NCBI GenBank assembly: GCA_947632735.1
Contig: CANRQG010000002.1
Coordinates: 1 to 37,722, forward strand
DNA: 37,722 nt
Direction: 5' to 3'
Source: an uncultured Bacilli bacterium
GTDB lineage: Bacteria > Bacillota_I > Bacilli_A > RF39 > UBA660
Shown here: piece after piece, positions 1 to 37,722 of the stretch
How positions within the stretch are numbered: position 1 is the stretch's first letter
Layout of the letters: each line of letters begins with the position of its first letter
Position numbers and translations under genes: made by a program
Notes under the pieces: generated by a model
Databases searched by the model: none
Told to the model about the DNA's origin: nothing
Seen by the model: only the letters and a program-made list of their open reading frames with translations

Positions 1-305
1 TCTTAGACAAAGTAGGGGAATATATGAAAAAATATATTGGCTCTAGAGATTATAAAAATGCAACTCCAATGATGCGTAAAATCTTGGTTCAAGTCGTTAA
101 TGAAGATTTAACTAAATATGCTAGAGAAATAGAAGAGCCAACTTTACTAATATGGGGTGATAACGATACAGAAGCTCCTGTTAGTGAAGCTAAAGAATTA
201 GAAAAAATAATGCTTGATGCTGCCTTAATCGTTCTACCAGGAACTCATTATGCTTACTTAGAAAATTTAAATAGGATAATACCTATTTTAAATAGCTTTA
301 TTTAG
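1..305 (+). CDS. alpha/beta-hydrolase fold protein, C-terminal fragment (5' end outside the window)
   Basis: The frame is open from the window edge (in-frame codons from nt 3), so the ATG at 24 is probably internal. The C-terminal pattern PTLLIWGDNDTEAPV ... LPGTHYAYLEN resembles the Asp-loop/His-loop end of alpha/beta hydrolases (by-eye motif recognition). Confidence 0.55.
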   Translation, partial: LDKVGEYMKKYIGSRDYKNATPMMRKILVQVVNEDLTKYAREIEEPTLLIWGDNDTEAPVSEAKELEKIMLDAALIVLPGTHYAYLENLNRIIPILNSFI

Positions 306-313
306 GAGGAATT

Positions 314-1927
314 ATGCTTTATTTTATATTAATATTAACCTTTGTTTTTGCTTTATTTTTTAAAACAAAAAGATCCCTTCATATGCTTCAACAAAATCTT
401 TATAATGAAAATAATCGCTATCTTAGATGGGTATTAAAAAATTCTAAACAGTTTTTAGACTTTGATATTATCAATATTTTTATTTCTTCTTTTGGCTTAA
501 TCTTACTTTATGATATTAAAAACTTAGCTAATTTAGCTTTAATTATGATAATTGCGATTTTATTTATTATTGGTATTACTTGGCTTCAAACAATTGCGAA
601 TGACCAGAATAAAAAACCTCTTGTAGTTACTGCTAGAATAAAAAGACTTATCTTTACTATCAGTATCTTATATTTAATCCCAATTATTTTACTAGTTCTA
701 AATGCTTATGATTTAAAAGTTGTCTTTATCTACACCTTAATCCTTAATTTAATGCTTTATTTAAATACTTTTGTTGTTTTTCTTGCTAACGTGATTAATA
801 AACCTGCTGAAAAAATTGTCTATAATTACTATAAAAGTAAAGCTCAAAATAAATTAAAAAATATGCCTAATTTAAAAATAATTGGTATAACAGGAAGTTA
901 TGGTAAGACAAGTAGTAAAAATATTTTAAGTGATATATTAAATGTTAAATATAATGCTCTACCTACACCTAGAAACTTAAATACTTATAATGGTTTAATA
1001 ATGACAGTTAATAATAATCTTGATAAATTTACCGATATTTTTATTGCTGAAATGGGTGCCTATGTTAAAGGTGAAATAGCGGGTCTTTGTAAATTAGTTA
1101 AACCTAAATATGGTATTTTAACTCGTATAGGAACAGCCCATCTAGAAACATTTGGTAGTGAAGAAAATATTATTGAAGGAAAATTCGAACTTATCGAATC
1201 ACTTCCTAAAGATGGTTTTGCTGTTTTAAATGGTGATGATGAAAAGCAAGTTAATTATAAACTAAAAAATAAAATTAAAACTATCTGGATAGGTATTGAA
1301 AATAAGAATGTTGATGTCCTAGCTAATAATATAAAATGTTCCAATAAAGGCTCAAGCTTTGATGTTTCTTTTAAAGGTGATAGCAAAAAATATCACTTTG
1401 AAACTAAACTTTTAGGTAACCATAATATTTATAACATCTTATCAGGAATCGCCTTTGGTAGAGAATTTGGTATTGAAATAGGTGAATTAATTCAAGCTGT
1501 AAAAAGTGTAAAACCGGTAGAACATCGTCTTGAATTAAAACGTCTTGGTAACTTTTATCAAATTGATGATGCTTATAATTCTAACCCAATAGGAGCCTTA
1601 AATGCCTGTAAAGTATTGTCAATGATGCCAGGTATTAAAGTCGTTGTTACTCCAGGTATGATAGAATTAGGTAGTAAAGAATATGAATATAATAAGGCCT
1701 TTGGAGAACAAATCGCTGAAATATCCAAAGCAAATTATGTTATATTAATAGGAGAAAAGAAAACTGAACCTATTAAGCAAGGTTTATTAGAAAAAGATTT
1801 TCCTAAAGAAAAAATAATAGTATTTAATAATGTTAAAGATGCATATCCTTTTATTGGAACATTATGTGGAAAAGAAGAAGTGTATGCATTATTTGAAAAT
1901 GATTTACCAGATACTTATAATGAGTGA
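314..1927 (+). CDS. murF: UDP-MurNAc-tripeptide--D-Ala-D-Ala ligase (MurF family) with a polytopic membrane N-terminal extension
   Basis: 537 aa. It has the Mur-ligase P-loop GITGSYGKTSSK (aa 191-202) and the later EHRLE and DDAYNSNP motifs typical of MurF. It overlaps or abuts ddl. The first ~160 aa are 4-5 hydrophobic helices instead of the usual soluble N-terminal domain. Confidence 0.8.
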   Translation: MLYFILILTFVFALFFKTKRSLHMLQQNLYNENNRYLRWVLKNSKQFLDFDIINIFISSFGLILLYDIKNLANLALIMIIAILFIIGITWLQTIANDQNKKPLVVTARIKRLIFTISILYLIPIILLVLNAYDLKVVFIYTLILNLMLYLNTFVVFLANVINKPAEKIVYNYYKSKAQNKLKNMPNLKIIGITGSYGKTSSKNILSDILNVKYNALPTPRNLNTYNGLIMTVNNNLDKFTDIFIAEMGAYVKGEIAGLCKLVKPKYGILTRIGTAHLETFGSEENIIEGKFELIESLPKDGFAVLNGDDEKQVNYKLKNKIKTIWIGIENKNVDVLANNIKCSNKGSSFDVSFKGDSKKYHFETKLLGNHNIYNILSGIAFGREFGIEIGELIQAVKSVKPVEHRLELKRLGNFYQIDDAYNSNPIGALNACKVLSMMPGIKVVVTPGMIELGSKEYEYNKAFGEQIAEISKANYVILIGEKKTEPIKQGLLEKDFPKEKIIVFNNVKDAYPFIGTLCGKEEVYALFENDLPDTYNE

Positions 1928-1941
1928 GGAGTGTGTTTAAA

Positions 1942-3153
1942 ATGAAAATTAAAGTAGGCGTAATTTTTGGTGGTGAAAGTGTTGAACACGAAGTAAGTAT
2001 TATTTCAGCTATTCAAGCTATGAACAAATTAGACCAAGAAAAATATGAAATAATTCCCATCTATATAACTAAAAATAGAGAATGGTATACAGGCGATATG
2101 TTACGAGATATTGAAGTATATCAAGATTTAGGTCTAATAAAAAAATATGGTACTAATGTCGTTTTATACTATAAAAATGGTAGTTATGTTTTACAAAAGA
2201 AGTCTTTCCCTAAAACTATCGTTAAAGAACTAGATATTGCCTTCCCAATAGTTCACGGTACTAATGTCGAGGATGGTGTTTTACAGGGTTATCTTCAAAC
2301 GATAGGTATTCCATATGTTGGCTCTAATGTTTATGCATCAGTTGCTGGCCAAGATAAAACAATTATGAAAGATATTTGGTCAAGTGCCCTTATTCCTATG
2401 CCAGCTTATACTTGGTTTTATGATGTTGATTACAAAAGAGATAGCGAAGAAGTCTTAAAGAAAATTAATAAGTTAAAATATCCTTTAATTGTGAAGCCCG
2501 CAACAACAGGCTCCAGTGTAGGTATTTCTCTATGTGAAGATGAAGAAGCTCTAATTGAAGGTATCGATGAAGCCATCCAATATGATAGTAAAGTTATCGT
2601 AGAAGAAGTTGTTAAAAATTTAAAAGAAGTAAATATTGCTGTTATGGGTAATTATGAACATCAAAAAGTAAGTGAAATAGAAGAAGTAATCCCAACTAAT
2701 AAATTCTTGACTTATGAAGATAAATATATTGGTAATGAAAAAGGTAAACTAAAAGGAAAAATACCAGTTAAATCATCATCTAAAGGTATGGCTTCAACTA
2801 ATAGAAAACTACCTGCTGATTTAAATGAAAAATTACGTAAAGAAGTTGAAACAATTGCTATTAAAGCCTTTAAAGCTTTAGGCACTTCCGGTAATGCTAG
2901 AATTGACTTTTTAATCGATGAGAAAGCTAATAAAGTCTACATAAATGAAATAAATTCCATTCCAGGAAGCCTAGCTTTCTACCTATGGGATGCTAAAGAT
3001 GTAAACTTTTCACAAGTACTTGATGATATGATTAATATTGGTATTAAAGACTTTAAAAAACGTATTGGAAAAACCCATTCCTTTGAAACTAACATTCTAA
3101 AAGGTTTTGCCGCTACTGGTGGGGTAAAAGGAATGAAAGGAAAATTAAAATAA
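1942..3153 (+). CDS. ddl: D-alanine--D-alanine ligase
   Basis: ATG 1942 is preceded by GAGGAG (1926-1931). The ORF-track GTG at 1924 overlaps the murF stop and lacks an RBS. Motifs present are KVGVIFGGESVEHEVS at the N-terminus, an ATP-grasp core, and ARIDFL...YINEINSIPGSLAFYLW at the C-terminus. Confidence 0.9.
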   Translation: MKIKVGVIFGGESVEHEVSIISAIQAMNKLDQEKYEIIPIYITKNREWYTGDMLRDIEVYQDLGLIKKYGTNVVLYYKNGSYVLQKKSFPKTIVKELDIAFPIVHGTNVEDGVLQGYLQTIGIPYVGSNVYASVAGQDKTIMKDIWSSALIPMPAYTWFYDVDYKRDSEEVLKKINKLKYPLIVKPATTGSSVGISLCEDEEALIEGIDEAIQYDSKVIVEEVVKNLKEVNIAVMGNYEHQKVSEIEEVIPTNKFLTYEDKYIGNEKGKLKGKIPVKSSSKGMASTNRKLPADLNEKLRKEVETIAIKAFKALGTSGNARIDFLIDEKANKVYINEINSIPGSLAFYLWDAKDVNFSQVLDDMINIGIKDFKKRIGKTHSFETNILKGFAATGGVKGMKGKLK

Positions 3154-3162
3154 TTATAATTT

Positions 3163-3190
3163 GAAAACTCTTATCATAGAGTTTTTTCTA
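3163..3190 (+). terminator. rho-independent terminator after ddl
   Basis: The stem aaaactct (3164-3171) pairs with agagtttt (3178-3185) across the 6-nt loop tatcat. A T-run follows to 3187. Confidence 0.7.
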
Positions 3191-3319
3191 TTTCTCTTAA
3201 ATTTTACTATTTATTGTCTACTTTTCTTATAAGATAAAATAAATTATTTAAAAATATCTTTCAAAAACAAATTAATTAGGTTATACTTATTATAGTAAAA
3301 TAAGGAGCGTGTTTTAGTT

Positions 3320-4879
3320 ATGGTTATTAGAAAACCCTATGCTTTTTTAATAAAAAACTTCAAAAAAATACACATATTTTTGTTTTTATTATGCGCTTTT
3401 ATTTACTATAAAGTACTTCAAGTAAATGAATTTGTAAGTGAATTTATGCAACTAGGTAGTTATGACTCTTATAATGAACCAATTGCAAGATATATAAACT
3501 TCTTTATCTATCTAATTTTATTAGTTGTCGTAATTACTAGTTTTTTATTAATCTTACTTTTAAAAAGAAAAAATAAGCCCTGGAAGTTATACTTAATACC
3601 ATTTATAACATATTTTACTATTATGTTTATTTTTGCTTGGACAAGTAGTTTCTTTAATACTTATATGGGTGGAACAGAAACAACTAATATAAGAATGATA
3701 AGAGATATCCTGGGTATTCTTTCTTTCTTCCAATATCCTGTCTTTGTAATTCTTTTTATCAGAATTTTTGGAATAGACCTAAGAAAATTTAACTTTAATC
3801 AAGACCAAGAATATTTAGAATTAGCTAGTGAAGACCGTGAAGAATTTGAAATAAATATTGATATTGATAAAGAATCTTTCAAAAGAGCTTTTAAAAGATT
3901 AATTAGAAATATTAATTACTTATATCAGGAGCATAAACTAATTTGTAATACTATAATTGTTATTATTTTTGTTATTTTAATTAAAAATTTATATACTTTT
4001 GTTTTTGTTACTAATAGGTCATATAAGCAGGGTCAAACTTTCGACGCTAATGGCTATACAATAACCGTAAATAATAGTTATTATACTGATAAAGATTATA
4101 AAGGTGATGTCATTTCTGATAAGAATAATTTTGTTATTATTGATTTAACAATAAAAAATAATTCGGAAAAAAGAGAAATAAATTTAAGTAACTTCCACGT
4201 TATGAATGGTGTTAGTAACTATGCTACCACATCTAAAACATATGAAAGTGATTTTGAAGATTTAGGTAAAGTAATGGACTCTGTTCAAGAAGTAAGTCGT
4301 GATGCCTCCGTTCGAACAATAATTATTTTTAGAGTAGATAAAAAACTTCCTAAAAATCGTTTTGTTTTATATTATCAAGAATTAGAGGGAAATAATCATT
4401 TAAGAAAAATAAAATTAAAAATAAATGATTTATCACAAATTATAAAACACGACCCTATTGAATTTGGTAATAATTTAAAGATTAATTACAAAGATGAAAA
4501 AGAAGATATTATTTTTGATGGTTTCCAAATACTAGATACAGTTACTTATAGAACAAGACTTTGTAATACTACAAAATGTGAGGATAGTACTAGAGAATAC
4601 AAAGCTAAAACTAATGAAAAAATAATTTATTTAAGCTATTCTTCTTCAGAAATTGATAGCAATAATATGGTTGACTTTTCTACTGATTATGGTAAAATTA
4701 GATATAAAGATAGTAATGGTACTAAGACTATAAGAATGGCAAGTGCTGTTACATCAAAATACTTTGGTAAGTATCTATATTTAAAAGTTCCTAACGAGAT
4801 TATTGATGCCAAAGAAATAAGTCTTATTTATACAATAAGAAATAATGAGTATACCTATAATTTAAAAAAAGGAGCCTAG
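3320..4879 (+). CDS. polytopic membrane protein with extracytoplasmic beta-rich domain (DUF4352-like)
   Basis: 519 aa. It has about 4-5 N-terminal TM helices, a charged linker, another TM (aa ~205-228), then a region (GYTITVNNSYYTD...FVIIDLTIKNNSEKREINLSNFHV) resembling DUF4352-type Ig-like domains. It is the first gene after the ddl terminator. Confidence 0.5.
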   Translation: MVIRKPYAFLIKNFKKIHIFLFLLCAFIYYKVLQVNEFVSEFMQLGSYDSYNEPIARYINFFIYLILLVVVITSFLLILLLKRKNKPWKLYLIPFITYFTIMFIFAWTSSFFNTYMGGTETTNIRMIRDILGILSFFQYPVFVILFIRIFGIDLRKFNFNQDQEYLELASEDREEFEINIDIDKESFKRAFKRLIRNINYLYQEHKLICNTIIVIIFVILIKNLYTFVFVTNRSYKQGQTFDANGYTITVNNSYYTDKDYKGDVISDKNNFVIIDLTIKNNSEKREINLSNFHVMNGVSNYATTSKTYESDFEDLGKVMDSVQEVSRDASVRTIIIFRVDKKLPKNRFVLYYQELEGNNHLRKIKLKINDLSQIIKHDPIEFGNNLKINYKDEKEDIIFDGFQILDTVTYRTRLCNTTKCEDSTREYKAKTNEKIIYLSYSSSEIDSNNMVDFSTDYGKIRYKDSNGTKTIRMASAVTSKYFGKYLYLKVPNEIIDAKEISLIYTIRNNEYTYNLKKGA

Positions 4880-4882
4880 ACT

Positions 4883-6658
4883 ATGAATAAAAAGGTTAAA
4901 AAATATTTTAAAATTATTATAACAGTAGTAATTATTGCATTATTTGTTTGGTTTTTAATAATCTATCCTTTAGTATCTTTTAAAGGCTATGAAAAACAAA
5001 TGAAAGAAGCAGCTGAAAGATATTTTGTAATTAAACCAGGAGAACTTCCTACTGGTGAAAGAATAAAAACCATAACTTTACAAGATTTATTCTTTGGTTC
5101 ATATATAAAAGAAGATTTTTATATACCATATACTAAAGAACCTTGTTCACTAAAAGATAGTTGGGTAAAAGTTCGCAAAGAAAATGAAGAATATAAGTAT
5201 TACGTTTATTTAAAATGTGGTGTCTTATCCTCAACAGTTGACCATAAAGGACCAGTAATCACTTTAAATGGTGATGAAAAAATGACTATTACTAAGGGGG
5301 ATAAGTTTGAAGATCCAGGCATCAAAAGTGTTGTCGATAATAAAGATGGTAAAATAGATGTAAAGAAAGTAGAAACTGCTGGTACAGTTGATACTAGTAA
5401 AACAGGAACCTATACTATTACTTATACTGTTTTAGATAGTCTAAATAATAAAACAGAAGTAAAAAGAGAAGTTGAAGTAGTAGAAAGATTAAAATCAACT
5501 GTAAAAACTCTTTTAGGAGATAAAACAAGCTTTACTGGTGAACCTGAAAATAATTACATATATTTTTCTAATATGTTATTTAGAATAGTTGATATGGATA
5601 AAGATAATGTAAGAATAGTATCTAATACTGATATTTCTAATGTCAACTATAATGGTATTGAAGAATGGTTAGACGAAGTCTTTTATAAACACCTAAATAC
5701 TGCTTCTAAAAAACTAATTGTTGAAAATAAATACTGTAATATGAGTGTTAGTCCTGAAAATCTTACTGCTACGGAATGTAGCTCAACAACAGGTAACAAG
5801 AAAGTTTATATACCATCAATTGTTGATGTAAATAAGGCAGGAAATACTGTTGATAATTTTATGGAACCAGCTACAATGAGTTGGTTAGGAACAGCTAAAG
5901 ACAAGAATGAAGCCTACATTGTTAGAAATTTCTTTACAAATGACAATTCGGCATTCCTAAGCTTTGATAAAAAATATAACTTTGGCGTTAGACCAATTAT
6001 CACGATAGATGGTAACACTCTAATAAAAAGTGGTACAGGAACATATGATGATCCATATTATTTAGGAGATAGCAAGAAAGGAAAACCTAATTCTTTAGTT
6101 AGTGAAAGAGAAACTGGAGAGTATTTAAAAATTAGTGATTATCTATTTAGAATAATAGAAACAGATAATGATGGAACAACTAAAGTTATCGCTGAAAATT
6201 CATTAAGACAAGATGGTGCAAATATTAAAACTTCTTATGCAGATGATAATAAAATTTATAATCCTAAAGAAAAAGAAAATGTAGGATATTACATAAACAA
6301 TAGAGTTTCTGAATATATTGATACATCATATTTTGTTAATAAAAATATAACAGTACCAATTTACAAAGAAGATCCTGCATACAAAGAAGAAACTAGTACT
6401 AAGAAATATAAAGTTAAGTTTTCAGCTCCTAATACATATGATATGTTTAGTGCAGCAACAAATAATGAATCATATTGGTTAATTAATTCATCAAAAGATA
6501 ATAAATTGACTAATGGTATATCAGAAATAGGGGCTTATATGTATGGAGAATCAATTATGAATTCATTTGGTGTTAGAGTAGTTGGTTATTTGAAAAAAGA
6601 TGCTACAATCGTTAGTGGTAAAGGAACAAAAGATAGTCCTTATAAAATAAGCAAGTAG
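4883..6658 (+). CDS. membrane-anchored surface protein with an Ig-like (DUF5011-type) domain and two tandem copies of an unknown ~190-aa domain
   Basis: 591 aa with an N-terminal signal-anchor. The segment GPVITLNGDEKMTITKGDKFEDPGIKSVVDNKDGKID...GTYTITYTVLDSLNN looks like a DUF5011/bacterial Ig-like domain. Two repeats follow. Each starts Y(I/L)xxSxxLFRI(V/I)(D/E)xDxD and ends FGVRxxxxxxxxxxIxSGxGTxDxPYxx. Confidence 0.55.
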   Translation: MNKKVKKYFKIIITVVIIALFVWFLIIYPLVSFKGYEKQMKEAAERYFVIKPGELPTGERIKTITLQDLFFGSYIKEDFYIPYTKEPCSLKDSWVKVRKENEEYKYYVYLKCGVLSSTVDHKGPVITLNGDEKMTITKGDKFEDPGIKSVVDNKDGKIDVKKVETAGTVDTSKTGTYTITYTVLDSLNNKTEVKREVEVVERLKSTVKTLLGDKTSFTGEPENNYIYFSNMLFRIVDMDKDNVRIVSNTDISNVNYNGIEEWLDEVFYKHLNTASKKLIVENKYCNMSVSPENLTATECSSTTGNKKVYIPSIVDVNKAGNTVDNFMEPATMSWLGTAKDKNEAYIVRNFFTNDNSAFLSFDKKYNFGVRPIITIDGNTLIKSGTGTYDDPYYLGDSKKGKPNSLVSERETGEYLKISDYLFRIIETDNDGTTKVIAENSLRQDGANIKTSYADDNKIYNPKEKENVGYYINNRVSEYIDTSYFVNKNITVPIYKEDPAYKEETSTKKYKVKFSAPNTYDMFSAATNNESYWLINSSKDNKLTNGISEIGAYMYGESIMNSFGVRVVGYLKKDATIVSGKGTKDSPYKISK

Positions 6659-6666
6659 GTGTAAAA

Positions 6667-7482
6667 ATGAGCAATGCAAAGAAAACTAAAAGAAAATTAA
6701 AAAAACATTCTGTAGTGATATTTATTACTACAGTTCTTTGCTTGCTAGTAGGTGGCTTTTTGATTTTCTACTTAATAAATGAGAATAAGTTTTATCAAAT
6801 AGAAAGCAGAGTTGATAAGGTTGCTAAGAAAGTTAAAGAAGATAAAGCCAAAATAAAAACTGTTGGTTGGTTAAGAGTCCAGGGAACAAAAATAGATTAT
6901 CCAATTATCTATGCTCCTAACTATAACTTTACATATGATATGGAAGATTTTGTTTGGACCGAAACTGATTTTGAAAAGTTAAACAACATTATATATATAA
7001 AAGGACACAACATTTTAAATTTATCTAAGAATCCTTTGATAGCAGATAAATATCACAGTAGGTTTGAACAATTAATGAGTTTTACATATCTAGATTTCGT
7101 TAAAGAAAATAAATATATTCAGTATACCTTTAAAGGGAAAGAATATTTATATAAAATTTTTGCTATATCATACCCAAAAACTTCGGATTTAGATTTATAT
7201 AATAAAAGTAAGTATAGCAAGACAAAGTTAAAAAAATATATTGATGAATCATTAAAAAACAGTATATTTAAATTTGATGTAGATGTTAATAATAATGATA
7301 AAATATTATCTTTAGTAACGTGTACTAGAATGTTTGGTAATAACTATTCTTTCAAAGTAGATGCAAGAATGGTAAGAGAATTGGAACCTATAAAAAATTA
7401 TGATGTCAAAAAAACTAAAGAATATGATAAGGTTGATGAACAAATGAAAGGTGGAAGTTCGAATGAAAATGAAGAAGTATAA
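6667..7482 (+). CDS. srtB: class B sortase
   Basis: 271 aa with an N-terminal TM anchor. Motifs are GWLRVQGTKIDYPIIYA, IKGHN (His), GKEYLYKIFA, LSLVTCT (Cys219, TGT 7321-7323) and VDARMVRE (Arg). They are collinear with SrtB-type sortases as I recall them. Confidence 0.85.
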   Translation: MSNAKKTKRKLKKHSVVIFITTVLCLLVGGFLIFYLINENKFYQIESRVDKVAKKVKEDKAKIKTVGWLRVQGTKIDYPIIYAPNYNFTYDMEDFVWTETDFEKLNNIIYIKGHNILNLSKNPLIADKYHSRFEQLMSFTYLDFVKENKYIQYTFKGKEYLYKIFAISYPKTSDLDLYNKSKYSKTKLKKYIDESLKNSIFKFDVDVNNNDKILSLVTCTRMFGNNYSFKVDARMVRELEPIKNYDVKKTKEYDKVDEQMKGGSSNENEEV

Positions 7483-10400
7483 GAAAAGAATTTTAGGGGT
7501 TGTCATAACTTTATTCCTGGTTTTTGGAATCTTTAATTATGGTGATAATAATATCATCTTTACAGTAAAAGCAGCAGGAAAAAAATGTAATAATATGTGT
7601 GACAGCAATAGTTTTTCTTTAAATGTTCGTCTTAACTCTGATATTTCTAATCAAAATAAAAAGAGTACATATGAGATAAGTACTGCTAGAGGAATATTTT
7701 CTTTAGTTAGTGTTTCTAAAGAAAATGACGCCGTTGCAATAGAAAAAAGTGGAGCTAGGCAAGGACTTTACGTAATTACTCCTGACTTAATAAATGCTGC
7801 TAGTGGATGGGTACGTTCTTACCATTTTGTTCCAAATCCTAATGTGGCCGGAGCCACAATGGAAGAAAATACTACTGATTTACAACCAGGTAGTCCAATT
7901 TTTATAGAATTAGCAGATGTCGAAGCAGATAATGTTATTTTAGCATTTAAATTAAAAGATAATCCAGGTATTAACGGATGTGATCTTAACTGTACAGATA
8001 AAGACAATAATAAATATACGACTGAAGTAGAAATGAATGTTGCTTTAACAATGAATAATGTTTTGGTAAAGGTTGCTAAACCTAAAACAAAAACTAATAA
8101 AAGATATGATGATGTATGCCGAATAATTAGAGAAGATAGTTCAACTGCACTTAGCATTGCACTTGATAAAAATGATGGATTCAAATTATTAAATATGAAT
8201 GAAGACAGTATAAAAAAGTTAATGAGTAAGCGCTTAGATGATGATGAAGCTAAAAAATACTATGAAGAAAGTGTTCCTTACTGCTTTGATAAAAATGTTT
8301 ACAAAAACTATAGTAAAAAAACTGTTTTAAAGAAAATAAAGCGTGCTATCCAAAATCATTACAATAGAAATGATATCCTTAGTGCTGCTACATTAGATCC
8401 AAACTCAGCATTTGATCGTGCCTTTATTGATTCAAAGTATAGGGCTGGCGGTGTTGTAGATAAAAAAACTGGTGCTAATAGTAAAGCAGCTTGTACATCT
8501 AATGGAAGCCTAAATTCTGATCAACAAGCAAATTCTTGTGTTGAGATAAAGGGAGATTCATTTAGTGCGAGCGATATTAGGAGTTTAAAATGTGATGCTA
8601 ATTCATCAGAAGAATATAGAATAGGTGATGGAAATGGTAGCACTACTTACAACTTTTCAAACCTAAAATCATATTATACATATTCTAAAGAACCTGTGAC
8701 AGTTCAATATAAAAAATATAAAACTGGTAGCGATGCAGATTTTAATTGTAAAGCCAGTGGAAGAGATGATTGTAATTCAAGTGTAAGTAATTGGAATACG
8801 GCAACAGTATGTACTAGAACTTGTGAAGAAGCTGTTGATGTTGAATATGGTCCTCCAGTTGCCACTAAAGCAGGACTATGTTATGAATATAGAGTTAGAG
8901 TAACAAGCAGAATAAAATGTTATTCAGAAATTAACCCAGATGGTGGACCTAACGAGGATATCCCAGTTACAACACCAGTACCTTTCTGTATGCACGTTGC
9001 ACAAAAAGGATCAATAAGTTTTGCAGGACCTAATGAAAAATATGAGAAATGTATAAAAGAATGTGATAATGGTGAATATACACAAAAGTGTAGTAAGAAA
9101 TGCTACAACCAAGTATATGCGAGTGGAAATCGTAAATTAACTGTTGATTATGAAACTGATGCTACAAAGATGTTTGCAATAGATACTTTAAAAAAGAATG
9201 AATTTGTTGGCGTAAACAATACAAAATATAATGCTTGGAATGAAGATAATAACCCACATTACATAAATGATGGTGGACACATAACTTACATTGGTGCTTA
9301 TGCTAGATGGTACAAGGAAAATAAAGAAGGTAGAATTAATTCAACACACGGTAAAGTAAATGGATATGGCTATTTCCTTACTGAAGGAGTAGCAAGAAAG
9401 ATATATGATGTATCAAATGACTACTGTTCAGCTAATTGTGACTATGTTGGTGACAGTAATGGTTTTTATAATGATGAAGATGTTGAATATACTATAAAGA
9501 AAAACCAAGAATTATATGAGAATAAACTAGATGAATGTTCTGCTTTGGCAACTTGTACTAGTAAGACAGCAGAGTTTAAAATGACTACAAATTATAATAA
9601 TGGTTCAACTGATGTAACTATTGAATATCCTTCAAGTGGCAACAGTAAGGTTACTTCTGAAAAGGATAATATGCCTGCACAGTATCCAACATTAAAAGGT
9701 TGCAAAACTGGAAAAGATTGTGCTACAGATAGTGTAATTTTCGATTACGACGGATGTTATAGAACTCCAGACAACCCTGACTCTACAAAATATAAAGAAG
9801 GAGACAAATTCTATCAAACTGAAATAACTTATCCAGGTACTTGGATAAAAGCTAAGACCCAAGAAATATCTTATACAACTAAAGGTGATGGCTGGTATAA
9901 ACAAAATGAAAAATTCTGTTTGCCATTAAATGCTCAAGATGTTAACCAAAACTGGTGGATATGGCGAATGAATAAAACCGCAACTAAAGGTAATTATTAC
10001 TTTGAGGATAGCACTGGAAAAGATAATAAGTGTACAGTAATTGACACTAATGCTCAAAATACTACTTATGACCAATATTCAAATAGTGCAGCCATAGACT
10101 ATAATATTCACGCTATAATAAAGAGCTTTGGTCATTATGGCTGGAACTTCAACGTTGATTGCTTCTATGCCTTAAATGAAAAAGCAACTAAAGTAACTAA
10201 CAGTAGTGATAATGCTAATGCTTGTAAGACAGAGCCTAAAGTTAGATCAGTTGACCTTTCAAATCTATTCCCAAGTGAAGGATCTAACAATGCTGATGCT
10301 GCTCCAGACGCTACTAAGACAGGTAGAACACCAGGCTTCAACTGGACATCAGCCGCATCTATTTCACCAACAAAAGCAACAACAAATACTGGTACAAAAA

Positions 10401-10765
10401 ATTACGCTGTTGACCCTAGCAAATTAATTACCGCTATTCAAACACGTAAAGAAACAATCTTTGATGAAAAGAATGAAAACACTTATCTAGATTATTCTTT
10501 CCACTTAGACCAAAGTGTTCTTAGTGCAATAAGAAAATACAACCAAGGAAAGTCATATACAACCTTCAATGGTCGTTTCAATACAAGTACTACTCAGGGT
10601 GATGGTGTTAATAAATACGGACTTATAACTTACGAAAGTAACTTGTTCTATCACAGCGATGGCTATGGTGGCGATGCTATAGGTCAAAAATACGTCAAAG
10701 CAACAGGAAATATTGGTTGCAACAACGATGGTGTTGGTTCAAACTGTGAAATATTTTCTGATTAA
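7463..10765 (+). CDS. large secreted cysteine-rich protein of unknown function (about 1100 aa)
   Basis: ATG 7463 sits 7 nt after AAAGGTGGA, and the ORF-track GTG 7451 is less likely. The 5' end overlaps the sortase gene by 20 nt. It has a signal peptide (KKRILGVVITLFLVFGIF...VKA). I counted about 33 Cys by hand, many in CxxxC or Cx5-8C pairs. There is no C-terminal sorting signal or TM, and I recognised no family. Confidence 0.75.
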   Translation: MKMKKYKKRILGVVITLFLVFGIFNYGDNNIIFTVKAAGKKCNNMCDSNSFSLNVRLNSDISNQNKKSTYEISTARGIFSLVSVSKENDAVAIEKSGARQGLYVITPDLINAASGWVRSYHFVPNPNVAGATMEENTTDLQPGSPIFIELADVEADNVILAFKLKDNPGINGCDLNCTDKDNNKYTTEVEMNVALTMNNVLVKVAKPKTKTNKRYDDVCRIIREDSSTALSIALDKNDGFKLLNMNEDSIKKLMSKRLDDDEAKKYYEESVPYCFDKNVYKNYSKKTVLKKIKRAIQNHYNRNDILSAATLDPNSAFDRAFIDSKYRAGGVVDKKTGANSKAACTSNGSLNSDQQANSCVEIKGDSFSASDIRSLKCDANSSEEYRIGDGNGSTTYNFSNLKSYYTYSKEPVTVQYKKYKTGSDADFNCKASGRDDCNSSVSNWNTATVCTRTCEEAVDVEYGPPVATKAGLCYEYRVRVTSRIKCYSEINPDGGPNEDIPVTTPVPFCMHVAQKGSISFAGPNEKYEKCIKECDNGEYTQKCSKKCYNQVYASGNRKLTVDYETDATKMFAIDTLKKNEFVGVNNTKYNAWNEDNNPHYINDGGHITYIGAYARWYKENKEGRINSTHGKVNGYGYFLTEGVARKIYDVSNDYCSANCDYVGDSNGFYNDEDVEYTIKKNQELYENKLDECSALATCTSKTAEFKMTTNYNNGSTDVTIEYPSSGNSKVTSEKDNMPAQYPTLKGCKTGKDCATDSVIFDYDGCYRTPDNPDSTKYKEGDKFYQTEITYPGTWIKAKTQEISYTTKGDGWYKQNEKFCLPLNAQDVNQNWWIWRMNKTATKGNYYFEDSTGKDNKCTVIDTNAQNTTYDQYSNSAAIDYNIHAIIKSFGHYGWNFNVDCFYALNEKATKVTNSSDNANACKTEPKVRSVDLSNLFPSEGSNNADAAPDATKTGRTPGFNWTSAASISPTKATTNTGTKNYAVDPSKLITAIQTRKETIFDEKNENTYLDYSFHLDQSVLSAIRKYNQGKSYTTFNGRFNTSTTQGDGVNKYGLITYESNLFYHSDGYGGDAIGQKYVKATGNIGCNNDGVGSNCEIFSD

Positions 10766-10789
10766 TAAATAAGGAGGTAATGGTAAGAT

Positions 10790-11269
10790 ATGAATAAAGG
10801 AATGTTAACTGTAGGTATCATAATTTTAGCATTAATTGCGTTATTACTATTCAATGTACTTAATAATTATAGTACCGGTGGAGAATTAGATTATTACTTA
10901 TTAAAAGAAACAACCCAAGCAGCTATGATGGACGCCATTGATAAAACATACGAAAGAGATCAGGGCTTAACAAGAATGGACAAAGAGAAGTTCATTGAGA
11001 ACTTCCTTCGTCGCTTTGCCGATGGTGTTGATAATACTAGAACTTACGATATAAAATTCTATGATATCAACGAAATACCACCAAAAGTAAGTATCAAAGT
11101 AAACTCAGATACTGTCCTAAGTTTTGATGGTCAAGCTGCTCAAATTGATACCAGAATAAGTTCAATTGTTGAAGACTCTAACAAAGACGACCCTCTAATT
11201 GAAAGCAGCCTTAAAGACCCTAACAACGATATAGGTAAATCAATGGGTACAAAGAATACTGATAAATAA
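10790..11269 (+). CDS. small membrane-anchored protein, possible pseudopilin-like component
   Basis: 159 aa. MNKG is followed directly by a ~20-residue hydrophobic helix (a Gly-hydrophobic junction as in prepilins), then a soluble domain. It lies immediately upstream of the CpaB-like gene. AAGGAGG is present upstream. Confidence 0.35.
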   Translation: MNKGMLTVGIIILALIALLLFNVLNNYSTGGELDYYLLKETTQAAMMDAIDKTYERDQGLTRMDKEKFIENFLRRFADGVDNTRTYDIKFYDINEIPPKVSIKVNSDTVLSFDGQAAQIDTRISSIVEDSNKDDPLIESSLKDPNNDIGKSMGTKNTDK

Positions 11270-11289
11270 AAAGAAAGAAGGGAATTATA

Positions 11290-12105
11290 ATGGGAAATTT
11301 AGGAAACAGTTTAAAAAAATTTATGCAAAATAAAAACACTGTTACTGTAGTTGGTGTAATACTGGCAATTGTTGTTTTATACGTAGCCTATAATATGCGT
11401 GTAAAATCAGCAATTAACCCAATTAGTGTACCCTATGCACTAGAGCAAATTGGTCCAGCTACCCAGATAACAGCCGATAAAGTTGGAACAAAACAAATCC
11501 CACCATCTATGCTTGATGGTGCTGATGTAATTACTAATATTGGTGCTGTAATCGATAAGTATTCTAGAGAAGATACAATTATTCCAAAAGGTAGTTTGTT
11601 TTATAACGCTACCGTTGTCGAAAAAGAGCAACTAAGAACTAATATTATACTTGATTATCCAAAAGGCTATGTTCTATACAACTTAGCAGTAGACAATAAC
11701 TCAACTTATGGTAATTCCGTATATCCAGGTAACTATGTTGATTTATACCTAAGAATTACCCATCGAGTTGTTGATGCTAGTCAAGCAACTGAACAAGATA
11801 ATGCAATAATGTTTGGTAAATTAGTATCTAATATCAAAGTTTTAGCTGTTAAAGACTCTAATGGCGATGCTGTCTTCTCTAACTTAGACGAAGCTAAAAC
11901 ACCATCAATGATTATCTTTGCTGTACCTGAAGAATACTACATATTGCTAAAAAAATCAGAATATCTACAAACCTTTAGTTCAGCATTAGTTCTAGTCCCA
12001 ACAAACGAAAGCTTAAAAGATAATCCAGGTGAACTAGAAATTAGTAGTGAACAATTAAAACAAAGAATTAATGAACTTACATATTGGGATGAATCAATGT
12101 CCTAA
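11290..12105 (+). CDS. Flp pilus assembly protein CpaB/RcpC-like (SAF-domain)
   Basis: 271 aa with an N-terminal TM. The SAF-like stretch is QITADKVGTKQIPPSMLDGADVITNIGAVIDKYSREDTIIPKGSLF. It is followed by VYPGNYVDLYLRI and NIKVLAV, matching the CpaB pattern (PGdxVDv ... VLAv) from memory. Confidence 0.6.
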   Translation: MGNLGNSLKKFMQNKNTVTVVGVILAIVVLYVAYNMRVKSAINPISVPYALEQIGPATQITADKVGTKQIPPSMLDGADVITNIGAVIDKYSREDTIIPKGSLFYNATVVEKEQLRTNIILDYPKGYVLYNLAVDNNSTYGNSVYPGNYVDLYLRITHRVVDASQATEQDNAIMFGKLVSNIKVLAVKDSNGDAVFSNLDEAKTPSMIIFAVPEEYYILLKKSEYLQTFSSALVLVPTNESLKDNPGELEISSEQLKQRINELTYWDESMS

Positions 12106-12133
12106 GATTTTATAGAATAAAAAGGGTGATATA

Positions 12134-13600
12134 ATGAACGAAAATATTTTTGACAAATTAGACTTTGGACCATTAAGATCCTTACTTGATAATGACGATA
12201 TAACCGATATATCTTATGATAACGGTGGCCAAATATGGATTCGTTCATTACAACAAGGGTCAATGCGAGTAGAAGTTGAAGGCGCAACCCCTGAATTTAT
12301 CGAAAAACTAGCCTTTCAGTGCTCAAACGTTATGGGAACAACATTTAATAATGCTAAACCTTTCCTAGATGCTGAATCAGCTGAATTGCGTCTTAACTTT
12401 GTACATCCATCTATCGCAACTAATGGAATAGCCTTAGTTATTCGTAAAACTCCAGCTAAGATTCGACTTGAAAAAGAAAAACTAATTAACGAAGATTATT
12501 TTACCAATGATATTCACGACTTTTTAATAAAATGCGTTGAAGGTCACTGTAATATAATGGTTGCTGGAGAAACTGGTTCTGGTAAAACTGAGTTTATTAA
12601 ATACCTAGCTAGTCATACCAAAACTAATGAAAAAATTATTACAATAGAAGATACACTAGAGTTGCACTTAGATAAAATATTTCCTCAAAGAGATATCGTC
12701 GCTATGAAAACAAATAACGTTGCCAGTTATTCCGATGTTTTAGTAACCTGTATGCGACAAAATCCTAAGTGGATACTTCTATCAGAAGTTCGTAGTGCCG
12801 AAGCTGTTTCAGCCGTTCGTAACTCTATATCATCAGGACACAATATCTTGTCAACAATTCACGCCGATAAAGCATCCGCTATACCATATCGTTTGTATTC
12901 CTTAATGGAAACCGACTTGGATGTTAATCAGTTCTTATCGACAATATATCGTTATATTCAAATAGGTGTTCATATCAAAGCTTTTTATAGCAAAGAATAT
13001 GGTAAGTTCCACCGTGAAATCGATGAAGTATGTGAATTCTTTGTTGATGATAACAATGTTCCTCAAGCACGTGTGATATATCAAAAAATATATGGTCAAA
13101 CACCAGCTATGCGAATGCCTAGTGAACATTTAAGAGAATATTTAAGTAATCAAAATATAGATGTTTCTAAAATTGTTGAAAATCTACCAGAAGAGTTCCC
13201 ATTCAAAGAACAAGCTGAAGCTGTAGAATATGAACAATATGATGATGGTAGTGCTCATAGAGAAAATATTGAAGAAAAAAAAGAAACAAATGAAGAGAAT
13301 AATACTGAAGTAGTTCCTACTGAAGAAAATAGTGTTGTAACAGAAGAAAACAATGTAGTAGAAGAAGTAAAAACTGAAATACCTGCTCAAGTAGTTAATA
13401 CTGAAGCCGTCGTACAAACACAACCAGTTCCATCTATAAGCGATAGTATTCCACCTCAGGTAGCTCAAGTACCAGTGCAACCCGTACAACCCGTTGTCAC
13501 TGAAACTCCAGTTCCAACACCTATAGCTACACCTGCACCTACAGCTACTCCTAGTGAAATACCTCAAGTAGTAGTTCCTACTTTACCTAGTACAAATTAG
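12134..13600 (+). CDS. tadA: CpaF/TadA-type (VirB11-superfamily) secretion ATPase with a long low-complexity C-terminal tail
   Basis: 488 aa. Motifs are Walker A GETGSGKTE (nt 12566-12592), ITIEDTLEL, WILLSEVR and the His-box GHNILSTIHA. It is followed by two T2SS-F-like membrane genes. The last ~135 aa are acidic and then P/V/Q/T-rich. Confidence 0.85.
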   Translation: MNENIFDKLDFGPLRSLLDNDDITDISYDNGGQIWIRSLQQGSMRVEVEGATPEFIEKLAFQCSNVMGTTFNNAKPFLDAESAELRLNFVHPSIATNGIALVIRKTPAKIRLEKEKLINEDYFTNDIHDFLIKCVEGHCNIMVAGETGSGKTEFIKYLASHTKTNEKIITIEDTLELHLDKIFPQRDIVAMKTNNVASYSDVLVTCMRQNPKWILLSEVRSAEAVSAVRNSISSGHNILSTIHADKASAIPYRLYSLMETDLDVNQFLSTIYRYIQIGVHIKAFYSKEYGKFHREIDEVCEFFVDDNNVPQARVIYQKIYGQTPAMRMPSEHLREYLSNQNIDVSKIVENLPEEFPFKEQAEAVEYEQYDDGSAHRENIEEKKETNEENNTEVVPTEENSVVTEENNVVEEVKTEIPAQVVNTEAVVQTQPVPSISDSIPPQVAQVPVQPVQPVVTETPVPTPIATPAPTATPSEIPQVVVPTLPSTN

Positions 13601-13619
13601 TAGAAAGGGGTAATGTCCA

Positions 13620-14522
13620 ATGTACATTGAAGAATTATTATTTATAATTTTATTAGTAATTGGAATATATTTATATCGCAATTATAAAGGACAAAATGTT
13701 GGTAAATATGTCGTTAGCCAAGCCCAAGCAATGTATGATAAATTTGCTCCTTATTCCTTTAAAATTGTTCGTGAAAAAACAAAAGAACTAGGTCAAGAAT
13801 ATACCCCAAGACAATATATGATTCAAATTATTGTTATTTCTGGTTTTACTGCCGTAGTAACATATCTATATTTTTATAATTTAGTTATTTCAATAGTATA
13901 TGTCTTAATATCTATGACTTTTGTTCCATATTTAACTTATTTAAGATGTAAAAGAGTCTATAGTGAATTCCTGTTTGAACAAATACAAGTTTATACTTCA
14001 AACGTTATTATGGAGTTTGCAACAACTCAGTCATTCGTTAAAGCCCTTGAAGGTGTCAGAAACTCCGGCGTCCTAGAAGATCCTGTCCTAAGTGATGTTG
14101 ATAAAATGATTAATATGTCTTATGAAAATGGTACAATTGATGAAGCTCTTGACTATATGAGTAAATTATATCCTTACTATATAGTTAAAAATATGCACCA
14201 ATTATTCTTACAAATAACTAAAGAAGGTGCCAGAGATTCTTCAGAATCTCTTGAAAATATGCAAATGGATATCGATATGCTTGTTGAAAGTGTTTATCGT
14301 GACCGTATTGAACGTGCTTCTTTCCATAAAAACTTCTTACAATTTGGTATTATGCTTTATTTAATGGTTATGCTTGTTCAATACCTGTTAGGAAGAGAAA
14401 CTTACTTAGTATTACTCGACCGCTGGTATGTATCGGGACTATTGCACGGCGTGTTGATAGTTAATACATATTTCCTTTTAAAAGGGGAAAAATATTATAA
14501 TGAGAATGTAGGTGCTGAGTAA
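13620..14522 (+). CDS. tadB: TadB-like inner-membrane platform protein (T2SS F family)
   Basis: 300 aa. The topology is N-terminal TM, a TM pair (aa ~65-105), a ~130-aa soluble domain, then two C-terminal TMs. Its position is directly after the ATPase. The call rests on architecture and synteny, not on a sharp motif. Confidence 0.55.
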   Translation: MYIEELLFIILLVIGIYLYRNYKGQNVGKYVVSQAQAMYDKFAPYSFKIVREKTKELGQEYTPRQYMIQIIVISGFTAVVTYLYFYNLVISIVYVLISMTFVPYLTYLRCKRVYSEFLFEQIQVYTSNVIMEFATTQSFVKALEGVRNSGVLEDPVLSDVDKMINMSYENGTIDEALDYMSKLYPYYIVKNMHQLFLQITKEGARDSSESLENMQMDIDMLVESVYRDRIERASFHKNFLQFGIMLYLMVMLVQYLLGRETYLVLLDRWYVSGLLHGVLIVNTYFLLKGEKYYNENVGAE

Positions 14523-15331
14523 TGGAAATAATTATTGTTGGAGCAATTATCTTATTTATTCTTGTTTATAATAATACTATTAATAAGGATAAATTTTTTG
14601 CAGATAATCAAAAATATTTAGAGCTCGTTAGAGAAGAAGATTATACATTCTTAGTTTATGCTAGATATGGTGAAGAGGCTGATGCCGATCAATTATATAT
14701 GAAAAGAGTTACTTATGCCGCTATTATGTTCTTTGTTGTTTTAGCCTTTACAATAAGTTCCTCTAATTCAGCTGATATAATTAATTCACAATTCTTTTTA
14801 AACCTAGTCTTAGCTGCCGTAGTTGCTGTATTGGTTTTTAAGATGCCCTATACTCAACTAAAAAGATATTATAAAGCTCATTTACACGAAATTGACATAA
14901 TGTTGCCATATTACTTAAAAAGCTTAGAAATTTTAATACAACATTATACTGTACCAGTTGCAATAGGTAAATCAATAAATGATGCACCAGATATCTTTAA
15001 GCCAGGACTTCGAAAAATGATTGATAGAATTAATGCTGGTGATTCTACTGTTGACCCTTATATGGAATTTGCCAATACCTATCCAGTTAGAGATTCAATG
15101 CGAATGATGAGACTACTTTATCGTTTAGGAATAGGTTCTCAAGAAAGAAAGCAAGATCGTCTTATGATGTTTGCAAGAACTGTTTCTTCTTTACAAAATA
15201 AAGCTCGTGAAACAAAATATAAAGAAAGACTAAATCATATGGAGAGTCAAACAATGGTAATGCTTGTCGTTACAGGTATTGGTGTTATGTTAATAATACT
15301 AATCTCTATGATGATGATGTTTAGTATGTAA
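14522..15331 (+). CDS. tadC: TadC-like inner-membrane platform protein (T2SS F family)
   Basis: 269 aa. The start overlaps the upstream stop (TAATG at 14520-14524). It has the same TM / soluble-domain / TM architecture as the preceding gene. Confidence 0.5.
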   Translation: MEIIIVGAIILFILVYNNTINKDKFFADNQKYLELVREEDYTFLVYARYGEEADADQLYMKRVTYAAIMFFVVLAFTISSSNSADIINSQFFLNLVLAAVVAVLVFKMPYTQLKRYYKAHLHEIDIMLPYYLKSLEILIQHYTVPVAIGKSINDAPDIFKPGLRKMIDRINAGDSTVDPYMEFANTYPVRDSMRMMRLLYRLGIGSQERKQDRLMMFARTVSSLQNKARETKYKERLNHMESQTMVMLVVTGIGVMLIILISMMMMFSM

Positions 15332-15346
15332 AATAAAAATAAAATG

Positions 15347-15375
15347 TTGTGAAAATCTTTGATATTTGTTATAAT
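15347..15375 (+). promoter_or_regulatory. sigma-A type promoter for the mini-pilin gene
   Basis: TTGTGA (15347-15352), a 17-nt spacer, then TATAAT (15370-15375), about 30 nt upstream of the 15408 ATG. Confidence 0.6.
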
Positions 15376-15407
15376 TATTTTAAGATATTGAAAGGATGTG
15401 AAAGCTA

Positions 15408-15575
15408 ATGAAAGCAGCAACAGGAGAATTAAACTTAACAGTAATTACTCTTATTGCAATAGCAGCAGTAATTGGTTTCTTTTGGATGATGTGGCCAAGT
15501 ATTCAAAATGCAATTAATACTCAATGGGCTAATATCTCTAGTGACCACGGTATGGTAATTGTTGAAAGAAGATAG
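15408..15575 (+). CDS. Flp-like mini-pilin (55 aa), not in the ORF track
   Basis: The sequence is MKAATGELNLTVITLIAIAAVIGFFWMMWPSIQNAINTQWANISSDHGMVIVERR. It has a short polar leader ending in Gly, a ~22-residue hydrophobic helix and a short tail. It sits where flp sits in tad loci (after tadC, before a pseudopilin-like gene). It has an AAAGGA RBS and its own consensus promoter. The Flp GxxxxEY motif is not present. Confidence 0.55.
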   Translation: MKAATGELNLTVITLIAIAAVIGFFWMMWPSIQNAINTQWANISSDHGMVIVERR

Positions 15576-15586
15576 AGGTGGAATAA

Positions 15587-16051
15587 ATGCGTGATGCTTA
15601 TGGTGGAATAGTTAACATAACAATTATTGTCGTTTTTTTAGTCATTGTTTCTGGTTATTTAGCCTTTAATGTTAATTATACTAAAGCCTTCAGATTAAAA
15701 AATAAAATTATTTCCGTTTTAGAGGAATATGAAGGCTCAGGCTATCGAAATAGTCAAAGTACAGCTAGGACAAAAATAAGAGAATATGCTAGTCAAATTG
15801 GTTATAATACCAATAAGCCAAAAGTTGATGGTACTGGCTGGGTTCAAGATGATGTTGGTTACTGCATAAGATTCATTGAAAAAACAGGTAGTAGTGATTC
15901 TATCGTAAATGAACAGACAGTGGGAAAGAAAAGAGGCTATTTTGAAGTTGTTACCCAAATTAATATAAATATTCCAATTATAAATAATATTATGGGGCTA
16001 AGTATATTCCAAGTAAGTGGCTCAACTAATACAATGGATGCCGTTCTCTAA
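15587..16051 (+). CDS. TadE/pseudopilin-like protein
   Basis: 154 aa. MRDAYGG is followed by the ~21-residue hydrophobic helix IVNITIIVVFLVIVSGYLAF, then a soluble domain. It lies directly after the mini-pilin gene. Confidence 0.4.
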   Translation: MRDAYGGIVNITIIVVFLVIVSGYLAFNVNYTKAFRLKNKIISVLEEYEGSGYRNSQSTARTKIREYASQIGYNTNKPKVDGTGWVQDDVGYCIRFIEKTGSSDSIVNEQTVGKKRGYFEVVTQININIPIINNIMGLSIFQVSGSTNTMDAVL

Positions 16052-16068
16052 TGGAAAGGTGAAAAATA

Positions 16069-17094
16069 ATGAATGTAATAATATGTAATGAACAGCAAGA
16101 AAGATTATCCACATTAGATGTGGATATAATAAAAAATATTACTGGTATATTTGAGCCAATAGAAATAGTAGAAATGTTTAAAAACTTTTTCTACAGTAAA
16201 ATGATAATAGATGTTACCGCTATCAAGCATTATACAGAAACAAAAAGTTATGAAATTATTTCTAAAGGACTAGATCCTGATAAAATAATTTTTTATTTGC
16301 CAGACGGTAGTTCCCTATGTACGCCTAGTTTCTTAGCGAATTTAGTTAAGTTAGGTATATATAATTTTACGACTAATTTAGATGGTATAAAAATTTTATT
16401 AAAAAGGTCTAATACTTTAAAAGATGTTGAAAGCATAGTAAAACTCGGAAGAGAAACAACCAATTATACTAGTTTTTCTACATCCAGTACCAGCGATTCT
16501 GTTGCCACTCAAAGTTATAGCAGTAATTCAATTGTTATAGGCTTTAAAAATGTAACTGATCACGCAGGTGCTACTACTCTAATTTATATGTTAAAAAAAG
16601 AATTAGATTCTTCTTTAGGTAAGAATGCTACCGTAGCAATAGAAGTAGATAAAAATGACTTCTACCTATTTAATGATAAAGATATGATATCTACTAGGTT
16701 ATCAGATGTAAGAGCAGCAATTACAAAATTAAATAAAAAAGTTGTTCTAATAGACTTAAATAATTCTAGTGATACTGGTATGTGTTCAGCTGTATTTTAC
16801 TTAGTTGAACCTAGTACTTTAAAGTTAAATAAATTAATTAGAAGAAATAAATCAGTTTTTATGAATTTGAAAAATAATAAAGTTGTTCTTAATAATAGTA
16901 TGCTCGCAACGAATGATATAGCTGATTTTGAAAATGAAGCTAATATTAAAGTTTTTTTCAATATACCGCCACTTGATGAAAGAAAAAGGAATGGTATATT
17001 AAATGATTTTTTAGTTAAAATAGGCTTACTAGACAAGCCTATATCCCAGTTTAAAGGTAATTCAGGAAAAATATTTGGCTTATTTAGACGATAA
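16069..17094 (+). CDS. TadZ/CpaE-like protein (receiver-like N-domain plus ParA/MinD-like domain with degenerate Walker A)
   Basis: 341 aa. The N-terminal beta-alpha pattern (VIICN...MIIDV...IIFYL...LGIYNF) is receiver-like. In the C-terminal half, IVIGFKNVTDHAGATTL occupies the KGGxGK(T/S) position (nt 16543-16578). VVLIDLNN and AVFYLVEPS match the ParA/MinD layout. Confidence 0.45.
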   Translation: MNVIICNEQQERLSTLDVDIIKNITGIFEPIEIVEMFKNFFYSKMIIDVTAIKHYTETKSYEIISKGLDPDKIIFYLPDGSSLCTPSFLANLVKLGIYNFTTNLDGIKILLKRSNTLKDVESIVKLGRETTNYTSFSTSSTSDSVATQSYSSNSIVIGFKNVTDHAGATTLIYMLKKELDSSLGKNATVAIEVDKNDFYLFNDKDMISTRLSDVRAAITKLNKKVVLIDLNNSSDTGMCSAVFYLVEPSTLKLNKLIRRNKSVFMNLKNNKVVLNNSMLATNDIADFENEANIKVFFNIPPLDERKRNGILNDFLVKIGLLDKPISQFKGNSGKIFGLFRR

Positions 17095-17098
17095 ATAA

Positions 17099-17128
17099 TT
17101 GACAAGAATTACTATTTAATATTATAAT
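17099..17128 (+). promoter_or_regulatory. sigma-A type promoter for the first VirB2/pilin-like gene
   Basis: TTGACA (17099-17104), an 18-nt spacer, then TATAAT (17123-17128). Confidence 0.6.
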
Positions 17129-17150
17129 GTTAAAAGAAGGAGAGGTTTTT

Positions 17151-17459
17151 ATGAATACAGATGCCTGCGGTGGATTAGGTCCAATAGTAAGTGTTATAAA
17201 AAGAGGTATTTTTCCACTAGTTCAAATTGGTATTCCAATACTTTTAATTGTTTTTGGAACAATTGATTTAGGTAAAGCCGTTATTTCTAGTGATGAAAAA
17301 GAAGTAAAACAGGCTCAAGGAAGATTAATTAAACGTTTTATTTATGCAGCTGCCGTATTCTTTGTAGTTACTCTTGTTTCTGTAGTTATGGGTATCATAG
17401 CTAAAGGTGGAGAAGGAGATACTACTAGTTGGCAGTCTTGTTGGAACTCAATTGAGTAG
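17151..17459 (+). CDS. pilin-like conjugal-transfer (VirB2/TrbC-like) small membrane protein, paralog 1
   Basis: ATG 17151 follows AAGGAGAGG, and the ORF-track start at 17127 has no RBS. It is 102 aa with two hydrophobic helices flanking DLGKAVISSDEKEVKQAQGRLIKRFIYAAAVFFV. It is a clear paralog of 19034..19537. The pattern recalls the pilin-like conjugal-transfer proteins of Firmicutes/Mollicutes ICEs (from memory). Confidence 0.5.
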   Translation: MNTDACGGLGPIVSVIKRGIFPLVQIGIPILLIVFGTIDLGKAVISSDEKEVKQAQGRLIKRFIYAAAVFFVVTLVSVVMGIIAKGGEGDTTSWQSCWNSIE

Positions 17460-17460
17460 T

Positions 17461-17490
17461 AAATAGCAAAGCTTTGCTATTTTTTTTTTC
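17461..17490 (+). terminator. rho-independent terminator
   Basis: atagcaaa (17463-17470) pairs with tttgctat (17473-17480). A 9-10 nt T-run follows. Confidence 0.75.
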
Positions 17491-17509
17491 AAAAAATTAA
17501 TTTACCCCA

Positions 17510-17538
17510 TTGCTCAAAGCAAACGAATGTATTATAAT
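17510..17538 (+). promoter_or_regulatory. candidate sigma-A promoter upstream of the DUF1016 gene
   Basis: TTGCTC (17510-17515), a 17-nt spacer, then TATAAT (17533-17538). This would give a ~200-nt leader containing two palindromes. Confidence 0.45.
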
Positions 17539-17665
17539 AAAATTGTGGTAGAGATGTATATATGAATGAAAATAAATTAGAAACCATTTCAAATTTTTTG
17601 AAAAAATAATAATTGTATTATACAAAATCACTAGTTGTTTAAAAGCTTTTAGATAACATATTACG

Positions 17666-17683
17666 ATATTGGCAAGCCAATAT
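17666..17683. repeat. 18-bp palindrome (8-bp arms)
   Basis: atattggc aa gccaatat, with perfect arms. Confidence 0.8.
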
Positions 17684-17706
17684 TAGAGTTGATAAAAAGA
17701 GTTTAA

Positions 17707-17734
17707 TAATTTTGCAGACGCGTCTGCAAAATTA
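17707..17734. repeat. 28-bp perfect palindrome abutting the RBS of the DUF1016 gene, a possible operator
   Basis: taattttgcagacg|cgtctgcaaaatta. All 14 positions pair. It is centred on an MluI-like acgcgt core and ends 4 nt before AAAGGAGG. Confidence 0.85.
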
Positions 17735-17750
17735 AAAAGGAGGAATTAAA

Positions 17751-18770
17751 ATGTTGGCAACTGAAGTGAAAGATTTTAAAACTACTATAAATGATATAGT
17801 ATCAAAAATCGAAGAAACACAATTAGAAATATTTCAATCAGCCAATGTAAATGTAATGGATTTGTATTTTTATATTGGAAAAGTTATTGATGATAGAGTA
17901 AAATGGGGAAATAAGTTTGTAGAAGAATTATCTATTGAAATAAAACTTAAGTTTCCTAATACTAAAGGCTATTCTCCTAGAAATCTTCATAATATGAGAA
18001 AATATTATTTGTCTGTTAAAGATGATGAAAAATTAAAAGAATATTCTTATAAAATTCCTTGGTCACATAATTCAATAATAATGGATCGAGTTAAGGACAA
18101 TAATCAAAAAATATGGTATATAAAAGAAACTTATAATAATGGTTGGAGTTATGATTATTTAGAAACTCAAATAAGAAGAGACGCATATGGGAGACAAATT
18201 CTTGGTGATAAACCTAATAATTTTAAACTAACACTTCTACAACCGCAAAGCTCTTTAGCAAAAGAAATTATGAAAGACCCTTATATATTTGATGTTGGTG
18301 CACTGCGCGAGAATTTTGTAGAAAGAGATATTGAACAAGCAATGATAGATAGAATTAAGATGACATTGTTAGAATTAGGGAACGGTTTTAGTTTTATTGC
18401 TAATCAATATAGAGTTACAGTTAATGATGAAGAAAATTTTATCGATTTATTGTTTTATCATACGAAATTGCATTGTTATATTGCTATTGAACTTAAAAAT
18501 AAAAAGTTTATACCAGAATATGCAGGAAAAATGAATTATTATTTATCTGCACTAGATGATATGCTAAAAACAGAGCTAGATAATCCATCTATAGGTATTA
18601 TACTTGTCAGAAATAAAAATAAATTAAATGTGGAATATGCATTAAGAGATATAAATAAACCAATTGGAGTTAGCTCATATGAACTATCGGAATATTTGCC
18701 ACCTGAAATCTTAAAACAATTACCAACTGAAGAAGAATTAAATTTGCATATTGATTTAGAAAATAAATAG
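17751..18770 (+). CDS. DUF1016 / YhcG-like PD-(D/E)xK nuclease-fold protein
   Basis: 339 aa. The C-terminal half contains IDLLFYHTKLHCYIAIELKNKKF, a D...E-x-K core as in the YhcG/DUF1016 family from memory. It has a strong RBS and is flanked by ~290 and ~260 nt of non-coding DNA. Confidence 0.65.
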   Translation: MLATEVKDFKTTINDIVSKIEETQLEIFQSANVNVMDLYFYIGKVIDDRVKWGNKFVEELSIEIKLKFPNTKGYSPRNLHNMRKYYLSVKDDEKLKEYSYKIPWSHNSIIMDRVKDNNQKIWYIKETYNNGWSYDYLETQIRRDAYGRQILGDKPNNFKLTLLQPQSSLAKEIMKDPYIFDVGALRENFVERDIEQAMIDRIKMTLLELGNGFSFIANQYRVTVNDEENFIDLLFYHTKLHCYIAIELKNKKFIPEYAGKMNYYLSALDDMLKTELDNPSIGIILVRNKNKLNVEYALRDINKPIGVSSYELSEYLPPEILKQLPTEEELNLHIDLENK

Positions 18771-19033
18771 TGTCATTTTTATTTAAAGAATGGCTATGTA
18801 TGGAAGCAAATGAATATAAAGCTTTTAAAGTTTTTTATAAAGAATCTGTAAGAAATAATATGTCTGATATAGAACAAGAAAACCTGCTAAAAAAGTATAT
18901 ACCTCTTATGGCTAGAACAAAATAAAGAAATTGCAAAACACTAAAATTAACGTAAATAGTAATTGTTTGACATTGCTATTTCCTTTTTCTTTTGATATAC
19001 TTATTATGTTAGATTATTTATGGAGTGGTCTAA

Positions 19034-19537
19034 GTGAAAAAAATACTTGTTTTATTACTACTCACATTGAGCTTTTTTCTTGTTACTCCAAAACAAGTAG
19101 AAGCTTTAGAAGTAAAAGAAATTAATGAAAATTCATTAATTAATTTTCATAGTGTTATAAAAAATAATACTTTATTATTAGACGTAGAAGAGGAAGAAAA
19201 CGTTGACGAATGGATGAATGACTATAATCAAGAACAAAATTGTAGTAATGATGACTCTCTTCTTGGTAACCCAAATGACCCTGACTCAGTTGCCTGGTTA
19301 TTACAAAAAATACTTAATTATACTAGAGTAATTGGACCAATATTAGTAGTAATACTTAGTAGTATTGAATTTGCTAAAGTAATTATTCAAAGTGATGATG
19401 AAGCTATGGGTAAAGCTCAAAAGAAGCTTATTAATAGACTTATTTTAGTAGCGGCATTATTTTTTGTTCCTACTTTAGTTGAACTTATCCTACAAATTTT
19501 TGGAATTACAGGAGATCCAACCTGTGGCATAAAATAA
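19034..19537 (+). CDS. pilin-like conjugal-transfer (VirB2/TrbC-like) protein, paralog 2, with signal peptide and acidic N-extension
   Basis: It has a GTG start after GGAG and is 167 aa. It has a signal peptide (LLLLTLSFFLVTPKQVEA) and an acidic linker. The following region is alignable to 17151..17459 (VIGPILVVILSSIEFAKVIIQSDDEAMGKAQKKLINRLILVAALFFVPTLV). Confidence 0.5.
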   Translation: MKKILVLLLLTLSFFLVTPKQVEALEVKEINENSLINFHSVIKNNTLLLDVEEEENVDEWMNDYNQEQNCSNDDSLLGNPNDPDSVAWLLQKILNYTRVIGPILVVILSSIEFAKVIIQSDDEAMGKAQKKLINRLILVAALFFVPTLVELILQIFGITGDPTCGIK

Positions 19538-19562
19538 TTTAGAAAGTGGAGGTGAACTGAGA

Positions 19563-21725
19563 ATGACAGACTTAAAAAAAGCTGATTTTGTAAGTAACTT
19601 ATTTAGAAGTGTTGGTGCTTTCTTTGCTCGACCAGCATTTTGGTTACTTGGCATAGTTTATCAAATCTTTTTTAACATCTCAACAGCTGACTTATTTAAT
19701 AATGCAACTGTTTTAGGTTTTTATAAAAGAGTTCAGTTAATTATCGGTGTATTTATGATTTTTCAGTTGGCAGTCACTATATTAAAAGGTATAGTTAGTC
19801 CAGACGAAGCCTTTGGTTCAAAATCAGGCTTAGGTACAATAATTACTAGAGTTATTTTTGCTCTTGTTCTATTGACAGTTCTAGTACCAGTAAGTATTCC
19901 AGGAGCAACCACCGAATATGAAAGACAAATAAATAATAATGGTTTGCTTTTTGGTACCTTATATTCTTTGCAGCACCGATTATTATCGAATAATACAATT
20001 GGAAGATTAGTTTTAGGTACGTCAAGTGGCGCCACTAGTGATGGTAGTTCAAACACAGGTCTGACCGGTGCCGATAAACAGGCAGAAGAGCTGTCAAGAT
20101 CTTCCCGAATATTCACTTCAACAGTTCTAAAAGGTTTTGTTCGTATTAATTTAGTGCCTGAAGGAGATCGTCAGGATACATCAGATGGCAAAACTGAAGA
20201 AATGGATAATGATAATAGAGTTTGTAAAGATATCGATGATGATATCTTGTCAGCTTATACTAAAATAGATGCTGATCCAGGTGAAATACTTGACCTTATC
20301 AACGAAAAATGTACTATAAGTAAAAATGAGCCTTGGTATAACGGAAGTAGAGATAAATATGTCTTTGCCGAAAACGTTTTTATTGGAGCTATCGTTGGTT
20401 TTGTATTTGTATTTATTTTACTAAGTTTCTGTTTTGACATTGCCATTCGTGCTGTTAAATTAGCTGTTCTTAGAATAATTGCGCCAATTCCAATAATTAG
20501 TTATATGGACCCAAAAGGTGGTAAAGATGGTGCCTTAAATTCTTGGATAAAAGCTCTTACTTCAACTTATATTGATTTATTCGTAAGATTAGCTGTTATC
20601 TATTTTGTAATATATCTAATTCAAGATATGATAGTAAATGGTGTTGCTATGAACAACGCTAGTGGTATGGTTGGAATACTTTCTGTAATAGCTATTTGGA
20701 TAGGTCTATTTATGTTTGCTAAGGAAGCACCAAAGTTTATTCGTCAAGTTTTAGGTATGAAGGAAGACAGTGGCAAAGGAATATTCGGTGGTTTACGTGG
20801 AGCAGCAAATATAACATCAAGAGCTGCTGCCATAGGCGCAACAGCTCTTGGTGCAGTTGGTTCTTTCAATGCTTCAAGAAGAGCTAGTAAAATGGCCGAT
20901 GACGCAAATGGTGTTACTGAAAAACTAGAAAGTGCCAATTTTGCTAGAAAATTAATGAATAAAGGTAAACACGTAGTTGCCGGCATTTTGGGTGGAGCCG
21001 GTGAAGTAGCAACTGGTGTTAAAACAGCTGCCACTTCAAAAGAACAGCCTCTTTCAAAGACTATGGAAAATATTCAAAAGCGTAATGCTAAAGCTATTTC
21101 TAGAGGAGCAGCAGGCTCTACAACATTTGGGCGTGCTGGAACTAGTATGTATAGATTAGTTGTTGGTGAAGATAAATATGAACAAGAGGCAAGACAAGTT
21201 GAACATCTTAAAGGTATTTCTACAACAGGAAAAGATTTGAAAGAATACCTAGAAGATCGTGCTGTAAAAAAAGGTGGTTCATTAAAGTTGGCTGGCTATA
21301 GGACCGATGCAACAGGAAAAAGAATTGGATTTACTACTACATTAGATGAATGGAAAAATGCATTTGGTATTGCTCAACAACGTGGTAATGCAACCTTCAC
21401 TGTTGCTGGTCAAACCTTTGAAACATTTGGAAGTGAAGCGAAAAGTATTGATGGACAATTAGTAACAGCTGCCGGAAAACAATGGGCTAACATAGAAAAA
21501 AGCAAAGGTGCTAGTATGGATCCGGCACTTAGACAAAAAGTTGAATCATTTGAAGATTCAGGTGGAGCAGCTCAACTTGCTAATCCTGCCGATATATTTG
21601 ATTCTGATGCTGTTAAGAATGTTGCTGTTAAAGCCGGTGGTGATGCTGATAGAATTGAAAGATCTGCAGCTTACCAAAAACATAAGGCAGATCACGGAGC
21701 TACTGGCGGTAATAAGGGAGTGTGA
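19563..21725 (+). CDS. VirB6-like (TcpH/PrgH-position) polytopic T4SS channel protein with long Ala/Gly-rich C-terminal domain
   Basis: 720 aa with multiple TM helices across aa ~20-400 and a hydrophilic ~300-aa C-terminus. It lies immediately upstream of the PrgI-like and VirB4 genes. The call is by architecture and synteny. Confidence 0.45.
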   Translation: MTDLKKADFVSNLFRSVGAFFARPAFWLLGIVYQIFFNISTADLFNNATVLGFYKRVQLIIGVFMIFQLAVTILKGIVSPDEAFGSKSGLGTIITRVIFALVLLTVLVPVSIPGATTEYERQINNNGLLFGTLYSLQHRLLSNNTIGRLVLGTSSGATSDGSSNTGLTGADKQAEELSRSSRIFTSTVLKGFVRINLVPEGDRQDTSDGKTEEMDNDNRVCKDIDDDILSAYTKIDADPGEILDLINEKCTISKNEPWYNGSRDKYVFAENVFIGAIVGFVFVFILLSFCFDIAIRAVKLAVLRIIAPIPIISYMDPKGGKDGALNSWIKALTSTYIDLFVRLAVIYFVIYLIQDMIVNGVAMNNASGMVGILSVIAIWIGLFMFAKEAPKFIRQVLGMKEDSGKGIFGGLRGAANITSRAAAIGATALGAVGSFNASRRASKMADDANGVTEKLESANFARKLMNKGKHVVAGILGGAGEVATGVKTAATSKEQPLSKTMENIQKRNAKAISRGAAGSTTFGRAGTSMYRLVVGEDKYEQEARQVEHLKGISTTGKDLKEYLEDRAVKKGGSLKLAGYRTDATGKRIGFTTTLDEWKNAFGIAQQRGNATFTVAGQTFETFGSEAKSIDGQLVTAAGKQWANIEKSKGASMDPALRQKVESFEDSGGAAQLANPADIFDSDAVKNVAVKAGGDADRIERSAAYQKHKADHGATGGNKGV

Positions 21726-21730
21726 TATAA

Positions 21731-22039
21731 GTGAATTATTTAATTCCTGCTAATACTAAGAAAGGACAATTAATACTAGGTATCTTTAGGCCATTCGACT
21801 TAATCCTCTTTAGTTGTGGTATCTTAGCAACCATTATCTTGCTTGCTTTCTTACCACTTTCATCAACACTAGTTACTATACTAGTCTTAAGTCCTGCTAT
21901 CGTAACTGGCTTTCTCGTTATGCCAGTTCCATATTATCATAATATGCTAAATATTATCGTTGAACTGTATGAGTTTTTGACTAATAGACAAACATATCGT
22001 TGGAAGGGATGGTGTTATAGATATGGCCAAAAAAAATAG
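21731..22039 (+). CDS. PrgI/VirB3-like small membrane protein
   Basis: 102 aa with a GTG start. It has two adjacent TM helices after the short N-terminal IPANTKKGQLILGIFRPFD. It lies directly upstream of and overlaps the VirB4 N-terminal ORF. Confidence 0.5.
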   Translation: MNYLIPANTKKGQLILGIFRPFDLILFSCGILATIILLAFLPLSSTLVTILVLSPAIVTGFLVMPVPYYHNMLNIIVELYEFLTNRQTYRWKGWCYRYGQKK

Positions 22040-22571
22040 TAGTGGTTTTACCGAAGATTGGTTACCTTTGCGAGCAATTCAAAATAATATGATTATCACT
22101 AAAGATAACCAAAAAGTTAGTGGTGTTAAAATAACCCCTCGAAATATTTTTATTCTTGATAATGATATGCAAAATAATATTTTAATTAGTTTAAGAAATT
22201 TTTATAATACTTTGGACTTTGAATTTTGGTTAATAGTAGCGGATAGACCAGTAGATATTTCCGTTTATATGTCACAAATGCAACTATTACTTAATGAAAC
22301 TTCCTCACCAGCTATTAGAAAATTAATTATGCAAGACATTGACAAAGGAGAAACATTTATTCGTAACAATGTTGTTGATACAGAATATTACTTTATGTTT
22401 AAAACCAAAGATGAAGATTTATTGCAAAAAAGAATAAGAATGATGATAAATGGGTTAGCGCAGTGTGGACTTAACGCATCCCAAATTAGTAACTCTGATT
22501 TAAGACTCGTTCTTGAAAACTTCCTAAACGGTGGAAATACAACTGAATTTGGGACGGTGATGCCAGTATGA
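22023..22571 (+). CDS. virB4: VirB4-family ATPase, N-terminal domain encoded as a separate ORF
   Basis: 182 aa. EDWLPLRAIQNNMIITKDNQKVSGVKITPRNIFILD matches the typical N-terminus of Firmicutes VirB4 (PrgJ/TcpF-like) proteins from memory. It ends in an ATGA overlap with the next ORF. Confidence 0.55.
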   Translation: MAKKNSSGFTEDWLPLRAIQNNMIITKDNQKVSGVKITPRNIFILDNDMQNNILISLRNFYNTLDFEFWLIVADRPVDISVYMSQMQLLLNETSSPAIRKLIMQDIDKGETFIRNNVVDTEYYFMFKTKDEDLLQKRIRMMINGLAQCGLNASQISNSDLRLVLENFLNGGNTTEFGTVMPV

Positions 22572-24358
22572 GTACAGGTTTAAGAAGTCAAATTGCGCCA
22601 AAAGGCCTACATTTTTCACCAAGTGATTTTATAATTAGTGATAAATACGCAACCATTATGACCGTTGTATCATATCCAAAATACATTATGCCCGGTTACC
22701 TATCATCACTAACTAATATGTCTGGTATTAAAGTTGTTGTTAAACATATACCAGTTCCTTTCCAAGAAATGTCAAAAATGCTTAATAAACAAGTAGCTGA
22801 ATTAAAAGAAAGATACCAAAATGAAAGAGACCAAACCGTTCGTGAAAGAGTAAGACAAGATGCCGAAAGTTTGGAATACTTTACCTCTATGCTTGCTGGT
22901 AGTCAAGCTAGAATATTCGACTTCCAAATGCACATTATGATAACAGCCGATACTAAAGAAGAATTGGAATTAAAGAAAGTAAATGTCAAAAACTACTTAG
23001 ATGCTATGGAACTAAGAGCCGTTTCTCTACGTTTTGAACAAGAAAAAGTCTTAAAATCCATTATTCCAATTTTCCCATCACAAGATGTTGAACAAAGAAT
23101 TGGAACCCCAATTCCCTCTGTTACTATTTCCGCTATGTATCCTTTTATCTTTGATAGTATAAAAGACCCAGGACTTTCAACTTTACTTGGTGTTGACTTT
23201 TCTGGCGGTGTAATTTTATTCAACCAATTCTTATATAAAATAAGAAAAGAAAATAACCGTAACAATGCCAATATGATTATTCTTGGTACATCAGGTTCCG
23301 GAAAATCAACTGCGGCAAAACTTATGTTAAGAACTCACATTAGAAACGGTTGTCAAATAGTTATTGTCGACCCCGAAGATGAATATCGAGAAATAGCAAG
23401 AACCTATGGAGGCGATATCGTCGACATAGCTAAAGGTGGCGAATTTGGTTTAATTAACCCTCTAGAAGTTGTCATCGATGCTGATGAAGAAGAAATAAAA
23501 CAGGGCCTTGGCTATACCGTATTAACAAGAACACTTCAATTTCTTAAAGCCTTTATGAAATATTATGACCCATCTATTGAAGAAGATGTCTTAACAATGT
23601 TTAGTGAAATAGTACAAGATACTTATAAACGTTTTGGAATAGACTTCAATACCGATTTTTCTAGATACACATCAAGTGATTATCCAACCTTTAGTGATGT
23701 TTATGCCACTATTAGAGGTCGCTTAATGTCAATGACAGAACAAACCCAAGAAAGAGATATTATGGAACGTCTAGAACTAAAAGTAAGACCAATTACTAAA
23801 GAACTAAAATTCTATTTTGATGGTCATACAACAATTAGACGTGATAGTGACTTTATGGTCTTTAACATCAAAGAACTAATGAATAGTGACTCTACAGTTA
23901 GAAATGCCTTATTCTTTAACGTTTTAAAATATGCTTGGGGTCTATGTCTTGATTATAATGTTGATACCGTATTAATGATTGATGAAGCCCACGTCCTTTT
24001 AGGTGACAACAACGCTCTAGGAGCAGACTTCCTAGCTCAAGTTCAAAGACGTGCTCGTAAATACAATACTGGTACAATTATCATTACTCAACAACCAAGT
24101 GACTTTGCTGACCAAGCTGTTATTACTCAGGGTAAAGCTATTTTCGATAACTCATCTTATTACCTAGTAATGGGTCTTAGAAAACAAGCTGTTGAAGACT
24201 TGGCTTTATTAATAGATTTAAATGATAGTGAAAAAGAAAGTATTAAACACTATTCTCAGGGCGAAGCTTTATTCGTCTGTGGAAATAGACGTATGAGAAT
24301 AAATATTGCAGTTACCCAAGAAGAATTAGATTCCTTTGGTAGTGGTGGAGGACTATAA
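22568..24358 (+). CDS. virB4: VirB4-family T4SS ATPase, middle and C-terminal ATPase domains
   Basis: 596 aa. Motifs are Walker A GTSGSGKST (nt 23285-23311) and Walker B VLMIDEAH (from nt 23969). The segment IISDKYATIMTVVSYPKYIMPGYLSSL is typical of the VirB4 middle region. The combined length with 22023..22571 is 778 aa, the size of a full VirB4. Confidence 0.85.
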   Translation: MSTGLRSQIAPKGLHFSPSDFIISDKYATIMTVVSYPKYIMPGYLSSLTNMSGIKVVVKHIPVPFQEMSKMLNKQVAELKERYQNERDQTVRERVRQDAESLEYFTSMLAGSQARIFDFQMHIMITADTKEELELKKVNVKNYLDAMELRAVSLRFEQEKVLKSIIPIFPSQDVEQRIGTPIPSVTISAMYPFIFDSIKDPGLSTLLGVDFSGGVILFNQFLYKIRKENNRNNANMIILGTSGSGKSTAAKLMLRTHIRNGCQIVIVDPEDEYREIARTYGGDIVDIAKGGEFGLINPLEVVIDADEEEIKQGLGYTVLTRTLQFLKAFMKYYDPSIEEDVLTMFSEIVQDTYKRFGIDFNTDFSRYTSSDYPTFSDVYATIRGRLMSMTEQTQERDIMERLELKVRPITKELKFYFDGHTTIRRDSDFMVFNIKELMNSDSTVRNALFFNVLKYAWGLCLDYNVDTVLMIDEAHVLLGDNNALGADFLAQVQRRARKYNTGTIIITQQPSDFADQAVITQGKAIFDNSSYYLVMGLRKQAVEDLALLIDLNDSEKESIKHYSQGEALFVCGNRRMRINIAVTQEELDSFGSGGGL

Positions 24359-24385
24359 AATAAAAAAGAAGTAAGGTGATGTATT

Positions 24386-26749
24386 ATGTCATATGAAAGT
24401 AGACGAAATAATAACGAAATTAATACGCCTAAAACCCATAATAAGACTAATAATACAAGCCTACCTTCACCTAAAGAAAGAGAAAGAAGACAACGAGAAA
24501 AATCTTCATCCAAAGCCATTAAAGGAGCCGCAACAGGAGCCGCTAATGCCTTTGCTGGCCCTGTAGGTGGCAAAGCCGTTGACTTAGCTTCAAAAACAAA
24601 AACAGGTCAACAACTTTTAAATAAAGGTGGCCAAGTTTTAAATAAAATGCCTGGTGTAGGAAAAACTTTAAATAAAATAGATAATCTGACTAATAAAGCT
24701 AAACCTATACCATCTAAAGAAAATAATAATATTAATCAAGCTACTCCCACTAATAATAACCCTAATTCTGATGAACAAAATAATATTCCTAATCAAAATA
24801 ATAATATAGAAAACAAAGGCCCAGGCTATCCACCATCTCCAGTTGCCGAACAAAGTGATTCAGAAGCTGATACAAACTCTTCTCCTCGAATAGCCGGTCT
24901 AGGACCTTTTTCAAGAAAAAATAATTCCAAGGATAAAGAAAATTCTAATGAAGAAGAAACAACCACTGCTCCAGGAAAAGTAGCTGGTCGTTTTATGATG
25001 TCAATTGGTGCTAAAATAGTTCTCCTAGTCGCTCCAATAGTTATCATAATTGTTATAATTGTTTCCTTAGTTGGTAGTGTAGTAGGTGGTGTTGGTGACT
25101 TTGTTGACGCCTTAGGCGCAATGTTTACCGCTGGTGGCGAAACTGGTGATGTTGAAGTTGCGGCCCCTACAAAAGAACAAGAAGATTTTTATAATCGCAT
25201 AAATGATGTCAAATTAGAATATCAAGCTAATGGTAAAAGTGTTGACCCTTTAAAAATTGCCGCTGTCTATCGTATCTTTTTCTCAGAAAAAGTTAAATAT
25301 GGTTATAAAGATATGACCGAAGAAATAATCAAAGATATTGCCGACTGTATGTTTATGGGAAATAGTTACGATGAAGACGTTTTTAAAGAAAATCTAACTG
25401 AATATCTAATACCTAAATATTATCCTAAATCATCTGATGATGAAAGAGAAGAAATAGTTAATGAAATTTTTGAATATATGGAAAGTTACTATAGCCTTAT
25501 TGGTGAAGAAACTGATTCTGCTTGTGCTTCCGTTGGAACTTGTATCTATGATATAAAAGGCTTTTACATACCTGTTACAGGTAATATAAATAAAAGTATG
25601 AACATTTCTAATTTAATGGTTCGTCTAATGGAATGTGGTCCTCCCTATGGAACAGGAAATGATAATACCCCAATAGACCAGCCTCTAGTTCCATTTGAAG
25701 ACTACATTATGGGTGTAGCTTACGGTGAAGTTTATACGACCTATGACGATGAAGCCATCAAAGCCCAAATGGTCGCCGCTAGAAGTTATGCTCTATCCCG
25801 TGCAACCTCTGTTGGTAACGCAGGCGGCAAAAAATTAGAACAAGAAGATGGCGAGTGGATATTACAAATATCATCTTGTGTTGCCGACCAAGTCTTTTGT
25901 AATGTTGATGAAGGCTGTTCCTATATGGGTGGTGGCGATGGTCAAGGTGGTATTGTTCGTAGTGGTATTATTCCTGGTGCTGTTAGAACTATGCCAGCCT
26001 TGCCAGCTGACCATAAATTACGTGCTTTAGCCGCTGAAGTTCAGGGCGAAGTATTAGTAAATAATCAGGGTAACATTATGTATACCGGTTTTGGTAGTGG
26101 AACCCAACGAAAAATGAATGAGTTAGCTCAAAATGGTTTAAATTATCGGCAAATTTTAATGGAACTTTACGGCAGTGCTGGAGCAACTGACATCGAAAAA
26201 GGAAATTGTAATACTGGCGACTCTTGTAGTTCTTTCTCATCATCAGGACCTTATGCTAGCTGGAAACAATATACTGGTCCGTGGACCGATGTTCCTCTAG
26301 GTAAAAGTGACCAAACAATTAAGAGTGCTGGTTGTTTAGTCACATCAGTTGCTATGCTAATCGCTAAAAGTGGCGTACCTACCAAAATCGAGGACTTTAA
26401 CCCAGGAACTTTCGTTGAATTCTTAAATAAAAACAATGGCTTTTCAGGTGCCAACTTCCTTTGGGCTAGTGTCTCTTCAGTTGCGCCATCCTTTACATAT
26501 CAAGGAAAAGTAAACGTCACTGGAAAAACGAAAAAAGAAAAAAAGAATATCCTAGAAGGACTTCTTCAAAGTGGTAACTATGTAGTAGCGGAAGTAAAAG
26601 GTTCAACAGGTCAGCACTGGGTTGCGATAGATGGCATATCTGCTGATGGAAAAATTTTAATGATGGACCCAGGTAGTGATGCAACCGATATGTGGGGTCA
26701 ATATTCGTGGAAAAATACCAGCCAATTTTCTTATTTTAGTGTTAATTAA
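24386..26749 (+). CDS. membrane-anchored bifunctional cell-wall hydrolase (SpoIID/LytB-like domain plus papain-like Cys peptidase), VirB1/PrgK analog
   Basis: 787 aa. It has a disordered N/K-rich N-terminus and a TM (aa ~205-235). The segment DYIMGVAYGEV...EAIKAQMVAARSYALSRA (A460 at nt 25763) resembles the SpoIID/LytB motif. The C-terminal KSAGCLVTSVAM (Cys650, nt 26333) and GQHWVAIDG (His744, nt 26615) suggest a Cys/His peptidase. Confidence 0.6.
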   Translation: MSYESRRNNNEINTPKTHNKTNNTSLPSPKERERRQREKSSSKAIKGAATGAANAFAGPVGGKAVDLASKTKTGQQLLNKGGQVLNKMPGVGKTLNKIDNLTNKAKPIPSKENNNINQATPTNNNPNSDEQNNIPNQNNNIENKGPGYPPSPVAEQSDSEADTNSSPRIAGLGPFSRKNNSKDKENSNEEETTTAPGKVAGRFMMSIGAKIVLLVAPIVIIIVIIVSLVGSVVGGVGDFVDALGAMFTAGGETGDVEVAAPTKEQEDFYNRINDVKLEYQANGKSVDPLKIAAVYRIFFSEKVKYGYKDMTEEIIKDIADCMFMGNSYDEDVFKENLTEYLIPKYYPKSSDDEREEIVNEIFEYMESYYSLIGEETDSACASVGTCIYDIKGFYIPVTGNINKSMNISNLMVRLMECGPPYGTGNDNTPIDQPLVPFEDYIMGVAYGEVYTTYDDEAIKAQMVAARSYALSRATSVGNAGGKKLEQEDGEWILQISSCVADQVFCNVDEGCSYMGGGDGQGGIVRSGIIPGAVRTMPALPADHKLRALAAEVQGEVLVNNQGNIMYTGFGSGTQRKMNELAQNGLNYRQILMELYGSAGATDIEKGNCNTGDSCSSFSSSGPYASWKQYTGPWTDVPLGKSDQTIKSAGCLVTSVAMLIAKSGVPTKIEDFNPGTFVEFLNKNNGFSGANFLWASVSSVAPSFTYQGKVNVTGKTKKEKKNILEGLLQSGNYVVAEVKGSTGQHWVAIDGISADGKILMMDPGSDATDMWGQYSWKNTSQFSYFSVN

Positions 26750-26760
26750 AGGAGAAATCT

Positions 26761-27537
26761 ATGCGCAAAAAAAGAACTTATATCATATTGTTAATTATTC
26801 TAGTAGCTTATTTTTTAGTTCTCTATCTTTTTATTGGAAAAGATAATCTAAAAAAAGAGTCTTTTTCCACAACTATTATGGTAGGGGATAATACCGTTTG
26901 GGCTCTTTCCGGTAAAAGATGGCTAAATATTACTAAACAAAGCTCTATTGATAGCTTAAACTGGCAGAAATTTACTGTCTTTGTCGATAATGAGAACCTA
27001 GGTAGAAACTATGTTTGGCACGATGATAAGTGGTATATTTTCGATAAAAATAAAAATGCTGTTGTAAAAACTGGTAAATTTCTTGCTTATCAAGCTAATT
27101 ATAAAATAAACGTTTTAAACTATGAAGAAGAAAATATTACTGACCTAACTTATGTAAATAAAGTTCTAGAAGAAAATAATCTGTCTTCACCGTTCACAGC
27201 CAGTAGTAAAACAACCCTTGACATTGATAATGACAATATCAAAGAAGACTTTTACATAATTAGTAATGCCTTTGCTGACGAATTTGTCCCTGATACCTTA
27301 TTTTCCATTGTCTTTATGGTTAAAAATGACAAAATCTATTATATTTATAAAGATATTTCCACTAATGACTTAGACTATAAGGAATGTAAACCATACTTTA
27401 ATTACTTTTTAGATATTGATGATGATAAAACTTATGAAATGATTCTTAGTTGTGGTAGATATAGCATTAAAGAAGAAATTAATATGCTCTATAGCTATAC
27501 CAAAGATGGTTTTAAAATAATTATCTCTAATCAATAA
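26761..27537 (+). CDS. N-terminally anchored hypothetical protein in the PrgL/TcpC (VirB8-like) position
   Basis: 258 aa with a single N-terminal TM and a beta-rich ectodomain. It follows the hydrolase gene as prgL follows prgK in pCF10. I saw no motif-level support. Confidence 0.3.
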   Translation: MRKKRTYIILLIILVAYFLVLYLFIGKDNLKKESFSTTIMVGDNTVWALSGKRWLNITKQSSIDSLNWQKFTVFVDNENLGRNYVWHDDKWYIFDKNKNAVVKTGKFLAYQANYKINVLNYEEENITDLTYVNKVLEENNLSSPFTASSKTTLDIDNDNIKEDFYIISNAFADEFVPDTLFSIVFMVKNDKIYYIYKDISTNDLDYKECKPYFNYFLDIDDDKTYEMILSCGRYSIKEEINMLYSYTKDGFKIIISNQ

Positions 27538-27542
27538 AATTC

Positions 27543-27571
27543 TTGCTAAAAATAAAATAGTAGTGTATAAT
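27543..27571 (+). promoter_or_regulatory. candidate sigma-A promoter
   Basis: TTGCTA (27543-27548), a 17-nt spacer, then TATAAT (27566-27571). Confidence 0.5.
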
Positions 27572-27596
27572 AAGGCTCGATTAGGGGGCTAAATAT

Positions 27597-28061
27597 ATGA
27601 GTAAAGAAAATTTACCTGAATTAAAAGAATTATCTAATGACCAAAAAGACGAGTTAATAGAAACATTACACGAAGCCAATAAACAACTTTATAAAAGAGG
27701 TGTCTTAGTAATTGTTTGTAGTGGTCTTCTTGCCTTAGTCGGAACACATTATGGCTATAAAGAAGGAAGAAAACAAACAGAAACTGATAATTACTTATCA
27801 GCTATAAAAACCTATAATCTTCTTCAAGATAAAATCGACGCTAACTTAACTTTTCCTTTTTCCGATATTTTAAGTCAATTTAATGACTATGAGTACTACT
27901 TAATGACTAATAAAGGAGAAGAAACAGCTGAAGCAAATAAAGCACTTAATGAGTATTTCCAATTAGTTAGTCTTTATAATGAAGAATTTTTAGAATTATT
28001 TTCTTCTAATATTTCAGAAGAACAAGATGCTACCTTAGTAAAGATATATCAAAATAAGTAA
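27597..28061 (+). CDS. hypothetical single-pass membrane protein
   Basis: 154 aa with an AGGGGG RBS and one central TM ([19 protein letters not shown]). I recognised no family. Confidence 0.5.
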
Positions 28062-28122
28062 ACTTTTTCTTGAAAATATTGAAAATTTTGATATAATACC
28101 TATAGACGTAAGGAGGGATATT

Positions 28123-28287
28123 ATGGCTAAAGTAGGAAATAGACAATTAAAAACTCTAGTATGTAGTGAATGTAAAGAAGAAAACTATAGAGAAGAAAGA
28201 AATGTAAAAAATACAACAGAACGTCTTGAATTAAATAGATACTGTCCTAGATGCAGAAAACATACAGTACATAAGGAGAAAAAGTAA
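28123..28287 (+). CDS. rpmG: 50S ribosomal protein L33 (54 aa, not in the ORF track)
   Basis: The sequence is [54 protein letters not shown]. It has the CxxC...CxxC zinc knuckle and the L33 signature. AAGGAGGG lies 7 nt upstream. A TTGAAA-16-TGaTATAAT promoter is just upstream. Confidence 0.9.
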
Positions 28288-28312
28288 AAATAAGTTAAAT
28301 CTTATTTTTTAT
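28286..28312 (+). terminator. weak terminator-like hairpin after rpmG
   Basis: aaaaataag (28286-28294) pairs with cttattttt (28301-28309) in an almost all-A:U stem, followed by a T-run. Confidence 0.3.
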
Positions 28313-28361
28313 ATACTAGGAATTTTCTAATTATTTTGTAGAAAATATAGAGGGTGAGAAA

Positions 28362-28919
28362 ATGATAAGTACAAATGATTTAAAAAATGGTGTTACTATT
28401 CTTTACGAGGGTAATATCTACGTTGTTATGGAAACACAACACGTAAAGCCAGGAAAAGGTGCCGCAATTGTTAAAGCTAAACTTAAAAATTTAAGAACAG
28501 GAGCCATCTTTGAACAAACATTTAATGCTGGTGTCAAAGTCGCAACAGCTCGTATTGAAAAACAACTAATGCAATACTTATACAATATGAATGATGTTTA
28601 TTACTTTATGAATATGGATACTTATGAACAGTTAGAATTAAATTCATCCGCAATTGGTGATGATGCTAAGTACTTAAAAGAAAACTTAGAAGTTTATATC
28701 ACTAGTTATGAGGGTGAAGTACTAGGTCTAGACTTACCAGATAAAGTAGAACTTGTTGTTACTCATACAGAACCGGCTGTTAAAGGTAATACAACAACTA
28801 ATGCCTTAAAAGATGCTGAATGTGAAACAGGTTTAATCGTTAGAGTTCCATTATTTATTGAAGAACAAGAAAAAATAATTATTTCAACAAGTGATGGTAA
28901 ATATGTATCAAGAGCATAG
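28362..28919 (+). CDS. efp: translation elongation factor P
   Basis: 185 aa. MISTNDLKNGVTILYEGNIYVVMETQHVKPGKGAAIVKAKLKNLRTG is the canonical EF-P N-terminus, including the KPGKG loop. Confidence 0.95.
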   Translation: MISTNDLKNGVTILYEGNIYVVMETQHVKPGKGAAIVKAKLKNLRTGAIFEQTFNAGVKVATARIEKQLMQYLYNMNDVYYFMNMDTYEQLELNSSAIGDDAKYLKENLEVYITSYEGEVLGLDLPDKVELVVTHTEPAVKGNTTTNALKDAECETGLIVRVPLFIEEQEKIIISTSDGKYVSRA

Positions 28920-28936
28920 AAATATGCTTTTTTTTC
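28913..28936 (+). terminator. terminator overlapping the efp stop codon
   Basis: The 6-bp stem agcata / tatgct (28913-28918 / 28023-28028 equivalent positions 28923-28928) has a 4-nt loop and is followed by T8. Confidence 0.4.
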
Positions 28937-28965
28937 TTGTCAAAGGCTTCTTTCTTTGCTACAAT
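28937..28965 (+). promoter_or_regulatory. candidate sigma-A promoter
   Basis: TTGTCA (28937-28942), a 17-nt spacer, then TACAAT (28960-28965). Confidence 0.5.
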
Positions 28966-28991
28966 TAAGTAAAATAGAAAGGGATTAATAT

Positions 28992-29564
28992 ATGACAAAA
29001 AAAGAAGAAATTTATAATGATAGTTGGCTTTATTCCTTAGTTTTAGCAACTCTCGTAATATTTTTAGAAGCCTTAAAGAAATATACGTTTGAAATATTTA
29101 ATGTTAATTTAACCTATGCCTTATTCTTGTTACCGGCAGTTTACTTAATTACTAATTATATAACTAAAAAATATGGTTATAAAAAATGTGTTGTTTCTAT
29201 CGTCGCATCAGCCTTAGCTTTAGTTTTATTTCATACTATAATTAGTCTAATTTTAAATTCTAGTTTAAAATTAGAAAATATCGGTGGGGAATTTTGTGGC
29301 TATGTCATAAGCCAATTCGTTAACTTAACAATTTATACATTCTTACTCAATAACACCAAAATAAATTATTTCTTTACCGTAATTAATTATCTTTTTGCTC
29401 TAATAATTAATTATATGTTTTATACCTTAATTTATTTAAATAAAGTAGTCCTAGATAACTTTTGGAAAGGCTACTTCATAACTTTAATTATTCAAACTAT
29501 AATTTGCTTAATAATTGGAGTACTTGATGTAAAAATAAAAAGAGGCAAAGAAAAAGATGCCTAA
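28992..29564 (+). CDS. VUT-family (YhhQ/DUF165-like) membrane protein, possible queuosine-precursor transporter
   Basis: 190 aa with 5-6 TM helices. LFLLPAVYLITNYITKKYGYKK and SQFVNLTIY loosely fit the fPxxYxxxDxxxExYG and QxxD patterns I recall for this family, but with the acidic residues substituted. The family call is low-confidence. Confidence 0.4.
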   Translation: MTKKEEIYNDSWLYSLVLATLVIFLEALKKYTFEIFNVNLTYALFLLPAVYLITNYITKKYGYKKCVVSIVASALALVLFHTIISLILNSSLKLENIGGEFCGYVISQFVNLTIYTFLLNNTKINYFFTVINYLFALIINYMFYTLIYLNKVVLDNFWKGYFITLIIQTIICLIIGVLDVKIKRGKEKDA

Positions 29565-29659
29565 ACATCTTTAGCATAAAAGGTGAATAAGCATCTTTTT
29601 TTATTGAAAAATGTGACTAAACTTTTCATTCTTGTAAAATTTGCCTAGACATCTTTTTG

Positions 29660-29699
29660 GAAACTGCTTTCAAGACTAGAATTTGAAGCAGTTTTTTTC
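29660..29699 (+). terminator. strong rho-independent terminator in the convergent intergenic region
   Basis: aaactgctt(t)caa (29661-29673) pairs with ttgaagcagttt (29683-29694), giving 12 bp with one bulge, followed by T7. Confidence 0.65.
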
Positions 29700-29711
29700 T
29701 TTCTAAAGGAA

Positions 29712-30404
29712 TTATATTATCGAAATTAATGTTAAAGCAAAATTATGAAACATATGCATACAAATAGATGTAAATATAGTATCGGTCTTATAATCAGCTA
29801 AAGCAAAAGTAAGCCCCATCGCTCCATAGGGAATAATATATAAATAATCAGCCCAAGAAGAAACATTGCCAATTACGTGTACTAAACCAAATATTAAAAA
29901 TGATAAAAAGCTAAAAACATATTTATTCTTAAAAATATCCATCAAAGTTTTTCTAAAAACGATTTCCTCATTAATCGGTGCAATAAACGCTGCATCAATA
30001 AGCATCATAAATGGTAAAGTAGAAATCATTTTCTGTACAGCTTGTTCATTACCCGCACCACCTGTTTTAAAAACCAAATTAATTATTACATTAGAAACTA
30101 TCATAATAAATAAACCTACTGTCCAGTAATTAAACCCAACATTAAGATTAGAAACTATATCTTTCTTAAACTTCTTAAAATCTTTTCCTAATTCTTTTCT
30201 ATACATTAATATTAAAATAATTAATAAACATATGTTAGCAAAAATATTTAATAATACATTATTAGACATAGTCAATTTTTTTACATCTAATCTAAAAATA
30301 ATTATTGGAATATATTGAAATAAATAACTTTCATTAAAAAGAATGAATACTACTATTAATTTAAAAATATTCTTTATTAAAGTCTTTTTTTGCACATTAA
30401 TCAC
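29712..30404 (-). CDS. CPBP-family intramembrane glutamic endopeptidase (CAAX protease-like)
   Basis: It is polytopic, with the motifs INEEIVFRKTL, FGLVHV and HMFHN in the CPBP order. A GTG at 30395 with AGGTGA 5 nt upstream is a better start than the GTG at 30404. Confidence 0.8.
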   Translation of the reverse strand: MINVQKKTLIKNIFKLIVVFILFNESYLFQYIPIIIFRLDVKKLTMSNNVLLNIFANICLLIILILMYRKELGKDFKKFKKDIVSNLNVGFNYWTVGLFIMIVSNVIINLVFKTGGAGNEQAVQKMISTLPFMMLIDAAFIAPINEEIVFRKTLMDIFKNKYVFSFLSFLIFGLVHVIGNVSSWADYLYIIPYGAMGLTFALADYKTDTIFTSICMHMFHNFALTLISII

Positions 30405-30458
30405 CTAATAATAATATAACACAAATTTTCCTTTAAATATTACAAAAACATCTTTTTC

Positions 30459-30487
30459 TTGCATATAATGTATATTTATTGTATAAT
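30459..30487 (+). promoter_or_regulatory. sigma-A promoter of rpsO
   Basis: TTGCAT (30459-30464), a 17-nt spacer, then TATAAT (30482-30487). Confidence 0.6.
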
Positions 30488-30493
30488 ACAACT

Positions 30494-30572
30494 AGCTTAC
30501 TGGTACTCAGTTTGAAGAATTTTCCGACTTCTTACTTGGTAGTAGCGAATTTATAAGAAAGGAAGTGTTACT
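30494..30572 (+). promoter_or_regulatory. rpsO 5' leader, candidate S15 autoregulatory element
   Basis: The leader is about 80 nt. It has the direct repeat cttacTGGTA (30496-30505) / cttacTTGGTA (30531-30541) flanking a short aagaa/ttctt hairpin. S15 autoregulation through its own leader is established in several phyla. I did not verify the structure here. Confidence 0.3.
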
Positions 30573-30842
30573 GTGGCATTAACTAAAGAAGAAAAAGCTA
30601 GTATTATTAAAGAATTTGCTAAAAATGACAAAGATACTGGGTCTTGTGAAGTACAAATTGCTATTCTAACAAAAGAAATTAACGACTTAACTGAACATTT
30701 AAAAGTTCATATCCACGACCATCATTCACGTAGAGGACTTCTTAAAAAAGTTGGTCAACGTCGTAATATGTTACAATACTTAGCTAAAAAAGATATTCAA
30801 AGTTATCGTGAAGTAATAAAAAAATTAGGTTTAAGAAAGTAG
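30573..30842 (+). CDS. rpsO: 30S ribosomal protein S15
   Basis: 89 aa with a GTG start after [52 protein letters not shown] is the canonical S15 core. Confidence 0.95.
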
Positions 30843-30871
30843 ACACTTATTTTTCGTGTCTCTTTTTTTTC
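30841..30871 (+). terminator. rho-independent terminator after rpsO
   Basis: agacac (30841-30846) pairs with gtgtct (30856-30861), followed by cT8. Confidence 0.65.
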
Positions 30872-30889
30872 TAGATAAGGGGGATAATA

Positions 30890-31726
30890 ATGGAAAAATA
30901 CCTAGAAGATGAATTTAGAATTTATAATTTATTAGACAAAATCGCACTAGCTAGAGAAAAAGGTTTTTCACTTACTGAAGAAAGTTTTTCTCTTAAAGTT
31001 GGTCCTAAAAATTATCAAGTTCAGTTTTTAGAAGACCAAAAAGAAAATAAAAATACTTATTCCTTTATTTTAAAAAATAAGTCTAAAACTATTGAAATAA
31101 AAAGAAAAAGTAAAATAAATACTAATACTTGTGAAATAGATTATTCTATTAAAAGTAATACTTCACCTGATAATAGAAAAATAAAAGTTTCCTTTGATAA
31201 AGATAAAAAAGAAGAAGCAATTTTCTATGAAGAAACGCAAGAATCTAAAACTATTGAAAAAACTTATGACTTTAAAACCGGCAAAATCAAAAAAGTTTTT
31301 TCTAGTCCTTATACTTATTTATTAAGTAACGAAAAAATTGTTTTTCCTTTAGTTGAAGAAACCTTTGCTTTTAAAGATAATGATATCTATTTACTTCAAA
31401 AAGAAGCTCTTTCCTTTACTGATATTATAAAAAAGCTAGATGAAAAAAGTAGAGAACTTCTAACTCTTAAAAGTAAATTAGAAGAATTAAATATCGATGC
31501 TTCAAAAGAAACATCTTCATTACTAGAAAAAATAACTTCTCGTAAAGCCTATTTAGAAAATATCAAAAAACATCTATTATATGTTAAAACTAAATTATTT
31601 AAATTTCCGCCTAAATTATCTTTTATAAGTCTAAAAGAACTAGAAGAAATCGCAACTTCATTAGAAGAAAAAATTACTTTTTCTAAACAAAAAGATAATT
31701 TATTTACCAAAACTTTAAAAAAATAG
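30890..31726 (+). CDS. hypothetical Lys/Glu-rich protein inserted between rpsO and pnp
   Basis: 278 aa with an AAGGGGG RBS, no TM and a coiled-coil-like C-terminal third. I recognised no family. Confidence 0.55.
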   Translation: MEKYLEDEFRIYNLLDKIALAREKGFSLTEESFSLKVGPKNYQVQFLEDQKENKNTYSFILKNKSKTIEIKRKSKINTNTCEIDYSIKSNTSPDNRKIKVSFDKDKKEEAIFYEETQESKTIEKTYDFKTGKIKKVFSSPYTYLLSNEKIVFPLVEETFAFKDNDIYLLQKEALSFTDIIKKLDEKSRELLTLKSKLEELNIDASKETSSLLEKITSRKAYLENIKKHLLYVKTKLFKFPPKLSFISLKELEEIATSLEEKITFSKQKDNLFTKTLKK

Positions 31727-31757
31727 TTATAATAGTTATTAGAAAAGAGGTAGTTTT

Positions 31758-33923
31758 ATGAAAAAGAAAAAATTTGAATTAGATTTTCACGGAAGAAAAT
31801 TAATTGTTGAATATGGTGAGTTAGCGAAACAAGCTGATGGCGCTGTCTTAGTTAGATATAATGATACTGTTGTTTTAACCGCCGCTGTTGTCTCTAAAAA
31901 TGTTAATTTATTATCTGACTTTTTTCCATTAACAGTTAATTATCAAGAAAAACTATATTCCGTTGGTAAAATACCAGGTGGTTTTATTAAAAGAGAGGGT
32001 AGACCTAGTGAAGCTGCTACTTTAGCGGCCCGTATGATTGATAGACCAATGCGTCCTCTTTTTCCTGAGGGCTTTAAAAATGAAGTGCAAATAATATCTA
32101 CTGTTTTATCCGTAGACCAAGAATGTTCTCCAGAATTAACCGCAATGTTTGGCTCATCTCTAGCTGTTTCTATTTCTAAAATTCCGTTTAACGGACCTAT
32201 TGCTGGTGTTAAAATTGGTCGTGTAGATGGTAAATTTATCATTAACCCAACTCCAGAAGAATTAGAAGAATCTGAATTAGACTTAACTGTTGCTGGTACA
32301 AAAGAAGCTATTAATATGGTTGAATCTAGTGCTAAGCAAGTAAGTGAAGATATTATGCTTGAAGCTCTAATGTATGGTCATAAAGCTGTTAAAGAATTAG
32401 TTAAGTTCCAAGAAAAGATAATTGCTGAAATAGGCGAAGAAAAAATGGAATACGAAACCCTTGTTCCTGATGAAGAAATGGTAACTAGAATTAGAAGTCT
32501 AATTACTAAAAAAATGGATAAAGCTCTTCGTATTAAAGATAAATTAAAAAAATATGCAACTATTGATGAAATAAAAGAAGAAGTAATTGAACTTTACACT
32601 AAAGAAAATGAAGATAAGCTAAAAGACGAAGAATTAAAAGAATTGCTAGTTAAAGCCGAAATGGTTGTCTCAGATGTTGAATATGAATTATTTAGAAATA
32701 TTGTTGTTAAAGAACATATCAGGTCTGATGGTCGAAAGATGGATGAAATTAGAAAACTATCAACAGATATTGACTTACTTCCTAGAACTCACGGTTCCGC
32801 TTTGTTCACAAGAGGCGAAACCCAAGCTCTTTCCACGACAACACTAGGGGCTCTAAATGAACATCAAATTATTGATGGACTAAGTATGGAAGACCAAAAG
32901 CGTTTTATGCTTCACTACAATTTTCCACAATTTTCTGTTGGTGAAACAGGTCGCTATGGCGCTCCTGGTAGAAGAGAAATAGGCCACGGTGCCTTAGGTG
33001 AAAAAGCCTTAGCTCAAGTAATTCCTTCCGAAGAGGAGTTCCCATACACGATTCGTGTTGTCTCAGAAATATTGGAATCAAATGGTTCCTCATCTCAAGC
33101 TAGTATCTGTGCCGGCTGTATGTCTCTAATGGCTGCGGGTGTCCCAATAAAAGCTCCTGTTGCTGGTATTGCTATGGGACTAATTACTGCTGGTGATGAT
33201 TATACTATCCTTACTGATATTCAAGGTATGGAAGACCATCTTGGTGATATGGACTTTAAAGTAGCTGGAACTAAAGATGGTATTACCGCTTTACAAATGG
33301 ATATTAAAATTAAAGGAATAACCGAAAATATTCTAAAAGAAGCCCTATATCAAGCTAAAAAAGCTCGTCTAGAAATCTTAAAAGTAATTGCTAAACAAAT
33401 TAAAGAACCACGTAAAGAAGTATCAAAATATGCTCCAAAAATGGAAACCTTTACTATTAACCCATTACGTATTAAAGATGTTATTGGTAAAGGTGGCGAA
33501 ACAATAACTAAAATTATTTGTGAAGCATCTAATGTAACAGAAGTTACTAATGTAAATGCTGTTAAAGTTGAACTTGAAGATGATGGCCGTGTAATTATCT
33601 ATCATTCTGATAAAGATATTATTGCTAAAACAAGAAAAATGATAGAAGACATTACAAGAGAAGTAGAAATTGGTCAAATATATGAAGCTAAAGTTGTCAA
33701 AATAGAAGACTTTGGTTGCTTCGTTGAATTATGGCCAGGCTGTGAGGGACTAGTTCACGTTTCTCAACTTGCTTATGACCACGTCAAAAATGTTGAAGAC
33801 GTTGTCAAAGTAGGCGATGAAATCATTGTCAAGGCTTTAGGTACTGATAAGAAAGGTCGTCAAAACTTCTCTAGACGTGATGCCTTACCAAAACCAAAAG
33901 AAAAAAAATCTAAAGAAAAGTAA
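31758..33923 (+). CDS. pnp: polyribonucleotide nucleotidyltransferase (PNPase)
   Basis: 721 aa with two RNase PH-like halves ([18 protein letters not shown]), a KH domain (IGKGGETI) and an S1 domain ([19 protein letters not shown]). Confidence 0.95.
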
Positions 33924-33948
33924 ACACCAAATTGTTTGCTTTTTTTTC
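33920..33948 (+). terminator. terminator after pnp
   Basis: gtaaaca / tgtttgc forms a 7-bp stem (one G:U), followed by T8 (33940-33947). Confidence 0.45.
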
Positions 33949-33986
33949 TAAAAAGATGGTATACTCTTATTAGATAGGATGTTGCT

Positions 33987-34916
33987 ATGAAAAAAGAGTT
34001 TGCTATTAAAAATAAATTTACTATGAAAAAGACCTTTTTACTAATCTTAACACTTTTTACTGTCATCTTTAGCTTTACTGCCATTCCAACCCAAGCTGAC
34101 TCTGGCTGGGATTTTGACTATGATTCAGGTAGTTCTTGGGATAGTAGTTGGAGCTCATCTGATAGCTGGGATAGTAGTTGGGACAGTAGCGGAGACTATG
34201 ATACATCTTTTTCTTCCGGTAGCATACCTATTACCTCATCATCTATAACTAGCATCCTTATCTTTATTGTTGGTATGATTATTTTCATTGAAATATTTTA
34301 TACCCTTATCAAAAATATGAAGAAAATGAATACCCTTACTATCAATAATAATTATAACGATGTCTCCTTAGAACAAGTAGAAAGTATTGATAAAACAATT
34401 GATATTTCTAAGCTAAAAACCCATCTTTTTGAAATCTATGAAAAAATTCAAATAGCTTGGATGAACTTTGACTATGATACAATTAGAAAAAATACTACTG
34501 ATGAATTATTTAATATGTATAAAGCTCAACTAGATACTTTAAAACTAAAAAAACAAAAAAATATTATGGAAGATATTACTTTTAAAGAAGCTAAAATCTA
34601 TGATATTAAAAAAGACCAAGCTGTTATTACTGTTAAAGTCTACCTAGTTGTCAGTTTCTATGACTATGTTATCAAAGAAGCAACCAATGAAGTAGTACGT
34701 GGTGATAAAAAGACCAAAATGCAAGTTAAATATGAGCTAACCTTTGTTAAATCAGCCCTTAATAATAATCAAGTTGAAAAATGTCCCAACTGTGGTGCTC
34801 CAGTAGATATAAATGCTAGCGCTACTTGTCCATATTGTGACAGTACCTTAGTAAAAACAGCTAGTAATTATGTTTTAAGTAAAAAAACTTGCATTGGTCA
34901 AGAAAAAGATAGGTGA
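33987..34916 (+). CDS. YdjG-like membrane protein with S/D/W-rich repeat, Tim44-like domain and C-terminal zinc ribbon
   Basis: 309 aa. It has a signal peptide, the low-complexity stretch DSGWDFDYDSGSSWDSSWSSSDSWDSSWDSSGDYD, a TM, a Tim44-like-sized domain and CPNCGAPV...CPYCDS. Confidence 0.55.
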   Translation: MKKEFAIKNKFTMKKTFLLILTLFTVIFSFTAIPTQADSGWDFDYDSGSSWDSSWSSSDSWDSSWDSSGDYDTSFSSGSIPITSSSITSILIFIVGMIIFIEIFYTLIKNMKKMNTLTINNNYNDVSLEQVESIDKTIDISKLKTHLFEIYEKIQIAWMNFDYDTIRKNTTDELFNMYKAQLDTLKLKKQKNIMEDITFKEAKIYDIKKDQAVITVKVYLVVSFYDYVIKEATNEVVRGDKKTKMQVKYELTFVKSALNNNQVEKCPNCGAPVDINASATCPYCDSTLVKTASNYVLSKKTCIGQEKDR

Positions 34917-35437
34917 TAAAAGTGAGAGAATTTAATGAAGCCTTATTCAAAACGAAAGTTGATAACATCTTTGTCAAAATACATACCGCTATAATGCAAG
35001 AAAATCTAGAAGAAGTAAAACATTTTCTAAGTGATGACTTATATCTAAAACTAACTACTTATCTTAACGAATTAGCTAGTAAAAATGTTAGACAAATCTA
35101 TGATGAAATAAATGTTAAAAATACCTTTATAAAGAAAAGAACTATTACTAATGATAAAGAAATAGTCGAAGTCAATTTAACTTCTAGATATATGGATTAC
35201 ATTATTGATAAAAAAACAGGTACTACTATAAAAGGTGATGATAAAAGAAGAGTAGAAAAAAATAACTATCTTGTCTTTGAAAAAAAATTAAATGTCAAAG
35301 CGGATACTTTAGTAAAACATTGTCCTGGCTGTGGAGCTAGCCTAAGTGTTAATACAACCGGAAAATGCTCTTACTGTGGCCGAACTTTTGACTTAGAAAA
35401 TTATGATTATATATTAGTTGCTTTTAATAAAGATTAA
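34913..35437 (+). CDS. YdjH-position protein with Tim44-like domain and C-terminal zinc ribbon
   Basis: About 174 aa. The start is GTG at 34913 or 34922, overlapping the upstream stop. It carries CPGCGASL...CSYCGR. Confidence 0.5.
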   Translation: MIKVREFNEALFKTKVDNIFVKIHTAIMQENLEEVKHFLSDDLYLKLTTYLNELASKNVRQIYDEINVKNTFIKKRTITNDKEIVEVNLTSRYMDYIIDKKTGTTIKGDDKRRVEKNNYLVFEKKLNVKADTLVKHCPGCGASLSVNTTGKCSYCGRTFDLENYDYILVAFNKD

Positions 35438-35459
35438 CAAATTAAAGGAGGAAAAATTT

Positions 35460-36551
35460 ATGGGTTTAATAAAAGCTTTAACTAGTTCAACTTCATCAGT
35501 ACTAGGAGACCAATTTAAAGAATATATCACTTGTGATGAAATGTCTAATGGTGTTCTAATCGAAAGGGGTACCATCCATCACGGTTCCGCTAATAAAAAG
35601 CCAACTGAGGGCATAATTACCAATGGCAGCACCATCATTGTTCCAGAAAGTTGCGCTATGATGTTAATTGATAATGGTAAAATCGTTGAGTTCTCTGCCG
35701 AAGCTGGCACCTATACTTATGATAATTCTACTGAGCCGAGTATCTTTACCGGCGGTTTTGGTAAAGGCCTACTTGACAGTATCAAAAAGATAGGTAGCCG
35801 TATTACTTATGGTGGAGCTAGCGCTAAAGACCAAAGAGTCTACTATGTTAATTTATTAGCGTTAACAGGAAATAAGTTTGGTTCACCACAACCAAAGAAA
35901 ATTACCGATGACAAATATGGTATGCTAGAAGTAACCTTCTTTGGTGAATACGCTATTAAAGTAGAAAATCCCGCTCTTTTAGTAAAAGCCGTAATTGGAA
36001 CTAATGCTAAAGATAAAGTTTATTTTTCTGATATTCTAGAAGACCAATTTAAAGCTAAGTTTGTTGAAAAATTAACTGAAGCTATTACTAAAGTTATGCG
36101 TAAAGAAAAAGTTCCATTTGGTGATGTCGGTATGTATCAAACCGATATTTCAAATGAGATGAACACCTTGTTAGCGCAAGATTTAGTCGATAAATATGGT
36201 ATTAAGATAAGCGATGTTGCCCTTATGGATATTAACTTAACTGACGAATCAATGAAAAGAGTCTCTAAAATTGATGATGCGACTATTTTCTCTGATACTA
36301 AACTTCAAAGTGGTCTAATGGCTACATCCTCAGCTGAAGCTTTAAAAAATGCCTCTATTAATGAAAATGGCTCTATGATGGGCTTTATGGGTATGAATAT
36401 GGCTAATAACGTTGGCGCAAACCTTATGGGAGCTGTTTCTAATAATGCTAACGAAACAACACCATCAAAAGAAGCAAAATTCTGTCCTAATTGTGGAACC
36501 CCTACTAATGATACTAATTTTTGTAGTAATTGTGGAGCCAAATTAAAGTAA
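35460..36551 (+). CDS. SPFH-domain / virion-core-like protein (YdjI-like) with C-terminal zinc ribbon
   Basis: ATG 35460 lies 9 nt after AAGGAGG, and the ORF-track TTG at 35418 overlaps the previous gene. The MGLIKALTSS N-terminus and the layout resemble B. subtilis YdjI-type proteins from memory. The C-terminus carries CPNCGTPT...CSNCGAKL. Confidence 0.6.
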   Translation: MGLIKALTSSTSSVLGDQFKEYITCDEMSNGVLIERGTIHHGSANKKPTEGIITNGSTIIVPESCAMMLIDNGKIVEFSAEAGTYTYDNSTEPSIFTGGFGKGLLDSIKKIGSRITYGGASAKDQRVYYVNLLALTGNKFGSPQPKKITDDKYGMLEVTFFGEYAIKVENPALLVKAVIGTNAKDKVYFSDILEDQFKAKFVEKLTEAITKVMRKEKVPFGDVGMYQTDISNEMNTLLAQDLVDKYGIKISDVALMDINLTDESMKRVSKIDDATIFSDTKLQSGLMATSSAEALKNASINENGSMMGFMGMNMANNVGANLMGAVSNNANETTPSKEAKFCPNCGTPTNDTNFCSNCGAKLK

Positions 36552-36591
36552 TAATCTTAACTAAATTATAATATTATAGTATACATTTTTC

Positions 36592-36621
36592 TTGACAACA
36601 CTTATAAAAGAAGAGTAATAT
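36592..36621 (+). promoter_or_regulatory. candidate sigma-A promoter
   Basis: TTGACA (36592-36597), an 18-nt spacer, then TAATAT (36616-36621). Confidence 0.45.
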
Positions 36622-36632
36622 ATAATAAAGGG

Positions 36633-37526
36633 ATGATAAAAATGTCGAAGAAAGTTAAACAAGTAAAAAAATACCTACAGAAATTTACTGGTAAAATAAA
36701 AAATAAAAGTGATAAAGCTTTAGTAGGTTCTATAATAGTAGTTGTCTTCTTTATGAGTATGTGCTATTCAATATTAAATAGAAATTTAAATATAAGTGGT
36801 GATTTAACTTATCGACCTAATCTCGATATGCGTATAACTAATGTTACTTATAAAACATCAACTGATGGTAATCCGGCTGTTCAATACCTAGATTTTTCTA
36901 GAAAAGAAATAAGTTTTGGTTATGTATCTAGTGCTGAAGGTACCATAACACTTACTGTTGAAGTAACTAATTATTCACTTGATCCCGCTGGTATCTTATC
37001 AATAGACAACCTACCTGAAGATGCTGTCATTGAAGGTTATGAGATAGGTACTAAGTTAAAAGCTGATAACGGTGAGAGTGGAGTTGGAATGATAAAGACC
37101 TTTACTATTACCTTTAAAGCTAAAGCCAGTGAGACAAAATCTTATCTCTTAAAGTTTAATTTTGTTCCAGTACTTAAAGTAACATATGATAAAGAATTTA
37201 AGCAAACAACTGGCTTTAAGACCGAAGTTTTAAAAGGAGCAACCTTTACTCAAGATATCGGTGTTAATTCACCAATAACCAATGGTTCTGAGAAAACTAA
37301 AAATACAACTCCAGAATTAATCGTTAAAATGGGTAGTGTAAGACTAGAAGAAGGCTATACTTATGAAAATGGTGTTTTAACAATACCTAATGTAACTGGT
37401 AACCTTGAAATAGATTTATTATCCGCTAGTTATTTAGGATTTGACCCAACTAAGACAGGTTTAACTCAGTGTTCAAATGTACAATGTGCAATTGATGAAA
37501 TTAATAAAATAATAGATAAGATGTAA
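36633..37526 (+). CDS. hypothetical signal-anchored secreted protein
   Basis: 297 aa (alternative ATG at 36642). It has a basic N-terminus, one TM, then LNRNLNISGDLTY and a beta-rich ectodomain. I recognised no family. Confidence 0.55.
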   Translation: MIKMSKKVKQVKKYLQKFTGKIKNKSDKALVGSIIVVVFFMSMCYSILNRNLNISGDLTYRPNLDMRITNVTYKTSTDGNPAVQYLDFSRKEISFGYVSSAEGTITLTVEVTNYSLDPAGILSIDNLPEDAVIEGYEIGTKLKADNGESGVGMIKTFTITFKAKASETKSYLLKFNFVPVLKVTYDKEFKQTTGFKTEVLKGATFTQDIGVNSPITNGSEKTKNTTPELIVKMGSVRLEEGYTYENGVLTIPNVTGNLEIDLLSASYLGFDPTKTGLTQCSNVQCAIDEINKIIDKM

Positions 37527-37552
37527 AAGATAGCGTTAGTTATCTTTTTTCT
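37525..37552 (+). terminator. rho-independent terminator
   Basis: aaagata (37526-37532) pairs with tatcttt (37541-37547) across an 8-nt loop, followed by a T-run to 37550. Confidence 0.6.
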
Positions 37553-37560
37553 TTGGGTGC

Positions 37561-37598
37561 CAAAAACTTTTTCTTGAATAAATTATCCAAGAAAAAGT
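37561..37598 (-). terminator. 11-bp perfect inverted repeat, terminator-like on the minus strand
   Basis: actttttcttg (37566-37576) pairs with caagaaaaagt (37588-37598). On the minus strand the hairpin is followed by TTTTTG (complement of 37561-37566). It could terminate a minus-strand gene lying beyond the window. Confidence 0.4.
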
Positions 37599-37652
37599 AA
37601 GGAAGACTATAAAAAGCTAATAAAAATAAAAAATTATGACACAAATTATAGA

Positions 37653-37717
37653 TTTGCAAATTAATTTAACTCAGTAATTGCAAAATAATTTGTTCAAAAA
37701 ATTTGCAAAATAATTTA
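37653..37717. repeat. three direct copies of a TTGCAAA(A/T)TAATTT motif spaced 24-25 bp
   Basis: tttgcaaattaattta (37653-37668), attgcaaaataatttg (37677-37692) and tttgcaaaataattta (37702-37717). Confidence 0.7.
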
Positions 37718-37722
37718 ATCAA

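Follow-up and report, generated by a model that had tools for sequence, protein, structure and literature searches.

The window analyzed here is a 37,722-nucleotide stretch of contig CANRQG010000002.1 from an uncultured Bacilli bacterium. It contains a packed run of plus-strand open reading frames (ORFs) between ddl (1924-3153) and rpmG (28123-28287), in which genes resembling a Tad-type pilus adjoin genes resembling a T4SS. This raises the question of what kind of machine the run encodes and whether its two halves belong together. The initial annotation had described the run as an island ending at 28061. We confirmed a co-directional cluster, but its conserved part is 3320-27537, with 21 genes in the window. 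A separate promoter precedes the last ORF (27597-28061), for which no homologs were found in other species; thus, the conserved cluster ends at 27537. Between 3320 and 15331, the gaps measured −32 to +28 nt, in line with the tight spacing reported earlier. The features are as follows.

3320..4879, +, g01, polytopic membrane protein with an extracellular DUF4352 domain (Pfam DUF4352, 2e-7)
4883..6658, +, g02, N-terminally anchored surface protein, Ig-like plus DUF6273 (Bact_surface_Ig-like, 3e-21; DUF6273, 1.5e-4)
6667..7482, +, g03, sortase-family transpeptidase, class B-like (Pfam Sortase, 3e-7; srtB, 2.5e-16, below the srtB cut-off)
7451..10765, +, g04, secreted Cys-rich protein of 1104 aa (no family match)
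10790..11269, +, g05, DUF5411 protein (DUF5411, 4e-44)
11290..12105, +, g06, CpaB/RcpC-like (SAF-type) bitopic protein (Pfam RcpC, 7e-7)
12134..13600, +, g07, secretion-type hexameric ATPase of the CpaF/FlaI/VirB11 group (T2SSE, 3e-28)
13620..15331, +, g08 and g09, polytopic membrane proteins (300 and 269 aa) in the TadB/TadC platform position
15347..15375, +, promoter-like site before the small pilin gene (TTGTGA-17-TATAAT, extended TG, 10/12; consensus match only)
15408..16051, +, g10 (55 aa), pilin-like, and g11 (154 aa), pseudopilin-like (short charged leaders ending in Gly, then a hydrophobic helix)
16069..17094, +, g12, cytoplasmic protein of 341 aa (no family or PDB match)
17099..17128, +, consensus promoter before g13 (perfect TTGACA-18-TATAAT, 12/12)
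17099..17459 including the promoter, +, g13, first VirB2-like pilin, 102 aa (true start, ATG 17151)
17466..17490, +, terminator-like hairpin directly after g13 (AGCAAAGCTTTGCT, then T10)
17491..18986, +, inserted cassette outside the machine, with a YhcG/DUF1016 PDDEXK nuclease (17751-18770) and a 51-aa ORF
19034..19537, +, g17, second VirB2-like pilin (T4SS_pilin, 0.004, full profile)
19563..21725, +, g18, VirB6-like polytopic channel protein (TrbL_4, 1.7e-8, above the cut-off)
21731..22039, +, g19, two-TM protein of 102 aa in the VirB3/PrgI position (position only)
22023..24358, +, g20 (182 aa) and g21 (596 aa), VirB4 ATPase in two overlapping ORFs
24386..26749, +, g22, membrane-anchored bifunctional wall hydrolase, VirB1 role (SpoIID, 1.8e-9; Peptidase_C39_2, 3e-5)
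26761..27537, +, g23, bitopic protein with an extracellular all-beta domain (AF2 model, pLDDT 92.8)

The first four genes had been left undescribed. The first, g01, heads the run in every locus examined and has orthologs in 71 loci (median pairwise identity, 46%). In other species, a g02 paralog of about 400 aa lies at the 3′ end of the cluster (24% identity by tblastn; DUF6273, 2.5e-6). The GHN and TCTR motifs of g03 are kept across 76 orthologs, and the cluster proteins showed no LPXTG-type signal in their tails. The most variable cluster protein is g04 (median identity, 32%), whose position is occupied by a large surface protein in pNARUSE (a thioester adhesin), pBMB68, and a Clostridium perfringens plasmid.

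Genes g05 to g12 form a Tad-like filament module. The DUF5411 protein has an invariant pilin-like N terminus (MNKG/MLTVGII...), and its gene adjoins the ATPase module in pBMB68. Clostridial CpaF operons also carry DUF5411 beside the ATPase module, and stand-alone DUF5411-CpaF operons exist in Clostridia (PMC9523054). The RcpC match of g06 scored 29.6 bits against a cut-off of 28.8, with pilus_cpaB (1.5e-7) below its own cut-off, and the protein is 32% identical to the pBMB68 SAF-domain protein. For g07, VirB11 (2e-34) and TadA (3e-30) were both below their own cut-offs; PDB matches were to FlaI (74.5 bits), CpaF (72.6 bits), and VirB11 (54.5 bits). This ATPase has more than 7000 homologs, the top 120 at 68 to 91% identity, and a low-complexity C-terminal tail of variable length.

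Profiles thus upheld the CpaB and CpaF-like assignments of the initial annotation, but its TadB, TadC, and TadZ calls drew no significant profile match. Neither g08 nor g09 matched T2SSF directly in the profile search, and Foldseek of the g08 model (pLDDT 80.7) returned no match. Mean column identity is 83 to 85% for these two proteins. The pBMB68 protein in the same position aligned to g09 by hhalign (89%, E 2e-6), plasmid proteins at the g08 position match T2SSF below threshold with the whole domain covered, and 1 of 22 remote g08 homologs matches T2SSF (2.3e-5). We regard g08 and g09 as unproven TadB/TadC candidates on the basis of position, topology, and these weak transitive links. Profile searches gave no family match for g10 or g11, and the Flp motif G/XXXXEY is absent. 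Across 76 to 77 orthologs, conservation of their N termini (MKAATGELNLTVITLIAIAAV and MRDAxGG...) is at least 90%. No prepilin peptidase was found in the cluster. Only a P-loop-like segment of g12 (GFKNVTDHAGATTL, without Lys) aligns with the pBMB68 AAA_31 ATPase (hhalign probability, 5.6%); g12 is possibly a degenerate ParA/MinD-type (TadZ-like) protein.

On the T4SS side, the two VirB2-like pilins, VirB6, VirB4, and the wall hydrolase named by the initial annotation were supported by profiles; PrgI/VirB3 is a positional call, and a VirB8 fold was not found. The g13 start at ATG 17151 follows a ribosome-binding site (AAGGAGAGG) and agrees with 102-aa gene calls in the same species. T4SS_pilin matched 44 of 74 g13/g17 orthologs (best, 1.4e-7). 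The g17 protein is paralogous to g13 and contains two invariant Cys; it has a signal peptide, and its N-terminal region varies. Matches of g18 to pLS20_p028 (2.8e-9) and Mbov_0396 (7.5e-8) were below those models' cut-offs, and its C-terminal domain is long and variable. The place of g19 (median identity, 65%) is taken in plasmids by PrgI-family and DUF5592 genes. VirB4 covers positions 98-277 (5e-16) and 295-891 (1e-106) of the Mbov_0397 model. Since it is split into two ORFs in every locus reaching these genes, and in plasmids, the split is not a frameshift. Plasmids also have hydrolases at the g22 position (NlpC/P60, lytic transglycosylase/C40). The last cluster gene in the window, g23, has 167 homologs, of about 259 aa among the matches listed. 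The earlier VirB8-position assignment of g23 was not confirmed: the model shows a TM helix and an all-beta domain with no PDB fold match.

The internal promoters proposed earlier were both found, at 12/12 (17099) and 10/12 with an extended TG (15347), although promoter-like sites overall were no more common than in shuffles (100 found versus 100.5 expected). The hairpin after ddl (3163-3190), previously taken for a good terminator, is weak and A/T rich and was not called by the terminator scan. The hairpin after g13 marks the boundary between the cluster halves. Foreign insertions lie at this g13/g17 boundary both in the window and in one relative, L032. These two independent insertions and the terminator-like hairpin imply that the halves are separate transcription units, and they could act independently.

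We then asked how widely the cluster is kept. A relative of the cluster ATPase was found in at least 488 species representatives from the uncultured gut Bacilli, and g01 to g21 occur in identical order in all 80 fetched loci that reach far enough. Hundreds of species of uncultured gut Bacilli thus carry the cluster on their chromosomes with nearly every gene preserved; going by record names, this lineage is probably GTDB order RF39. The initial annotation had asked whether the Tad-like and VirB4 halves co-occur; they do so, with their order unchanged, wherever a related locus extends over both, the one exception being L032, which has a gene cluster inserted after the first half. The site between ddl and rpmG did not prove general. 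The upstream neighbor is greA in 47 of 67 loci, and rhodanese-VTT(-RmuC) lies downstream in L093 to L099 (the L092 contig ends earlier). The ddl/rpmG flanks are a species-specific rearrangement, and the usual site is after greA and before rhodanese-VTT-RmuC.

Median pairwise identity is 88% for GreA, 86% for VirB4 (g21), 77 to 78% for the platform-position proteins g08 and g09, 73% for the ATPase g07, and 32 to 49% for g01, g02, the sortase, g04, g17, and VirB6. VirB4 is therefore about as conserved as GreA, while the surface proteins diverge. For eight of nine cluster proteins, divergence tracks that of GreA (Spearman, 0.31 to 0.53; as high in 0 of 300 permutations); the exception is the variable-tailed ATPase (r = 0.09). 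In about 80 species, every ORF is intact. The cluster is chromosomal and probably inherited vertically.

The initial annotation had stressed a missing coupling ATPase. This is correct for the window, where no VirD4 was found, but not for the system. In L092, L093, L094, and L095, virD4 directly follows g23 and is accompanied by the g02 paralog, making a cluster of 23 genes. The VirD4 family gave 7672 matches, the top 120 at 70 to 86% identity. Samples ERZ27249363 and ERZ27249368 hold a VirD4 86% identical to that of the closest relative (4.4 to 4.6× coverage) and the exact VirB4 of the window (4.1 to 4.9×). That virD4 is still preceded by the final ~12 nt of g23 and by the promoter conserved for virD4. 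Co-occurrence, coverage, and this junction remnant tie the virD4 contigs to this genome, which is not closed. A rearrangement at the g23 stop codon appears to have left virD4 and the g02 paralog at the ancestral rhodanese-RmuC site; another strain has an IS-like gene at the g23 junction. With virD4 after g23 in relatives and apparently elsewhere in the genome of this species, the lack of a coupling ATPase is a local artifact.

No relaxase, integrase, or tRNA was found in the window, and no flanking direct repeat exceeded chance (longest match, 13 nt; shuffle maximum, 14), which agrees with the earlier description. Nor did we find a homolog of the MobP2/MobP3 relaxases across 1.82 Mb of chromosomal loci from relatives, integrase or relaxase Pfam families in any locus table, a relaxase within 10 kb of the cluster in any locus, or attachment repeats accompanying it. 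As the search covered loci only, a relaxase could sit far from the cluster.

The initial annotation held that Gram-positive T4SSs lack a VirB11-class ATPase, that Tad loci stand alone, and that the combined unit was undescribed. However, a putative VirB11 has been reported as the product of pLS20 gene 37 (PMC8557374). The order adhesin, ATPase, two polytopic proteins, small TM proteins, VirB6, VirB3-like, split VirB4, and hydrolase is shared with pNARUSE (pLS20 family) and the C. perfringens plasmid, and pBMB68 (pAW63 type) has the same genes with the T4SS genes first. Identities to the plasmid proteins are 29% for VirB4, 24% for its N-terminal ORF, 32% for CpaB, and 28 to 36% for the ATPase. 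By sequence and gene order, the cluster is homologous to the transfer (mating-pair-formation) operon found on Gram-positive conjugative plasmids of the pLS20/pAW63 type. The Tad-like and T4SS pairing is not new, being known from pLS20-, pAW63-, and C. perfringens-type transfer operons.

Taken together, we believe that the cluster is quite probably a chromosomal, vertically inherited, domesticated conjugation-type export machine, homologous to these operons. Its parts are arranged as surface/adhesin genes with a sortase-family enzyme; the Tad-like type-IV-filament module (DUF5411, CpaB, the CpaF/FlaI-like ATPase, two platform-position proteins, two small pilin-like proteins, and g12); and two VirB2-like pilins, VirB6, the VirB3-position protein, split VirB4, the wall hydrolase, and the bitopic beta-protein. 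The whole would act as one contact-dependent export machine. The filament module and hydrolase may build a short fiber through the wall that bears the variable adhesins. The membrane channel would consist of VirB4, VirB6, and the VirB3-position protein, and VirD4 would recruit a cytoplasmic substrate for delivery to a neighboring cell. The cluster parallels the relaxase-less T4SS of Patescibacteria, and we give about even chances to a role like that proposed there, with a nonconjugative cargo (protein or another macromolecule) serving interaction with other cells. Relaxase-independent or trans-relaxase DNA transfer is a lesser possibility. DNA uptake, suggested by the initial annotation, is improbable given that VirD4 is conserved in the system. 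The cluster may show how these uncultured gut Bacilli interact with other cells.

Chromosomal conjugation proper, in which a relaxase located elsewhere or unrecognized nicks the DNA and the machine transfers the chromosome as Mycoplasma ICE machinery does, is a possible though doubtful alternative. The best VirB4 and VirB6 models are the Mycoplasma ICE families Mbov_0397 and Mbov_0396, DNA-transfer domains are present in the full T4CP, working conjugative plasmids have the same architecture, and Mycoplasma chromosomal transfer has been reviewed (PMC12857230). Yet no locus has a relaxase within 10 kb, housekeeping-level conservation at a fixed position in hundreds of species is unusual for a gene-exchange device, and fast-evolving surface parts suit partner or host recognition equally well. 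We consider a stand-alone two-machine apparatus without a coupling protein, unique as a unit and serving DNA uptake or another nonconjugation task, to be improbable. VirD4 belongs to the conserved cluster in four relatives and is apparently kept in this species at the ancestral site, and the unit occurs on known conjugative plasmids. That VirD4, relaxase, integrase, and tRNA are absent from the window fits such an apparatus, as does the ComB system of Helicobacter pylori, a T4SS that takes up DNA without VirD4. A contig of the same samples encodes two N-methyl prepilin-type proteins, possibly a separate competence pilus, which argues against it.

The boundary features could also indicate two unrelated neighbors, a T4SS and, separate from it, an adhesive pilus of the Tad type: a strong promoter-like site precedes g13 and a terminator-like hairpin follows it, the Clostridia have stand-alone DUF5411-CpaF operons, and foreign DNA has entered twice at the g13/g17 boundary, with the halves still together. 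This is unlikely, as the halves are adjacent in the same order in every related locus showing both and co-occur in transfer operons on unrelated Bacillus and Clostridium replicons, and the VirB2-like pilin g13, a T4SS component, is encoded on the "Tad" side. Such adjacency, with no integrase or relaxase found in the related loci, supports the chromosomally fixed unit of pilus-type genes and VirB4 channel that had been proposed. A decayed or domesticated ICE remnant that no longer functions is very improbable. Mobility genes are absent, the cluster in this species is broken from virD4 and interrupted by the nuclease cassette, and the IS-like gene marks the g23 junction in another strain; against this, about 80 species keep the ORFs intact, identities across species are 73 to 86% for VirB4, the ATPase, and the platform-position proteins, comparable with GreA, and the conserved VirB4 split is no frameshift.

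The nuclease cassette between the halves had been missed previously. Its nuclease matches YhcG_C (1e-59) and DUF1016_N (3e-33). The cassette occurs only in this species and is absent from the loci of all others; an imperfect 17-nt direct repeat flanks it, and the relative L009 has a single copy of that repeat.

Between a murF-like ligase gene and ddl, which finish at 3153, and rpmG, efp, rpsO and pnp, which start from 28123, the window carries an uninterrupted series of plus-strand ORFs, termed g01 to g24. Its G+C content is about 30%, and it contains no tRNA genes. Families were assigned to the proteins by Pfam and NCBIfam profile searches.

Genes between ddl and rpmG in the window, with family assignments (Pfam/NCBIfam)
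g01, 3320-4879, +, polytopic protein with DUF4352 (Pfam/NCBIfam)
g02, 4883-6658, +, surface protein, Ig-like and DUF6273
g03, 6667-7482, +, sortase-family enzyme
g04, 7451-10765, +, secreted protein of 1104 aa, no Pfam/NCBIfam match
g05, 10790-11269, +, DUF5411 (4e-44)
g06, 11290-12105, +, RcpC/CpaB, marginally over the Pfam cut-off
g07, 12134-13600, +, T2SSE ATPase (3e-28)
g08 and g09, 13620-15331, +, polytopic proteins, no Pfam/NCBIfam match
g10 and g11, 15408-16051, +, small pilin-like proteins, no Pfam/NCBIfam match
g12, 16069-17094, +, no Pfam/NCBIfam match
g13, 17151-17459, +, small two-TM protein
nuclease, 17751-18770, +, YhcG/DUF1016 PDDEXK (1e-59)
g17, 19034-19537, +, T4SS_pilin, weak match
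g18, 19563-21725, +, TrbL_4 / pLS20_p028 / Mbov_0396, VirB6-like
g19, 21731-22039, +, no Pfam/NCBIfam match
g20, 22023-22571, +, first part of VirB4 (Mbov_0397 model positions 98-277)
g21, 22568-24358, +, second part of VirB4 (model positions 295-891, 1e-106)
g22, 24386-26749, +, hydrolase, SpoIID and Peptidase_C39_2
g23, 26761-27537, +, no Pfam/NCBIfam match
g24, 27597-28061, +, no Pfam/NCBIfam match

With these Pfam and NCBIfam assignments, the core observation of the initial annotation therefore holds: a filament-type module is joined to a Gram-positive T4SS module. Profile searches also agreed with it that the window has no relaxase, integrase or VirD4 gene. The tight packing it described for 3320-15331 was borne out by gaps of -32 to +28 nt, and one long transcript for this stretch is possible. 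Its gene inventory was sound in the core and missed the four leading surface genes, the central nuclease cassette, the division of VirB4 into two ORFs, and the position of g24 outside the conserved cluster. The 154-aa g24 protein has one TM helix and a helical region, its gene has its own promoter (TTGCTA-17-TATAAT; 27544-28061), and no homolog was found in the locus of any other species.

We examined how widely the cluster occurs using the ATPase g07, which has more than 7,000 homologs; the best 120 are 68-91% identical, one of them named TadA of "MAG: Bacilli bacterium." In a species scan with one genome per species, at least 488 species representatives had a g07 relative. Eighty loci were fetched, all from gut MAGs (human, mouse, rabbit, ruminants, and chicken), with the labels uncultured Bacilli, Tenericutes, Mollicutes, Erysipelotrichaceae, "Mycoplasma sp. 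CAG:877," and Candidatus Faecimonas. We take these record names to correspond to the GTDB order RF39. This gut order is entirely uncultured (PMC9606305). Using tblastn with all window proteins, we recovered g01 to g21, with gene order unchanged, from every locus that extends far enough. The sole exception was L032, a locus from another species with an inserted gene cluster after g13, whose T4SS half is beyond the reach of the locus. The initial annotation had proposed an island between ddl and rpmG. No related locus has murF/ddl upstream, and greA is immediately upstream in 47 of 67. A horizontally acquired island at ddl/rpmG was rejected, as the flanks are species-specific; the cluster is a lineage-wide chromosomal locus.

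Median pairwise identities were computed among 46 species and compared with those of GreA.

Median pairwise identity of GreA and cluster proteins among 46 species
GreA, 88%
VirB4 C-part (g21), 86%
g08, 78%
g09, 77%
g10, 75%
VirB4 N-part (g20), 75%
ATPase (g07), 73%
CpaB (g06), 68%
g02, 49%
g11, 47%
g01, 46%
g17, 44%
Sortase (g03), 39%
VirB6 (g18), 37%
g04, 32%

Eight of the nine tested cluster proteins diverge in step with GreA (Spearman 0.31-0.53; none of 300 permutations reached such values). The ninth, g07, in which a variable tail perturbs the alignment, did not track GreA (r = 0.09). Such identities, together with divergence that tracks GreA, are the signature of vertical inheritance, and by these sequence measures, the machine is vertically inherited, with a strongly constrained core and fast-evolving exposed parts. 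The difference between the conserved core and the fast-evolving surface parts marks candidates for partner recognition. In one metagenome contig of the same species (L003, 111-1001, minus strand), a 296-aa ORF upstream of g08 takes the place of most of g07, and its first 30 codons alone match the window (13567-13478, reverse). Either a rearrangement in this strain or chimerism of the assembly may account for it.

According to the initial annotation, the island had no coupling ATPase. A search with g23 gave 167 homologs at an E value of ≤1e-5, about 259 aa long among the matches listed, and the DNA downstream of them was read. In the closest relative and three other species, a gene for VirD4 (733-790 aa; T4SS-DNA_transf, TrwB_AAD_bind, and TraG-D_C) directly follows g23. 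In all four, it is followed by a DUF6273 protein of about 400 aa, a paralog of g02, and in three of the four, by a rhodanese, a VTT-domain protein and, on contigs of sufficient length, RmuC; that of the closest relative stops short of these genes. This VirD4 family matches the g07 ATPase family in size and conservation. There are no remnants of VirD4 within the window. A VirD4 (P0243) sharing 86% identity with its counterpart in the closest relative was present in samples ERZ27249363 and ERZ27249368, which are two of the five samples holding the VirB4 of the window at 100% identity. Coverage was alike, at 4.4-4.6x for VirD4 and 4.1-4.9x for the window VirB4.

The displaced virD4 and the paralog have a penicillin-binding protein gene on one side and the rhodanese-VTT-RmuC genes on the other. 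In the junction alignment, the displaced gene is preceded by ~12 nt from the end of g23 (TTAATCAATAATAG) and by the conserved TTTACA-17-TATAAT promoter of virD4. The window side retains TCTAATCAATAA, after which the similarity ends. A rearrangement that broke at the g23 stop codon is the simplest explanation; it would have moved g01 to g23 beside ddl/rpmG and left virD4 at the ancestral site. Given a VirD4 after g23 in four relatives and on same-sample contigs with a g23 remnant, the missing coupling ATPase is, as far as these alignments can tell, a local feature of the window and not of the system. In another strain of this species (L001, 9272-10558, minus strand), a 428-aa gene lies exactly between g23 and g24, at the position of window 27537/27597, the breakpoint where virD4 was lost. 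It encodes an N-terminal HTH-like region, has no Pfam match, and may be an IS-type element.

The boundary between g13 and g17, where the filament side gives way to the T4SS side, has accepted foreign DNA twice. In the window, a cassette of about 1.5 kb (17474-18986) holds the YhcG/DUF1016 PDDEXK nuclease gene (17751-18770) and a 51-aa ORF. It was inserted in the T-run of the g13 terminator and is flanked by an imperfect 17-nt direct repeat (left copy, TTGCTATTTTTTTTTTC; right copy, TTGCTATTTCCTTTTTC). A single repeat copy and a 170-nt gap with no cassette are found in the closest relative; among the loci compared, the nuclease and its 51-aa neighbor occur in this species only. In L032 (15735-20745), the insert at the same boundary encodes four paralogous proteins of about 199 aa with TasA/SipW-type N termini, a 379-aa multi-TM protein with a C-terminal signal-peptidase-I-like domain, and a 444-aa protein. 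The g13 gene itself has a perfect consensus promoter, a strong RBS, a true start at 17151, and a hairpin with T10 directly after it. The promoter-like site of virD4 (TTTACA-17-TATAAT) is well conserved in all aligned species (L092, a relative, at 10783-10837; L095; and L096, the contig with the displaced virD4), and virD4 is probably transcribed apart from the rest of the cluster. The g13 promoter and terminator, the boundary insertions, and the virD4 promoter together make at least three or four transcription units probable.

On the T4SS side, VirB4 matched VirB4_plasma at 1e-106 and the CD1110 family at 2.8e-54, with P-loop_TraG and AAA_10 over their cut-offs. Its split into 182 and 596 aa is present in every locus and is therefore not a frameshift, which rules out a pseudogene. 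The VirB6-like protein exceeded the TrbL_4 cut-off, and the hydrolase combines SpoIID and C39_2; g19 was termed VirB3-like by position only, from the plasmid comparison. The small proteins g13 and g17 are paralogs with two invariant cysteines, and 44 of their 74 orthologs match Pfam T4SS_pilin (best, 1.4e-7). In both (17151-17459 and 19034-19537), one common Cys is near the N terminus of the mature part and one is near the C terminus. This invariant pair suggests a disulfide or other covalent link between the two pilin ends. The initial annotation had placed a protein at the VirB8 position. The model of g23 (pLDDT, 92.8) consists of a TM helix and an all-beta domain with no Foldseek match in the PDB (best E value, 0.019; TM-score, 0.21; no VirB8) and therefore is not VirB8-like, lacking the NTF2 fold.

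On the filament side, g07 scored 3e-28 against T2SSE, 105.6 bits against the TadA model (cut-off, 373), and 119 bits against the VirB11 model (cut-off, 250). Against PDB sequences, FlaI and CpaF gave about 73-75 bits and VirB11 about 54 bits. From these profile scores, g07 certainly belongs to the secretion-ATPase superfamily (T2SSE), and they do not resolve TadA/CpaF versus VirB11. The tail of g07 (window 13214-13600, residues ~360-488) is of low complexity and rich in Pro, Gln, Thr, and Val; its length varies widely among species (homologs of 432-625 aa), which is unusual in this ATPase family. The CpaB/RcpC component is represented by g06 in Pfam (RcpC, 29.6 bits versus a cut-off of 28.8), and its match to NCBIfam cpaB was under the cut-off.

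The proteins g08 and g09 occupy the platform position, and their topology fits it: the model is all helical, with TM helices on either side of a central soluble bundle. Neither has a direct Pfam match to T2SSF. One of 22 remote homologs of g08 matched T2SSF at 2.3e-5, and the plasmid counterparts of the platform-position proteins did so at 0.01 and 0.19. Homology of g08 and g09 to T2SSF thus appears weakly and indirectly supported. Using hhalign, we found no similarity between g08 and g09 (a test of TadB/TadC paralogy) or between g08 and its C. perfringens plasmid counterpart. Alignment profiles of g08, g09, and g12 gave chance matches only against PDB sequences. The g08 model (pLDDT, 80.7), built from an alignment with library representatives, had no Foldseek match with an E value of <1, and helical membrane models may be hard to match. 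The g08/g09 family is narrow, with 243 representatives at an E value of ≤1e-3 among 1.8 billion proteins.

The N termini of g10, g11, and g05 are near invariant and resemble class III signals, in which a hydrophobic helix comes after a short charged leader whose last residue is Gly. The CpaB call of the initial annotation stood, as did its CpaF/TadA call at the level of the secretion-ATPase superfamily. Its Tad reading was not matched by a Flp pilin or an in-cluster prepilin peptidase: g10, g11, and g05 lack the EY of the Flp G/XXXXEY motif, g10 and g11 having no EY at +5/+6 and no Pfam match, and no window protein matched TadV/CpaA (Peptidase_A24). Two proteins of about 181 aa with an N-terminal methylation (prepilin) motif are encoded on L096 (4139-5335). 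It is therefore probable that the genome encodes a type IV pilin/ComG-like system apart from the cluster and, with it, a prepilin peptidase. Of the remaining proteins, g12 aligns with a ParA/MinD-type ATPase solely around a degenerate P-loop, and the sortase-family g03 retains its His and Cys motifs. No classical sorting signals were found in the C-terminal tails of g01, g02, g04, g11, and g17.

We compared the cluster with known systems. By tblastn, plasmids of Bacillus thuringiensis, B. subtilis natto, and Clostridium perfringens carry both VirB4 relatives (~29%) and CpaF/VirB11-family ATPases (28-36%); on Enterococcus faecium and Listeria grayi plasmids, there was a match to the ATPase alone. 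pNARUSE (pLS20 family) and the C. perfringens plasmid share the order of the window: adhesin, ATPase, two polytopic proteins, and small TM proteins. They continue with VirD4, the VirB6-like p028, DUF5592, an ORF of ~190-205 aa, VirB4, and the hydrolase. pNARUSE has an extra 208-aa protein between VirB4 and the hydrolase and a 269-aa protein after the hydrolase, and the C. perfringens plasmid has an additional 135-aa ORF before VirB4. Like the cluster, the pLS20 family operon (genes 34-55) encodes a large adhesin, small proteins, the CpaF/VirB11-like ATPase (gene 37), two polytopic proteins (38 and 39), several small TM proteins, the VirB6-like p028, a VirB3-position protein of ~100 aa, an ORF of ~190 aa plus a VirB4 of ~630 aa, the hydrolase, and a protein of ~260 aa. 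The order of adhesin, ATPase module, VirB6, VirB3, VirB4, and hydrolase is thus shared. Identity between pNARUSE and the cluster is detectable for the two ATPases only (ATPase, 36%; VirB4, 23%). Unlike the cluster, pLS20 is a plasmid with a MobP2 relaxase, VirD4 in mid-operon, and a VirB8-like gene 53, and it lacks annotated genes for a sortase, DUF4352, DUF5411, or CpaB.

The best plasmid matches were on pBMB68 (pAW63 type) of B. thuringiensis: VirB4 (29%), CpaB (32%), and g09 (hhalign, 89%; E value, 2e-6). Its VirB4 N-part was 24% identical (2e-12), and direct homology was also found for the C-part and the ATPase. The co-directional transfer operon of pBMB68 encodes a MobP3 relaxase, VirD4, TrbL, PrgI, a 227-aa ORF plus a DUF87 VirB4, NlpC/P60, an SLH protein, an 851-aa protein, DUF5411, SAF/CpaB, an AAA_31 ATPase, the secretion ATPase, two unnamed (polytopic) proteins of ~300 aa, and DUF4320. 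Shared with the cluster are DUF5411, SAF/CpaB, the ATPase, two polytopic proteins, TrbL/VirB6, PrgI, the split VirB4, and a hydrolase. In contrast to the cluster, this type is plasmid borne, with the T4SS genes before the filament genes, a MobP3 relaxase and VirD4 at the head, and a canonical AAA_31 (TadZ-like) ATPase beside the secretion ATPase.

The premise that Gram-positive T4SSs lack a VirB11-class ATPase and that such a unit is undescribed thus fails at the level of gene content (pBMB68, pNARUSE, and the C. perfringens plasmid; PMC8557374). What the initial annotation had seen is real and broader than thought; it is also less unique, having the architecture of a known plasmid family, and its missing coupling protein is a matter of local rearrangement. 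In the pLS20 family, gene 37 was reported as "putative VirB11" and genes 38-47 as "unknown," with no pilus homologs (Val-Calvo et al. 2021, PMC8557374). By our comparison, genes 38-45 of pLS20-type transfer operons, listed as "unknown," appear to be part of a Tad-like filament module, which offers a testable explanation of how Gram-positive conjugation machines get through the thick wall. In the literature on Gram-positive conjugation with Tad/CpaF/TadB, we found no paper recognizing the Tad-like nature of that half. The part for which we found no earlier description is a core-genome copy of a plasmid-type machine across a large uncultured gut lineage; no account of this cluster was found in the literature on RF39 T4SSs, pili, or conjugation.

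Other systems share parts of the cluster. The top-scoring curated model for VirB4 (357 bits) and one of the top two for VirB6 come from Mycoplasma ICEs (Mbov_0396/Mbov_0397; CDS16/CDS17), with scores under the equivalog cut-offs; unlike the cluster, these ICEs are mobile, with a single-ORF VirB4 (894-position model), no wall hydrolase, and no filament module described. The DUF5411-CpaF-PilC operon of Roseburia, Ruminococcus, and Eubacterium (8-9 genes, gut Firmicutes), a predicted secretion operon with function predicted only, also has DUF5411, a CpaF-type ATPase, and a platform protein but is stand-alone, with no T4SS half reported (Miller et al. 2022, PMC9523054). The Tad/Flp pilus of Aggregatibacter and Caulobacter shares the CpaF-like ATPase, CpaB/RcpC, two platform-position proteins, and small pilins. 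The cluster differs in having no Flp G/XXXXEY motif, no in-locus TadV, and its module in one cluster with a T4SS, and all its matches to curated NCBIfam models (CpaB, TadA, and VirB11) were under the cut-offs. In the IncI R64 thin pilus and PAPI-1, a type-IV-filament machine and VirB4/VirD4 likewise occur together and there cooperate in DNA transfer (PMC12857230), although these are type IVb pili of diderm hosts on mobile elements with relaxases.

By analogy, the closest conceptual precedent is the chromosomal, mostly relaxase-less T4SS of Patescibacteria. Like the cluster, it is of monoderm type, chromosomally fixed lineage-wide in uncultured bacteria; it has VirB2-like (PF18895) pilins and a T4CP, and a relaxase is usually absent (Quinonero-Coronel et al. 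2025, PMC12102498; PMC12857230). It is MPF_FATA derived, forms VirB2-like pilin arrays, and is essential for the epibiotic growth of Saccharibacteria (PMC12102498, PMC12857230). A T4SS review describes Patescibacteria T4SSs as unique among monoderms, citing this growth requirement and the potential to build conjugative pili (PMC12857230). They differ from the cluster in phylum and in that no Tad-like ATPase/platform module or sortase/adhesin genes are described in the T4SS locus; essentiality has been shown for them. The cluster may be a second such case, a lineage-wide chromosomal T4SS with housekeeping-level conservation, here in prevalent, entirely uncultured gut Bacilli and equipped with a full filament-assembly module as well as two VirB2-like pilins.

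We looked for genes that would make the cluster self-transmissible. The window has no Pfam/NCBIfam match to a relaxase, and the 97 chromosomal loci have no homologs of the MobP2/MobP3 relaxases or of the primase. The relaxase search was confined to the window and these loci, and other MOB classes were screened within the loci through precomputed Pfam tables only. No integrase was found in any locus table, no tRNA in the window, and no direct repeats flanking the whole cluster above chance. The locus thus showed no relaxase, integrase, tRNA, att repeats, or variable insertion site (greA being the neighbor in 47 of 67).

The core is homologous to conjugation machinery, both halves consistently co-occur on chromosomes and plasmids, and conservation is at the housekeeping level. 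We propose that the cluster builds one envelope-spanning, contact-dependent export machine. In this model, the ATPase, the platform-position proteins, and the small pilins, aided by the hydrolase, would form a fibre through the wall on which the variable surface proteins are displayed; the channel would consist of VirB4, VirB6, and the VirB3-position protein; and VirD4 would recruit a cytoplasmic substrate. We give about even weight for and against a nonconjugative role in cell-cell interaction. Chromosomal DNA transfer, with a relaxase acting in trans or none, is a tentative second candidate, and DNA uptake seems very improbable. A further reading, which we regard as rather unlikely, is that the lineage depends on the machine for obligatory physical contact with other cells, bacterial or host, as Saccharibacteria do with their T4SS; the Tad-like half would then be a pilus-type organelle, and the adhesins would set partner specificity. 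If true, this would be the first case outside Patescibacteria of a pilus-type organelle in a monoderm conjugation-class T4SS, would explain the resistance of the lineage to isolation, and would point to co-culture partners.

Elsewhere in the window (33987-36551), genes for two neighboring Tim44-like domain proteins precede one for an SPFH/Band-7 protein that has a zinc ribbon at its C terminus; this trio has no relation to the cluster and itself appears conserved.

What the first reader, a model, noticed from the sequence alone, without database searches (positions are those of the whole stretch)
17151..27537. Orphan T4SS core (VirB2-like, VirB6, VirB3, VirB4, hydrolase) without a coupling protein or relaxase
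Seen: the module runs from the VirB2-like genes to the PrgL-position ORF and is bounded by housekeeping DNA a few hundred bp downstream. It contains only one NTPase family (VirB4). There is no FtsK/VirD4-like P-loop protein, no relaxase-like or Rep-like ORF, and no oriT-like large inverted repeat that I could see.

Established: DNA-conjugating T4SSs need a T4CP and a relaxase. T4CP-less VirB4 systems include the H. pylori ComB DNA-uptake system and the archaeal Ced/Ted DNA-import systems.

Inference: this may be a Firmicutes counterpart that imports DNA. Alternatively it may be a protein or cell-wall-fragment export channel. A third option is that its missing partners are encoded in trans.
Basis: inference. 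Interest (0 to 1): 0.75.

Follow-up and report, generated by a model that had tools for sequence, protein, structure and literature searches.

The report
Conserved gut-bacterial secretion machine, split by rearrangement
The "orphan" type IV secretion genes are one half of a complete, strongly conserved chromosomal secretion-plus-pilus system of uncultured genome-reduced gut bacteria (RF39-like Bacilli); its coupling ATPase was moved elsewhere in this genome by a rearrangement and is not missing.

Summary
The window holds no coupling protein (T4CP) or relaxase.

The "orphan" reading fails at the level of the system. In 73 of 73 related species genomes that reach far enough, a VirD4-type T4CP follows the 258-aa gene directly. 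In this lineage a two-breakpoint rearrangement cut the locus at that gene's stop codon. An intact T4CP (752 aa) lies behind a PBP gene on other contigs of the same metagenomes, at the same coverage.

The VirB4 split is not a lesion. It is present in 94 of 94 loci, both halves have dN/dS of 0.02-0.11, and it matches the known TrsD/TrsE layout.

The module belongs to a one-strand cluster of about 22 genes (surface proteins, sortase, Tad-like pilus, T4SS, T4CP). The cluster recurs in RF39-like gut MAGs and has no relaxase or integrase.

It is best read as a chromosomally fixed Gram-positive T4SS that exports rather than imports. It most resembles the relaxase-less, pilin-bearing T4SS of Patescibacteria. 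The substrate is unknown.

The parts
3320..4879 (+). First gene of the conserved cluster: 519-aa polytopic membrane protein with a DUF4352 domain
   Evidence: Pfam PF11611. It occupies the same position upstream of the Tad module in the related metagenome loci L091-L167.
4883..6658 (+). 591-aa membrane-anchored surface protein (Ig-like, Big_3 and DUF6273 domains)
   Evidence: Pfam. Conserved in position. It is a paralogue (25% identity) of the 398-401-aa DUF6273 gene that follows the T4CP in relatives.
6667..7482 (+). Sortase, class-B-like
   Evidence: PF04203 at 30.6 bits. TIGR03064 at 59.7 bits, below its cut-off. Conserved in position. No LPXTG motif was seen in the neighbouring proteins.
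7451..10765 (+). 1104-aa secreted, Cys-rich protein of unknown fold
   Evidence: No Pfam or NCBIfam hit. Conserved in position at 26-40% identity.
10790..17094 (+). Tad/Flp-like pilus module: DUF5411 (10790), CpaB/RcpC-like (11290), CpaF/TadA/VirB11-superfamily ATPase (12134), two TadB/TadC-like membrane proteins (13620, 14522), a 55-aa Flp-like pilin (15408), a TadE-like pseudopilin (15587) and a 341-aa conserved protein (16069)
   Evidence: T2SSE at 98.9 bits, RcpC at 29.6 bits, DUF5411 at 150 bits. The ATPase's best NCBIfam hits are VirB11 and the TadA-family conjugal-transfer-associated ATPase. The TadB, TadC, Flp and TadE names are inferred from position, size and hydrophobic N-termini. 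Synteny with the T4SS holds in 60-71 of the 80 species loci and in the 34 long metagenome loci mapped.
17099..17128 (+). Consensus sigma-70-type promoter (TTGACA-18-TATAAT, 12 of 12) in front of the first VirB2-like gene
   Evidence: A match of at least 11 of 12 lies in the same intergenic spot in 76 of 96 related loci, and 12 of 12 in 27.
17151..17459 (+). VirB2-like protein a (102 aa from this ATG): two hydrophobic helices around a conserved DLGKAVIxSDEKEVKxAQxRLIKR loop, with conserved Cys near both ends
   Evidence: Alignment A1. It is a paralogue of the second VirB2-like gene (hhalign probability 99%, E 7e-18).
17461..17489 (+). Hairpin plus T-run directly after VirB2-like gene a (weak terminator or attenuator)
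   Evidence: A perfect-stem hairpin with a T-run is present in 47 of 91 related loci.
17490..18988 (+). Lineage-specific insertion: YhcG/DUF1016 PDDEXK nuclease (17751-18770), a 51-aa ORF and a 28-bp perfect palindrome (17707-17734). It is not part of the conserved system.
   Evidence: Pfam 1e-59. Absent from all 80 species loci. Insertion ends mapped against L006. Palindrome.
19034..19537 (+). VirB2-like protein b (167 aa): signal peptide, variable region, then a VirB2-like helical hairpin
   Evidence: PF18895 at E 0.0039 in the window. 15 of 25 family members hit PF18895, best E 2e-7. The model is a two-helix hairpin at pLDDT 65.
19563..21725 (+). VirB6/TrbL-like channel protein with a long hydrophilic C-terminal extension (720 aa)
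   Evidence: PF19597 TrbL_4 at 34.6 bits. Weak NCBIfam hits to the pLS20_p028 and Mbov_0396 ICE membrane proteins.
21731..22039 (+). VirB3-position protein (102 aa, two predicted transmembrane helices)
   Evidence: Identified by position, size and topology only. No HMM hit. No match to the N-terminus of an unsplit VirB4. Conserved at 53-85% identity.
22023..22571 (+). VirB4 N-terminal domain as its own gene (TrsD-like, 182 aa)
   Evidence: NF045975 positions 98-277. PF26593 TraC-like. It aligns to residues 48-220 of an unsplit 892-aa VirB4 at E 1e-14. dN/dS 0.04-0.11.
22568..24358 (+). VirB4 ATPase body (TrsE-like, 596 aa). Its start overlaps the upstream stop codon (ATGA).
   Evidence: NF045975 at 357.6 bits, positions 295-891. 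Walker A GTSGSGKS in 94 of 94 loci. dN/dS 0.02-0.04. 82-97% identical in 80 species genomes.
24386..26749 (+). VirB1-analogue cell-wall hydrolase (787 aa): membrane anchor, SpoIID-like domain and C39-like peptidase domain
   Evidence: PF08486 at 38.6 bits and PF13529 at 25 bits, both above their cut-offs.
26761..27537 (+). 258-aa membrane-anchored all-beta protein with DxDxDG-like motifs. It is the last T4SS gene before the breakpoint.
   Evidence: Model at pLDDT 91.5. No PDB neighbour: best E 0.026, TM-score at most 0.24. Conserved in 61 of 75 species loci.
27528..27537 (+). Rearrangement breakpoint: the 10-nt sequence TAATCAATAA (the end of the 258-aa gene) is found at both new junctions
   Evidence: In some strains an ISNCY element sits exactly here.

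Best explanation
Window 17151-27537 is the channel, pilin and VirB4 half of a complete, chromosomally fixed, vertically inherited Gram-positive (MPF-FATA-type) type IV secretion system.

**Shown**
- The system is conserved in RF39-like genome-reduced gut Bacilli as one co-oriented cluster of about 22 genes. Their order is membrane and surface proteins, sortase, Tad-like pilus, two VirB2-like genes, VirB6, VirB3-like, VirB4 N-terminal gene, VirB4 body, hydrolase, 258-aa protein, VirD4-type T4CP, DUF6273 protein.
- In this lineage a two-breakpoint rearrangement cut the cluster at the stop codon of the 258-aa gene. The site is also used by an ISNCY element.
- The intact T4CP and DUF6273 genes were left behind a PBP gene elsewhere in the genome. 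The T4SS is therefore not orphan.
- The VirB4 'split' is the normal TrsD/TrsE-like two-gene form. It is under strong purifying selection.
- No gene of the cluster is a relaxase or an integrase.

**Inferred**
- The machine exports a substrate chosen by the T4CP, by cell contact. It does not import DNA.
- A conserved strong promoter drives the first VirB2-like gene.
- VirB4, with the VirB3-like protein, VirB6 and the hydrolase, builds a channel through membrane and wall, and possibly a VirB2-type filament.
- The Tad-like pilus and the surface proteins make the contact with the other cell.
- The T4CP, with its invariant acidic ...FFDDFFDN tail, recruits the substrate.
- Whether that substrate is protein or relaxase-independent DNA is open.
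For: **T4CP**
- A T4CP follows the 258-aa gene directly in 73 of 73 species loci. It hits PF02534 at E 1e-54.
- The lineage's own T4CP, P0124, is found in samples ERZ27249363 and ERZ27249368 at coverage 4.55 and 4.37. The VirB4 contigs of the same samples have coverage 4.94 and 4.06.
- P0124 scores above the NF045973 cut-off.

**Rearrangement**
- The ancestral intergenic sequence and the 10-nt TAATCAATAA lie at both new junctions.
- The reciprocal ancestral adjacency, PBP then a p154-like gene then L33 then EF-P, is seen in the related contig L174.
- An ISNCY transposase sits at the junction in some strains.

**VirB4 split**
- The split is universal, with overlapping stop and start codons, in 94 of 94 loci.
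- It is collinear with an unsplit VirB4.
- dN/dS is 0.02-0.11 at dS of about 1 or more.
- The TrsD layout is known from the pGO1 subclass and from Patescibacteria (PMC12102498).

**Conservation and inheritance**
- Cluster synteny holds across loci.
- At least 583 matching stretches were found in species-representative genomes.
- VirB4 is more conserved than the flanking RmuC: mean pairwise distance 0.13 against 0.20.
- VirB4 and RmuC distances correlate (Mantel r 0.32; 1 of 999 permutations reached it).

**Other**
- The VirB2-like genes belong to PF18895.
- The promoter in front of the first VirB2-like gene is conserved.
Against: - The link between P0124 and the window's genome rests on shared samples, matching coverage and the junction sequence. 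No closed genome supports it.
- Other RF39 strains co-occur in those samples.
- Whole genomes could not be scanned, so a relaxase elsewhere is not excluded.
- No expression or functional data exist.
- The VirB3 assignment is positional.
- The 258-aa protein does not have the VirB8 fold.
- The window's own VirB2-like hits are below Pfam's cut-off.
- The fold search for the VirB2-like model was non-specific.
- The correlation with the flanking gene is only moderate.
- Assignment to RF39 rests on two named relatives.
Confidence: 0.8

Rival explanations
1. One reading: a T4CP-less DNA-import machine, a Firmicutes counterpart of H. pylori ComB or the archaeal Ced/Ted systems.
For: - The window holds no T4CP or relaxase.
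- A pilus module lies next to the T4SS, as in the Ups/Ced pairing cited in PMC12102498.
- There is a weak NCBIfam hit to CedD, 46 bits.
Against: - The system has a tightly linked VirD4-type T4CP in 73 of 73 relatives. An intact copy exists in this lineage.
- The CedD score is far below its cut-off of 600.
- The same lineage carries separate N_methyl pilin genes, which may belong to a ComG-type competence pilus (own inference), next to the relocated T4CP.
Confidence: 0.06
2. An ordinary conjugation module. The cluster would be the mating-pair apparatus of an integrative conjugative element, or serve elements that supply the relaxase and oriT in trans. Alternatively it would move DNA without a canonical relaxase, as mycoplasma ICEs do.
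For: - The T4CP passes the curated cut-off of a conjugal-transfer family, NF045973.
- The best VirB4 model is the mycoplasma ICE VirB4, and the VirB6-like protein hits ICE and pLS20 membrane-protein models.
- Mycoplasma ICEs transfer chromosomal DNA with a minimal VirB set (PMC12857230).
- The nearest outside relatives sit in Erysipelotrichales genomes and on a Mycoplasmatota plasmid.
Against: - No relaxase, integrase or oriT-like repeat was found in the cluster, in the window or in about 100 related loci.
- Gene order and the downstream neighbours are conserved across species.
- VirB4 is more conserved than a flanking housekeeping gene, and its distances correlate with that gene's. This pattern is unlike the patchy distribution of mobile elements.
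Confidence: 0.2
3. A decaying remnant: the rearrangement and the split VirB4 mark a dead system.
For: - The locus is physically broken in this lineage.
- A nuclease cassette has inserted between the two VirB2-like genes.
- An IS element is active at the junction.
Against: - All genes are full length.
- Against the closest relative, dS is about 1 or more while VirB4 dN/dS is 0.02-0.04.
- The relocated T4CP keeps its Walker A motif and the invariant C-terminal tail.
- It also keeps its ancestral upstream intergenic sequence.
- Five metagenomes carry the identical VirB4 body.
Confidence: 0.02

Closest known systems
Chromosomal T4SS of Patescibacteria/Saccharibacteria (Southlakia epibionticum ML1; Wang et al. 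2023 as summarised in PMC12857230; survey PMC12102498)
   Same: - The host is a monoderm with a reduced genome.
- The system is chromosomal, widely conserved and has no relaxase nearby.
- VirB2-like (PF18895) pilin genes lie next to virB4.
- A separate TrsD-like gene lies next to virB4, together with VirB3, VirB6 and cell-wall hydrolases.
- The system is accompanied by a type IV-class pilus.
   Different: - Here the T4CP is tightly linked (73 of 73 loci). In Patescibacteria it is usually distant, and it is non-essential in ML1.
- There are two pilin paralogues, not arrays of up to 11.
- The pilus module is Tad-like and physically fused to the T4SS cluster.
- A sortase and large surface proteins are part of the cluster.
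- The host is a Bacillota lineage.
- The nearest named VirB4 relatives are Bacillota and Mycoplasmatota.
- Essentiality and an epibiotic lifestyle are unknown.
MPF-FATA conjugative T4SSs of Firmicutes (pGO1/pIP501 TrsD-TrsE type; C. difficile CTn2 CD1110/CD1115 type)
   Same: - VirB4 hits NF045971 at 184.6 bits.
- The T4CP scores above the NF045973 (CD1115) cut-off.
- The system has a VirB6-like protein, a bifunctional wall hydrolase and a two-gene VirB4 as in pGO1.
   Different: - No relaxase, oriT or integrase was found.
- The location is fixed and chromosomal.
- VirB2-like genes are present. The 2025 review says these are otherwise absent from Gram-positive systems.
- The hydrolase uses a SpoIID-type domain.
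- No VirB8-fold protein was identified.
- A Tad module is attached.
Mycoplasma ICE conjugation apparatus (CDS5 T4CP, CDS17 VirB4, CDS16 VirB6-like; NF045975, NF045889)
   Same: - It gives the best-scoring VirB4 model (357.6 + 57.6 bits) and a VirB6-like hit.
- It lacks a relaxase.
- The host lineage is related to the Mollicutes.
   Different: - The scores are below the equivalog cut-offs (590 and 70).
- The mycoplasma system lies on a mobile ICE with a DDE recombinase and has no hydrolase.
- The cluster here has a wall hydrolase, pilins and a Tad module, and is not mobile.
T4CP-less uptake systems (H. pylori ComB; archaeal Ced/Ted)
   Same: A VirB4/VirB6/VirB2-type core on the chromosome without a relaxase. 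A pilus acts as helper in Ced.
   Different: Those systems are defined by the lack of a VirD4-type T4CP. This system has one.
T4SS with an accessory type IV pilus (IncI plasmid R64 thin pilus, as cited in PMC12102498)
   Same: A type IV-class pilus module is encoded beside a T4SS and is thought to stabilise cell contact.
   Different: Those systems are on mobile elements of diderm bacteria and have relaxases. Here the pilus is Tad-like, the host is a monoderm and the cluster is fixed in the chromosome.

Membership tests
Gram-positive (MPF-FATA) T4SS | VirB4 ATPase with intact nucleotide-binding motifs | tested here: met
   P-loop_TraG, AAA_10 and DUF87 domains. NF045975 and NF045971 hits. Walker A and B motifs conserved in 94 of 94 loci.
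Gram-positive (MPF-FATA) T4SS | VirD4/TcpA-type coupling protein | tested here: met
   Absent from the window. Adjacent in 73 of 73 relatives. Intact in this lineage on other contigs of the same samples. NF045973 at 315 bits, above the cut-off of 250.
Gram-positive (MPF-FATA) T4SS | VirB6-like polytopic channel protein | tested here: met
   PF19597 TrbL_4 at 34.6 bits, above the cut-off of 27.
Gram-positive (MPF-FATA) T4SS | VirB3-like small membrane protein next to VirB4 | tested here: inconclusive
   The 102-aa protein with two predicted transmembrane helices is in the right place and is conserved. It has no HMM hit and no match to an unsplit VirB4 N-terminus.
Gram-positive (MPF-FATA) T4SS | VirB1-like cell-wall hydrolase | tested here: met
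   SpoIID at 38.6 bits and Peptidase_C39_2 at 25 bits, both above their cut-offs. The domain types differ from the usual SLT + CHAP pair.
Gram-positive (MPF-FATA) T4SS | VirB8-like (NTF2-fold) protein such as PrgL, TraM or TcpC | tested here: not met
   The 258-aa 'PrgL-position' protein models confidently (pLDDT 91.5) as a transmembrane helix plus an all-beta domain. It has no PDB neighbour and no profile hit to PDB. Other genes were not tested for this fold.
Self-transmissible conjugative element (ICE or plasmid) | Relaxase (MOB family) with oriT | tested here: not met
   No relaxase or Rep family in any window ORF. Every conserved cluster gene in about 100 related loci maps to a window gene, or to the L006 T4CP and DUF6273 genes; all of these were scanned without a relaxase hit. 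There is no conserved large inverted repeat. The rest of the genome could not be scanned.
Self-transmissible conjugative element (ICE or plasmid) | Integrase or recombinase and a variable insertion site | tested here: not met
   No integrase and no tRNA. Gene order and the downstream neighbours (rhodanese, VTT, RmuC) are the same in 60-68 of 73 species loci. Distances correlate with the flanking RmuC.
T4CP-less DNA-uptake T4SS (ComB, Ced/Ted) | No VirD4-type coupling protein belongs to the system | tested here: not met
   A T4CP is part of the conserved cluster. The CedD model scores 46 bits against a cut-off of 600.
Patescibacteria-type chromosomal T4SS | VirB2-like pilin genes beside virB4 in a monoderm | tested here: met
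   There are two paralogues (hhalign 99%). 15 of 25 family members hit PF18895, best E 2e-7. The window's copy scores 17.7 bits, below the cut-off of 26.6. The helical-hairpin model has low confidence.
Patescibacteria-type chromosomal T4SS | Separate TrsD-like gene next to virB4, chromosomal location, no relaxase nearby | tested here: met
   for TrsD. for location and content. The definition comes from PMC12102498.
Patescibacteria-type chromosomal T4SS | VirB4 falls inside the Patescibacteria VirB4 clade | tested here: inconclusive
   No phylogeny was built. The named nearest relatives, at 29-33% identity, are Thomasclavelia, Solobacterium, a Mycoplasmatota plasmid and Desulfocucumis. This points to Bacillota ancestry.
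Patescibacteria-type chromosomal T4SS | Required for growth on a host cell | not testable with these tools
   RF39 is uncultured (PMC6784871, PMC13155120).
Mycoplasma ICE VirB4 (NF045975 equivalog) | Score at or above the curated cut-off of 590 bits | tested here: not met
   357.6 bits for the body and 57.6 bits for the N-terminal gene.
Tad/Flp pilus (neighbouring module) | CpaF/TadA ATPase, CpaB, TadB/TadC platform, Flp pilin, prepilin peptidase | tested here: inconclusive
   The ATPase (T2SSE, 98.9 bits) and CpaB (RcpC, 29.6 bits) pass their Pfam cut-offs. The platform proteins and pilins have no HMM hit. No prepilin peptidase is present in the window.

The most novel reading that the evidence does not exclude
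The Tad-T4SS-T4CP cluster would be a Bacillota counterpart of the essential Patescibacteria T4SS. On this reading it is a contact-dependent organelle, possibly with a VirB2-type filament on a Gram-positive cell. RF39 bacteria are genome-reduced and have many auxotrophies. They would use it to attach to other cells and exchange proteins, nucleic acids or nutrients with them. RF39 would then have a partner-dependent lifestyle.
Probability: 0.25. Interest if true: 0.85.

Novelty: new variant of a known kind. Interest (0 to 1): 0.58.

Why it matters
RF39 is a widespread, uncultured, genome-reduced order of gut Bacilli with many auxotrophies. Almost nothing is known of its biology (PMC6784871; PMC13155120).

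A 2025 review states that VirB2-type pilins and a T4SS needed for survival are known among monoderms only in Patescibacteria (PMC12857230). In the library searched, no paper that mentions RF39 connects it with a type IV secretion system or VirB4.

The cluster described here is a chromosomally fixed, relaxase-less T4SS under strong purifying selection. It carries VirB2-like genes, is fused to a Tad-like pilus module and is shared by hundreds of RF39-like species. It would be a second, independent case of this kind. It would also give a concrete handle on how these bacteria interact with other cells, for example as co-culture targets or as markers in metatranscriptomes.

There is a practical lesson as well. 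A '"missing" coupling protein in one genome can be a rearrangement artefact, and comparison with relatives resolves it.

Tried and rejected
- **PDB profile searches.** Profiles of the VirB2-like family (A2) and the 258-aa family (A3) gave no meaningful hit.
- **Fold search, 258-aa protein.** Foldseek of the confident model found only weak beta-propeller-like matches. The VirB8/PrgL idea was rejected for this gene.
- **Fold search, VirB2-like protein.** Foldseek of the low-confidence hairpin model returned generic membrane hairpins such as ATP synthase c subunits. The result is uninformative.
- **VirB3 as a fusion.** Comparing the VirB3-position protein with the N-terminus of an unsplit VirB4 gave nothing.
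- **Literature.** Searches linking RF39 with type IV secretion, VirB4 or pili found nothing relevant.
- **oriT candidate.** The 28-bp palindrome at 17707-17734 was rejected because it lies in an insertion that all relatives lack.
- **Assembly error or lesion.** This explanation for the VirB4 split was rejected. Five independent assemblies carry it, it is present in 94 of 94 loci, and dN/dS is low.
- **Other scans.** tRNA and Rfam scans were empty.
- **Taxonomy of the next VirB4 clades.** Two cluster look-ups gave only a few names.
- **CpaF distances.** CpaF distances did not correlate with the other genes. CpaF ORFs cut off at locus ends may be the reason (not checked).

Full report
**What is in the window**

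The window is low-GC DNA with nearly all genes on the + strand. Pfam and NCBIfam scans of every long ORF give the following layout.
- Housekeeping genes on the left: a Mur ligase and Ddl, 314-3153.
- A long block from 3320 to 27537.
- A 154-aa gene.
- Housekeeping genes on the right: L33 at 28123, EF-P at 28362, then S15, PNPase and others.

- Two small VirB2-like genes, 17151-17459 and 19034-19537.
- A VirB6/TrbL-like gene, 19563-21725.
- A 102-aa membrane protein with two predicted transmembrane helices, 21731-22039.
- A VirB4 encoded as two overlapping genes, 22023-22571 and 22568-24358.
- A SpoIID plus C39-like hydrolase, 24386-26749.
- A 258-aa gene, 26761-27537.

No ORF in the window matches a coupling protein, relaxase, Rep protein or integrase. 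tblastn with a relative's T4CP finds nothing. There is no tRNA or Rfam element.

Two things were not in the finding.
- A YhcG-type nuclease cassette sits between the two VirB2-like genes.
- A Tad-like pilus module lies immediately upstream. It includes a CpaF/VirB11-superfamily ATPase at 12134-13600.

**Who carries it**

The exact 596-aa VirB4 body occurs on five metagenome contigs of one study. Thousands of close homologues exist, nearly all 596 aa long. A scan of one genome per species found at least 583 matching stretches. The best 80 are 82-97% identical and come from gut MAGs of rabbit, ruminants, human, mouse and chicken.

Two of these are Mycoplasma sp. CAG:877 and Candidatus Faecimonas gallistercoris. 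These belong to GTDB genus CAG-877, order RF39 (PMC8035907). RF39 is an uncultured, genome-reduced order of Bacilli with many auxotrophies (PMC6784871; PMC13155120).

Outside this clade, identity falls quickly.
- Two rare sequences reach 41-44%.
- All other representatives are at 35% or below.
- The named ones are Thomasclavelia, Solobacterium, a Mycoplasmatota plasmid and Desulfocucumis.

**The coupling protein is not missing from the system**

Gene maps of the 80 species loci show a conserved order: Tad-like genes, VirB2-like a, VirB2-like b, VirB6, VirB3-like, VirB4 N-terminal gene, VirB4 body, hydrolase, 258-aa gene. A 730-808-aa gene follows in every locus that reaches far enough, 73 of 73.

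That gene is a VirD4-type T4CP. It hits PF02534 at E 1e-54, and also TraG-D_C and TrwB_AAD_bind. After it come a DUF6273 membrane protein, a rhodanese, a VTT-domain protein and RmuC. Only the window's lineage has the 154-aa gene, L33 and EF-P at this place.

A homologue search with the T4CP of the closest relative (L006) found P0124, 752 aa and 87% identical. P0124 lies on contigs from samples ERZ27249363 and ERZ27249368. These same samples hold the window's exact VirB4, and the coverage matches: 4.55 against 4.94, and 4.37 against 4.06. On those contigs the T4CP follows a PBP gene and is followed by the ancestral downstream block. P0124 scores 315 bits against NCBIfam NF045973 (VirD4-like conjugal transfer protein, CD1115 family), above the cut-off of 250.

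**The breakpoint**

- In the relative L006, the 258-aa gene ends ...CCAATAA and the T4CP leader begins TAGACAGTTT.
- In the window, the gene ends ...TAATCAATAA and is followed by the promoter region of the 154-aa gene.
- On the P0124 contig, the sequence TAATCAATAA-TAGACAGTTT follows the PBP side.

The last 10 nt of the 258-aa gene therefore sit at both new junctions. The reciprocal ancestral adjacency is preserved in a related contig, L174: PBP, then a 143-aa orthologue of the 154-aa gene, then L33, then EF-P.

This is a two-breakpoint rearrangement. Whether it was an inversion or a block transposition cannot be told from contigs. In some strains a 1.49-kb element sits exactly at the junction, flanked by a direct repeat. 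It encodes an ISNCY-family transposase (NF033594, 242.6 bits). Another contig has the same element joined to a different left flank (L173). The site is therefore a rearrangement hot-spot.

**The VirB4 split is the normal form**

- In 94 of 94 related loci the N-terminal gene and the body are separate. The stop and start codons overlap by 4 nt in 85 loci and by 1 nt in 9. The Walker A motif is invariant.
- The 182-aa product aligns to residues 48-220 of an unsplit 892-aa homologue (E 1e-14). The body aligns to residues 284-891 of the same protein.
- Against five relatives, synonymous sites are near saturation (dS about 1-2). dN/dS is 0.02-0.04 for the body and 0.04-0.11 for the N-terminal gene.
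- A separate gene homologous to the VirB4 N-terminus (TrsD) is known from the pGO1 subclass and is common in Patescibacteria (PMC12102498).

**The full system**

Metagenome loci centred on the pilus ATPase extend the conserved cluster upstream. The added genes are a DUF4352 membrane protein, an Ig/DUF6273 surface protein, a sortase, a protein of about 1100 aa, DUF5411, CpaB, the ATPase, two polytopic membrane proteins, a small pilin-like gene, one or two TadE-like genes and a 341-aa protein. The T4SS follows.

All of these genes are on one strand. None matches a relaxase or an integrase. Sporadic insertions occur at a few intergenic sites.

Two results fit vertical inheritance of a core function better than a mobile element.
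- VirB4 is more conserved than the flanking RmuC: mean pairwise distance 0.13 against 0.20.
- VirB4 distances correlate with those of RmuC (r 0.32; 1 of 999 permutations reached it), the T4CP (0.47) and the TadB-like gene (0.55).

**Components**

- *VirB2-like genes.* The two are paralogues (hhalign probability 99%). 15 of 25 members of the second family hit PF18895 T4SS_pilin (best E 2e-7). Both families have two hydrophobic helices around a conserved basic loop, and conserved cysteines near both ends. A shallow-alignment model is a two-helix hairpin at pLDDT 65. Its fold search was non-specific.
- *Expression signals.* A 12-of-12 sigma-70 consensus promoter precedes the first VirB2-like gene. 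A match of at least 11 of 12 is present in 76 of 96 loci. A hairpin with a T-run follows that gene in the window and in 47 of 91 loci. This pattern would fit a highly expressed structural subunit; that reading is an inference.
- *258-aa protein.* It models confidently (pLDDT 91.5) as a membrane helix plus an all-beta domain. It has no PDB neighbour, so it is not a VirB8/PrgL-type protein.
- *T4CP tail.* The T4CP ends in an invariant acidic and aromatic tail...FFDDFFDN, in all relatives and in P0124. It might be a docking site for a substrate or adaptor. That is an inference.

**Interpretation**

Shown:
- The system is a complete Gram-positive-type T4SS.
- It has VirB4, a T4CP and a VirB11-superfamily ATPase in one conserved cluster.
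- It is fixed in the chromosome and under strong purifying selection.
- It has no relaxase or integrase in the cluster.
- In this genome it is split by a rearrangement.

Inferred:
- The presence of a T4CP argues for export of a selected substrate by cell contact, not for ComB- or Ced-like import.
- The Tad-like pilus and the surface proteins would make the contact.
- The substrate remains open. It could be protein or other cargo, as proposed for Patescibacteria. It could also be DNA moved without a canonical relaxase, as in mycoplasma ICEs (PMC12857230).

**Comparison and novelty**

The closest functional analogue is the chromosomal, relaxase-less, VirB2-bearing T4SS of Patescibacteria. A 2025 review calls that system unique among monoderms (PMC12857230).

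By sequence, the parts sit among Bacillota and Mycoplasmatota MPF-FATA systems. The cluster differs from Patescibacteria in three ways.
- The T4CP is tightly linked.
- A Tad module is fused to the T4SS.
- A sortase and surface-protein genes are part of the cluster.

It differs from conjugative elements in lacking a relaxase and an integrase, and in its fixed position.

In the library searched, no paper that mentions RF39 connects it with a type IV secretion system or VirB4. I rate it a new variant of a known kind.

The absence of a relaxase stands at the level of the cluster, but it could not be tested genome-wide.

Noticed in passing
window 17490-18988: A cassette of about 1.5 kb is inserted between the two VirB2-like genes. 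It carries a YhcG/DUF1016 PDDEXK nuclease, a 51-aa ORF and a perfect 28-bp palindrome (17707-17734). It is absent from all 80 related species loci. The right end partly repeats the terminator's 3' half (TTGCTATTT...). The same intergenic spot holds other insertions in some relatives, for example a DUF6273-like gene in L161 and L164.
   Followed up: partly
window 27528-27550; L001 9163-10655; L173 4594-5880: An ISNCY-family element (428-aa transposase, NF033594 at 242.6 bits) is polymorphic at the junction between the 258-aa gene and the 154-aa gene. It is flanked there by the direct repeat AATCAATAAAATTCT. In another contig it is joined to an unrelated left flank (GDPD, SDR genes). This points to continuing IS-mediated rearrangement at the site.
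   Followed up: partly
L171 and L177, 1-7288 (upstream of the 154-aa gene and L33 in another relative): In a further related genome, the place upstream of the 154-aa gene holds a toxin-like set: two DUF4176 genes, a 1103-aa protein with an ADP-ribosylating exotoxin domain, and an ADP-ribosylglycohydrolase. The site upstream of L33 and EF-P is therefore a variable hot-spot in this clade.
   Followed up: no
P0124 residues 739-752; T4CP genes of L006-L085: The coupling protein ends in an invariant acidic and aromatic tail, ...(D/E)FFDDFFDN, after a long low-complexity linker that varies between species. It may be a docking motif. No partner was identified.
   Followed up: partly
window 26761-27537: The 258-aa protein models with high confidence as a membrane-anchored all-beta domain with no solved structural neighbour. 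It carries two conserved DxDxDG...E motifs. These motifs look like calcium-binding loops of beta-propeller repeats (own reading).
   Followed up: partly
window 17151-17459 and 19034-19537: Both VirB2-like families keep one cysteine before the first helix and one at the C-terminus. If both ends face outward, a disulfide could tie them together. This would loosely parallel the head-to-tail cyclisation of some VirB2/TrbC pilins (own knowledge). It is speculative.
   Followed up: no
window 12134-13600: The pilus-module ATPase scores best in NCBIfam against VirB11 (119 bits) and a 'TadA family conjugal transfer-associated ATPase' (105.6 bits), both below their cut-offs. With VirB4 and the T4CP, the cluster holds three secretion ATPases, like the VirB4/VirB11/VirD4 set of Gram-negative systems (own knowledge).
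   Followed up: no
L087 and L088 4139-5335: Two N_methyl (type IV pilin-like) genes lie a few kb upstream of the relocated T4CP in this lineage. They may be part of a separate competence-type pilus.
   Followed up: no
window 33987-36551: Downstream of PNPase lies a trio: two Tim44-like proteins and an SPFH/Band-7 protein. Zinc-ribbon motifs are found in all three: above the Pfam cut-off in the SPFH protein, weakly in the other two. The trio is conserved in related contigs (L171-L174).
   Followed up: no
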